Below are positions 1-64,000 of a stretch of DNA of 64,000 bases, piece after piece (the first letter of the stretch is position 1; every line of letters starts with the position of its first letter). A model generated the notes under the pieces. It was given only the letters and a program-made list of their open reading frames with translations, had not been told where the DNA came from and did no database searches. Source of the stretch: Mustelus asterias (taxonomy: Eukaryota). The translations under genes were made by a program, and so were the position numbers. The DNA lies in contig NW_027590479.1 in NCBI RefSeq assembly GCF_964213995.1, positions 1-64,000 of the forward strand, written 5' to 3'.

Positions 1-627
1 TGGCCTCTCCCCATTATGAATTCTCTGGTGTTTCAGCAGGTCGGATGAATCAGTGAATCCCTTCCCACAATCAGAGCAGGTGAACGTCCTCTCTCCAATG
101 TGAACTCGCTGGTGTTTCAGCAGGATAGAAGAGGTAGGGAATCCCTTCCCACACTCAGAGCATCTGAATGGTCTCTCTCTAGTGTGAACTCTCTGGTGTG
201 TCAGCAGGATTGATGAGGTAGCAAATCCCTTCCCACACTCATGACAGTTGAATGGCCTCTCCCCAGTGTGAACCCACCGGTGTTTCAGCAGATGGGATGA
301 ACAAATGAATCCCATCCCACACTTGGAGCAGGTGAACGGTCTCTCCCCAGTGTGAACTCGTCGGTGTGTCAACAAGATGGATGAGGTAGTGAATCCCTTC
401 CCACACTCAGAGCAGGTGAATGGTCTCTCTCCAGTGTGATTGTGTCGATGAGTTTTCAGTTCAGATGGAAATCTGAATCTCTTCCCACAGTCTCCACATT
501 TCCATTGTTTCTCCCTGTTGTGACTGCATTTATGTTTCAACAGGCCAGATGATCGGCTGAATGTTCGTCCACACACAGAACACGTGTACGGTTTCTCTCC
601 ACTGTTAACCGTGCTTTCCCCTTCCAT
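1..627 (-). CDS. C2H2 zinc-finger gene A (KRAB-less); 3' end lies outside the window
   Basis: Manual translation from ATG at 627 gives [36 protein letters not shown]...[10 protein letters not shown]...[16 protein letters not shown]. The frame stays open for 209 codons (7 fingers) to the window edge. Splice acceptor ttttacag|GATATTAG, with the exon starting at 736. Confidence 0.9.
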
Positions 628-1289
628 GTTTGAAACCCAATGATATTCAGATTACACTAATTTAGGCGATAGCGTCAGATCCTGATGCGATGTTTGGTTT
701 GAGTTTTCTCCCTTCCACTCCTGCACTTCTAATATCCTGTAAAAAAAAAGTCCAAAGTTAAAAATTGAAGCAAATATTTCTCTTGGTTTGAGTTTACTGT
801 GTGTAAATCCTCCCCTTCTCACCCTCTGGAAAAGGAGACTCCAAAATCCATCAATGTCAGTCCAGGATAGAAATTCACATTTTCTCACAGGGACAGTGAT
901 AACCGTGCCTGTGTCCTGCCCCCGAGAAAGATGACAGCCATTAACCCAAGTCTATCAGTGTTTCTCCTTCACTATTTCATGTGATGTGGGTTTTATTGCC
1001 AAGACCAGAATTTATTTCCTGCCCCTGAGGAGGGCAGTTCGAGACTGAATCGCACGTTGACAAGTCTATGGAAAGACAGCAGATTCCCATGAATAAACAG
1101 GATGGGTTTTTTAAATTGTTCACAGCTGTAATGGTTACTCAAGTGAAATTATATTCCAGATTTTCCAGCGTTTTGTGAATTCTATTTAAACCCCCCCAGC
1201 TCCATGATGGGACTTGAACCCCTGTCCCCAGAACATTAGGCTGTGTCACTGATATTACCACCACCTCCCCGATTGTAGAGGTGCTGCAA

Positions 1290-1560
1290 TTACCCCCCGG
1301 GTCGGTGCAAACTCGGGCCCGGGGGTTCCTTATTCTGGGTTTGAGGCCTCCTCCACTGGCTGTTTCTGAAGCCTCTGCACTCACTTCCCTGCCTCCCTGC
1401 AGCTCCAGCACCCACACTGCGCATGGGCCAGTCCGAATCCGCACAGCGCATGCTCCACTCAGAATCAGGTACTGCGCCTGCGCAAGCGACTGCTATTGTG
1501 ACAATACGGCACAGTCTCTCTCGCTGCGAATGCTGGGTAAGAGGACCGCCATAGGAAGGA
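1290..1560 (-). promoter_or_regulatory. CpG-rich promoter with NRF1-like motifs, probably for ZNF gene A
   Basis: ACTGCGCATG (~1416), AGCGCATGCT (~1445) and ACTGCGCCTGCGCA (1471); locally high CpG; same motif set as the other two ZNF promoters. Confidence 0.6.
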
Positions 1561-1799
1561 GATAATGTTCAACACAAAATTGTATTTTGTCATCCAATTA
1601 CAATCAGAACTACAGGGTTAATATATAAAATTATTAAACCAATTGATACATCTACCAATGTGCATGGTGGGATTGTTACTGGACGAGCATTCCAGAGACC
1701 CAGGGTCCTTTTCGAGTCTACCCCACTCTGTCGTAGGTTGCAGCAAGATATAGTTGGGTTGGTCACATGGGCAGAACAGTGATAGACTTCGAAATATAT

Positions 1800-2756
1800 C
1801 ACCATTCCTTCACAGTCACTGGGTCAAAATCCTGGAATTCCCTCCCTTACCGCATTGTAGGTAAACCCACAGCACATATACTGCAGCGATTCAAGAAGGT
1901 AGCTCACCACTACCTTCTCAAGGGCAACTAGGGATGGCCAGCGAGCGATGCACATGTCCCACAAATGAATAAAAAAAATATGGTATTTAACCTTGATAAG
2001 TGCGAAGTGATGCACTTTGGAAGAAGCAACAAGACAGGAAATAATTAATGAAAGGAAGGACACGAGGTAAAATCAGAGGAGCTTGGGGTACTTATTCACT
2101 TAAGGTAGCAGAGCAGGCGAATAGAATAGATAAGAAGGCATATGAGACACTTGCTTTTATCAGTGGTGGCATACAGTATAAGAACATGGAGATAATGTTG
2201 GAGCTGTACAGAATGTTGGTTAGGCCACAGCTTGAGTACTGTGTGCAGTTCTGGTCACCTCACTATAGGAAGGGTGTGATTGCACTGGAGGGGGTACACA
2301 GGAGATTCACCAGGATGTTGCCTGGGATGGAACATTTGAGCTATAAGGAGACTGGATAGGTTTAGAGTGTTTAGAGCAGAGAAGGCTGAGGGGGACATGA
2401 CTGTGGTGAATAAGATTATGAAGGATATGGACCGGGTGAGTAGAACCCTTGGTTGAGGGGGTCAAGCATGAGGGGACATAGCTTTAGGGTGCCAGACAAG
2501 AGATTCAGGGGGGAGTTGAGAAAAAAAAATCAGAGGGTGGTGGGAATCTGTAATAAACTGCCTGGGAAGGTAGTGGAGGCTGGAAACGTAACAACCATTA
2601 AAAAGTATTTGGATGAGCACTTGAAATATTATAGCATTCAGATAAGGATATGGAACAAGTGCTGGAAAATAGGATTAGCATGGGGTTTAGTGGTAGCTAT
2701 TGTTGGTGCAGACTCTGTGGGTCGAAGGGTGTTTTCTGCACTGTATGACTATGACT
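1800..2756 (+). mobile_element. LINE 3' fragments (a short CR1/L2-group tail, then a CR1 ORF2 C-terminus)
   Basis: ORF 2048-2359 contains the CR1 motif LYRMLVRPQLEYCVQFWSPH; short-repeat tail (tatgac)n near 2745. Confidence 0.85.
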
Positions 2757-4311
2757 GTAACTCTCGCTCAGTCTCTTTCACTCGAACAGTCTCTGTGTCT
2801 CTATCTATTTCCCTCTTTTGGTCTTTGTTCTATTTGCTCACTGTCTTTGTGCAACTAAATTTCACTGGATTGATTCCTGAGATGAGGCGGTTGTCTTTGG
2901 AGGACATTCAGTGGGATGAGTCTGTCCTCTCTGAAATTCAGAATCATGAGAAGTGATACAATTGAAAAGAGAGAGGAAAGGATCAGGAAAGCAGCAAACA
3001 CTTTATGTTGTTCCAGGAAAAGTGGGTCTAGTGGTGTGGATGTCAGGTTTTACACAGCAGATGGTCAGCCTGTGGATTCACCCAGGATGAAGAATCTCTG
3101 AATGATTCTACTCAAATCACCCGGAGAGGAACCTTTGAGACAAACCACCTAAGAAGCAGCAGCACATAAAGATATCCAAACACAGAGATCCAAACACACT
3201 CTCTCTCCCTGTCTCTTACACGGACATGGGCAAACATAGAGACACACCCACACCCAGACAGACATCTTCATTCATAGACACACACCCACACCCAGACAGA
3301 CATCTTCATTCATAGACACACCCACACAGATAATTCCAGCCCTGTCATGTGGAGAATACAGCCCATTCTGACTAATACTGGAGATGAAATAACAGTGTCT
3401 TTACAAACCACAATGTTTGAGAAATTCAAGTAACCATTACCCTCCAGGGATTGTGAGCAGTTCTGATGACCCATTTCCACTCCTTTCTCTAAACTTGAGT
3501 CTACGTTGAACAACATCTGGGAGAGCAGCAGTGACAAATCACGAACACTGAGCTGCCTCTTGTCAGCCTGGGTGAAGAGCCCTGCTGGGAGATAGTGTAA
3601 ATTACAGAACAACATCCCAGGGGAATCAGTGTCTCTTGGTTCTGGAATTACAGAAGATGCTAATTCCCCTCACATTGATGGTCCAGTTAATGAAGAGAAT
3701 TCTAAGATAGGTTTCAAGCATAAAGAATATAATGTTGTTTTGACTCTGTCATCCTGGCCTCATTCATTACTGCTCCAATGTCCTGGGAAATGTGCTGCAC
3801 CACATCCAGCAGGTACCACAGACACTGTTCATCTTTTTCAAAATGTGGATTCGAATCCGGGTCCCCAGAACATTAGCTGGGTTTCTGGATTAATAGTCTA
3901 TCGATAATACCATTAGACATCACCTCCCCCAAATTTGTTCCCTTTAGAACAAAGAAGCTTAAATGGAGATTTCATGGATCTGTTCAAGATTATGGGGGTG
4001 GGGACGGGTGGTTTGATGGAGCAGGTCGGGAGAAACTGTTCCACTGATGCGGGTCAGTAACCAGAGGACTGGGATTGAAGATAATTAAAGACAGACAGAC
4101 TGGCATCAATATCGCACATTTCCCAACCAGCAGGAATCACAATGGGATCATTGTTATAATGAAGGCTGAATGGCCGAATGCTGCTCCTACGGCTTATGGT
4201 CTATTCCTTAGTTCCCTCGAAACGGGGATAATCCCAGCCTCCCAAATGAAGATGTAGTCATTCAAAAATTAAAGCAAAGTTGATTTTTTTTATTTTGAAC
4301 CCAGAATACTA

Positions 4312-5336
<1,025 letters not shown>

Positions 5337-6239
5337 GTTCAAAATCCAATGATACGCATATTACGATAAATTGGGCGACTCTGTCAGATCTTGATGTGAT
5401 GTTTGGTTTCAGTTTTCCGACTGCAAATCCTCACCTTTGAATATGCTGTGAAATTGATTTAAAAAAGAAAAAAAGAGAGTGAGAGAGAACCCACAAAAAC
5501 ACAAAGGCAGGTTGTGAAATTGAGCTGAATGAATCTGGTAATTTGTGGGGCCGGCACTGGGAAAAAGAGACCAAGAAAACTGATGGATTGTCACAAAAAC
5601 CCAACTGGTTCACTAATGTCCTTCAGGGAAGGGAACCTTTGAGCCAGTCTGAACCTATACAAGACCAGAGCTTCAATGTGAAGAGGCAGCGGATGGGCGG
5701 GATTAAGAGATGTGGGAGGAGAAGAGGTGAAGGAGTGGATACATCAACAACCAGACAGAAACTCCCAAACCCTCAACCTCCACCATTTAGAAAGACCAGG
5801 TTCACAGGTGAATGTGAACATCATCACCTCAAAGTCACACAGCATCGCGACTGGACTGAGATCCTGTCCTGGATTAGGAGAAGTTTCCTCCATTTAAAGA
5901 GTGAGAAACATGAAACAATTGTCTTCAGTCCGTGCTACAAACTCCACCCCGTGGACACTGACACCATCCCACTCTGGTGCTGAAGCAGGCTGTTTACAAC
6001 CAGGTTCAAATATTTATTTTCTAAATCTGACTTTGCAGGGTCGACAAGGCCGTTTCCCGTGCCAAGGCCCATGCCTGGTCTGCCCATTTCCATACCTTTT
6101 TAGTAACTTTGTACTAGTTGGGTACAACTGAGTGGCTTGCTGTGTCATATCAGAGGGAATTTAAGATTCAACCAGGGAGCTGACAATGATTCTGAAGGGT
6201 TTGCGGATCCACAAAGTGTTTCCAAATCCTCCCAGCCAC

Positions 6240-6502
6240 CGCCTAACGCTGACTCCGCTTCTCCGGGACAAACAAGCGCCAAGGACAGCAATGACACTGC
6301 GCATGCTCCACATCACAATGCCCGGGCACTGATTGACGGCAGCTCCGGACCAATAGGAAGAGGAGCGGCTGGTCCTCCAACCAATCGGAGTGAATGAGGG
6401 GCGGGACCTGAAGCATGCGCAGTGCGGGGAATGGCGACGGACGGTTTCCCTTTATCCAATTCCCGATGGGGAACTTTAGAAAATTGAACAACATCAACAT
6501 CT
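6240..6502. promoter_or_regulatory. Probable bidirectional promoter for ZNF B (-) and ZNF C (+), including non-coding exon 1 of C
   Basis: NRF1-like ACTGCGCATGC (6296) and GCATGCGCAGT (6413), CCAAT at 6350 and 6381, GC box GGGGCGGG, AATGGCG; splice donor ACATCT|GTGAGT at 6503. Confidence 0.7.
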
Positions 6503-6659
6503 GTGAGTAAAACACTTCCTTTTCTCCACCTTTCCATTTCTTTTCTAATTCTGGGGGGAAATTGGGGACTTGCAGCAACTGAAGGGAAAGGAAGTGAATC
6601 CAGGGAGGCTGCAGACTCTGGAAAGGTTGGCCCAGGTTTCCCTCTCTCTTAAACCAGAA

Positions 6660-7857
6660 AATGATCCATTTCTGCCCACTGTTTGCTGTTAGCCAATCTT
6701 CTATCCACGCCAATATGTCATCCCCGCAGCATGAATTTTTATTTGCTGCAATAACCTTTGATGTGGCACCTCATCAAATGTCTTCTGGAAATCTGAGTAC
6801 AGCGCATCCACTGGTTTCCCTTTATCCAATTCCCGATGGGGAATTTTAGAAAATTGAACTACACATCAACTATCTCACTCTGTTAAGACCCGAGAATGAA
6901 GCCCAGCAGGACCCGAGGACTCATCAGCCCACAGCTCCAACAGTTTGCTGAGGACCACTTCCCTGGGAATTGTGCTTTTTCAGAGTTCATCCCACACTTC
7001 TGTTTTCTGATTTCCAGCTGTTTCTGAGTTTTAACTGTATCCTCTATTGTGAACACCGAGGCAAAATACTTGTTCAATTCATCTCCCAGCTCCTTATTTT
7101 TCATTCTCAATTCCTGGACTCACTTTCTATTAGACAGTTAAGAAATGAGGTCGAGCAAGTGACTGAAGTGTCAGTCAGGGAGCACAATTGGGAGCACCAA
7201 TAGTTTCAAAATAGTTCTGGAAAAAGATGGGACAGGTCCACAGGTCAAGGCCCTAAACAGGAGCAGGGCCACTTTTGTGGGCATTAGGCAGGATCGAGCA
7301 GATGTCGATTCGGTGAGTTTGTTTGAAGGGAAAGGAATGACTGGCAAATGGGAGGTTTTAAAAGTGTGATATCAAGAGTCCAGGGGCAGTATATTCCTGT
7401 TAAGATGAAGGGAAAGAATGGTAAATTTAGGGATCTCTGGCAGACAAGGGACATTGAGGCTCTGGTCAGGTAAAAGAAGGAAGCAGACATTGGGTTTAGG
7501 CAATCGGGGACAAGTGAATCACTCTGACTATAAAAAGTGTAAGAAAACACTGAAGAGGGAAATCAGGAGGACAAAAAGAGGGTATGATATGGATCTGGCA
7601 GGTAAAATTAAAGACAATTCCAAGAGGTTCTATAGCTATATTAAGAGTAAAAGGGTGGCTAGAGAGAGAATAGATCCCCTTAAAAATCAGCATGGCCATC
7701 TGTGTGTGGAGCCACAGGAGATGGGTGAGATTTTTAATGAATACTTCTCCTCTGTGTTTACTGCGGAGAGCACCATGGGTGCTAAAGAAATAAGGGAAAC
7801 AAGTGGTGATGTCTTGGGCACACGCATGCTACTTGGGAGGAGGTATCTGCAGCCTTA
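6660..7857. mobile_element. CR1 ORF2 fragments in both orientations, within intron 1 of ZNF C
   Basis: LNKYFASVFTIED on - (6883-7110) and EMGEIFNEYFSSVFT on + (7418-7942). Confidence 0.85.
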
Positions 7858-8045
7858 TAAAAGCAAATTACTGCGGATGCTGGAATCTGAAACCAAGAGA
7901 GAAAATGCTGGAAAATCTCAGCAGGTCTGGCAGCATCTGTAAGGAGAGAAAAGAGCTGATGTTTCTTGTCTAGATGACCCTTTGTCAAAGCTCTGAAACA
8001 TCAGTTCTTTTCTCTCCATCCAGATGCTGCCACACCTGCTGAGAA
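7858..8045. mobile_element. Penelope-like terminal-repeat fragment with an inverted arm
   Basis: aaatgctggaaaatctcagcaggtctggcagcatctg is followed by its inverse cagatgctgccacacctgctgag; related copies at ~23090-23260 and ~24330-24480. Confidence 0.6.
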
Positions 8046-8530
8046 TGGGGAGAGAGTGTGTGGGATGGAGATTTACAGCTTTTGGGGAATGAGAGAGGAA
8101 AGAATGTTCCATAGAAATTGTCTGTTCTGAATTTCTATCCTGTACTGACACTGATGACTTTTGTAAACTCATTTTACAGGATATTGAAAGAGGAATCACA
8201 GGCCGAAATCTCAAACGTCACGTCCAGACGTGACAGAATCATATTCCTTGGGACCTCAATATCATCGGACTTTGAATCCAGAAGGAGAAATGATTGTCCA
8301 GTCTGTCAATTTGAAAAGATTTGAAATGTCAGTGTGAGTGAAAAAGCATCAACACACTGCCACACTCGAGTGAGAGTGTTCCAATGCACTGACTAAAGAG
8401 CTTTAACCAGTTACACAGTCTGAATAAATATCACACCATTCACAGCGGGGAGAGACTGTAATCTTGTTCTGTGTGTGGACGAAGTTTCAACTGATTGTCC
8501 ACCCAAGAGAGAGGCAAGGACACCTGCACC

Positions 8531-8953
8531 ATGGAGAAACCATGGAAATGTGCGGACAGTGGGAAGAGATACAGAGCCCCATGTCTGCTGGAAGCTCATC
8601 GGCGCAGCCACACTGGGGAGAGGCCGTTCATCTGCTCTCAGTGTGGGAAGGGATTCATTCAGTCATCCCACCTGCAGTCACACCAGCGAGTTCACACTGG
8701 AGAGAGACCATTCACCTGCTCTCAATGTGGGAAGGGATTCACTCAGTTATCCAGCCTGCAGACACACCAGCGAGTTCACACTGGGGAGAGGCTGTTCACC
8801 TGCTCTCAGTGTGGGAAGGGATTCACTCGGTTACCCGACCTGCGGACACACCAGCGAGTTCACACTGGGGAGAGGCCATTCACCTGCTGTCAGTGTGGAA
8901 AGGGTTTCAGCGTTTCATCCCGGCTGCTGAGACACCAGCGAGTTCACGAGTGA
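8531..8953 (+). CDS. C2H2 zinc-finger gene C (4 intact fingers plus 1 with CxxS)
   Basis: ATG at 8531, [12 protein letters not shown]...HQRVHE*; acceptor ttttacag|GATATTG at ~8180. Confidence 0.85.
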
Positions 8954-9204
8954 TGACAGGGGTTGGATTCTGCTGTTATTGTTTCTGCTCTCAGTTGCAT
9001 CCAGGACTGCATTTTGTTCATTCTCACAGTTGGTCAATGGGGAGGGTCAGAGGGTTTCTTTCTGCTGGACTGGCCGGTCTCAGCCTCCAGGGCGCTGATG
9101 CTCTTTGAGTCTCTTTGCGAATACCTGGTTTCAAATGTCACAAGGATCACAGAGTGACAGGGTGTTAGGAAGTTTCGAGATATTTAGTCAGAAGAAAACA
9201 GAGG

Positions 9205-10245
9205 TTGGCAGTGCAAAGGTACATTTCTGAATGGAGGGCTGTGACAAGTGACATTCCTCAGGGATCAGTGCTGGGACTTTTGCTGTTTGTAATATATATA
9301 AATGATTTGGAGGAAAATGTAACTGGTTTGATTGATAAGTTTGTGGACGACACAAAGGTTGGTGGAAATGCGGATAGCGATGGGAACTGGCAGAGGATAC
9401 AGCAGGACATAGATCAGTTGGAGACTTGGGTGGAGAGATGGCAGATGAAGTTTAATCCGGACAAATGTGAGGTAATGCATTTTGGAAGGTCTAATACAGA
9501 TGGGAAATATACAGTAAATGGCAGAACCCTTAAGAGTATTCATAGGTAGAGGGATCTGGGTGTACAGGTACACAGGTCATTGAAAGTGGCAATGAGATGG
9601 AGAAGATAATCAAGAAGGCATACGGCATGCTTGCCTTCATCGGCCGGGGCATTGAGTTTAAAAATTGGCAAGTCATGTTGCAGCTTTATAGAACCTTTGT
9701 TAGACCGCACTTGGAATCTAGTGTTCAATTCTGGTCACCACACTACCCGAAGAATGTGGAGGCTTTGGAGAGGGTACGGAAAATATTTATCAGGATGTTG
9801 CCTGGTGTGGAGGGCATTAGCTATGAGGAGAGTTGGAGAAACTTGGTTTGTTCTCACTGGAACGACGGAGGTTGAGGAGGGCGACTTGATGGAAGTCTAC
9901 AAGATTATGACAGGTTGGACAGAGTGGATACTCAGAAGCTTTTTCCCAGGGTGGAAGAGCCAGTTACTGGGGGGCATAGGTTTAAGGTGCGAGGGGCAAG
10001 GTTTAAAGGAGATGTACGAGGCAGGTTCTTTACACAGAGGGTGGTGGGTGCCTGGAACTCGTTGCCGGGGAAGGTAGTGGAAGCAGATACGATAGTGACT
10101 TTAAGATGTGTCTTGACAAATATATGAATAGCATAGGAATAGAGGGATATGGTCCCCAGAAAGGTAGGGGGTTTTAGTTCAGACGGGCAGAATGGTTGCT
10201 ACAGGCTTGGAGGGCCAAAGGGCTTGTTTCTGTGCTGTAATTTTA
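9205..10245 (+). mobile_element. 5'-truncated CR1 LINE (RT C-terminal half and 3' UTR)
   Basis: IPQGSVLGLLLFVIYINDL, KFVDDTK and RPHLESSVQFWSPH motifs. Confidence 0.9.
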
Positions 10246-10949
10246 TAGAGAATAGAATAGAATCCCTCCAGTACAGAAGGAGGCCATTCAGCCCATCGAG
10301 CCTGTTCCGACCACAATCCCACCCAGGCCCTACTCCCGCAACCTCACACATTTACCCTGCTAATCCCCCTGACACTAGGATCAGTTTAGTATGGCCAATC
10401 AACCTAACCTTCACATCTTTGGACATTTATTGGTGAAACTAACAATGCAATAACACGAAGGGCCGATAGTTAACAGGGCTATAAAACAGGTGGATGTAAT
10501 CGTCAACAGAGCCCAATTCCCTAAACCTTTCTCATATAGACTTTCACCCGTGCCCTCCTGGCGACCCCACAACATCTCCATCTCCCGTGGTCCAGCGCCA
10601 CATCAACACGTCCCCCCAGGATGCACATCAGAACTGGAGGCAGCCAGCTGCACTCCGCACCCATTTGCCTGTGATGCCCCTGACAGGCGTCTGCTGGAGA
10701 GCTGGGACCGAGAGGGATCCAGCCGTCTTCCTGGTGATATGGATGTATCCTTGCCTTGCTGTTCACCCTGCTGCTCTTGAGATGCACCGGTGTCAGGAAA
10801 GGGGGAGTCGGAAAGCCGTGCATCCCATCGGCCAGAATCCCCCGGGTGGAAGGACCCAGCACCGTCCCCAGGCCCCCCTCCTCCCTCGAGGCGCCAATGG
10901 ACCCCTGGGTCACTCCATGGGACGGTGAAGCTGACTGGGGGGAGAGAGT

Positions 10950-11345
10950 GGTGATTGGGAAATTCTGCAGGGGTGGTGATTGAGGAGGGGGTTGGGTGGA
11001 GCTCTGCAGGAGTCCTGATGGGGGAGAGAGCTAGTGATCGGGGAAACTCTGCAGGGGTGGTGATTGAGGAGAGGGTTAGGGGGTGGAGCTCTGCAGGAGT
11101 CCTGATGGGGGAGAGAGCTGGTGATCGGAGAAACTCTGCAGGGGTGGTGATCGGGGAGGGGGCGAGAGGGGGAACTCTGCAGGGGTGGTGATTGAGGAGA
11201 GGGTTAGTGGGGGGAGCTCTGCAGGAGTCCTGAAGGGGGAGGGAGCTGGTTGTCGGAGAAACTCTGCAGGGGGGGCGAGAGGGGGAACTCTGCAGGGATG
11301 CTGATTGGGGGGAGGGGTTGGTGATTTGGGGGAAACGCTACAGAT
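10950..11345 (+). repeat. G-rich minisatellite of alternating ~42-44 bp subunits built on CTCTGCAGG
   Basis: Recurrent (a/g)ctctgcaggggtggtgattgaggag and gagctctgcaggagtcctgatggggga units. Confidence 0.85.
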
Positions 11346-11759
11346 GAGGAGATTGGCGGGGCGATTTCTGTGGGGAGGGGGGGATGTCCACTGAAGATGG
11401 AAACTGGGAGAATGGAGCGCATGCACAATGACACCCCTCCAGATCAGCAGCTGGCTTCCCCAGCAAGTTTAGGTTCCTCCCCTTCCTCCTGCAGTGAGTA
11501 TTATATTGTGACTGTTTTTGACTAAGTGCCACAAGATTGATTTTTTAAATTTGCCCAAGAAACGAGTTTGAAACTTTTCTCACTCATTCAGCACTTCGAA
11601 TTTTTTTCATGAAATTCCACCCGATGTCTTTTGGTTCTAAACCAGTGGAAACAGACATGCATTTTATCAAAACCTCTCAAAAGTTTGAATATCTCTATTA
11701 AATCTTTCCTTAACCTTTCCTGCTCTATAGAGTGCAATTCCAGCTTCTCTAATCTCTCC

Positions 11760-13830
11760 ATATGGATTATCCATCCTGAGGTCCCTAGTATCACAGATGC
11801 CCATCTTCAGCCAATTCGATTCACTTCAAGGGATATCAATAAACTGCTGAAGGCGATGGATAAGGAAAAATCCAAACTGGCCAACTGCCCTCCAATGTCT
11901 CGAGTCTCGCTCATCAGCAAAATGATGGAAGATGTTGTTGCCAACGGTGCGATCAAGCAGCATTTATACAGCAATAACCTGCTCACTGATGCTCATTTTG
12001 GGTTCCACCGAGGACCACTCACCTCCTGCCTCATTTACAGCCTTTGTCCAAACATGGACAAAAGAGTTGAACTGGGTGATGTTGGAGTGATTGCCATTGA
12101 CATCAAGGCAGCGTTTGACTGTGCGTGGCATCGAGCAACCCTATTAACATTGAAGTCAATGGGAATCAGGGGGAAACTCTCCACCGGCGAGAGCCACATC
12201 CCGCACAGAGGAGGATGATCGCGGTTGTTGGAGGCCAATCATCTCAGCCCTAGGGTAGTGTCCGAGGCCCATCCATCCTCAGTTGCTCCACCAATGACCC
12301 TCCCCCCATCATAAAGTCAAAAGCGGAGCTGTTCATTGATAATTGCAGTCCTCATGACTGAGAATGATACCAGGGATGAGGATTTTGTTTTATTCTTTCA
12401 GGGGATGTGAATGTGACTGGCAAGGCCAACATTCGTTGTGCATCACTGATTGCCCTTGTGAAGAAAGTGAGCCACTTTCTTGAATCGCGGCAATCCATCT
12501 GGTGTAGGTATACCCACAACGCTGTTAGGGAGTTCCAGGAATTTGATGCAGTGACAGAGAAGGAATGGTGATTGATTTTCAAGTCAGAATGGTATGTGAT
12601 GTGGAGTACAATTTGCAGATGGTGGCATTCCCAAACGCTTGCTGCACTTGTTTTTCAAGTGGTAGAAGTTAGGGTTTGGAACATGCTGTGAAAACAGCCT
12701 TGGTGATTTCTTGCAGTGCATCTAATATGTGGGATACACTGCCACCATTGTGGGCTAATGGTGGAGAGTGAATGTTTAAGGTGGTATTTGAGATGCTGAT
12801 CAGGCGAGCTACTTTGTCCTGGATAGGATCTACAAAATTGTTGCAGATACACTCATCCAGGTAAAGAATATTCCCCCTTACTCCTGATTTATACCTTGTG
12901 AATCATGGCAAGCCTTTGGGGAGTCATTAAGTGAGTAACCTGCCACAAAACTCCCAACCTCTGATCTGCTCTTGTAACCTCAGTATTTAAATGACTGGTC
13001 AATGGTAACCCCAAAGTTATTGCTGGTGGGGCATTCACTGATGGTAATGCCATTGAATATCATGGGAAGATGGTTCGATTTTCTTGCTGGAAATAGATAT
13101 TTCCTGATAATTATGTGGTGTCAATATGAATTGACAATCAGCTCCAACCTGAATGTTGTCCTGGTCCTGCGCTGCATGCGGGCAGCTTCAGTATTCAGAG
13201 TTGTGAATGGTCATATACACTGCAATCATCAGTGAACATCCCCGTTTCCGACCCTACGGTGGGGAGACGGTAATTAATGAAGCCGCTGAAAATGATTAGG
13301 CCCAGGAGACATGAGGAACAACAAAATATATTTATATAGCGCCTGAAAGTAATAAAACATCCAAGGAGCATTGTAAAATAAAGTATGACATTGAGCCACA
13401 AAGAAGATATTTGGTTAGATGACCAAAAGTTTGGTCAAAGTGGTAGATTTTAAGGGGTGTGTTAAAGGAGTAAAGCGAGGTGGAGAGTTGGAGACATGTA
13501 GGGATGGTATTCCAGAGGTTGGAGCCGAAGCAATTGAAGGTAGAGCTTGCAATGGTGAAGCAAGGTCAGGGACAAACTAAAGACCAGAATTAGAGCAGTG
13601 TAATATATTGAGGGTTGTGGGGCTTATAGGAGATTATAGATATTGGGACAGGCAAGGTCATGGAGTGATTTGAGACCAAGGATGAGAATTTTAATATTAA
13701 GTTGTTGCTTTACTGGGTGGATCATCGTGCACAAGGGTGATAGTGGAATAACACTTAATGTGAGTTTAAACATGGCCAGCAGAGTTTTAGATGAACCCTG
13801 CAGTGACTCTTGCAGTGATGACTGACCTCC
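11760..13830. mobile_element. Degraded non-LTR (CR1/L2-group) retrotransposon fragments in both orientations
   Basis: RT motifs ISKMMED...HLYSNNLLTDAHFGF...DIKAAFD in ORF 11631-12218; inverted 3' parts follow. Confidence 0.7.
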
Positions 13831-14019
13831 AACAACCACAGCCATCATCGTCTGTACCTGGTATATCCCCAACCGGTGGAGAGTTCCCCCCCGCCAAATC
13901 CTACCGACTCCAACCCTGTGTCGGTCCCTTTCTGCCAAACTCAGTCAAATGGTGTCTTGATGGATTTTCTTTGTTCTTTTTTTTGTTTTCTTTAAAGAAA
14001 ACAAAATTTTCTTTGTTCT

Positions 14020-14460
14020 TCGTTCTGTTTGGAACATCCCAAATGCCCATCCAATTTCCTTGTTAATTGTTTATTGTCTCCACTTCCTCCACCCTCGTAG
14101 GCAGCGAGTTCCAGGTCATTACCATTCACTGCATCAAAATATTCTTCCTCACATCACCCCCCCCCCCCCCCCTCCCTTGCATCTCTGACCCAAAACAAGA
14201 AATCTGTGACCCCCCTCGTCCTTGTCCCTTCAGCGAATGGGAACAGCTTTTCTTTGTCCACCTTATCTAAACCTGTCAGAATCTTGTCCACCTCTATCAA
14301 ATCTCCCCTCAACCTCCTTTGCTCCAAGGGGAACAACCCCAGCCTGATATTGACAATAAAGAACAAACTAACAGAATATGTTCCTGTCTGAAATCAAATG
14401 GGAATGTTTAATTTCTGTTTTAAAGATATTGTGAATATATTGTCCTGGACAATAAAGGAA
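14020..14460 (+). repeat. Segment duplicated at 21915-22350 (an antisense CR1 3' piece plus AATAAA region)
   Basis: Near-identical sequence at both sites, e.g. ORFs MFIVSTSSTL(V/I)GSEFQVIT and ttgacaataaagaacaaactaacagaatatg. Confidence 0.9.
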
Positions 14461-14930
14461 TCGGCTATAACTGAGCAAGAAGAAGACAGTTTCAATGTGG
14501 AATTGACTGGAATATTCTCTCTGGATTTAAACAATGGAGGAACTACAAACATGGAAGAAAATACATTTCAAAATGTGAACTCTGTACAGACTGTTTTCAA
14601 AATAGAACTTGAAAATTCACAAATGAACAGCAATGAAGACTTTCCTTTTGCAGGAGGAACTTTGGACTATAATTATTGTAAAAAGAAAAGTTTCAGAAAA
14701 GACTGCAAGCAGTAATTTCCATCTTCAGTGGACTGAGATTCCTGGACATGGAACCCAGCAGTGTGCTGTTACCAAGCTGGACTTGTGAATGTGAAGTGGA
14801 CAATGGAGGGATTATTGTGTCTGTTGCAGGTTATAAGATAGATCAACAGAGGAAAACAGTGGATTTAGGAACAGGAGGAGGCCATTTGGCCCTTCGAGCC
14901 TGCTCCGCCATTCAATAAGATCATGGCTGT

Positions 14931-16112
14931 TGTTAAGATATACAGCATGTTGTATATTGTAATATTCTAAATGGGATATTATGAAGGTGATACATTTCCA
15001 TTTTTTCCTGTTTTTGTTCCAAAAATCTAATTTCATAATTCCTATGTTTTAGAAATAAGAATTAGTTGCAAGAATTGCTTTTAAAAAATGGAAAACCTGG
15101 ATTGAGAATCTGACAAAAACACCCTCAGGGAATTCGCAGTCACAAAGCATGGCCCATGTTGGTTTAAGAAGTCAAAACTCGAGAGGTAAGAACTGTAAAA
15201 GGTCAGCTGGGTCTTTTAGCTGGAGACATTGGGTCTGACAATTATTGTACTGTTTTTGCTAGGTGAATTCTTCATGAAGACATCAGGGAAAAAGGGTTTA
15301 GTTTTGAAGCGAAATATCTGTCGGACATTCCACCTGGTCTCTGTTACCATGGGGATATGTGATTCAGGGTGGAGCCTTGGTTAGAATTAGACCATAAGAT
15401 ATAGGAGCAGAATTAGGCTATTCGGCCCATCGAATCTGCTGTGCCATTCGATCATGGCTGATAAATCTCAATCCCATTCTCCTGCCTTTTCCCCATAACC
15501 TTTTGAGTCCTTTCCAATCAATGACCTGGTTCCACAGATAGACAGCGGACAGTCTGCAGTTAGCTTGGAAGCCACCAGTTGTGGGATCAGGAGCTGTGAA
15601 CCAGCTGTGAGACTAGAAGCTGAGAGGACCATTAGAAACCAGGGGTGTTTCCAACATTTAAATCACTCAGCAAGAATGCAGTGAAGCCCATGTTTGGACT
15701 GAGGAGTCCACAGTTTGAGAGCTGAAAGGAAAATTGGAGGCTTGTTTAGTGAAAAGATAATGGATGGATTCCCATAAACTCTTGGAGCTTGGAGAATATC
15801 TGGAGTACTGGGGAGAATTAAAGTGAATTGTGGAGCTTGGTCCTAGGAACAGAAGTGAATGAACCTTCAAGATATTGTTAAGTATAAAGAAACTCTTGGG
15901 GTGAGGTAAAAAAATAGAACTAGGTTTATATCATAAATCTTTATTGAGTGTAGTATTCAATTTGTAGTGTTGTATTTTTAAATTTTATTTAAACATACAG
16001 TAAAGTTTGTTTTTGTTTAAAAATGTGGAATCTTGTGATGTAATTCTTTCAGTTAATCACTGGGTGTTCGAATTTCTCTGCAAATGTTTGCAGTCCTGAC
16101 CGGGATCGCAAA
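14931..16112 (+). mobile_element. Probable degraded solo LTR with a nested short LINE tail
   Basis: TGTTAAG start, degenerate poly(A)-signal region near 16000 and an LTR-like ending tcctgaccgggatcgcaaaa; no internal ORF. Confidence 0.35.
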
Positions 16113-16365
16113 AATTCACACAAACAGTGTTTCAAAACAAATCGAAGAAAAAGATGTTTTTTCTCCTTCAGTCCAAACGTTACACATGAAGAAACCCTCT
16201 TCTGGTATCTCCAATAATTTGTTTCTTCGAGCAATTCTTTTCATGGAACAATCAGATAATTGATGACTGAAAATGGAACTAATTGTATCCCTTTAAAGCA
16301 GGAGGGCGATCGCCCAGCACAGAGGGGAATTAGGGATTTCTCCCATAGACCAATTGACAGGGATT

Positions 16366-16930
16366 CTACCCTCCAACCACCTGAAGTGAATTCTTTACAT
16401 GAATCATCCGTGCCAGTGCAGGTATCAACTTGAAGTTTGGCTGATCAGAAAATGCTTTGTTGCTGATTTTCCTTGTGTTAGGAAGTGACAGTGCCAAGGC
16501 CAGACCTTGTTTCCTCCTTGATCGGGATGTAACCCGTGTCCACATCGCCACTTCATTCTTCCACTGGTTGTATGGTTCAGACTCCGAGAACATCAGCAGG
16601 TAATCAGACCCTGACAATTCCCACTGCCTTTCAGTCATTTCTCACAAAAGCTGCTGGGATTGGAAGCTTCTGTCTGAAATATACTTTTAGTTTCCAACCT
16701 TCACCATTTGACAAGCATTTTCTGTTACCATGTTATAATCCTGACAGCCTTGGGGTGGAGTCAATCTTTATTTGGTCTAGATTTGTTCACAGAATCAAAC
16801 ATTACAGGTTCAACTCTGACTCCAAGCTATATTAGTGAGTCCCACTTTTTACCTGCTCATTATAACTATCTAATCAATACCCTCCATCTGAATAAACTTA
16901 ACCTCTATTGATATAATTATCAGCCACAGT
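16366..16930 (-). mobile_element. LTR retrotransposon remnant (LTR end, tRNA-iMet-like PBS, gag start)
   Basis: The - strand reads ...TAACA|TGGTAACAGAA (degenerate TGGTAGCAGAG PBS) at ~16720-16735; gag-like FSESEPYNQWKNEVAMWTRVT...KQGLALALSLP. Confidence 0.6.
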
Positions 16931-16984
16931 CAGACCATCCAAAAGCTCACTAATGGGTGTGACTGCCATGGTGCCTCAGCAGCT

Positions 16985-18060
16985 TGGGTGAACAAGTGAA
17001 TCCTTTCCCACACACTGAGCAGGTGAATGGTCTCAGTTTGGAAACTAAGGGAAAATAAAATTTCAGGCAGAAGCTTCCAATCTGGTAGGTTTTATGAGAA
17101 ATTGCTGAGAGTGAGTGGGAATTATCAGGGTCTCTCCCCAGTGTGAATTCCCTGATGTTTCAGTAGGTCAGATGATGTTCTAAACCTCTTTGCACAGTGA
17201 GAGCGCCTGAACGGGGTCTCCTCAGTGTGAATGCGCTGGTCGACCCTCAGGTAGGCTCAGGTTTTAAAGCAGCTCCCACAGTCAGAGCATTGAACAGGTT
17301 TCTTATTGGGGGAGGTGCCTCAGTATTCCAGCAGACTGGATGATTGACTGAGTCACTTCCCACACACACACATCAGATGAATGGCCTTTCCCCAGTGTGT
17401 AATCCTTTGTGTCTCAGCAGACTAGATAATTGAGTGAATCCCTTCCCACACTCGGAGCAGATGAATGGCCTCGGCCCAGTGTGAATGCGTTGGTGTGTCA
17501 GCGGGAGGGATGAGTGAGTGAATCCCTTCCCACGCTCTGAGCAGGGGAACAGTCCCTCACCCGTGTGAAATCGCTGGTGGTTCTGCAGGGTAGATGACTG
17601 AGTGAATCCCTTTCCACACACACAACAGGTGAATGGTCTCTCCCCATTGTGAACCCGCTGATGTGTCAGCAGGGCAGATGAATCGCTGAATTTCTTCCCA
17701 CACTCAGAGCAGGTGAATGGCCTCTCCCTGATGTGAAGTCGCTGGTGATTCCTCAGGGTGGATGAATCACGAAATCCCCTTCCAAACTCAGAGCAGGTGA
17801 ACGGTGTCTCCACAGTGTGGCTGCATCGAAGGGATTCCAGCTTCGAGGGGCAATTGAATCCCTTCCCACAGTCCCTCCACTTCCATGGTCTGAGTGTCTT
17901 TGTACATCTCCAAGTTCAGATGAAGGTTTGATCCCATGGATAACACATACATGGTCTCTCCTCACTGTGAATCCTTCAATCTTTTCCAGGCTGTGTAACT
18001 GGTTAAAGCTCTTTCCACAGTCAGTTCACTGGAATACTCTCACTCGAGTGAATGTGTCTC
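16985..18060 (-). pseudogene. C2H2 zinc-finger pseudogene D
   Basis: Finger ORF 17373-17813 with a damaged start region, frameshifts, a premature stop and a 94-bp insertion at 17035. Acceptor with exon starting at 18233; exon-1 donor ACATCT|GTGAGG at 19473. Confidence 0.8.
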
Positions 18061-18924
18061 AGTGATTTTCCAGTCACACTGATGTTTAAATAGTTTGAAG
18101 GAACAGACAAAAATTTCCCATTCTAGTTTCAAATGCCGATGGTATTCAGATCCTGAATAATTGTGTGACTCTGTCAGATCCTAACGTCATGTTTGTTGAG
18201 ATTTGTGTCTGTAAACTCTCCCCTTCTAATAGCCTGTGAAAGAAATTCACAAAAATCATTGCTGTCAGTACAGGATAAAAACTCAGAACAGACAATTCTA
18301 GTTTCTGTGGAACATTCTTTCCTCTCATTCTTGAAAATGTGTAAATCTCCATCCCAAACACTCTCCCTCCATTCTCACTTTGCTGGACCTGAAATAGACA
18401 TTGTCCTGAGGGTGCTGATTCATCCTCATCGACAGATCCGTGCTGACTGTTTCATGTACAGGACACATATTCCCGAAATCTTCACACAGGCTTGTGTCTA
18501 AACATATAAAAAATTTGCATATTTAGTGAACTAAAAATGTATGCAATATTCAGAACTCTATTACATGATTAGAGATACAGATGGGTGCGGAAGAACTTGA
18601 CTTAGGGAGCAAGGAATCATGTTCTGGAACTCACTGACGATGAGAGTGGTGGAAGTGGAGACGACCAGTGATTTCAAAATAAAATTGGTCGGGCACTTGA
18701 AGGAATGAAACGTACTGGGGAACAGGGATATCGAGGAAAAATGGCACTGAGTGGATTCCCCGACAGAGACTTGGCACGGACTCAAGTTGCTGAATTGATT
18801 TATCTTGTGCTCTGATGACTCTTTGACTGGAAAATATACAGAGTAGTTACAATACTATTCTGGAATTAAACAAAATCAACTGTAATACAAATACATAAAT
18901 AATAGTCTTATCATGCACCATATA

Positions 18925-19126
18925 GTAAGAAGTCTCACAACACCAAGTTAAAGTCCAACAGGTTTATTTGGAATCACAAGCTTTCAGAGCGCTGCCCCTT
19001 CATCAGGTGAGAAGGAGCAGCACTCTGAAAGCTCGTGATTCCAAATAAACGCGTTGGACTTTAACCAGGTGTTGTGAGACTTCTTACTGTGCCCACCCCA
19101 GTCCAACACCGGCATCTCCACATCAT
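18925..19126. mobile_element. Compact Penelope-derived element: ~75-bp inverted repeat with a 12-bp target-site duplication
   Basis: Arms at 18924-19000 and 19012-19088 are inverse copies; ATGCACCATATA occurs at 18913-18924 and 19127-19138. Confidence 0.8.
18974..19010 (-). ncRNA. Minimal type-I hammerhead ribozyme motif (Penelope-associated)
   Basis: The - strand reads TCAC-CTGATGA-AGGGGCAGCGCTCT-GAAA-GCTT-GTGA: CUGAUGA and GAAA core boxes, UCAC/GUGA helix I, and palindromic AAGCUU in place of helix III. Confidence 0.6.
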
Positions 19127-19473
19127 ATGCACCATATAACAACACCAGACATATCAATGTTGTTACGATCCTCATGGTCACCTTATAATAAACACATTCC
19201 CACAAATCACAATAGAATAAACTAAAAGACAATGTTTCATTTAAAAAAAAGTTACTTTAAAAATTAATCTAAAATTAACATCACTGAATCATGCATTAAG
19301 AAACAGTATTTGAATAGACAAGATAAATTACACTTTAAAAAGCTCAGGCAATAAAAACAGGTTCCACAAAATCACAAACATTTCCCCCTCAGTATATTTG
19401 GCTCTAATTCCAGTTCCAGAGAATTTCTCTGTCTCTGTATTTCCCAGGGGGAGAAAGAAAGTGTTTTCCTCAC

Positions 19474-20140
19474 AGATGTTGTCCAGAGGAGGAGGTTTGA
19501 GTCTGTGTGTGAAGTTTGAGTCTGTGGTGAAGCTACAAACAGAAGCTGTTCTGTTTCAAATCAAACTGCGGGACTTGGAAGAAAATGATGGGAAGAGATT
19601 TTGCAAAGTCCCCTCCCCCACTCCCTCAGCTGGCAGCCCAGCGCGCAGGCGCAGAGAGCGCTGCTGAGCCGAGCTGTCCGGAGCAGGCGCAGAGAGCGCT
19701 GCTGAGCCGAGCTGTCCGGAGCAGGCGCAGTGCGGCTGCCGCCAGCGGTCGCTCTCGATCTCTTTTTGGAGCAGCAGCCGCAGAGAGAGGGGGGAGGGGG
19801 AGATCACCGAGCGGCTTCTCGCTCTGGCCGGAGCCGTCAGCCAGTTGCCTGGAAACCTTGGCTGGATCTGGTGCAGGGGGAAGGGAACAATGGGTGGGGG
19901 CGGGGCTCCCGTGGACGCGCGCCCGGGCCTGCGCACTGGAACCACAGGACGTCACATGGGAACAGACTTATTCCTATTGGCTAATTCAGGCGATGTTCCA
20001 TTGTGCCGTCACAATGCGGAAGTGGGCCAATGATTGAATCTTCCTCTCGGCAACATCTGGGAGGAAATCAATGTTTCCCCCTTTCCATTTCTTTTCTCAT
20101 TCTGGGGGAAATTGGGGACTTGCAGCAACTGAAGGGTAAG
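19474..20140. promoter_or_regulatory. CpG island / bidirectional promoter for ZNF D (-) and ZNF E (+)
   Basis: Very high GC and CpG; NRF1-like GCGCAGGCGCA within a 38-bp tandem repeat (19645-19730); GC box ~19898; ATTGG at 19976 and CCAAT at ~20027. Confidence 0.75.
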
Positions 20141-20755
20141 GAAGTGAATCCAGTCTGTATATTCCACACATTTTTAGTCCAGTTATATCAGCTCTCTGGG
20201 TCCAGGACAGGAAGCAGTGAGCATGGATCTGTCAATCAGCACCTTCAGGAGAATTGGGAGGGTGAATATTAGATACAGCAGAGTGAGAATGGAGGGAGAG
20301 TGTGTGGGATGGAGATTCACAGCTTTTGGGGATTGAGAGAGAAAGAATGTTCCATAGAAACTGGAATTGTCTGTTCTGAATTTCGATCCTGTACTGACAC
20401 TGATGACTTGTGTCAACTTGTTTTGCAGGATATTGAAAGAGGAATCACAGGCTAAAATCTCAAACGTCACGTCTAGATCTGGCAGAGTCATATTCCCTGG
20501 GACCTGAATAGCATCGGCCATTGAATCTGGAAGATTTGAAAAGATTTCAAACATCAATCTGACTGAAAAAGCACCAACACACTTCCACATTCAAGTGAGA
20601 GTGTTCCAGTGCACTGACTGAAGAGCTTTAACCAGTTACACAGCCTGAATAAATACCACACCATTCACAGCGGGGAGACACTGTACACGTGTTCTGTGTG
20701 TGGACAAGGCTTCAACTGATTGGCCACCCAAGGGAGAGGCAAGGACACCTGCACC

Positions 20756-21654
<899 letters not shown>

Positions 21655-24600
21655 TGAGACACCAACAAGTTCACAGGGGTTGGATTCTGCTGTTATTGTT
21701 TCTGCTCTCAATTACATCCAGGACTGCATTTTGTTCATTCTCACAGTTGGTCAATGGGGAGGGTCGGGGGGTTTCTTTCTGCTGGACTGGCCGGTCTCAT
21801 GACTTTGCCTCCAGTGGGCTGATGCTCTTTGAGACTTGTTGCGAATACCTCGTTTCAAATTTCACACGGATCACAGAGTGACCGGGTGTGAGGAAATTCA
21901 GAGATACTTAGTCAGCATTTCTGTTTGAAACCTCCCCAAATGCCCATCCAATTTCCTTTGTAATTGTTTATTGTCTCCACTTCCTCCACCCTCATAGGCA
22001 GCGAGTTCCAGGTCATTACCGTTCACTGCATCAAAATATTCTTCCTCACATCCCCCGCTGCATCTCTGACCCAAAACCATAAATCTGTGTCCCCCTCGTC
22101 CTTGTTCCATCAACTAATGAGAACAGCTTTTCTTTGTCCACCTTATCTAAACCTGTCAGAATCTTGTCCACCTCTATCAAATCTCCCTTCAACCTCCTTT
22201 GCTCCAAGGAGAACAACCCCAGCTTGACATTGACAATAAAGAACAAACTAACAGAATATGTTAATACCTGAAATCAAATGGGAATGTTTAATTTCTGTTT
22301 TAAAGATATTGTGAATATATTGTCTTGGACAATAAAGAAATTGGAATAACTCAACTTGGGTGTGGTTGAATGAAATATATCAATCTGGTATCCACCTACA
22401 GTCCAGTGAAAGTCTGGAATGTGTAGCTGGAAATCCCTCCCTAACAGCACTGTGGGTGTACTTACACCTCAGGCATTGTAGCAGTTCAGGAAGGCAGCGT
22501 TGGGGTTGACCATGGCCGAGGCAGCTACATACAGCCACATGTTCTGTTATAATTGAAGGACTGCAGATTGAATGTGAGGCATTGTGGGACTGGACTATCT
22601 TGACCACATTCCTGTGACTGCTCAGTTTCTGCAATCACGGACCATTAAAGCTGCTTAGCAGGGCCCCAACAGAGGACCTGGTGAGAATATTTATTCAGAA
22701 TGAGTTTGAATTAAACTTATCCCAGGACCGGCTAGTGTTCAGCGGCTGAGATTCCTGAATCTGTGAAGAGGAGGTCTGACCAATCAACAAACAGTGGCAG
22801 ATAGTTGGTTAAGAAGTTAAAAAGCGTTCTCAGGCATTGTTTAAATTATTTTATCCCAAATTTGTGATAAGAACTGTGAGGGACTTGTGACCCGTTAGTC
22901 GGTGCAGTAACGGTATTCTCCAAATAGCACTGGACTGAAAAGCAGACCTCAGAGTAGATTCTAATGGTTATAAACTGACCCAAGCATGGCCAGTGAAAAA
23001 AATCAAAGCTCGAGTGAGGACTGGACAGGTCTCTTACCTGCTGTTTGGAAACTAAGAACAAGAAACTTATCGATAAAATTATTAGAGAATACAGCTAACG
23101 TTTCAAGTCTGGAAGACACTTCATAACAGCTCTTATGAAGGGTCATCCATACCTGAAACATTGGCTCCATTCTCTCTCCACAGATGCTGTCAGACCTGCT
23201 GAGCTTTTCCAGCATTTTCTGTTGTTGTTTCAGGTTCCAGCATCCACAGTATTTAACTTTTATGATAAAATGATTCGGTCTGATTGGAATCCCCACCACC
23301 TTCCTGCAAAACAGAGGGAGTGGTGGCAAAAGGGGAAAAAGGATAAGGATGATAAAGTCTGGGTTCTGATTCTCTGAGCCCATGTAGAATCAACAAAATG
23401 AGTGAAGCAGTTTATAAAGAACAGAAGTTATCCATCCCTAACAAAAACTGATCAAATAAAAATAATTAGGTTGTGGAATATAACAAAAAAATTAAGAGAT
23501 GACGATTACAATCTAGTTTGTTTTGATTTTTATACTTGTGTAAAGTGGTATTATTGAGGGCCAAATTTTTTCTGCTCACTCCCCATCCCTTCAGGTTCTG
23601 TAGAAAAGTTAACCCTTTCAGCAGACAGTTCATTTGTTTTCAAATCATCTGAAAACTCATGTCTATTTTAGTTTATAATTGAAGATTTATGGGAATTGGC
23701 TAAGATAGGCTTTCGGCACTTTTAAAGTATAAAAAAGTGGTCTTGGGAAGGCAATTTGGTAGAGAGAGGTGGAGGGAGAGATGTTTACAGAGAGGTGTTG
23801 AGAGCTGTTGGTTTTACAAGTTATCCACGTTTTTGGAGCGGTCACTTCATGTCCTGGTCTGAGAGGGATGGAGAGAAGTCTGTTCAATTGTTAAAGTTAA
23901 ACTTTCTCTATTAACTGTTAATCGACACTCTGTTTTTTATCTTTCTGACTTGATACATTTTTAATGATTAATAAACTTTCTGAATTCACCATTTAAAGTG
24001 TTCTTTCTTGCCACATGGTCAAGACACTGGAACCTGGTGTGATTTACGATGAGGGAGGTTTTTGTAAACAAGAGAACCCCCATAAATCTTAGTTCAAATA
24101 AATCAAAGTTCTTACAAATGGAATGCAATCTTTTATTACGAGAGAAATTGACCGCAGAAGTAAAGATATTATGCTTCAGTTATACAGGGCGTTGCTGAGA
24201 CTGCATCTTGAATACGTGCAGTTTTGTCTCCTATTTAAGAAATGATACAAATGCATTGAAAGTGGTTCAGAGGAGGTTTAATCGATTGCTTCCCAATTCT
24301 TGACCCTCACAGGATATATTTTGTCCGATTTTTCTTGTCTTCATCTCTGACAAAGAGTAATCCTGACTCAAAATGTTGTCTCTATTCTCTCTACAGATGC
24401 TGTCAGACTTGCTGAGATTGTCCAGCATTTTCTGTTTTTGTTTCAGATTCCAAAAACAGCAGAATTTTGCCTTTATACTGATTCTTGTTCGATAAGGGCA
24501 TCAAAAGTATCAGGTATAGCACGAGAACGCAACACAAAAAGATCAGCCATGATCTAAATAAACGGTGGAGCAGACTCAAAGGGCCAAATGGCCAATTTCT

Positions 24601-26040
24601 GCTCCGATGTCGAATGTTGGTCACAAATTCCTGAGAATTGTGAAACAAGGCTGGAAGATTCGCCTTGCTTGTGTTAGTGGGAAAATGTCCAGGAGAACCA
24701 TCACTGTGAAGGACAGTTCTGGGATTAAAGGTTGTCAGACTGGAAAAGGAAAACAATGGAAATAAACCCTTGAGGAGTGAAAAATCACTTTGGGCTGGTT
24801 TTTGGAGAAAGAGTGTCAACATTCCAAGGCAGAGTAAAATATATCCATTGAGTGGATATTTAATGGTGTTCAGAGTAAAAGGGCAAAGTTTAATTTTACA
24901 GTTTAAGGACTATGTTCCCTTCAAAAAAGTGTTTAATCATTGTTGCCTCCAGTTTGTTGGAGTAAACATCAGAAAACTTGAAGTTTTGTCATGTGAATCT
25001 TTAATTTGTTTACTGGGTTCAGAATTCATTTTTAAAAATTGTTGATCGTCAGAGATGCTAACAGTTCATTTAAAGCCACACGTTTTGACTTCCCATTTGA
25101 GCCTGTGGCACCTTTCTGTCTCTCTATTGCTCGTGTCAATGACAGCCAGGCGACGGAGCTGAGGGCTGAATTTAGCTGAGAATAATGGGGCCTGCGTCCC
25201 AGTTGGGAAACTGCCCTGGGCGTCGCACTAATGGAGAGACAGGAAAGTGTTGGAGGACTGAGTGGGAAATGGGCCTCCAACCAATTGTTATATCAGTCAC
25301 TCAGAACTAAAGAGAAACCTGTCTCTTTAAATACAGATACAGGGAAGAGGCTGCACTGAAATCTGCTCTTCAAACCTGCACAAAAGCAGGAGGCTGAGAT
25401 TGACAGGCTGCGGGAGGAGTCCATTCAGCCCATCGTGCCCCTGCTATCTCTTTGAAAGGACTCTGATTCATCCAACTGCTCTGTTCTTTCCTGCTCTGTG
25501 CTTTTGCTACCAAATAAACCTGTTGGACTTTAACCTGGTGTTGTTAAACTTCTTACTCTGTTCTTTCCCCACAGCCCTGCAAATTCTTCCCTTTCAAGTC
25601 TTTACCCTTTGGAAAGATTCGCTTGAATCTGCTTTCAGGCAGATCAGAACAACTCGCTGTGTCAAACAATAAAATAAAATCTCATCTCCCCCTCTGGCTC
25701 CTTTGGCAATTACCTTAGAGGGATTCACTTTCTGTTAAAGAGCCTGCCAACCCCTCTCACCCACTTTCCCTAAAGTGCATCAATTTCATCAGGAAAAATC
25801 CAGAACAGTCAAATATTTTTACTGATAAAAGTTTATCAATGAAACAGAACATGGTTAAAACAAACAGAAAATGACTTGAGGATCAAAGACAACCAGAGTA
25901 AAAGGATGTTCACAATGTTCTGGACACAAATGGTTTCTCTTTATCTGTTCCCTGACCTCTTTGTGGTAAAGGCAGAATTCTCTGGATAGTAAATTTAAAA
26001 AGAAGTTTATTGAATGAAAAAGGTTCACTGAACAACTGAA

Positions 26041-26315
26041 CACAGTGGCATAGTGGTTACTGCTGCCTTACAGCGTCCTGGCTTGGGTCCCTGTCTGTGT
26101 GGAGTCTGCACATTCTCCCCATGTCTGCATGGGTTTCCTCCGTGTCCTCCGGTTTCCTCCCACAGCCCAATGATGTGCAGGTTAGGTGGATTGGCCATGC
26201 TAAATTCTCATTCAGTGTACCTGAACAGGCGCCAGAGTGTGGCAACTCGGGGAATTTCACAGTAACTTCATTGCAGCGTGAATGTAAGCTTCTTTGTGAC
26301 TGATAAATAAACTTT
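26041..26315 (+). mobile_element. HE1-type tRNA-derived SINE (partially deleted)
   Basis: cacagtggcatagtggtta head, tctgtgtggagtctgcacattctcccc core, aataaataaacttt tail. Confidence 0.85.
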
Positions 26316-26725
26316 AAGACATTGACTTTCACAGCTTCATGCGGGTGATCAGTCTGTAGAAGAGTAACCCTCTCTGGCTCCTTCTTTGACAGGAATTTCC
26401 TTGGAACTCAGCCTTTGGAGTCTTCAGAATTTGGTTCACAAGGAAAACCTTCAGAACCTCTACTTTTATCCCCAAAGTGACCGTTACCACACGTCAGAGT
26501 TGGGCCTGTTGGAACATGACAATTGGTCAATTTGGTCACCAGATTAATTGAATTGGATCCTCAATTACTGACACCACTTTCTCTCATTATCTTAGACAGG
26601 AATACAAGAGAACTGGTTCATACTATCCCTTTATCTGATTCTATACAATCCCTTATTCACACAGTTTCAAATGTTGAGGCTAATCAGAGTTTGAAGATCT
26701 CTCTCGCCAGTACACTACGCCAGCT

Positions 26726-27031
26726 GCGGCACAGTGGCACAGTGATTAGCATTGCTGCCTCACAGCGCCAGGGATCTGGTTTCGATTCTCGTTTTGGGTC
26801 ACTGTCCATGTGGTGTCTGCACGTTCTCCCCGTGTCTGCGTGGGTTTCCTCCAGCCGCTCCTGTTTCCTTCCCCAGTCTGAAAGACGTGCTGGTTTGGTG
26901 CATTGGTCATGCTAAATTCTCCCTCAGTGTAACCCGAACAGGCGCCGGATGTGGTGACTAGGGGATTTTCACAGTCACTTCATTGCAGTGTTAATGTGAG
27001 CCTACTTGTGACACAAATAAATAAACTTTAA
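26726..27031 (+). mobile_element. HE1-type SINE, full length
   Basis: A-box-like tggcacagtgattag, B-box-like ggtttcgattc, conserved core and tail. Confidence 0.9.
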
Positions 27032-27389
27032 AAATTTATCTTCATTGCACATTCGTTACATACACAGCAATTAAGATTTTACATTTTAACAGCAAATAAA
27101 AACTCAGTCTTTTACTATAACGACTGATTCATTAATTGTAACTCAATTGAGGATCACTGCTTATTCAATCACCATGATGCCCCTCCGTGGCCACAGGTAT
27201 CCTTAATGGTAGGCATGAACCCAGAATGTTTGAGTGATTCAGGTAGATGACTGAAAATTCAGTAAAGAAACTCTCATGTCTGTTTGAGCTACATTGCTGG
27301 AAGTAAGCTTACCAGCGCTGCTCCAATTACGTTTGCATAATGAATATGGAGTTTAGGGAATGCAGTTGATGAAAAGATCAATAATTGTC

Positions 27390-27705
27390 TTCGAATCCAT
27401 ACAGTGCAAAAGGAGGCCATCAGGCTCTTCGAGTCTGCAGTGACTCTCCGACAGGGTATATTTTCCTGGTCCTCTTCCCTGCTCCATCACCGTAACCCCA
27501 CAGATTTTTCGTGGCGATTTATTCTAACCCACAAATTTCTGACAAGTTGGCATGCTGAACGCATCTAACCTGCACATCATTGAACTGTCGGAGGAAAAGG
27601 GGCACCCCACACAGACACTGGGAGCATCTGCAAACTCCACGTAGCCTGGAACTGAACCCGGATTCCTGGAATTATGAGGCAGCAGTGCTAACCACTGTGA
27701 CACCA
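27390..27705 (-). mobile_element. Degraded HE1-type SINE
   Basis: Reverse-complement head gaggcagcagtgctaaccactgtg and core acacagacactgggagcatctgcaaactccac. Confidence 0.75.
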
Positions 27706-28220
27706 CTGTACCAATTAATGACAGCCAAGCACGCACGATGGGGTGAATGGCCCATCGCAAGATCTGCAAATGTTCTGAATTTACAGAATTTCTTTGGTGG
27801 TTTACACACTTCGCTGTGCGGAAGTGAGCAGTGAGGATAAGGTGGTGCTGCTCCATTGGATGACTGTCAATGAAACGCAAAATACAGCCATGGTCTGCTC
27901 CGCTACTTTTGCCTTCACTGACTTTGCCCGGGTGCAGACAGCAACGGAATGAATCGTTTCAGTAATTGCTGATGGCGAGTTGTGGGGCTGATCAACAAGG
28001 AAGGATCACTGCTTAAATCTGGTGAACATTATCCATTTCCAAACAATCCAAGAGCGGAGAACACATGTGATCTTAAGTTTATGTCGTTAACTTTAGCTGT
28101 CTCTTATTTACACTGCCATTCACATGGTCTCTGGTAATGACGGTTTCATTAAATGAGACAAATAGAAAGGACACAGTGATTTTCAGGTAGCAATGTGAAA
28201 ACTCCGCAATGACGGTAAAT

Positions 28221-28238
28221 CACGCCACCTGCTGGTGG
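28221..28238 (-). promoter_or_regulatory. CTCF-like motif
   Basis: The - strand reads CCACCAGCAGGTGGCGTG, a full match to the core CCASYAGRKGGCR. Confidence 0.7.
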
Positions 28239-28632
28239 TTTCGGGTAGCTTTGTTTGTCGAGTTTGTCAAAATCAGTTGTCACCCCTTGAATTATTTGAA
28301 TTAATTTCCAGTCATTTGATAGCGATAAGGAGGTTTACAAAAAATGAGAGGTTGGTATAACAAAGAGACGGAAGCAATGAGACAGAGTTATGATGAAAGT
28401 CACATGAGACACAGAAGGAACCAGAAAATGCGATTCTTTACAGCTCTCATTTATTGGCGGGGAATATCCATCAGTTCCGGCAGCGTAGCCAATCCTGTCT
28501 CTGGGAAATGCCCCTCAGTTTCTCAAAAAATAAACCCAGATTATAACAGGGGCTACCCTTTACACTGGATTGGAATTATCGGCAGAATTAGAGCATTTTG
28601 TTACTTTGCATCGAGATGTATACCCGGAAACC

Positions 28633-29088
28633 ATGTGTTCTCCATGCTCCTTACTGATTATAATGATCTTGCTGCCCGGCGGGTCCATTATTAAATGGTA
28701 ACCATGTCATCCAGTGGTTATTTTTAAACCCTGACTTTTGAGCTAATCTGTATTTACGTGACATGAATGAGTGGCAAAACTTCAGTGTTCCAGGTTCATT
28801 TCGAATTAACAATTCGGGAAGGACAGTGTGGACTGGACTGCCGTTACTTGATAACCTGCACTACCCTAACTCTACTCTGGTACATGCAGTATTCCGGGGA
28901 AGCTCCAAGATATTTCCTGAAGAAATATAGCTTAGGGGGTTACGAAAGGTCCCCAAACGGAGGTTTTCTGCAGATTTGCAGAAGGGAAATGAAACAGTTC
29001 CTTATATCTCGCTGTCGGATACTGCCGTGTATTTCCGTGCGATGGAGCACACACTGATACAGAGATAGAGCGGATCCAGTCCGAAACC
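28633..29088 (+). pseudogene. TCR alpha/delta-type V pseudogene (inverted relative to its neighbours)
   Basis: Leader MCSPCSLLIIMILLP (28633-28678) with a GC donor and an apparently mutated acceptor (ACAT). V exon SVFQ...LDCRY...LLWYMQYSGEAPRYFL, then a frameshift into RRFSADL...SLSDTAVYFRAME with the second Cys as CGT (29036). RSS remnant CACACTG(29050)-23-TCCGAAACC. Confidence 0.85.
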
Positions 29089-29112
29089 CCCCAGAATGGG
29101 GGTTCCAGTTGG

Positions 29113-29131
29113 TGGCCAGAAGATGGCGCTG
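29113..29131 (+). promoter_or_regulatory. CTCF-like motif 24 bp 3' of the pseudo-V RSS
   Basis: TGGCCAGAAGATGGCGCTG, one mismatch to the core. Confidence 0.55.
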
Positions 29132-30243
29132 TCACACCGATCAATCGGGACAAGAATTAAACCCAGTGAGAGTCACAGAAAAGAACAAAACATAACCCCC
29201 CATAAGAAGAAGTGAGGGACACTTGCGGAATTGTATCAGTTGATTTTAACGCGCGTTCATAATAAAACTCGCCTTTGGAAATCTATTTGATCTATTTCGT
29301 TCACTTAGTGTTTTGAAGCTGTTTCCATGCCTCTCTGTAACATTAAACAACTCTTGTTCATCTCCCCTTTTAGATTTCTGGAGCCTTTGGCCCGAGACCA
29401 GTTCTCTGGTTTTATTTGATCAGAGTGTGTTGTTGGGTCAGAAACAGTTTATGAAAAATGAACAGATTTCAGAACTCATTGGCTTTGATCATTCAATTGA
29501 ATTTCACAATCTTTCCCGAACAGTATTCGAATATTCATCTGATTTACAGAAACGAGGAGCAGCGAGAAACAGATGAACAATGCGGATATGATAAGAAGTT
29601 TAATGCTACCCTGGTATTCGGTGGAGACAGTCAGGGAGATGTGGAAACTGGCTGCTCTGAACTTCGGATTTATTTGAGAAATCAAAGTCGCAACTTTATG
29701 AAATGTGTTCAGGGTGTGCAAGCTGTCTGGAATGTAGCAATAGTGATCAAATAAACGCTATGAACAGCTCACCCTCAAAGGCCCCCAGAAACTGAAAAGG
29801 GAGACGGAGCGAGTGGTGTTCAATATGGTAAGCAGGCATGGAAAAGGAAGGAAAGGACAAATAGGGACTTCGGGATCAGAGGACGTCGCACAGACATGGA
29901 GAACTGTCCGTCTGCTGTGTGTGTGGCGCTTCACGGTCAGGTTTGACGGATGTTTGGGATTTTATCACCCAGGTCTGATTTTAGAGGAATACAGAGTTGA
30001 TTAGCAGCAGAAGGGACGATTTAATTGACACATTCATTATGTGATGGACTTGTCGGCCTAAAACGGTTCTGCAGTTTGTTTCCTCGGCCTCTCCTGGAAA
30101 CAGTTGGGTGACAGTTGATCCGAGGTGAATATGGTTTCCTGTCGGTTTGTGTTTGAGCGGCTGACAGCGCCGCTGCTCATTGTGGCTGCATCTGCCAGAA
30201 CTTCTATACAGCAGCGAGGAGCTCTGACTTATCCTGCTGAGAC

Positions 30244-30282
30244 AGTTTTTGTACAGGAGTCAGACTGCTTTCCATCACTGTG
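30244..30282 (-). promoter_or_regulatory. 23-RSS of V segment 1
   Basis: CACAGTG (30282-30276), 23-nt spacer, ACAAAAACT (30252-30244). Confidence 0.97.
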
Positions 30283-30741
30283 AGGCTGAAAGCGCAGTAA
30301 TACACGGCCGCGTCAGACAACTGCAGATCCGAGATAGTCAAACTGATGGATTTCTTCGGGGTTTGGAGGTCAGTCGAGAAACGGATTTTAGCAAAATCTG
30401 CTTGATATTCATTACCCCCCGAGTTCTTTCTCAGTATGTACTCGGGCTGGGAGTCTGGATGCTGTCGATACCAGTATAAATTATAGCTGGTTTCTGCAGT
30501 ATCATAGTTGCAGTTTAATGTCACCGCGTCTCCTTCTGTCTTAACATCTGAGGACAGCGGCTGAGTGACAGAATCTCCATGGGTCAGACCTGGAAAATAT
30601 GTTCAGATAGATAAAGAATAGAGTGACGTCTACTCAACAGTAAGATTCAACCCAAGTTTTGGAAATGAGAAAACAAACGTGATGTACAGAAATACCTGTT
30701 AGAAATGCCCCCCACACAATCCAGGTGCCGAGTACCCGCAT
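30283..30741 (-). CDS. T-cell receptor alpha/delta locus V gene segment 1 (TRDV/TRAV-like), apparently functional
   Basis: Leader exon 30741-30696 (MRVLGTWIVWGAFLT), GT-AG intron 30695-30590, V exon 30589-30283 in frame: DSVTQ...TLNCNY...LYWYRQ...RFS...LTISDLQLSDAAVYYCAFS. Confidence 0.93.
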
Positions 30742-32317
30742 TGTCTCTGTCCGCTCTGTAAAGGAGGAATCGGATATTTGAAGACACCCATTCTAATCCC
30801 CACCCTTATTAATCTGATGACGAGTCTCAGAATGCTCACGCGTCAATTCCGTGTCTCGCCAGTGGCTCCGTGAGATTGATAATTGCTCAGATGACTGTTA
30901 GTGAATGGAAGCTCTCCAACCTGTCCTCCATTCGGTGTCCCTGTTGGGCGAATTGTTCCGCTTTGGAAACGGGATGTCAAGAAAAAAAAATCTTCATTTT
31001 GTTATTGGAACGGAGGAGCAAGGAGTGTTGATTGATTTGGTGGATTTCCAATCAATGTTCTGTGCACATTCTCTTAGCTTTCGCATCCGAGCATTAGTGC
31101 CTGAGACTCCAGTGAGAGTCCAGAGAACGGTGGAGGCTGAGGGCCACAGAATAATTTTAAAGCTGAGTGAAACCAACATTTTAACTAAAATTTATGCCAC
31201 GGTTCAAGAAGATCAAGGCAGCAAAGTGGATTTAAACGGAAGATCAGATGAACTGTAATCTGACTGAATGGTAGAGCAGATTTGCAGGCAGCCGAATTTT
31301 TATGTTCGAATGTTCAGATATCAGTGGATGGGCTGTGAGATACTTTGCAATCTTCGTTGTTTTACTAAAGGAACAGGGAAGTCGATCAGTGAGCTCCAGT
31401 TGCCTGTTTATTGTTCCTGAGATAATGTAAAAAGTGTACTGTGGATGTTGTACTGAAACTTCACCATGCCTGAAATCAGCAGGGTTAGGATATCAAATTG
31501 TTATAGTGCAGCTAATTATGACATTGCCTTTTCTTCAAAGGTCCTCTCAGGGACAACAAGATGCACTTGGTAGTTGTGGCCCCATCTCATATAATATACT
31601 GGGAAGTGTCAGCTTCAAGAACTTCCGTTTTTTCTTCTTAATCATTGTCAACATGGGGTCACTGGGAAAGTAATTCACGAACCCAGAATGATGCTTTGGG
31701 AAAAATAGTTCAATCCCATCATATCAACTGGTTACATTTAAATTCGATTGACGAGAAAAGTAGTCAAAATTCTACCCCAGCAGCTGGTTAAATTTAAATG
31801 TGATTAATTGATATTGAAAGCTACTCGCAATGATCGTTCCGAACGCGATCACTGCAAATCCACCTGGTTCACTAATGAACTTTGTGGAAGGAAATCTGCC
31901 TTCCTAGCCTAGCCTGGTCTGTGTGTGACTACAGAACAACTGTAGTCACATAACTAACTCTCAAATAGCCCAGCCAGTTTCGAGGACAATTAGTGATCGA
32001 CAAAATCTTGGACTTGTGACCGACACCCAATCAATATTTTTCTTTAAAAAGAGTAGTCATCATTTGATTAATAGTAATACCTAAATTACAGCAGTCAGGA
32101 GAACAGCATATTCTTTACTTTTAATTGGGAAGGAAACGCTAAGTGAAAAAGTGATATATTGACGAGCAGAGGTCCTTCTCCCGAATCAGTAACGTTGCAG
32201 CTCAGGAAATATTCTCCTGGAGTGGAAACACAGATTCACGCCCCCACAACGCTCATAGATCCACCCGCATTTCTGATACAACCAGTGCCAAACAAGTAAA
32301 TCAACAGAAATCTCTTC

Positions 32318-32610
32318 ATAGAATGCCTACAGTGCCGAAGGAGGCCATTCAGCCCATTAAGCTTGCACTGACAACAGTCACACCAAGGCCCTATCCCCGT
32401 AACCCCACGTGTTAATCTCCTAATCCCCCTAACACTAAGGGACATGACTATTCCACCTAACCTGCACATTTTTGGACTGTGGGTGGAAACGCACGCAGAG
32501 ACGGGGAGAAGGTGAAAACCCCACACAGACAGTTACCCAAGGCCGGAATTGAACCTGGGCCCCCTTTGCTATGAGGCAGGAGTGCCAGCCATTGTGCCAC
32601 CGTGTCGCCC
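32318..32610 (-). mobile_element. HE1-type SINE
   Basis: Reverse-complement head ccattgtgccaccgtgtcgccc, B box ggaattgaacc, and core. Confidence 0.85.
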
Positions 32611-32743
32611 ATTTACTAATACAGGATACATGAGGTGAGAGCAGAAAAAATGGGACTGCGTGGTTACTGCCAATAGCAGCGATATGCGAATGGTGCCAGA
32701 GGTTTTGCCGCCATCATTTCAAGTTGGGAGAAATATGTGACGA

Positions 32744-32761
32744 CTGCGCCCTCTGGCGGTG
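32744..32761 (-). promoter_or_regulatory. CTCF-like motif next to AP-1/CRE-like sites
   Basis: The - strand reads CACCGCCAGAGGGCGCAG; adjacent TGACTCA and TTACGTGACG on +. Confidence 0.6.
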
Positions 32762-33092
32762 ACTCAGGTTACGTGACGCTGTCCGCAAGTGCAAGGTTGT
32801 CGATGGGCCGTCTCCAGCGGGCTTTTACTGAGAGACGTGTTTTCAAACAATGCAACTATATAAATAGACGTGAGTGAAATATGAGTAACTTGAAAGAACA
32901 ATGCATTCAGGGTCATTTCTGAATCTCTTCCTTTCTGTCTTTCTCACAGCTTTTGACTTTGTATTTCGCACTCGTAATGTCTCACTTTCCTTCAATTCTC
33001 CTTTCATACTTTTCTGATTTGTTGTCCTCTGCCCGTAATCTTAAACCGAAAACCAATTCCAGGATTCTGACGCAAGGGTGCGGCGTTATGGA

Positions 33093-33430
33093 GAGCGCAG
33101 AGGTTAGCACTGCTGCTTCACAGCTTCAGGGACCTGGGTTCGATTCCCAGCTCGGGTCACTGTCTGTGTGGAGTTTGCACATTCTCCTCGTGTCTGCGTG
33201 GGTTTCCTCCGGGTGCTCCGGTTTCCTCCCACAGTCCAAAGATGTGCGGGTTAGGTTGATTGGCCATGCTAACATTGCCCCTTAGTGTCCTGAGATGCGT
33301 AGGTTAGAGGGATTAGCGGGTAAAATTAGCAGGGAAATGGGGTTGGGCTTTGGTGCGATTGTGGTCGGTGCAGACTCGATGGGCCAACTGTTCTCTTTCT
33401 GCACTGTAGCGTTTCTATGATTCTATGATA
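33093..33430 (+). mobile_element. HE1-type SINE with a CR1-like (tctatgat)n tail
   Basis: ggttagcactgctgc, B box gggttcgattcc, core and tail. Confidence 0.9.
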
Positions 33431-34019
33431 TGGTTCAAAATGAGGATGGTGTGCGGCTTGAAGGGGTGTTCTCATGCAGCTGTTCCTCTTATCCTTCTAG
33501 ATGGAAGAGATTCCGGGTTCGCAAGGTGCTGTCGAAGCAGGCTTGACGGATTAATATAATCACAATGTAAAGTATATGCATTAACTTCTAGTGTAGGATT
33601 GTGGTTTTGTTGGTTAACAAATAAGGAACTGTGGACGCCGTTATTTTTAAGCAGATTTGTTTATTGATGAGAAACGTTGTGCAAACATTGTTGCCCAGTC
33701 TGCCCAGAGACATTGGAATGCAATGATTTATAGAGTCCACTCTCTAGGCCTCTTGTGCCATCCACCTCCTGCTCTTCCAGTTACCATGCCCTAAGAGGGC
33801 ATTGGTGACCATGAATGTCCTTATCATTCTGTGACTGTTTATTTCAAATTATTCCAGCGGATTGCCATTGACCTCTGCAGTATTGTTGACCAGGCATCTG
33901 TTCCGTTCCCATCACCTGCCATCAGGAATACTGAAAGGATTTACACGGCACACAACCCCAGAATAGAGGGACGACACTATAGAACCGATTTGAGTTTAAT
34001 GTCTCTTTCCCGGGTGACT

Positions 34020-34690
34020 GTTTGCGTGCCAGGCAACCATCTTATGTGCACCCATCTGTATATGGGTACACGTAAGATGGGACTTAATAGACATTAAACC
34101 CCCACCCCATCAACATCCTGGGAGTTGACAGAAAACTGAACTGGACCGAGGAATATAAATACACTGGCTAAAAGAGCTGATCAAAGGTTAGGAATCCTGC
34201 GGCGAGTAACTCACCTCCTGACTCCCCAAAGCCTGTCCACCATCTACAAGGTACGAGTCAGGAGTGAGATGGAATACCCTCTACTTGCTTGGATGAGTGT
34301 AGCTACAACCACACTCTAGAGGCTCGGCACGATACAGGACAAATCAGCCCGCTTGATTGCTACCCATTCCATGAACATTCATTCCTGCCACCACAGACGA
34401 ACAGTGACAGCCGTGTGCACCATCTGCAGGATACACTGCAGCAACTCCCCAAGGTTTTTTTTAGGCAGCACAATCCAAACACACGAGCACTGCCATCTAG
34501 GAGAAGAAGGGCAGCGGGCACATGGGAACACCACAACCTCGAGGTTCCCTTCCAAGTTATTCTACATCCCTACATGGAAATATATCGTTGTTCCTTCACG
34601 GTCACTGTGCCAAATCACTGGAACTCCCTCACAACCAGCACAGTGTGTGTACCTGCACATCAGGGACCACAAGAAGGCAGTTCACCACCA
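34020..34690 (+). mobile_element. 3' part of a CR1/L2-group LINE
   Basis: Same family as the tails at 1800-1980 and ~12400-12560 (cgttccttcacggtcactg...ctggaactccct). Confidence 0.7.
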
Positions 34691-35155
34691 CACAATACAC
34701 CAATGTCAGCTGCGGGAATAGACTATCTTCGTGCTGCGAGGTGAGTCTCTGTCCCGGATTTATAATAATAGTCGTGTTGCTAAGTGAGTCTATGTGGCGG
34801 TTATTGTGCATTTCATTTGTTATGAACTCAGCAGACTTTGATCCATTCTGAATTTAGTTATAGGAACGAATGCCGAGGAGTCTGTGTCCGTGGGCTCATC
34901 TGAGTTAACAATTCTGGATGAACAGCCGGTAATTTTCTGCTCTATTGCCTCCACTTCTGAGCGCATCCTTCAACTGATAGCTCGATACTCCTGGTATCTG
35001 CTTACTATATAAATCGCGGCATGGGGTTTAGTCTCGAGATTTACCAAAGTGCTTCTATGATGATTTGAACAAGGTCAAATTGTCCGGTAAATAGAATCGC
35101 CGCCTTCGTGAACACGTGATCAAAACATCTTCATGGAGTTGTAAATACGCGCTGA

Positions 35156-35193
35156 GGTTTTTGTACGGGGTTTAGCTGTAATCTAATGCTGTG
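35156..35193 (-). promoter_or_regulatory. RSS of V segment 2 (22-nt spacer, 23-class)
   Basis: CACAGCA (35193-35187), 22 nt, consensus ACAAAAACC (35164-35156). Confidence 0.92.
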
Positions 35194-35681
35194 CCTCACT
35201 GCACAGTAATAGACCGCCCCGTCCTCCAAACTGAGGGCGCTTATATTGAGGGAGCCGCTCTGTGTGGACTTGTCAGTAGCCGCCAGATATCGTCCTGAAA
35301 CTTCATTTTCCTCCACTACGAATGCATTGGTAATAATCCATCTCGGTGGCTGTGCCGGTTTCTGCTGATACCATTGCATGTAGCTCATCTCCTTGTCTGT
35401 ATAGTTACAATCCAACTGCACCGAATCCCCTTCTGATGCTGTTATTGTCACCGGTGACTGAGTTACTGGATCTGCGCACAGTCCACCTGTAAAGGTAGAG
35501 GAATTAAATATCAAGAGTTCATGTAAATTTATAGTTTTTGGAACCTCCCATCTACACCTCACATGGATATTTTTGATGGTTAATTAAATTGGCATCTTTG
35601 TGTATAAATATGTTTCCGTGGTTTGATGAACGTTGTCCGGTACTTACTGTGCAAGAGCGCCGCCAGAATGATCAGAAACAT
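35194..35681 (-). CDS. T-cell receptor alpha/delta locus V gene segment 2 (TRAV-like), apparently functional
   Basis: Leader exon 35681-35648 (MFLIILAALLH) with GTAAGT donor, intron to 35487, V exon 35486-35194 in frame: DPVTQSP...EGDSVQLDCNY...WYQQKP...LNISALSLEDGAVYYCAVR. Confidence 0.93.
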
Positions 35682-35951
35682 GTCCGAGTGGATTTATTTC
35701 AGTGAATGAGAATGGAGGAGTCAGAGAGTGAGAAAGAGAGCGGGAACCCAGACTCTGCTCCGTTGATTGCAGTGTGTGAGTGAGTGTGAGTCAGTTTGTC
35801 TGTGTGGGTGTAATTGTGGGGAGGGGAAGTGGAGTCTATTGTGACCTCAGCAGCCTACCATCCATACAGGCTCCAGTGATAATGTCACGTGAGATTGTAG
35901 CACCGCCCCTCCCCCCAACATCCCTCCCCACTCCAAAACCGGGCTCGAGAT

Positions 35952-35969
35952 TGGCGCCCTCTGCTGACA
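35952..35969 (-). promoter_or_regulatory. CTCF-like motif ~270 bp upstream of V2, near CRE-like and E-box promoter motifs
   Basis: The - strand reads TGTCAGCAGAGGGCGCCA; TGACCTCA at ~35842 and CACGTG at 35887. Confidence 0.65.
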
Positions 35970-36209
35970 AATGTTGTTTAATGCAAGTTCGCATTTGGCT
36001 GTTGAGTCGATTCAGGGTTTACTCCAACACATACCAAGGCACAAATGCTGCCCAGGAATCCGAATTGGTGCTCTGTAGAAAGTCCTTGTTACGTTTCCTA
36101 CTTACATCGTAAAATGATGCTAAACCTGCGGGCATCATTCCTGGAATTCTCTGTTCAAATCCCGGGTACACCGAAGTCCAGAGCATACCAAGACTTTGGA
36201 AAAAGTGCG

Positions 36210-36757
36210 GTGCTGGGGGAGATATTTCCGTGTAGGTCAGAGAGACGAGGATCCAAGGGCACAGCCTCAGAGTAAAGGGACGATCCTTTAAAGTAGAGAT
36301 GAGGAGGAATTTCTTCAGCCAGTGGGTGGTGAATCGATGGAATTCATTGCCACAGAAGGATGTGGAGGTCAGGCCATTGAGTAGATATGTTTTTGATTTG
36401 TAAGGGGATCAAAGTTTCCGGGAAAAGGCGAGAGAATGGGGATGAGAAACTGAGCAGCCACATTCGAAACAAAGTGAATGAGTTGATGGCACAAATCAGT
36501 ACAAATGGGTATGATCTAGTGGCCATTACAGAAACGTGGTTGCAGGGTGACCAGGACTGGGAACTGAATATCCAGGGGTATCAGACATTTCGGAAGGATA
36601 GACAGGAAGGAAAAGGAGGTGGGATAGCTCTGTTAATTAAAGATAACATCAGGGCGGTAGTGAGAGATGATATAGGCTCCAAGGAGCAGAATGTGGAATC
36701 GTTGTGGGTGGAGATAAGGAATAGTAAGGGGAGAAAGTCACTGGTGGGCGTGGTCTA
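36210..36757 (+). mobile_element. CR1 fragments (a 3' piece joined to the APE endonuclease N-terminus)
   Basis: YDLVAITETWLQG...FRKDRQEGKGGGIALLIK. Confidence 0.85.
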
Positions 36758-37189
36758 GGGATTCTATGATTCCAGGTGGCCCCCTCCCCCGCTTGGCGAT
36801 GGAATTGATGAGGCCAGCTTGGGGGTAGGGTGGTGGGGGGAGTTACGGGCCAATAAACACGGCACTGACGGCAGGCTGACTGGTAGCAGCTGGGTGTTGA
36901 ATCCTTGGCCGAAGTGCAGAGTCTTGGCTCAGGCTGACTCGGAGGAATCTCTGGACTGTTTGCCCCTCCCCCTCCCCCCCTCCCCGAGCCGGGCTCGATG
37001 CAGTTCCTCACCTCACTGTGAGAAATATTCTCCGGCTGGGAATGCGCTGAGTTAGGAGCTGCAGATTCAGGGAATTCACAGCGAGAGACACTCACGTGTG
37101 TGTGTGCATGTGTGTGTGTGTGTGTGTGTGGGTGTAGGTGTAACAGAAATGTGTGTGTAATGTAGATCCCACTGTGTGTCAATCTGTAA

Positions 37190-37942
37190 AAGTAAAAGTA
37201 TTTATTAGTGTCACAAGACAGCTTACATTAACACTGCAATGAAGTTGATGGATTGAGTTATAAGGAGAGGCTGGATAGACTGGGACATTTTTCTTTGGAG
37301 CGTAGGAGGCTGAGGGTTGATCTTATAGAGGTCTATAAAATAATGAGGGGCACAGATCAGCCAGATAGTCAATATCTTTTCCCAAAGGTAGGGGAGTCTA
37401 AAATTAGAGGACATAGGTTTAAGGTGAGAGGGGAGAGATACAAAAGTGTCCAGAGGGGCAATTTTTTCACACAGAGGGTGGTGAGTGTCTGGAACAAGCT
37501 GCCAGAGGTGGTAGTAGAGGCGGGTTCAATTTGGTCTTTTAAAAAGCGTTTAGACAGTTACATGGGTAAGATGGGTACAGAAGGATATGGGTGAAACGTA
37601 GGCAATTGGGACTAACTTGGGGGTTTAAAAAAAGGGGCGACATGGACTAGTTGGGCCGAATAGCCTGTTTCCATGTTGTAAACCTCTATGGCCCTGTGAA
37701 AATCCCCTAGTCACCACACTCCGGCATCTGTTCGGGTACACTGAGGGAGAATTTAGCATGGCCAATGCACCTGACCAGCACGTCTTTCGGACTGTGGGAG
37801 GAAACCGGAACATTCAGAGGAAACCCACGCAGACACGGGGAGAACGTGCAAACTCCACACAGACAGTGACCCAAGCCGGGATTCGAACCTGTGTCCCTGG
37901 TTCTGTGAGGCAGCAGTGCTAACCACTGTGCCATCGTGCTGC
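37190..37942 (-). mobile_element. HE1 SINE (-) split by a CR1 3' fragment (+, ~37247-37692)
   Basis: SINE tail at 37190-37246 and body at 37693-37942 are contiguous in the intact copy at 26726; the CR1 piece reads SYKERLDRLGHFSLERRRLR. Confidence 0.9.
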
Positions 37943-38174
37943 CTCTCTTCCGCTCCCTCTCCCTCTCTCTTTCCCTCTTAATCACTCTCATTCAGCGTAC
38001 ACTCTCCGTACTTCACTCTCCTTCACATCCAGCTGTCTCATTCACTGCTCTCTCTCTCAATCAGTCTCTCAATCACTCTCTCTCTCTCAAACACCCTCTC
38101 TTTCTCTCTCTCTCTCAACTGCTCTCTCTCTCTCTCTCACTCCCTTATCTCACCCTTCCTCTCATTCCCTGCTA

Positions 38175-39362
38175 ACTGTGTGTACGTCTTTGTGTGTGTG
38201 TGTGTCACACTGTCTGTATAACTGTGTGTGTCACTATGTGTACATCTGTGTGCGTGTGTCATACTATGTATATATTTGTGTTTCACAATGTGTGTCTATC
38301 TGTGTGTGGGTGTCACACTGTGTGTATATCTGCGTCTGTGTATATCTGTGTGCATGAGTCACACTGTGTATATCTGCATATGTGTCACACCATGCATACC
38401 TATATGTGTGACACTGTGTGTATATCTGTGTGTCGCAGTGTGTGTCTATCTGTGTGTGGGTGTTACACTGTGTCTATGTATATCTGTGTCTGTGTATATC
38501 TGTGTGTGACACTCTGTATATATCTGTGTGCGTGTGTCACACTGTATATCTGCATATGTGTCACACCATGTATACCTATATGTGTGACACTGAGTGTATA
38601 TCTGTGTGTGTCACATTGTGTGTATCTATGTGTGTGGCACACTGTGTATATCTCTGTGTGTCTCTCACTGTGTGTATATCTGTGTGTCACACTGTGTGTC
38701 TATCTGTGTGTGAGTGTCACACTGTGTGTATATCTGTGTGTGTATATCTGTGTGTGTGACACTGTGTGTATATCTGTGTGTGTGTGTGTCACACGGTATG
38801 TGTCACTGCGTGTATATCTGTGTGTGGGTGTCACACTGTGTGTCCATCTGTGTGTGGGTGTCACACTGTGTGTATATCTGTGTGTGTAACACTGTGTGTA
38901 TATCTATGTGTATGTGTCGCACTGTGTGTGTGTCACTGCATGTAGATCTGTGCGTGTATATCACACTGTGTTTCTATCTGTGTGTGTGTAACACTATGTA
39001 TATATCTGTGTGTGTGTATATGTGTGCATGACACTGCGTATATCTGTGTGTGTGTATGTCACACTGTGTGTATACCTCTGTGTGTGTGTCACACTTGTGT
39101 ATATCTTTTGTGTCACTGTGTCTCTGTCTGTGTGTGTCACTGTGTGTATATCTATGTGTCACTGTGTATATATCTGTATGTGTGTCACTATGTGTATATC
39201 TGTGTGTGTCACTGCGTCTCTATCTGTGTGCGTGTGTCACTGTGTGTATATCTGTGTGTGTAACACACGGTATGTGTCACTGCGTGTATATCTGTGTGGG
39301 TGTCACACTGTGTGTCCATCTGTGTGTGGGTGTCACACTGTGTGTATATCTGTGTGTGTAAC
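38175..39362 (+). repeat. TG-rich satellite, unit ~TGTGTGTCACACTGTGTGTATATC, preceded by a CT-rich tract (37945-38170)
   Basis: Direct reading; about 21 copies of CACTGTG. Confidence 0.95.
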
Positions 39363-39985
39363 ATTTTCGGGCGTGAAAACATGATAAAGTCGGGTGTGAG
39401 GCCATTAACGCGATCCGCGCCCGCATCCGTGCAGGTGGCCACTTTACTGAAACCCGGGAATGGCGGCGATCCGCTTCATGCCCAAAACAGGCGCAACGAC
39501 GATTTAAATGCATTTGCACGCATTTAAATTGAATTAATTAACTGCCCCCCCAACTTTATCAGCATTTCCCCCTTTACCACCGAGTTTGCCAATCCGGAAC
39601 CGCGCCCTAATGGACCGACTAAATAAAAGTCTGAGTCGGGCGCTCCAGCTGCTGAAGAGCGCGTTCAGAGCTTCCAACGGCTCTCTGACTCAGATCAGTG
39701 GTGGGGCGGGGGAAGGAGGGAGGCCAGACCATTCTCTGGGGGTCGGGGGATGGGGAGGGATGAGTGAGGCCAGATCGTTGCCTGAGGGGGAGGGGGTGAG
39801 TGAGGCCACACCATTCTCTGGGGGGGGGGGGGGTGTGGGATGGGCGGGGGGGAGGGGAGTAAGGCCAGTTCTTTGTTTGATTTATCGGCATTTGATTGAT
39901 TTATTTATTTTTCAGTGATTTTTGTGTTAAAATTCGGAGGTTTTTTCCAAAACCGTAAGTAGGCCCAGGAGAAGCCTGGGAAGGC
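39363..39985. mobile_element. CpG-rich fragment of a probable non-autonomous DNA transposon
   Basis: Non-coding; internal palindrome ATTTAAATGC-8-GCATTTAAAT at ~39502-39529; second end not seen. Confidence 0.35.
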
Positions 39986-40714
39986 TTTTGGAGGGTTTAA
40001 AAGCAGGCCGCACTTTTGAGCGGGCAGTGTCGGGAGTGGACAGCGTAGTGAGCAGGGAGCAGAGTGTGAGCTGTAAGGGTTTTTGCTCACAGGGCTTCGG
40101 CGGAGGCGAGGAAGGTTATTTGTTTTTCTTCCGTTCCCCTCCTTTTTGTTTGATCTTCCAAAAGCTAAAAAGGAAATGGCACGTATGAGTGGGAGGCCAG
40201 TGTACTGCATTCGGTGTGAGATGTGGGAGTTCCTGGAGACGACTTGCCTCCCGGAAGTCCATATCTGTGCCAGATGTGTGGAACTGCAACTCCTGAGGGA
40301 TCGTGTAAGGGAGCTGGAGCTGCGGCTCGATGACCTCAGTTTAATTAGGGAACATGAGAGATTAATAGATAGAAGTTATAGTCAGGTAGTGACACCAGGG
40401 TCTCGGAAGGAAGACACGTGGGTCACAGTTAGGAGGGGTAATAGTCAGGAGGGTGATGTGCCAGAAAGTACCCCAGTGGCAGTCTCCCATAAAAGAAAGG
40501 GATGGGCAACAGATGGGATAAGGGAAGGGAGTGAGCAGTCTGTGGAGGGATCCCCTGTGGTTGTCCCCCTCCAAAATAGGTATATTGTTTTGGATTCTAT
40601 GGAGGGGGATGACCTTCCAGGGGTAAGCCACGAGGACCAGATCTCCTGCACGGAGACAGGCTCAGGGGTCCGGAAGGGAAAGAAGGGGTTTAGGAGAGCG
40701 ATAGTGGTGGGTGC

Positions 40715-43700
40715 TGATTCACCATCAATCAAGCAAAAGACTAGTTGTAAGCAAGACAAATAGGCTTTTATTCACAAGAACTTGGAGCCATCCCTGTCGG
40801 AGATCTGGTCTGTACTAAAGGCTAGAGGGAGGAGCCACCGCCTTTATACCCGGACCAGGGGGAAGAGTCTTGGGCGGAGCCGACAGGGATGTACCACAAA
40901 TACAGGTAATAATAGATACTAACTAACAGTGGTTAACCACAACAGATAACAGATAACAGTGGTTTACCACATTCACCCCCTGTTTAAAAAAGAGTCCATC
41001 GGGGGTGAGGCAGAATGAACAATATTTACAGGTTCAGTCTATCTGGAGGCTTGCTCTGCCACTGCGATCGCCGTAGTGCCGGTTCCAATGTAGGTTCAGT
41101 TCGCGGTGTTGTTTCAAGCACCAGGAAGTTGTTGTCATCCGTAGTCTCGTCCGATCGTTGAGTGCGTGGTGACGACTCCTGGGGCTCAGGCGAGCTGTAA
41201 TAGGGGGTGAGAGGAGTGAATAGTGGTTCTGACGTGGTAGGGACAAAGTTGGGGATTGGGGATGAGGGGTTGGGGTCCATATTCATCCCTGAGTCACCTG
41301 CGGGTGCGAGGTCACGGATAAATACCGTGTCCTCCCGCCCATCAGAGTACACCACATAGGCGTACTGGGGGTTGGCGTGGAGGATTTGAACCCTTTTGAC
41401 CAGGGGGTCAGACTTACGGGTCCTGACATGCTTCCGAAGCAGGACAGGGCCCGGGTATGCCAGCCACGATGGTAGTGAAGTCCCCGAGGAAGACTTCCTG
41501 GGGAACATGTACATCCGTTCGTGGGGAGTGGCATTGGTTGCCGTGCACAGGAGGGACCAAATGGAGTGTAGTGCCTCCGGTAGGACCTCTCGCCAGCGGG
41601 TGACTGGAAGGCCTTTAGACAGTAGCGCCAGTAAAACGGTCTTCCAGACTGTTGTGTTCTCGCTCTCTACCTGTCCTTTTCCCCGGGGGTTGTAGCTAGT
41701 AGTCCTACTTGTGGCTATACCTTTGGAGAGCAGGTACCGTCGCAGTCCATCACTCATGAAGGAGGATCCCCGGTCGCTATGGATATAGCTAGGGAAACCG
41801 AACAGGGTGAAGAGGCTGCACAGAGCCCTGATGACCGTGGCCGAGGACATATCTGGGCAGGGAATAGCGAAGGGGAAACGTGAATACTCGTCAATGACAT
41901 TGAGGAAATATATGTTGCGATCAGATGAGGGGAGGGGGCCTTTGAAGTCAATGCTTAGGCGTTCGAAGGGGCGGGTGGCTTTTATGAGCTGTGCCCTGTC
42001 TGGTCGGTAGAAGCGCGGCTTGCATTCCGCGCAGACCTGACAATTCTGAGTTATGGACCTGACATCCACAACGGAGTAGGGCAGGTTTCGGGCTCTAATG
42101 AAGTGAAAAAACCTGGTGACCCCCGGGTGGCAGAGGTCGTTGTGGAGAGCCTGTAACCGGTCCACCTGTGCACTGGCACATGTTCCACAGGACAGGGCGT
42201 CAGGTGGCTCATTGAGCTTCCCAGGCTGATACAAGATATCGTAATTGTAGATGAAGAGTTCAATCCTCCACGGCAATATCTTGTCGTTCTTGATCTTGCC
42301 CCACTGCGTATTGTTGAACATGAAGGCAACGGATCGTTGGTCCATGAGTAGGGTGAACCGTTTACCAGCTAAATAGTGATGCCAGTGCCGTACAGCTTCC
42401 ACTATGGCTTGGGCCTCCTTTTCGACAGAGGATTGTCGGGTTTCGGGGCCTTGGAGGGTTCGTGAAAAGAAGGCCACGGGTCTGCCCACCTGGTTAAGGG
42501 TGGTGGCTAGGGAGAAGTCAGACGTATCGCTCTCCACTTGGAACGGGATGGATTCGTCTATAGCGTGCATCATGGCCTTCGCAATATCAGCTTTGATGCG
42601 GTCGAAGGCCAGACGGGCCTCTGCCGTCAGGGGAAAAGAGGTGGATTTTATGAGCGGACAGGCTTTATCCGCATAGTTGGGGACCCACTCTGCATAGTAC
42701 GAGAAGAAACCCAGGCATCTTCTCAGTGCTTTGAGGCTAGTGGGGAGGGGAAGTTCCAGGAGGGGACACACACGGTCGGAATCGGGGCCGATGACCCCAT
42801 TCTCCACTATGTACCCGAGGATGGCGAGGCGGTGTGTACGGAACACGCACTTCTCCTTATTGTAGGTCAGGTTAAGGAGGCTAGCCGTGTGCAGGAATCT
42901 GTGGAGGTTGGCATCGTGGTCCTGCTGGTCATGGCCGCAGATGGTGACATTATCCAGGTACAGGAAGGTGGCCCGCAGTCCATTCTGGTCTACCATTCGG
43001 TCCAGTTCGCACTGGAAAACCGAGACCCCGTTGATGATGCCAAAAGGGACCCTAAGGAAGTGGTAAAGACAACCATCCGCCTCGAACGCCGTATATTGGT
43101 GGTCCTCCGGGCGGATAGGGAGCTGGTGGTACGCCGACTTCAAGTCAATAGTGAAGAACACCCGATATTGTGCAATCTGATTGACCATGTCAGATATGCG
43201 GGGGAGAGGGTACACGTCCAGCTGCGTATATCGGTGAATGGTCTGACTGTAGTCAATGACCATTCTGTGTTTCTCCCCAGTTCTAATGACTACCACTTGT
43301 GCTCTCCAGGGGCTGGTACTGGCCTCGATGATCCCCCCCGTGAGGAGCTGCTGGACTTCGGACCTGATAAAGGCCCCGTCTCCAGCACTATATTGCCTTC
43401 TCTTGGTGGCGATGGGCTTGCAGTCAGGAGTGAGATTCGCAAACAAGGAGGGAGGGGCGATTTTAAGGGTCGAAAGACTGCAGGTGGTGCGCGGTGGGCA
43501 ATTTAGATGCCGCTGATTGCAAACGGAGAGCGGGGGAAAAGGCCCATTAAACTGTATAGGGACACTCTTCAGATGGGTAATGAAATCTAGCCCCAGGAGT
43601 ACAGCAGCGCAGAGATGTGGCAGCACGAGGAGCCTGAAGTTATCGTATACTGTGCCCCGCACCTTCAGGGTCACCACACAGTACCCGAGGACATTTACAG

Positions 43701-45173
43701 AGCGGGACTGCGATGCCATGGAGATTGGTTACTTGACGGGCCACACGGGAAGGGTGTATCGATGCACTGTATCAGGGTGGATGAAGCTCTCCGTACTCCC
43801 ACTATCAAACAAACAATGCTCCCTGTGCCCGTTTACCTCAATGTCCATCATGGACTTAGCGAATCGATGAGGCTTGGACTGGGCCAGGGTAACCAATGCC
43901 ACCGTTGAATCCTGCAGATAGCCATAGGGGGCTGATGAGGGTGGAGATGGCGGCCCCTGCTGGTCGCTCGCAGCCGAAGTCATGCAAGATGGCGGCCCCC
44001 GCGGGTTGCCGGCGGCCGATGACGTCATCCAAGATAGCGGCCGCCACGGGTCGCACGCGGCCGGAGTCGTCCAAGATGGCGGCCCCCGCGGGTCACACGT
44101 GGCACTCGTGGATTTGGAGGTGGACTTACGGCAGACTTTAGCATAGTGTCTCTTCTTCCCACACACGGAGCAGAACGACTCCCTCGCCGGGCAGCGCTTT
44201 CGGGGTGCTTACCCAGGCCGCAGAAGTAGCATTTCGGGCCTCCAGAGGCTGCTGCAGTGGTCAGATCACCAGTGAGACATGGTGCGGCGTAAATTTGTGG
44301 CCCTGCCGAGTACAGTGGTAGCGACGGCTGCGGTGTCCACGATGCGCCCACGTGGTCAGGTAAGTAGGCCTCAAGATATTGGGAGGTCACCTCGAAGGAT
44401 TCAGCCAGTTCCACCGCTTTCTTTAAGTCCAGTGCACCCTGTTCCAGTAGCCGTTGTTGCCTATAGGTCGTCCCGATGCCCGTGGCAAAGGCACCCCTGA
44501 TTCAGTCCTCTGTGTATTGGGTGGCAGTCACAGTCTTGCAGTTGCAGTTCCGGGCAAGCAGCCGCAACGCGCGCAGTAATTGGTCAACCGATTCTCCTGG
44601 CTGCTGTCTGCGCGTAGCTAGGAGATGTCTCGCGTAGACTTCATTAGGCCGTTTGTTATACTGGCCCTTTAAAAGTTCGATAGCGTCCTTGTAACTTTCT
44701 GCCTCCCAAATCGTAGAATATACTACATTGCTTACCCGGCTGTGGAGCACCCGTAGTTTGTCGGCATCTGTGCGGACAACAGTGGAGGCGCAATGTAGGC
44801 TTCAAAGCATTTCAGCCAGTGATCAAACGTGTTTGACGCTCCTACAGTTTGAGGATCCAGATTCAGTCTGTCGGGTTTTAACATCTGTTCCATTTTAAAA
44901 ATCTTGTGAATAAAATTGATGCACCATCAATCAAGCAAAAGACTAGTTGTAAGCAAGACAAGTAGGCTTTTATTCACAAGAACTTGGAGCCATCCCAATT
45001 GGAGATCTGGTCAGTACTAAAGGCTAGAGGGAGGAGCCATCGCCTTTATACCCGGAACAGGGGGAGGAGTCTTGGGTGGAGCCGACAGGGATGTGCCACA
45101 AATACAGGTAATAATAGATACGAACTAACAGAGGTTAACCACAACAGATAACAGATAACAGTGGTTTACCACA
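40715..45173 (-). mobile_element. Ty3/Gypsy LTR retrotransposon with two 257-bp LTRs
   Basis: LTRs at 40715-40971 and 44917-45173 (TG...CA; 13 mismatches by manual count); PPT AAACAGGGGGTGAA at 40985-40972; broken gag from ATG 44893 with CCHC knuckles; pol order PR-RT-RH-IN. Confidence 0.97.
41026..43719 (-). CDS. pol: Gypsy pol (RT, RNase H, integrase), 897 aa open; protease lies upstream of one in-frame stop at 43729-43731
   Basis: LFDSGS protease; SPWRAQ, IDLKSAYHQL, PFG and YLDN in RT; VESDTS and EKEAQA in RNase H; HHCC and D,D,E in integrase. Confidence 0.92.
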   Translation of the reverse strand: MASQSRSVNVLGYCVVTLKVRGTVYDNFRLLVLPHLCAAVLLGLDFITHLKSVPIQFNGPFPPLSVCNQRHLNCPPRTTCSLSTLKIAPPSLFANLTPDCKPIATKRRQYSAGDGAFIRSEVQQLLTGGIIEASTSPWRAQVVVIRTGEKHRMVIDYSQTIHRYTQLDVYPLPRISDMVNQIAQYRVFFTIDLKSAYHQLPIRPEDHQYTAFEADGCLYHFLRVPFGIINGVSVFQCELDRMVDQNGLRATFLYLDNVTICGHDQQDHDANLHRFLHTASLLNLTYNKEKCVFRTHRLAILGYIVENGVIGPDSDRVCPLLELPLPTSLKALRRCLGFFSYYAEWVPNYADKACPLIKSTSFPLTAEARLAFDRIKADIAKAMMHAIDESIPFQVESDTSDFSLATTLNQVGRPVAFFSRTLQGPETRQSSVEKEAQAIVEAVRHWHHYLAGKRFTLLMDQRSVAFMFNNTQWGKIKNDKILPWRIELFIYNYDILYQPGKLNEPPDALSCGTCASAQVDRLQALHNDLCHPGVTRFFHFIRARNLPYSVVDVRSITQNCQVCAECKPRFYRPDRAQLIKATRPFERLSIDFKGPLPSSDRNIYFLNVIDEYSRFPFAIPCPDMSSATVIRALCSLFTLFGFPSYIHSDRGSSFMSDGLRRYLLSKGIATSRTTSYNPRGKGQVESENTTVWKTVLLALLSKGLPVTRWREVLPEALHSIWSLLCTATNATPHERMYMFPRKSSSGTSLPSWLAYPGPVLLRKHVRTRKSDPLVKRVQILHANPQYAYVVYSDGREDTVFIRDLAPAGDSGMNMDPNPSSPIPNFVPTTSEPLFTPLTPYYSSPEPQESSPRTQRSDETTDDNNFLVLETTPRTEPTLEPALRRSQWQSKPPDRLNL

Positions 45174-47709
45174 GGGATGCAATGGTTAGAGGCACGGACA
45201 GGCGTTTCTGTGGGAGCAAACAAGAATCCAGGATGGTAGTCTGCCTCCCTGGTGCCGGGGTACTGGATGTCTCTGAGAGGGTAGGAAGCATATTAAAAAA
45301 GGAAGATAGTTAAACGGACGTAATTATACACATTGGTGAAAATGATGTAGATAGGAAGAGCAGGGGGGTCATACGAGAGAAATTCAGGGAGATGGGTGCT
45401 AGGCTAAAAAGTAAGGCCTCCAGGGTAGCAATTTCTGGACTGCTCCCGGTGCCTAGTGCAAGTGAGGCTAGGAACAGGGAGATTCTACAGTTGAACGCAT
45501 GGCTAAAGGACTGGTGCAAGAGGGAGGGTTTTAAATTCATAGATAACTGGGAAGTCTTCAAGTCAGGATGGCAACTTTACCGAAAGGATGGGTTACACCT
45601 TAACTGGAAGGGAGCAAATATCCTGACTGGGAGTTTTGCTAGAGTGTTTCGGCAGGAATTAAACTAGTGTGGCAGGGGGGTGGGGAACAAAACAGTAGGT
45701 CAGTAAGTACTGAGGCTGGGGTTGAGCTGGGGGCCAGGTCAAGGCTAGCTAAGAAGAGGAGCACTCTGGAGGAGGATGACCTGAGTGAGCCTGGAGGTCT
45801 GGAGTGCATCTGCTTCAATGAGAGGAGCGTAACGGGTAAGACAGATGAACTTAGGGCCTTAATGCTTACGCGGAATTTGGATGTGGTTGTGGTGACGGAG
45901 ACTTGGTTAAAAGGACAGGACTAGCAGCTGAATATTCCGGGGTATAAGTGTTTTAGGTGAGACAGAGGAGGGGTTAAAAAAGGTGGGGGAGTAGCGATAT
46001 TAGTTCGGGAGCATATTACCGCTGTGCAGAGGGTAGACAACTTAGAGGGGTCATGTACTGAGTCGCTGTGGGTGGAACTCAGAAACAGGAATGGTGCAGT
46101 CACTATGCTGGGGGTGTACTACAGACCACCCAACAGCCCACGGGAAGTGGAGGAAAGGATATATCAGGAGATTCTGGATAGGTGCAGAAAAAATAGGGTT
46201 GTTGTAGTGGGGGACTTTAATTTCCCCGGTATAGACTGGAAAGTGCTTAGAGCTGGGGTTCCAGACGGGGAGGAATTTGTAAAATGCATACTGGAAGGTT
46301 CTTTGGAACAGTATGTAGATAGCCCGACGAGAGAGGGGGCTTTACTGGACCTCGTTCTGGGAAATGAGCCCAATCAGGTCGTCAAAGTTTCGGTAGGGGA
46401 ACATTTGGCAAAAAGTGACCACAACTCTGTTAACTTTAGGACAGTAATGGACAAGGATGAGTGCTGTCCTACAGGCAGGGTGCTAAATTGGGGGAAGGCT
46501 AACGGTAGCCGGATTAGGCAGGAATTGGTGGACGCTGAGTGGGAGAGGATGTTCGAGGGTATGTCCGCGTCTGGCATGTGGGAGTCTTTTAAGGAACTAT
46601 TGACAAGGCTGCAGGATAGGCATGTGCCTGTAAAAAGGAAAGATAGGAAAGGTAGGATTCGAGAGCCGTGGATAACCAGGGAAATTGAGAATGAGAATAA
46701 AATGAAAAGGGAGGCGTACGTTAAGTCCAGGCAACTGAAAATAGATGGAGCTCTGGAGGAATACAGAGAGAAGAGGAAAGAACTCAAACGGGGAGTTTGA
46801 AGGGCAAAAAGAGGTCACGAGATGTTCTTGGCAGGCAGGATTAAGGAGAATCCTAAGGCATCCTATTCCTACATTAGGAGCAAAAGAGCTGTCAGGGATA
46901 AATCGGACCTCTCCGGGACAAAGGAGGGGAATTATGCTTAGAAACCAAGGGAATAGGGGAGATCCTAAATGAATACTTTGCATCGGTATTCACGAAGGAT
47001 AGGGGCGTGTTAACCGGGTGTGTCTCGGAGGGAGGTGTTGACCCGTTAGAGAAAATCTCCATTACAAGGGAGGAAGTGTTAGGTTTTTTTAGGGAACAAT
47101 AAAACTGACAAAGCCCCAGGGCCTGAAGGCATCTATCCGAGACTGCTCAGGGAGACGAGAGATGAAATTGCTGGGCCTCTGACGGAAATATTTGTCGCTT
47201 CTTCGGACACAGGTGAGGTCCCTGAGGATTGGAGGATAGTGAATGTGGACCCGTTGTTTAAGAAGTGTAGCAGGGATAACCTGGGAAATTATAGGCCGGT
47301 GAGCTTGACGCCCGTGGTAGGGAAGTTGTTGGAGAGGATTCTTAGAGACAGGATGTATGTGCATTTGGAACGGAACCATCTCATTAGTGACAGACAGCAT
47401 GGTTTTGTAAGAGGGAGGTCGTGCCTTACAAATTTGTTGGAGTTTTTTGAGGAAGTGATAAAAACGGTTGACGAAGGAAGGGCCGTGGATGTCGTCGATA
47501 TGGATTTCAGTAAGGCATTTGACAAAGTCCCACATGGCAGGTTGGTTAAGAAGGTTAAGGCTCATGGGGTACAAGGAGAAGTGGCTAGATGGGCGGAGAA
47601 CTGGCTTGGCCATAGGAGACAGAGGGTAGTGGTCGAAGGGTCTTTTTCCGGCTGGAGGTCTGTGACCAGTGGTGTTCCGCAGGGCTCTGGACTGGGACCT
47701 CTGCTGTTT

Positions 47710-47746
<37 letters not shown>

Positions 47747-48684
47747 GATTTGGAAGAATGTGTAACTGGTGTTACCAGCAAGTTTGCGGATGACACGAAG
47801 ATGGCTTGACTTGCGTATAGCGATGAGCATTGGCGGGCAATACAGCAGGATATAGCTAGGCTGGAAAATTGGGCGGAGAGGTGGCAGATGGAATATAATC
47901 CAGATCAATGTGAAGTGATGCATTTTGGAAGAAATAATGTCGGGAGGAGGTATACAATAAATGGCAGATCCATCAGGAGTATAGAAACACAGAGGGACCT
48001 AGGTGTGCAAGTCCACAAATCCTTGAAGGTGGCAACACAGGTGCAGAAGGTGGTGAAGAATGCATATGGTATGCTTCTCTTTATAGGATGGGGTATAGAG
48101 TATAAAAGCTGGAGTCTGATGATGCAGCTCTATAGAACGCTGGTTAGGCCACATTTGGAGTACTGCGTCCAGTTCTGGTCGCCGCACTACCAGAAGGACG
48201 TGGAGGCGTTAGAGAGAGTGCAGAGAAGGTTTACCAGGATGTTGCCTGGTATGGAGGGTCTTAGCTATGAAGAGAGATTGGGTAGACTGGGGTTGTTCTC
48301 CCTGGAAAGACGGAGAATTAGGGGAGATCTAATAGAGGTATACAAGATTATGAAGGGTATAGATAGGGTGAACGGGGGAAAGCATTTTCCCAGATCAGAA
48401 GTGACGATCACGAGTGGTCACGGGCTCAAGGTGAGGGGGGCGAAGTATAACTCAGATATGAGAGGGATGTTTTTTACACAGAGGGTGGTGGGGGCCTGGA
48501 ATGCGCTGCCAAGTAGGGTGGTGGAGGCAGGCACGCTGACATCGTTTAAGACTTACCTGGATAGTCACATGAGCAGCCTGGGAATGGAGGGATACAAACG
48601 AATGGTCTAGTTGGACCAAGGAACGGCACAGCCTTGGAGGGCCGAAGGGCCTGTTTCCTGTGCTGTACTGTTCTTTGTTCTTTG

Positions 48685-51600
48685 AGGGCGGGTGTGAGGG
48701 TGGGGGAGTAGTGTGGGTGAGATTGTGGGGGCGTAGTGCGGGTGCGAGGCTGGGGGAGCAGTGTGGGTGCGAGGCTGGGGGAGGAGTGTGGGTGCTTGGG
48801 TGCGGGAGTAGTGTGGGTGTGAGGGTGGGGGGGAGTGCGGGTGGGGGGGGAGTGCGGGTGGGGGTGAGTGCGGGTGGGGGGGAGTGCGGGTGTGGGGGGA
48901 GTGCGGGTGGGGGGGTGCGGCTGGGGGGGTGGGGGGTGGGGGGGCAGTGCGGGTGGGGTTGTGCGGGTGGGGGGGGAGTGCGGTATGAGAGGGGGGGAGC
49001 GCGGGTGGGGTGGGAGTGCGGGTATGAGAGGGGGTGAGTGCGAGGGTGGGGGGGTTGTGCGGGTGGGGGGGGAGTGCGGGTGCGAGGGTGGGGCGGGAGT
49101 GCTGGTGGGGGGGGAGTGCCGGTGCGAGGGTGGGGGGGAGTGCGGGTGGGGGGGAGTGCGGGTGCGAGGGTGGGGGGGGGGAGTGTGGGTGCGAGGGGAG
49201 TGCGGGTGCAATGGTGGGGGGGAGTGCGAGTGAGATGGTGGGGGGGGAGTGCGGGTGGGGGGAGTGCGGGTGGGGGGGAGTGCGGGTGGGGGGGGAGTGC
49301 GGGTGGGGGGGAGTGCGGGTGGGGGGGGATTGCAGGTGGGGGGGAGTGCGGGTGGGGGGAGTGCGGGTGGGGGGGAGTGCGGGTGGGGGGGTGCGGGTGG
49401 GGGGGTGGGGGGGCAGTGTGGGTGGGGGGGTGCGGGTGGGGGGGAGTACGGTATGAGAGGGGGGGAGTGCGGGTGGGGTGGGAGTGCGGGTATGAGAGGG
49501 GGGGAGTGCGGGTGCGAGGGTGGGGGGGGAGTGCGGGTGGGGGGGGAGTGCGGGTGCGAGGGTGGGGGGGAGAGCGGGTGGGGGGGAGTGCGGGTGCGAG
49601 GGTGGGGGGGAGTGCGGGTGGGGGGGAGTGCAGGTGCGAGGGTGAGGGGGGAGTGTGGGTGGGAGGGGAGTGCGGGTGGGATGGTGGGGGGAGAGTGCGG
49701 GTGGGGGGGAGTGTGGGTGGGGGGTTGGGGGGGGAGTGTGGGTGGGATGGTGGGGGGGGAGTGTGGGTGGGTGGGGAATGCGGGTGAGATGGTGGGGGGG
49801 GGAGTGTTGGTGGGGGGGAGTGCGGGTGGGGGGGGAGTGGCGGTGGGGGGGGAATGCGGGTGGGGGGGAATGCGGATGGGGGGGGAGTGCGGGTGGGATG
49901 GTGGGGGGGGGAAGTGTTGGTGGGAGTGAGTGCGGGTGGGGGGGGGAATGCGGGTGGGGGGGGAGTGCGGGTGGGGGGGAGTGCGGGTGGGGGGGAGTGC
50001 GGGTGAGGGGGAGTGCGGGTGGGGGGGTGGGGGGGGAGTGCGGGTGGGGGGGAGTGCGGGTGGGGGGAGTGCGGGTGCGAGGGTGGGGTGTTGTGAGTGG
50101 GGGGGAGTGCGGGTGGGGGTGGTGCGGGTGGGGGGGAGTGCGGGTGGGGGTGGTGCGGGTGGGGGGGGCGTGCGGGTGCGAGGGTGGGGGGGGAGTGCGG
50201 GTGGGGGGGAGTGCGGGTGCGAGGGTGGGGGGTGAGTGCGGGTGGGGGGGGAGTGCGGGTGCGAGGGTGGGGGGTGAGTGCGGGTGGGGGGGGAGTGCGG
50301 GTGCGAGGGTGGGGGGGGAGTGTGTGTGGGGGGGAGAGCGGGTGCGAGGGTGGGGGGGAGTGCGGGTGCGAGGGTGGGGGGGGAGTGCGGGTGGGGGGGG
50401 AGGGCGGGTGGGGGGGAGTGCGGGTACGAGGGTGAGGGGGAGTGCGGGTGGGGGGGGGAGGGCGGGTGGGGGGAAGTGCGGGTGCGAGGGTGGAGGGGGG
50501 AGTGCGGGTGGGAGGGGAATGCGGGTGGGGGTGGAGTGCGGGTGGGGGGGAGTGCGGGTGGGGGGGGAGTGCGGGTGGGGGGGAGTGCGGGTGGGGGGGG
50601 AGTGCGGGTGGGGGGGAGTGCGGGTGGGGGGGAGTGCGGGTGGGGGGGAGTGCGGGTGGGGGGAGTGCGGGTGGGGGGGGAGTGCGGGTGGGGGGGGAGT
50701 GTGGGTGGGGGGGAGTGCGGGTGGGGGGGAGAGCGGGTGGGGGGGAGTGCGGGTGGGGGGGGAGTGCGGGTGGGGGGGGGAGTGCGGGTGGGGGGGAGTG
50801 CGGGTGGGGGGGGAGTGCAGGTGCGAGGGTGGGGGGGGAGTGCGGGTGGGGGGGAGTGCGGGTGGGGGGGCAGTGCGGGTGGGGGGGGAGTGCGGGTGGG
50901 GGGGAGTGAGGGTGGGGGGGAGTGCGGGTGGGGGGGAGTGCGGGTGGGGGAGGGAGTGCGGGTGGGGGGGGAGTGCGGGTGGGGGGGAGTGCGGGTGGGG
51001 GGGGAGTGCGGGTGGGGGGGAGTGCGGGTGGGGGGGTAGTGCGAGTGGGGGGGGAGTGCGGGTGGGGGGGAGTGCGGGTGGGGGGGGAGTGCGGGTGGGG
51101 GGGAGTGCGGGTGGGGGGGGGAGTGCGGGTGGGGGGGAGTGCGGGAGGGGGGGAGTGAAGGTGGGGGCAGTGCGGGTGGGGGTGTGAGTGCGGGTGGGGG
51201 GGAGTGCGGGTGGGGGGGAGTGCGGGTGGGGGGGGGAGTGCGAATGGGGGGGAAGTGCGGGTGGGGGGGAGTGCGTTTGGGGGGGAGTGCGGGTGGGGGG
51301 GGTGCGGTTGGGGGGGTAGTACGGGTGGGGGGGAGTGCGGGTGCGAGGGTGGGGGGGGGACTGTGGGTGGGGGGGGAGTGCGGGTGGGGGGGGAGTGCGG
51401 GTGGGGGGGGTGTGGGTGGGGGGGGTGCGGGTGGGGGGGTAGTACGGGTGGGGGGGAGTGCGGGTGCGAGGGTGGGGGGGGAGTGTGGGTGGGGTGGGAG
51501 TGAGGGTGGGGGGGAGTGCGGGCGGGGGGGAGTGCGGGTGGGGGAGGGAGTGCGGGTGGGGGGGAGTGCGAGTGGGGGGAGTGCGGGTGGGGGGGAGTGC

Positions 51601-54600
51601 GGGTGGGGGGGAGTGCGGGTGGGGGGGAGTGCAGGTGGAGGGGAGTGCGGGTGGGGGGGGAGTGCGGGTGGGGGATGCGGGTGGGGGGGTGTGGCGGTGG
51701 GGGTGCAGTGCGGGTGTGGGTGTGCGGGTGGGGGGGGAGTGCGGTATGAGAGGGGAGAGCGCGGGTGGGGTGGGAGTGCGGGTATGAGAGGGGGGAGTGC
51801 GGGTGCGAGGGTGGGGGGGGAGTGCGGGTGGGGGGGGAGTGCGGGTGCGAGGGTGGGGGGGGAGAGCGGGTGGGGGGGAGTGCGGGTGTGAGGGTGGGGG
51901 GGAGTGCGGGTGGGGGGGAGTGCGGGTGCGAGGGTGGGGGGGATTGCGGGTGGGGGGGAGTGCGGGTGCGAGGGTGGGGGGGGGAGTGTGGGTGGGAGGG
52001 GAGTGCGGGTGGGATGGTGGGGGGGGAGTGCGGGTGGGGGAGAGTGCGGGTGAGATGGTGGGGGGGGGATTGCGGGTGGGGGGGAGTGCGGGTCGGGGGG
52101 AGTGCGGGTGGGGGGGGAGTGCGGGTGGGGGGGAGTGCGGGTGGGGGGGGAGTGCGGGTGGGGGGGAGTGCGGGTGGGGGGAGTGCGGGTGGGGGGGAGT
52201 GCGGGTGGGGGGGTGCGGGTGGGGGGGTGGGGGGGTGGGGGGACAGTGCGGGTGGGGGGATGCGGGTGGGGGGGGAGTGCGGTATGAGAGGGGGGGAGTG
52301 CGGGTGGGGTGGGAGTGCGGGTATGAGAGGGGGGAGTGCGGGTGCGAGGGTGGGGGAGGAGTGCGGGTGGGGGGGGAGTGCGGGTGCGAGGGTGGGGGGG
52401 GAGAGCGGGTGGGGGGGAGTGCGGGTGCGAGGGTGGGGGGGGAGTGCGGGTGGGGGGGGAGTGCGGGTGCGAGGGTGGGGTGGTAGTGCGGGTGGGGGGG
52501 AGTGCGGGTGCGAGGGCTGGGGGGGAGTGTGGGTGGGAGGGGAGTGCGGGTGGGATGGTGGGGGGGGAGTGTGGGTGGGGGGGAGTGCGGGTGGGGGGGA
52601 GTGCGGGTGGGGGGTTGGGGGGGGAGTGTGGGTGGGATGGTGGGGGGGGAAGTGTGGGTGGGGGGGGAATGCGGGTGGGATGGTGGGGGGGGAGTGTTGG
52701 TGGGGGGGAGTGCGGGTGGGGGGGGAGTGCGGGTGGGGGGGGAATGCGGGTGGGGGGGAGTGCGGGTGGGGGGGGATGCGGGTGGGGGGGAGTGCGGGTG
52801 GGATGGTGGGGGGGGAAGTGTTGGTGGGGGTGAGTGCGGGTGGGGGGGGAATGCGGGTGGGGGGGAGTGCGGTTGGGGGGGAGTGCGGGTGGGGGGGAGA
52901 GCGGGTGAGGGGTTGGGGGGGGAGTGCGTGTGGGGGTGTGGGGGTGGGAGTGCGGGTGGGGGGGAGTGCGGGTGGGGGGGGAGTGCGGGTGGGGGTGGGA
53001 GTGCGGGTGGGGGGGAGTGCGGGTGGGGGGGGAGTGCGGGTGGGGGGGGGAGTGCGGGTGGGGGGGAGTGCGGGTGGGGGGGGAGTGCGGGTGGGGGGGT
53101 GAGTGCGGGTGGGGGGGAGTGCGGGTGGGGGGAGTGCGGGTGCGAGGGTGGGGGGTGTGGGTGGGGGGGGAGTGCGGGTGGGGCGGGTGCGGGTGGGGCG
53201 GAGTGCGGGTGGGGGTGGTGCGGGTGGGGGGGAGTGCGGGTGCGAGGGTGGGGGTCGTGTGGGTGGGGGGGGAGTGCGGGTGGGGGGAGTGCGGGTGCGA
53301 GGGTGGGGGGGGCGGGTGGGGGGAGTGCGGGTGGGCGGGTGGGGGGGGACTGCGGGTGGGGGGGAGTGCGGGTGGGGGGTAGAGCCGGTGGGGGGGGAGT
53401 GCGGGTGGGGGGGGAGTGCGGGTGCGAGGGTGGGGGGGGAGTGCGTGTGGGGGGGAGTGCGGGTGCGAGGGTGGGGGGGGAGTGCGGGTGGGGGGGGAGT
53501 GCGGGTGCGAGGGTGGGGTGGTAGTGCGGGTGGGGTGGAGTGCGGGTGCGAGGGCTGGGGGGGAGTGTGGGTGGGAGGGGAGTGCGGGTGGGATGGTGGG
53601 GGGGGAGTGTGGGTGGGGGGGAGTGCGGGTGGGGGGGAGTGCGGGTGCGGGGTTGGGGGGGGAGTGTGGGTGGGATGGTGGGGGGGGAAGTGTGGGTGGG
53701 GGGGGAATGCGGGTGGGATGGTGGGGGGGGGGAGTGTTGGTGGGGGGGAGTGCGGGTGGGGGGGGAGTGCGGGTGGGGGGGGAATGCGGGTGGGGGGGAG
53801 TGCGGGTGGGGGGGGGATGCGGGTGGGGGGGAGTGCGGGTGGGATGGTGGGGGGGGAAGTGTTGGTGGGGGTGAGTGCGGGTGGGGGGGGAATGCGGGTG
53901 GGGGGGAGTGCGGTTGGGGGGGAGTGCGGGTGGGGGGGAGAGCGGGTGAGGGGTTGGGGGGGAGTGCGTGTGGGGGTGTGGGGGGGGGAGTGCGGGTGGG
54001 GGGGAGTGCGGGTGGGGGGGGAGTGCGGGTGGGGGTGGGAGTGCGGGTGGGGGGGAGTGCGGGTGGGGGGGGAGTGCGGGTGGGGGGGGAGTGCGGGTGG
54101 GGGGAGTGCGGGTGGGGGGGGAGTGCGGGTGGGGGGGGGAGTGCGGGTGGGGGGGAGTGCGGGTGGGGGGAGTGCGGGTGCGAGGGTGGGGGGGTGTGGG
54201 TGGGGGGGAGTGCGGGTGGGGCGGGTGCGGGTGGGGGGGAGTGCGGGTGGGGGTGGTGCGGGTGGGGGGGAGTGCGGGTGCGAGGGTGGGGGTCGTGTGG
54301 GTGGGGGGGGAGTGCGGGTGGGGGGAGTGCGGGTGCGAGGGTGGGGGGGGCGGGTGGGGGGAGTGCGGGTGGGCGGGTGGGGGGGGACTGCGGGTGGGGG
54401 GGAGTGCGGGTGGGGGGTAGAGCCGGTGGGGGGGGAGTGCGGGTGGGGGGGGAGTGCGGGTGCGAGGGTGGGGGGGGAGTGCGTGTGGGGGGGAGTGCGG
54501 GTGCGAGGGTGGGGGGTAGTGCGGGTGCGAGGGTGGGGGGGGAGTGCGGGTGGGGGGGGAGGGCGGGTGGGGGGGAGTGCGGGTGCGAGGGTGGGGGGGG

Positions 54601-55000
54601 AGTGCGGGTGGGGGGGGAGGGCGGGTGGGGGGGAATGCGGGTGCGAGGGTGGGGTGGGGAGTGCGGGTGGGGGGGAATGCGGGTGGGGGGGAGTGCGGGT
54701 GGGGGGGGAGTGCGGGTGCGAGGGTGGGGGGGGAGAGCGGGTGGGGGGGAGTGCGGGTACGAGGGTGGGGGGGGAGTGCGGGTGGGGGGGGAGTGCGGGT
54801 GGGGGCGGAGTGCGGGTGGGGGGGAGTGCGGGTGGGGGGGGAGTGCGGGTGGGGGGGGAGTGCGGGTGGGTGGGGAGTGCGGGTGGGGGGGGTTGCAGGT
54901 GGGGGGGTGTGCGGGTGGGGGGGGATTGCGGGTGGGGGGGGGAGTGCGGGTGGGGGGGAGTGCGGGTGGGAGAGGGGGGCCGCGTGCGCGCGAGGGGAGC
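48685..55000 (+). repeat. G-rich satellite, unit ~G5-8AGTGCGGGT, with higher-order duplications
   Basis: Direct reading; marker variants recur, e.g. cgagggctgg at ~52511 and ~53549, and ggtatgagag at ~48982, 49450, 51743 and 52281. Confidence 0.97.
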
Positions 55001-58000
55001 GAGTGTGGGAGCCGCAGCAGAGTTTAGATGTCAGATGGGTAGTGATGAGGTGAGATGGAAATTTTATGATGAGAGGATAATTTTGTGGAGAAAAAGAAAG
55101 ATTGTAGGGGTGAGAGAGGCAGTGTTGAGTTGTGTGGGGGCTGTCGAGGCGAGAAGGGGCGTGCTGAGATCAGAGAAAGTTGAGGGGAGAGGGTATTGCT
55201 GAGATGAGATGGTGGTGTTTTGAGATGAGAGGGATTGTTTGGTCCTGAGAGGGGGAATGCCGAGGGGGGAGAGGGGGAAAGGCTGACGGGTGAGGGAGGG
55301 TGGAAAGGCTGACGGGTGAGGGAGGGGGGATCGCTGACGGGAGAGGAAGGGGGAAAGACCGACGGGAGAGGGAGTGGGGGGAAGACCGACGGGAGAGGGA
55401 AAGGCTGACGGGAGAGGGAGGGGAGGAACTGCCGACGGGAAAGGGAAGGGGAAACGCCGACGGGAGAGGGAGGGGAACTTGGAGGGCGAGGGGTGGGTGG
55501 ACATGGGTGGCAGTTTTGCGTTGAGATGGAGAGTGTGGAAGTGAAAAGGAACTTTTGAGGTGAGAGGAAGTGAGTTGAGGTGAGGAGGGGGGTGTGTAGG
55601 GGTGAGGAGGGGGGTGTGTTGGGGTGAGTGGAGGGGGAGTTTTGGGATGAGAGGGGAATGTCCCGGTGAGTGGGGGGTGAGCTCAGGTTAGCGGCGAGGG
55701 TGTTGAGATGATTGTGGGATGGTTGAGGTGACAGTGCGAGAGTTTAGAGTGGGGCTGTTGAGGTGAACAGTGAGTTCTGAGTTGGGGGCAGTGTTTAGGC
55801 GAGAGGGGAAGCTTCGACATTGGGGTGGGCCAGTGCAGGTGAGAGTGGGTGAGGTTTATGGTGTGAGGGGTTCTTGTTGAGGACAGAGTGGGTGAATGTT
55901 GAGGTAACACATGGTGAGTGTTGATGTGAGGGGTGAGTATTGAGGGCAGACGAAGTGGTTTAAGGTGAGAGGGAAATATTCAGGTGAGGGGGAAGTGTTT
56001 AGGTCAGAGGGGAGTATTGCGGTGAGGGGCAGAGCGTTGAGGACAAAGGGGCTGGCGGATATGAGACTAAGTGTTTAAGGTGAGTGGGGGAGGGCTCTGT
56101 TGAGATGGTTTGTGTTGTGATGACAGGGCGAACTTTGAGTTAAGGCGGGATTGTTAATGTGACTGTCAGAGCATGGTGAGGTGAGACTGGGAGTGTGGAG
56201 AAGGGGAGGAGCGTGGAGGAGAGAGGGAGGGGGGAGCGTGGAGGAGAGAGGGAGGGGGAGTGTGGAGGAGAGAGGGAGGGGGGAGCGTGGAGGAGAGAGG
56301 GAGGGGGAGTGTGGAGGAGAGAGGGAGGGGCGAGCGTGGAGGAGGGAGGGAGGGGGGAGCGTGGAGGAGGGAGGGAGGGGGGAGCGTGGAGGAGGGAGGG
56401 AGGGGGGAGCGTGGAGGAGGGAGGGAGGGGGGAGCGTGGAGGAGAGAGGGAGGGGGGAGCGTGGAGGAGAGAGGGAGGGGGGAGCGTGGAGGGGGGAGGG
56501 AGGGGGGAGCGTGGAGGAGGGAGGGAGGGGGGAGCGTGGAGGAGGGAGGGAGGGGGAGCGTGGAGGAGGGAGGGAGGGGGGAGCGTGGAGGGGGGAGGGA
56601 GGGGGGAGCGTGGAGGGGGGAGGGAGAGGGAGCGTGGAGGAGGGAGGGAGGGGGAGCGTGGAGGAGGGAGGGGGGAGCGTGGAGGAGGGAGGGAGGGGGG
56701 AGCGTGGAGGAGGGAGGGAGGGGGGAGCGTGGAGGAGGGAGGGAGGGGGGAGCGTGGAGGAGGGAGGGAGGGGGGAGCGTGGAGGGGGTGGGAGGGGGGA
56801 GCGTGGAGGAGGGAGGGAAGTGGGACTGTGGAGGAGGGAGGGAGGGGGAGCGTGCATGAGGGAGGGAGGGGGGAGTTTGGAGGAGGGAGGGAGCGGGGAC
56901 CGTAGAGGAGGGAGGGAGGGGGGAGCGTGGAGGAGGGAGGGAGGGGGGAGCGTGGAGGAGAGAGGGAGGGGGGAGCGTGGAGGGGGGAGGGAGGGGGGAG
57001 CGTGGAGGGGGGAGGGAGGGGGGAGCGTGGAAGAGGGAGGGAGGGGGGAGCGTGGAGGAGGGAGGGAGGGGGAGCGTGGAGGAGGGAGGGAGGGGGGAGC
57101 GTGGAGGGGGGAGGGAGGGGGGAGCGTGGAGGGGGGAGGGAGAGGGAGCGTGGAGGAGGGAGGGAGGGGGAGCGTGGAGGAGGGAGGGGGGAGCGTGGAG
57201 GAGGGAGGGAGGGGGGAGCGTGGAGGAGGGAGGGAGGGGGGAGCGTGGAGGGGGGAGGGAGAGGGAGCGTGGAGGAGGGAGGGAGGGGGAGCGTGGAGGA
57301 GGGAGGGGGGAGCGTGGAGGAGGGAGGGAGGGGGGAGCGTGGAGGAGGGAGGGAGGGGGGAGCGTGGAGGAGGGAGGGAGGGGGGAGCGTGGAGGAGGGA
57401 GGGAGGGGGGAGCGTGGAGGGGGTGGGAGGGGGGAGCGTGGAGGTGGGAGGGAAGTGGGACTGTGGAGGAGGGAGGGAGGGGGAGCGTGCATGAGGGAGG
57501 GAGGGGGGAGTTTGAAGGAGGGAGGGAGCGGGGACCGTAGAGGACGGAGGGAGGGGGGAGCGTGGAGGAGGGAGGGAGGAGGGAGGGAGCGGGAGCGTGG
57601 AGGAGGGAGGGAGGGGGGAGCGTGGAGGAGGGAGGGAAGTGGGAGTGTGGAGGAGGGAGGGAGGGGGGAGTTTGGAGGAGGGAGGGAGCGGGGACCGTAG
57701 AGGAGGGAGGGAGGGGGGAGCGTGGAGGAGGGAGGGAGGAGGGAGGGAGTGGGAGCGTGGAGGAGGGAGGGAGGGGGGAGCGTGGAGGAGGGAGGGAGGA
57801 GGGAGGGAGCGGGGACCGTAGAGGAGGGAGGGAGGGGGGAGCGTGGAGGAGGGAGGGAGGAGGGAGGGAGCGGGAGCGTGGAGGAGCGAGGGAGGGGGAA
57901 GCGTGGAGGAGGGAGGGAGGGGAGAGCCTGGAGGAGGGAGGGGAGAGCCTGGAGGAGAGACGGAGGGGAGAGTTTGGAGGAGGGAGGGAGGGAGGGAGGG

Positions 58001-59269
58001 GGTAGCATAGAGGAGGGAGGGGTGAGCCAGAGGAGAGAGCGAGGGGAGAGCCTGGAGGAGGGAGGGAGGGAGGTGGAGCGAGGAGGAGGGGGGGATTGTG
58101 GGTGTGGAGGAGAGAGATTGTTGAGGGGAAAGGGGTTGTGGCAGTGAGAGGGAGAGTGATGAGATGAGAGGTGGTGTATTGTGATGAGGGGGGTTTGTTG
58201 AGGTGAGAGGGGGAAAGTTAAAATGAGATGGTGGGAGTTGAGGTGAGGCAATGTGCTGAGATGAGAAGGGAGAGCGGACGTGATGGGGGGAGAATGTTGT
58301 GGTGAGACAGAGGGTGGGATTTGTCCCCCACGCTCACCCCCAAATCGGATAATCCCGCCAGAGGTAATGGGATCTTCACACGGTCTGTGCCCGTCTGCTC
58401 CGACCCCCGTGTGGTGTGGGATGGGAGATTTATCTCTTGGGGATCTTGAGGTGAGAGTGTGAAGCTGGGTGAAGAGTGTAGAGATCAGATGGGTAGTGTT
58501 GTGGTGGTTGGGGTAATGTACAGGTGAGCAGGGAGGATTGTTCTGAGGGGGGAATATGTTAAGGTGGGAGGGGGAGAGTTGTGTTGAGTGGTGGAGTGTT
58601 GAGTTGAGAGGTGGTGTTCTGGTGAGAGGGCTGATGTTGTCAGTGGGAGAATGTAGATGTGAGAAGTTGAGTGTTGAGGTGAGAATTGGCCTGTTGCGAT
58701 GAGAAGGAATATGTTGCGGTACGGGGATGTGTGTTGAGGATTGGGGAAGTGTGTTGAGATGGAGGAGAGTGTTAAATTGAGGGTGTGGTTTTGAGGGGTG
58801 AGAGTGTTGAGGTGAGTAGGGGAGTTTTGACATGAGAGGGACATTGTTCCATTGAGGCACGGCAGTGTTAAGGTAATGGGGCATGTCGAGCTGAGAGAAG
58901 GAATGTTCATGTGAGAGGGCTGTGTTGATGTGTGAGGGGGAGTATTAAGGAGAGCGGGGAGTGTTTAGATAGGAATGGTCGCTGAGATCAGAAGGGGTGG
59001 GTTTTGAGATAAGGGAGGTGTGGATCGCAGGCGGTGAATTCGGATGTGAGAGGGAGAATTTAGATGTGAGATGGATAGTGTTGAGGAGAAAGGGTGTAAT
59101 GTCTGTGTGATAGAGATTGGGTAGAGAGGGGAAGGGGAGTATGGAGGTGAGCAGGGGGGGGGGGGTGTTGAGAAAAGGGTGTGTATTGAAGTGACAGGAT
59201 AGTGTTGGTGTGAGAGGGAGCGTGTTTTGGTAATGGGGGGTCCTGAGTTGAGAGCGAGAGTGTTAATGT
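55000..59269 (+). repeat. Purine-skewed repeats: (GACGGGAGAGGG..)n at 55260-55480, ~25-bp (GGAGGAGGGAGGGAGGGGGGAGCGT)n at 56190-58090, with degenerate TGTTGAGGTGAG flanks
   Basis: Direct reading. Confidence 0.92.
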
Positions 59270-60500
59270 TGTCATGTGAATGAACCTTTAAGAATGTTTT
59301 GTTGAATCTTGCAGCTTACATGGAGGTGGAGATAAGCTGTGGCAGTCAGGTCATCATTTTTTTTCCTTTTGGTCTTTTAGTTTAGTTTTGGGAAGCAGTT
59401 TAGTGGAAGCTAAGAAGCAATCTCTTTCTCCCTCGTCCTGTCCTCTTTTTAAAAAGCTGTGTTTTGCAAACAGAATCGGCTACAACCTCTTCTGAGTTTC
59501 TTCTCAGGGGATTTTGAGCATTCAGCCCAGGAGGCTGGACACATGTAATAATTCGGCACTTACCTCTGCTGTATTGTGGTGATTTAGAGGGTTTTGTGGA
59601 TTGGATGTTGGCTTTGGTTGGAACACACTCGAGATATTTCCTTCAGAGTTATACATGATAGTGTTTCTTGTTTGTAAATGTTAAAAGTTCTTGCTAATTG
59701 TCTTCCTATACATGTCAACAATATTCTTAATTAAACTTTGTTTTGAATAAAAGTTCCTTGTGGGTCAGTTGACTCACACTTGAAGTGAAACCTCTCGTGC
59801 TCCTTCTAGCCAGATTCAAGGTAAAGCGTTACAGGTCACTGGAGCTTCATGGAACACCTGGAAGTATCCAACCTGACTGATAACAACTGGGGGCTCCGGG
59901 GTTGAAATCTGTCTGTTTTGATTGATTTGGGATTAGTGAACTCAAAGACAGTGAGTGGTGCGCAGATTTGTGTTTTCTTTTCAGGTGTTGTATTGAAGTT
60001 TAAATAGGGAGTGTGGTTTGGATTGATGGCTCTTTCAGAGGCTCAGAAGTTTCTGCGGGTGGAGAAATTCATGCAAGTGACCTTACAGATGGTGACTAAA
60101 GCAAAGCTTTTGGAATTGGAAACGCATTGACGTTGACATTATCTGACAGATTACGGAAAGAAGAGATAATTGTGGCGATAGCACAGGATTTGGAATTGTC
60201 AGAAGCTCAGTCAGAATCGTTGGAAATGGCGAGAATTCAGTTACAAATGAAACTGACTGAATACAAAAAATAATTAAAACTCTTTGAATTGCAGGCAAAC
60301 GGAATGGAAAGGGAGGAACAGTAAGCAAAATAATTAAATCTATATGAATTACAAGCAAATGAGAAAAAAGGAGGCAAGGGAAAGGGAGAAGGAAAAATAG
60401 ACTTTGAACTTCAGACACTGGCCTTCAAATATAAACATCGGGTACGATTGGCGGAGTAAAGGGCAAAGTACAGACTGAGGGTAGTGATGAGGATAGTGAG
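59270..60500 (+). mobile_element. LTR element remnant: 5' LTR, tRNA-Pro-like PBS and decayed gag (possibly Gmr1-like Gypsy)
   Basis: TGTCATG...AATAAA (~59746)...TAACA (59885); TGGGGGCTC at 59888; gag-like MALSEAQKFL from 60026. Confidence 0.7.
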
Positions 60501-60504
60501 AGAA

Positions 60505-63500
60505 TGAGGGGCAGAACATCAATCAGGAGATAGGAAAGGCCGATACAAAAGGAAAGGTTTCAATAATCATGGGGGACTTCAATATGCAGGAGGACTGGGA
60601 AAATCAGGTAGGTAGTGGATCCCAAGAAAAGGAAAGTGTGGAATGTCTGACAGATGGCTTTTTAGAGCAGCTTGTGACAGAGCCGACTAGGGAACAGGCA
60701 ATTCTGGATTTAGTGATGTGTTATGAGGCAGATTTGATTAGGGAACTTAAGGTGAAGGAACCCTTAGGGAGCAGTGACCAAAACATGATAGAATTTACCC
60801 CGCAGTTTGAGAGGAAGGAGCTGGAGTCAGATGTAACGGTATTACAATTAAATAAAGGTAGCTACGAGGACATGAGGGAGGAGCTGGCCAGAGTTGATTG
60901 GAAAGGGAGCCTGGCAGGGAAGACAGTGGAACATCAATGGCAGGAGATTTTGAGAGTTATTCCAGAGGCACAACAGAAATTCTTCCCAAGGAGGAAGAAA
61001 CATGCCACAGGGAGGACGAGGCATCCATGGCTGATGGGGAAGTCAAGGACGGGATAAAAGCAAAAGAAAAAGCATAGAAAGTGGCAAGGATTAGTGGGAA
61101 GGCAGAGGATTGGGAAGCCTTTAAAAGCGAGCAGAGGACAACTAAAAAAGCAATAAGGGGGGAGAAGATGAAATATGAGTGTAAGCCAGCTTGTAATATA
61201 AAAGAAGATAGGAAGAGTGTTTTTCAAGATATAAAAGGTAAGAGAGAGAGAGGCAAAAATAGCCATTGGACCACTGGAAAATGAGACTGGAGAAGGAGTA
61301 ATAGGAAACAAAGAAATGGCAGAGGAACTGAATAGTTACTTTGCATCAGTCTTCACGGTGGAAGACACCAGTGGGATGCCAGAGCTCCTGGAGAGTCAGA
61401 GTGCACAGGTGGGTGTAGTGGCCATCACTAAGGAGAAGGTTCTGGGGAAACTGAAAGGTCTGTCGGTGGATAAATCACCTGGACCGGATGGACGACACCC
61501 CAGGATTCTATTCGAGATAGGCGAGGAAATTGTGGAGGCATTGGTGGTGATCTTTCAGGAATCACTGGAGGCAGGGAGTAGCTAATGTAACACCTGTTTA
61601 AGGAAGGAGGTAGGCAGCAGACAGGAAATTATAGGTCGGTTATTAGTCGTTTAGGAGATGAGAAGGGAGATGTAATAACTGGAAATTTAAAAATGGCTGT
61701 GGCATTAAACAGGTATTTTGTGTCGGTCTTCACAGTGGAAGACAGAAATAACATGCCAAATATTGATGACAGGAAGGCTATGGCAGGTGAGGCTCTAGAA
61801 ACTATCATTATCACTAAAGAGGTAGTGTTGGGCAAGTTAATGGGGCTAAAGGTAGACAAGTCTCCTGGCCCTGATGGAATGCATCCCAAGGTATTAAAAT
61901 AAATGGTGGGGGAAATAGCAAATGCAGCAGTGGAAATTTACCAAAATTGGACTCTGGGGTGTTCGTCGCAGATTGAAAAACAGCAAATGTGACACCACTG
62001 TTTAAAAAAGGATGTAGACTAAAAGCAGGAAACTTTAGACCAGTTAGTTCAACTTCTGGAGTAGGGAAATGCTTGATTCTATCATCAAGGAAGAAATCGC
62101 GAGACATCTGGATATAAGTTGTCCCATTGGTAAGGCGCAGCATTGGTAAGGCTGCAGAAGATTCGGGTACACGGAGTTGGGGGTAAAGTGTTAGCGTGGA
62201 TTGAGGATTGGCTTTCTCACAGGAAGCAGCGTTGGAATAATTGGGTGCTTTTCTGGATGGCAGTTGGTGACTCGTGGCATGCCGCAGGGATCGGTGCTGG
62301 GGCCTCAACTGTTTACCAAATACATAGATGATCTGGAGGAGGGGACCGAGTGTAGGGTAACAAAGTTTGCGGATGATACAAAGATGAGTGGGAAAGTGAA
62401 TTGCGTGGAGGATGCGGAAAGCCTGCAGAGAGATTTGGATAGGCTAAGTGAGTGGGCAAGGATCTGGCAGATGGAGTATAACGTTGACAAGTGTGAGGTT
62501 ATCCACTTTGGAAGGGATAGTAGTAAAATGGACTATTATTTAAATGGTGAAAAATTACAACATGGTACTGTGCAGAGGGACCTGGGGGTTCTTGTGCATG
62601 AATCACAAAAACTCAGTTTGCAGGTGCAGCAGGTGATCAAGAAGGCAAATGGAATGTTGGCCTTTATCACGAGAGGGATGGAGTATAAAAGCAGGGAGGT
62701 CTTGCTGCAATTGTACAGGGTACTGGTGAGGCCGCACCTTGAGTACTGTGTGCAATTTTGGTCCCCTTATTTGCGGAAGGACGTATTGGCCTTGGAGGGA
62801 GTACAGAGAAGGTTCACCAGGTTGATACCGGAGATGAGGGGGTTAGCTTATGAGGAGAGATTCAGTAGTTGGGCCTGTACTCGTTTGAGTTTAGAAGGCT
62901 GAGGGGAGATCTTATAGAGACACATAAGATAATGAAGGGGCTCGACAGGGTAGAGGCAGAGAGATCCTTTCCACGTGGAAGGGAAACAAGAACTAGAGGA
63001 CACAGCCTGAAAATAAGGGAGAGGCAGTTTAGAACAGAGTTGAGGAGGAACGTCTTCTCTCAGAGGGTAGTGAATCTCTGGAATTCTCTGCCCATTGAAG
63101 CAGTGGAGGCTTCCTCGTTAAATATGTTTAAGTCACAGGTAGATAGATCTCTGATCTCAATAAGGGAATTATGGGTATGGGGAGCGGGCGGGTAAGTGGA
63201 ACTAAAGCACTATCAGATCAGCCATGATCTTATTGAATGGCGGGGCAGGCTCGAGGGGCTAGATGGCCTACTCCTGCTCCTATTTCTTATGTTCTTATGA
63301 TCTCGCATGGCTTCATGAAGGGAAGGTCATGTGTGCCTAATTTGGTGGAATTCTTTGAGAACATTACATGTGCAGTGGGCATTGGGAAACCTGTTGATGT
63401 GGTGGATCTAGATTTCCAGAAGGCATTTGACAAGGTGCCGCACCTAAGACTGCTGCATAAGATAAAGGCGCACGGTGTTACGGGTAATGTATTAGCATGG

Positions 63501-63672
63501 ATGGAGGATTGATTAACTAACAGAAAGCAAAGAGTGGGGGTAAGTGAGTGTTTTTTCGGTTGACGATCAGTGACTAGAAATGTGCCTCAGGGATCAGTGT
63601 TGGGACCGCAATTGTTTATGATTTACATAGATGATTTGGAGTTGGGGACCAAGTGTAGTGTGACAAACTTCC
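60505..63672 (+). mobile_element. Several stacked CR1 ORF2 fragments
   Basis: GDFN, YFASVFT (twice), PQGSVLGP, KFADDTK, RPHLEYCVQFWSP; tail (ttcttatg)n at ~63285-63299, then another RT piece. Confidence 0.92.
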
Positions 63673-64000
63673 AATAATTCCAACTGATGGTTATCGTTAA
63701 TGTCATTAAATATGTCTCTCTCTGTCTCTTTCTGTCTTTATGTGCATCCCTCTCTCTGTATCTCTCTCTCTCTCTGCCTGTTTCTCTGTCTCTTACCGTC
63801 TCTCTGCATCTCCCTCATTCACCTTCTATCTACACTCTTCCTCTGTGTCTCCTTCCCCTTCTCAGTCTCTCTCTCTCCTTTTCCCTCTCCTTCTCTGTTC
63901 CCCTTTGCTTATTTCTCTGTCTATCTCTCTCTCTGCATCGCTCTGTCCTTTGCTCTTGCTGTGTCCATTCTACTTATTCAGTCTCACTGTTTAAAATTCG

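What the first reader, a model, noticed from the sequence alone, without database searches (positions are those of the whole stretch)
1..35970. Intact TCR alpha/delta V segments whose RSSs face a KRAB-less zinc-finger gene cluster
Seen: two V genes with intact leaders, splice sites and RSSs on the - strand. Immediately on their 3' side lies at least 22 kb of C2H2 ZNF genes with CpG promoters, and no D, J or C was found in the 30 kb downstream. Known: V segments normally join downstream D/J segments by deletion. Inference, three options. (1) The ZNF cluster is embedded in the shark TCR alpha/delta locus, so V(D)J joining would delete ZNF genes clone by clone in T cells. (2) These Vs recombine by inversion with a D-J-C to the right. 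(3) They are orphons. Option 1 would be an unusual coupling of receptor choice to transcription-factor gene dosage.
Basis: partly seen in the sequence, partly recalled or inferred. Interest (0 to 1): 0.8.

Follow-up and report, generated by a model that had tools for sequence, protein, structure and literature searches.

The report
Multiplied shark T-cell receptor delta locus
Two intact T-cell receptor gene pieces sit in a shark chromosome region where receptor pieces, antibody genes and zinc-finger genes are interleaved and the usually single receptor-delta unit occurs 19 times, so immune-cell DNA cutting would likely flip or delete zinc-finger genes as bystanders.

Summary
Observation confirmed: two intact TCR alpha/delta V genes (minus strand) face a KRAB-less ZNF block. 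The junction recurs in 6 other places (94-98%), so it is no misassembly. They are not orphons: 39 and 21 close paralogues lie in the shark antigen-receptor complex, interleaved with ZNF blocks, IgH miniclusters and NARTCR modules. The window starts at a contig end, so their own partner is unknown; of 14 paralogues sharing a scaffold with a C gene, 8 are in inversion and 3 in deletion geometry. ZNF blocks lie 5' of both TRAJ arrays (29 ORFs on C71), so upstream same-strand V-J joins would delete them, as at human IGL; no function for this is shown. Unexpected: 19 open TCR-delta C copies (at least 10 loci), 17 with a free or pre-joined D, two TRAC genes 73% identical, five germline coding joints and two germline signal joints, one using a V2-family signal. 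One RNA-like contig shows a V1-family V-D-J-delta join. The scan noted V-beside-ZNF before on other DNA of this genome; I found no note or held paper on multiplied TRD (three key nurse shark papers not held).

The parts
1..651 (-). C2H2 ZNF ORF, 7 fingers, runs off the contig end
   Evidence: 98% identical to a ZNF upstream of TRAJ at C71:17,983,349
1351..1550 (.). CpG-rich patch, candidate ZNF promoter (untested)
4494..5360 (-). C2H2 ZNF ORF, 8 fingers, no KRAB; 23 full-length copies at 97% or more in the genome
6201..6500 (.). CpG-rich patch, candidate ZNF promoter (untested)
8495..8950 (+). short C2H2 ZNF ORF, 4 fingers
16953..17915 (-). decayed ZNF copy (broken fingers, no Met)
19551..20050 (.). 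CpG-rich patch upstream of the 9-finger gene
20720..21571 (+). C2H2 ZNF ORF, 9 fingers, no KRAB
11134..27193 (+). ZNF-side block 99% identical to C447:262,976-280,045 (same contig)
27190..27196 (.). breakpoint between ZNF-type DNA and the V module; shared by 6 other copies
30244..30282 (-). 23-RSS of V1 (1 mismatch)
30283..30741 (-). V1: TCR alpha/delta V gene (leader, intron, V exon), open frame
35156..35193 (-). RSS of V2, 22-nt spacer, 2 heptamer mismatches
35194..35681 (-). V2: TCR alpha/delta V gene (leader, intron, V exon), open frame
28570..36462 (+). V1-V2 module, 97% identical to C447:184,709-192,622

Best explanation
The two V genes are intact members of a large, two-directional TCR alpha/delta V field in a shark antigen-receptor complex that holds 19 TCR-delta C copies and 2 TCR-alpha J-C units among ZNF blocks, and this pair would most likely join a D-J-delta or J-alpha by inversion, with ZNF genes flipped or deleted as bystanders. 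Shown: the gene anatomy, the interleaving, the copy numbers, free or pre-joined D segments at 17 of 19 delta C copies, and RAG-type joints fixed in the assembly. Inferred: segmental duplication of a unit (IgH minicluster, NARTCR and V genes, D-J-C delta, ZNF block) multiplied TCR-delta into IgH-like miniclusters; RAG acting in germ cells fixed some joins; same-strand V genes upstream of either TRAJ array would delete the ZNF block on that allele, opposite-strand V genes would invert it; the loss is tolerated because of the second allele and paralogues.
For: 39 V1-like (85% or more) and 21 V2-like (89% or more) copies among the 150 listed per search, on both strands. The gap-free contig also carries an IgH V-J-C set and NARTCR-type V modules. 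Junction repeated in 6 places. 19 delta C exons, all open, 0.1-11.8% apart over about 3.8 kb, 3 on scaffold C71; 11 have a free 12/23 D plus J, 5 a V pre-joined to D, 1 an IgH-D/TCR-D fusion, 2 undetermined. Two TRAC exons 73% identical, with 34 and at least 90 J. Geometry of 14 paralogues: 8 inversion, 3 deletion, 3 neither. 29 ZNF ORFs with 6 or more fingers and no V in C71:17.90-18.37 Mb, 16 of them in the gap-free part next to TRAJ; 4 such ZNFs between V genes and TRAJ on C546. A V2-family RSS fused head to head with a TCR-delta D RSS at C71:14,376,778; 3 such joints genome-wide, control 0. RNA-like run X1: a V1-family exon continues into an 11-nt match to the D of C106/C181 and a J start, in frame. 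Bystander precedent PMC9282919.
Against: The window's own partner is unknown: C447 is unplaced and begins at window base 1. Geometry rests on scaffold order and orientation, with gaps at C71:18,033,293 and C546:129,550; gaps between V and C on the other scaffolds were not checked. The C546 gap may hide a delta J-C, since two delta-type D segments lie just upstream of it. 46 of the 60 close paralogues lie on contigs with no C gene. The X1 evidence is one contig at depth 3, 8 differences in 161 from V1, from an unnamed organism, only guessed to be RNA, and only 30 of 54 loose letters are shown. Some of the 19 copies may be alleles (2 pairs differ by 0.1% or less). Redundancy is not shown for the TRAJ-proximal ZNFs: only 3 of 29 had a 95% paralogue among the 59 ORFs held. 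The signal joint at C71:14.377 Mb may record a deletion rather than an inversion.
Confidence: 0.7

Rival explanations
1. This V pair joins by deletion to a same-strand D-J-delta or J-alpha beyond the contig's left end and removes the window's ZNF block, still as a bystander effect.
For: 3 of 14 paralogues are in deletion geometry, all across ZNF-bearing DNA, among them the V1-V2 pair at C71:16.05 Mb and V2 at C546:32 kb. D-J-C clusters occur on both strands of the unplaced contigs.
Against: Both junction-bearing paralogues on a C-bearing scaffold (C71:14.43 Mb, C106:466 kb) are opposite in strand to every C on their scaffold; left of the C71 copy lie 40 kb of ZNFs and then a plus-strand delta remnant without a gap.
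Confidence: 0.2
2. ZNF loss is selected: V choice sets the ZNF dosage of each T-cell clone and changes its regulation.
For: Scale: at least 29 multi-finger ORFs sit 5' of one TRAJ array and 4 of the other; most had no close paralogue in the sample held.
Against: No expression or phenotype data; related ZNFs also lie outside the V-J interval and on other chromosomes; the 8-finger gene has 23 near-identical copies; human IGL shows the same arrangement without a known role.
Confidence: 0.06
3. The many copies are mostly assembly duplicates (haplotigs or false duplications) of a single ordinary locus, and these V genes are stranded, unused copies.
For: 16 of 19 delta C copies and most V copies are on unplaced contigs; two pairs differ by 0.1% or less; V2's RSS is degraded.
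Against: A diploid gives at most 2 alleles; copies differ by up to 11.8%, carry different D and J sets and different fixed joints, and 3 lie on one scaffold; the junction copies differ by 2-6%.
Confidence: 0.04

Closest known systems
Elasmobranch antigen-receptor complex (AgRC), Flajnik et al. 2025, PMC12227049 (parts 1-2 of 8 of the text, passages, whole Table S1)
   Same: TCR alpha/delta V exons scattered over megabases on both strands between IgH miniclusters, with NARTCR and Ig-like V genes.
   Different: The paper reports TCR alpha/delta 'as expected' in translocon form and Table S1 lists at most one delta C and one alpha C entry per species; here 19 and 2. It does not mention zinc-finger genes in text or in 2 supplements.
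Human IGL locus passengers ZNF280A, ZNF280B, PRAME, GGTLC2 (PMC9282919, passages covering the letter)
   Same: Non-receptor genes, two of them ZNFs, lie between V genes and J-C and are deleted when a distal V is used.
   Different: Four genes in a B-cell locus against tens of KRAB-less ZNFs around a T-cell locus; here many V genes are inverted, so flipping is as expected as loss.
Marsupial and monotreme TRM (TCR-mu) clusters (PMC7615758, passages)
   Same: A delta-derived TCR locus in repeated clusters (8-9 in marsupials, 15 C in platypus), with germline-joined V and ZNF genes at one flank.
   Different: TRM is a separate chain with its V genes inside each cluster; here conventional delta D-J-C units are multiplied inside a shared V field, mixed with IgH clusters and ZNF blocks.
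Newt TRA/TRD separation and duplication (PMC12698447, passages)
   Same: Two TRD C-J-V clusters, duplicated TRA in one species, a germline-joined delta gene.
   Different: Two copies on a chromosome apart from TRA; here at least 10 loci, three on the scaffold that carries a TRAC.
Germline-joined shark Ig genes (Lee et al. 2000, PMC2193156, abstract and outline only)
   Same: RAG-like joining fixed in germ cells of sharks.
   Different: Described for Ig light chains; here V-D-delta joints, an IgH-D/TCR-D fusion and retained signal joints in a TCR locus.

Membership tests
Functional TCR alpha/delta V gene | Split leader, GT-AG intron, open V exon with both Cys and the Trp | tested here: met
Functional TCR alpha/delta V gene | 3' RSS with 23-nt spacer | tested here: met
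   V1 23 nt, 1 mismatch; V2 22 nt, 2 mismatches, weaker
Functional TCR alpha/delta V gene | Closer to TCR alpha/delta V than to IgH V | tested here: met
   V1 51% to the V of a sawshark chain with delta-type C (P0163) against 33% to the local VH; V2 shares leader and framework with an alpha-C gene model (P0002)
Functional TCR alpha/delta V gene | This copy found rearranged and expressed | tested here: inconclusive
   one RNA-like contig of a V1-family gene, 95% to V1, joined to D and J; not this copy
Orphon V gene | Located outside the antigen-receptor locus | tested here: not met
   same gap-free contig holds other V, NARTCR-type and IgH genes; 98% paralogous flank on the C-bearing scaffold C71
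Elasmobranch AgRC | TCR alpha/delta V interspersed with IgH miniclusters, linked to TRAC/TRDC | tested here: met
   C447 itself is unplaced, linkage is by paralogy
Elasmobranch AgRC | Linkage to PSMB5 and UrIg2 | not tested
   no search left for it
Canonical single TRA/TRD translocon | One delta D-J-C nested just 5' of the J-alpha array and one C-alpha | tested here: not met
   19 delta C, 2 alpha C; no delta unit in 470 kb 5' of the C71 TRAJ array; C546 inconclusive because of a gap
TCR-delta D-J-C unit | D with 5' 12-RSS and 3' 23-RSS, few J with 12-RSS, C1 exon and TCR transmembrane exon | tested here: met
   11 of 19 complete, 6 with pre-joined D, 2 undetermined
KRAB-ZNF | N-terminal KRAB domain | tested here: not met
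   no KRAB hit in 4 of 4 ZNF ORFs and 2 upstream ORFs; a distant upstream coding exon was not excluded by transcripts
Passenger genes deleted by V(D)J joining (IGL type) | Genes between a same-strand V and J on one chromosome | tested here: met
   C71 and C546, each across one assembly gap
Passenger genes deleted by V(D)J joining (IGL type) | Deletion seen in lymphocyte DNA | not testable with these tools
   needs thymus or T-cell DNA

The most novel reading that the evidence does not exclude
TCR-delta in this shark works as an IgH-like multi-cluster system that RAG still remodels in the germline, and V choice leaves each T-cell clone with its own set of KRAB-less ZNF genes in a way that changes the clone's regulation. 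The multi-cluster anatomy alone I put at about 0.85 and use of several clusters at about 0.6; the probability given is for the whole statement, including the ZNF effect.
Probability: 0.06. Interest if true: 0.9.

Novelty: new variant of a known kind. Interest (0 to 1): 0.62.

Why it matters
Shark Ig genes are in miniclusters and shark TCR genes are described as translocons; a TCR-delta multiplied into ten or more units among IgH clusters blurs that line and makes three questions testable: how a T cell keeps to one delta chain with many loci, whether IgH-V/TCR-delta chimeras arise from neighbouring genes rather than across loci (one is fixed in the germline at C138), and how far germline RAG activity shapes a TCR locus. 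The ZNF part is a larger version of a known bystander effect: it predicts clone-specific loss or inversion of tens of ZNF genes in T cells, which is measurable, but nothing yet says it has a function.

Tried and rejected
Protein search with V1 for longer relatives: 0 of 77 candidates. Pfam DUF1968 did not find TRAC. PDB sequence searches gave only generic Ig/TCR hits. A V-end plus 23-RSS pattern meant to list V strands on C71 was swamped by a satellite on C6, so no full V list for C71 exists; a loose 12-RSS pattern was near its control (912 against 804) and served only as a pointer. Sequencing runs: no RNA holder listed; the lay across the ZNF-V junction was not carried out, so the junction was tested by paralogy instead. 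The profile search of representatives gave mostly multi-V gene models without names. My first reading of the C447 Ig exons as IgNAR (recalled) was dropped: the V has a canonical VH form and the J is IgH-type, as in the V-D-D-J-C cluster at C71:7.06 Mb; IgM versus IgW was not tested. 14 samples of 10 kb in C71:17.42-17.89 Mb showed neither V nor ZNF, so the nearest same-strand V upstream of that TRAJ array was not found; the nearest listed is at 16.48 Mb. Three nurse shark locus papers (PMC7909615, PMC7039070, PMC3222143) are not held. PMC5931798, PMC6795676 and PMC1845163 (passages) gave nothing on delta C copy number or ZNFs.
Full report
Observation. Both V genes are real and intact. V1 (ATG 30741, exon 30589-30283) has a near-consensus 23-RSS; V2 (ATG 35681, exon 35486-35194) has a 22-nt spacer and two heptamer changes, where its paralogues have 23 nt. 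Five ZNF genes lie in 1-21.6 kb: three long arrays, one short, one decayed; none of 4 scanned has a KRAB hit, and CpG-rich patches lie at 1.4, 6.3 and 19.8 kb. The window is the first 64 kb of an unplaced, gap-free contig of 312,993 bases (G000:C447), so nothing can be read beyond base 1. Public protein records on contigs of the same lengths as C71 and C546 are labelled Mustelus asterias by their source.

Not an orphon, not a misassembly. Each V search returned 150 matches (the listing limit); 39 are at least 85% identical to V1 and 21 at least 89% to V2, on both strands, on scaffold C71 (20.4 Mb) and dozens of unplaced contigs. C447 continues with more V genes, an IgH V-J-C set at 120.6-129.4 kb, NARTCR-type V modules at 165-168 kb, a 97% copy of the V1-V2 module at 185-193 kb and a second ZNF block from 199 kb to its end. 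The switch from ZNF-type to V-type DNA is at 27,193; a 4-kb query across it matches whole in 6 other places at 94-98%, the V side alone in over 20 more. This is the antigen-receptor complex described for four elasmobranchs, where TCR V exons lie between IgH clusters (PMC12227049); that paper does not mention zinc fingers in its text or 2 supplements.

Where the partners are. A perfect 12-RSS led to a J-alpha array of 34 segments at C71:18.371-18.417 Mb followed by C-alpha. A second C-alpha, 73% identical, lies on C546 behind at least 90 J in the 200 kb read. The transmembrane exon search gave 21 matches: the 2 alpha genes and 19 others at 65-68%. These 19 are delta-type: the one read in full has a 12/23 D, three J, a C1 exon and a transmembrane exon, directly behind an IgH V-D-D-J-C cluster and NARTCR-type genes, with no gap. 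All 19 C exons are open; over about 3.8 kb they differ by 0.1-11.8%, only two pairs by 0.1% or less, and three lie on C71. Even if every copy had an allelic twin, that is at least 10 loci (inference). Of the 19, 11 have a free D plus J, 5 have a V joined to a trimmed or whole D in front of the D's 23-RSS, 1 (C138) has an IgH D fused to a delta D so that VH-D precedes J-delta and C-delta, and 2 were not determined. C119 and C96 share one junction although their C regions differ by 1.1%, which points to joining before duplication, in the germline. Table S1 of PMC12227049 lists at most one delta C and one alpha C entry per species; two other sharks gave one delta C protein each, which is weak evidence of copy number.

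Geometry. By the established rules of V(D)J joining, a same-strand upstream V deletes what lies between, an opposite-strand V inverts it. Of the 60 close paralogues, 14 share a scaffold with a C gene: 8 inversion, 3 deletion, 3 neither. Both junction-bearing copies among them (C71:14.43 Mb, 98% identical flank; C106:466 kb) are in inversion geometry. Deletion is unavoidable for other genes: C71:17.90-18.37 Mb holds 29 ZNF ORFs of six or more fingers and no V, 16 of them in the gap-free 337 kb next to the J array, and on C546 same-strand V genes with good signals at 32-63 kb are parted from the J array by four ZNFs of 10-16 fingers and one 200-base gap. Five minus-strand V genes at C71:19.39 Mb could reach the J array by inversion across further ZNFs. 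Against this: all of it leans on scaffold order, two delta-type D segments at C546:113.6 and 120.8 kb suggest the gap may hide a delta J-C, and no full V list of C71 was obtained.

Are these V families used? In run X1 (97 million letters, guessed RNA, unnamed organism) three contigs cover only the V1 exon (11 of 29 bins, against 29 of 29 in the three other runs); one, at depth 3 and 8 differences in 161, has a 54-letter loose end at the V 3' end. Compared by eye, the 30 letters shown contain an 11-nt exact match to the D of clusters C106 and C181 and end in 6 nt of a J2 start, in frame if they adjoin the V. This is one contig and a paralogue, not this copy. For V2, the assembly holds a precise head-to-head joint of a delta D 12-RSS with a V2-family 23-RSS at C71:14,376,778; the 5.75 kb before it are 99.6% identical to an intact cluster up to the heptamer. 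A strict pattern found 3 such joints in the genome, control 0. Whether this one came from inversion or from loss of a whole delta unit is open.

Mechanism. Most likely (0.7) the region grew by segmental duplication of mixed units, which multiplied TCR-delta into miniclusters and put ZNF blocks on every side of V genes; this pair would join by inversion, others by deletion, with ZNFs as bystanders. The deletion reading for this very pair gets 0.2, a selected dosage coupling 0.06, assembly duplication 0.04. On dosage: the 8-finger gene has 23 full-length copies at 97% or more and the window's 11-27 kb block is 99% repeated on the same contig, but only 3 of the 29 J-proximal ORFs had a 95% paralogue among the 59 ORFs I held, so redundancy is not shown for them.

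Novelty. Scattered shark V genes and passenger deletion are known kinds. Clustered delta-derived loci are known for TCR-mu (PMC7615758), two delta clusters and a germline-joined delta gene for a newt (PMC12698447), germline joining for shark Ig (PMC2193156 abstract). I found no account of a shark with many delta D-J-C units, two alpha J-C units or ZNF blocks inside this complex in ten searches, which cover open papers only; three nurse shark locus papers were not held, and older work on multi-copy TCR genes in horned shark and skate is recalled, not read. Earlier scan notes cover V genes beside ZNFs and pre-joined NARTCR genes in this genome, none the multiplied delta locus in three look-ups. 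Verdict: new variant of a known kind, interest 0.62, carried by the locus architecture more than by the ZNF dosage idea.

Noticed in passing
G000:C138:217,394-218,397 (L168): An intact IgH-type VH is followed by an IgH D fused to a TCR-delta D (22/12 signals, no added bases seen), then J-delta and C-delta: a VH-TCR-delta chimera fixed in the assembly.
   Followed up: partly
G000:C850, C401, C119, C96 and C71:11.02 Mb (L169, L173, L172, L171, L157): V genes pre-joined to a TCR-delta D in front of its 23-RSS; four distinct junctions; the C401 V has a stop.
   Followed up: partly
G000:C71:14,376,778; C110:113,671; C8:50,402,752: Three precise head-to-head signal joints in the assembly: two at TCR-delta D signals, one in a cluster of repeated 12-RSS on C8 taken to be Ig light chain.
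   Followed up: partly
G000:C71:18,419,398 and C546:240,153: Two TCR-alpha C genes only 73% identical, each with its own J array (34 and at least 90 J).
   Followed up: partly
G000:C6:115,021,946-115,029,943 and probably beyond: A tandem repeat of about 37 bases whose unit reads as consensus heptamer, 23 bases, nonamer: a satellite made of 23-RSS-like units, 96 of the 100 listed matches.
   Followed up: no
   Followed up: no
L006-L007 (G000:C447:120,647-129,400): IgH V lies only about 400 bases before its J with no D found; C1-set exons follow.
   Followed up: no
window 41,029-44,500 (-): LTR-retroelement pol ORF of 900 codons with RT, RNase H and integrase domains.
   Followed up: no
window 48,700-58,100: Two long G-rich satellites (16- and 25-base units, GC skew above 0.8).
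   Followed up: no
G000:C71:18,419,800-18,431,700: About 12 kb of simple tandem repeat fills the intron between the C-alpha Ig and transmembrane exons.
   Followed up: no
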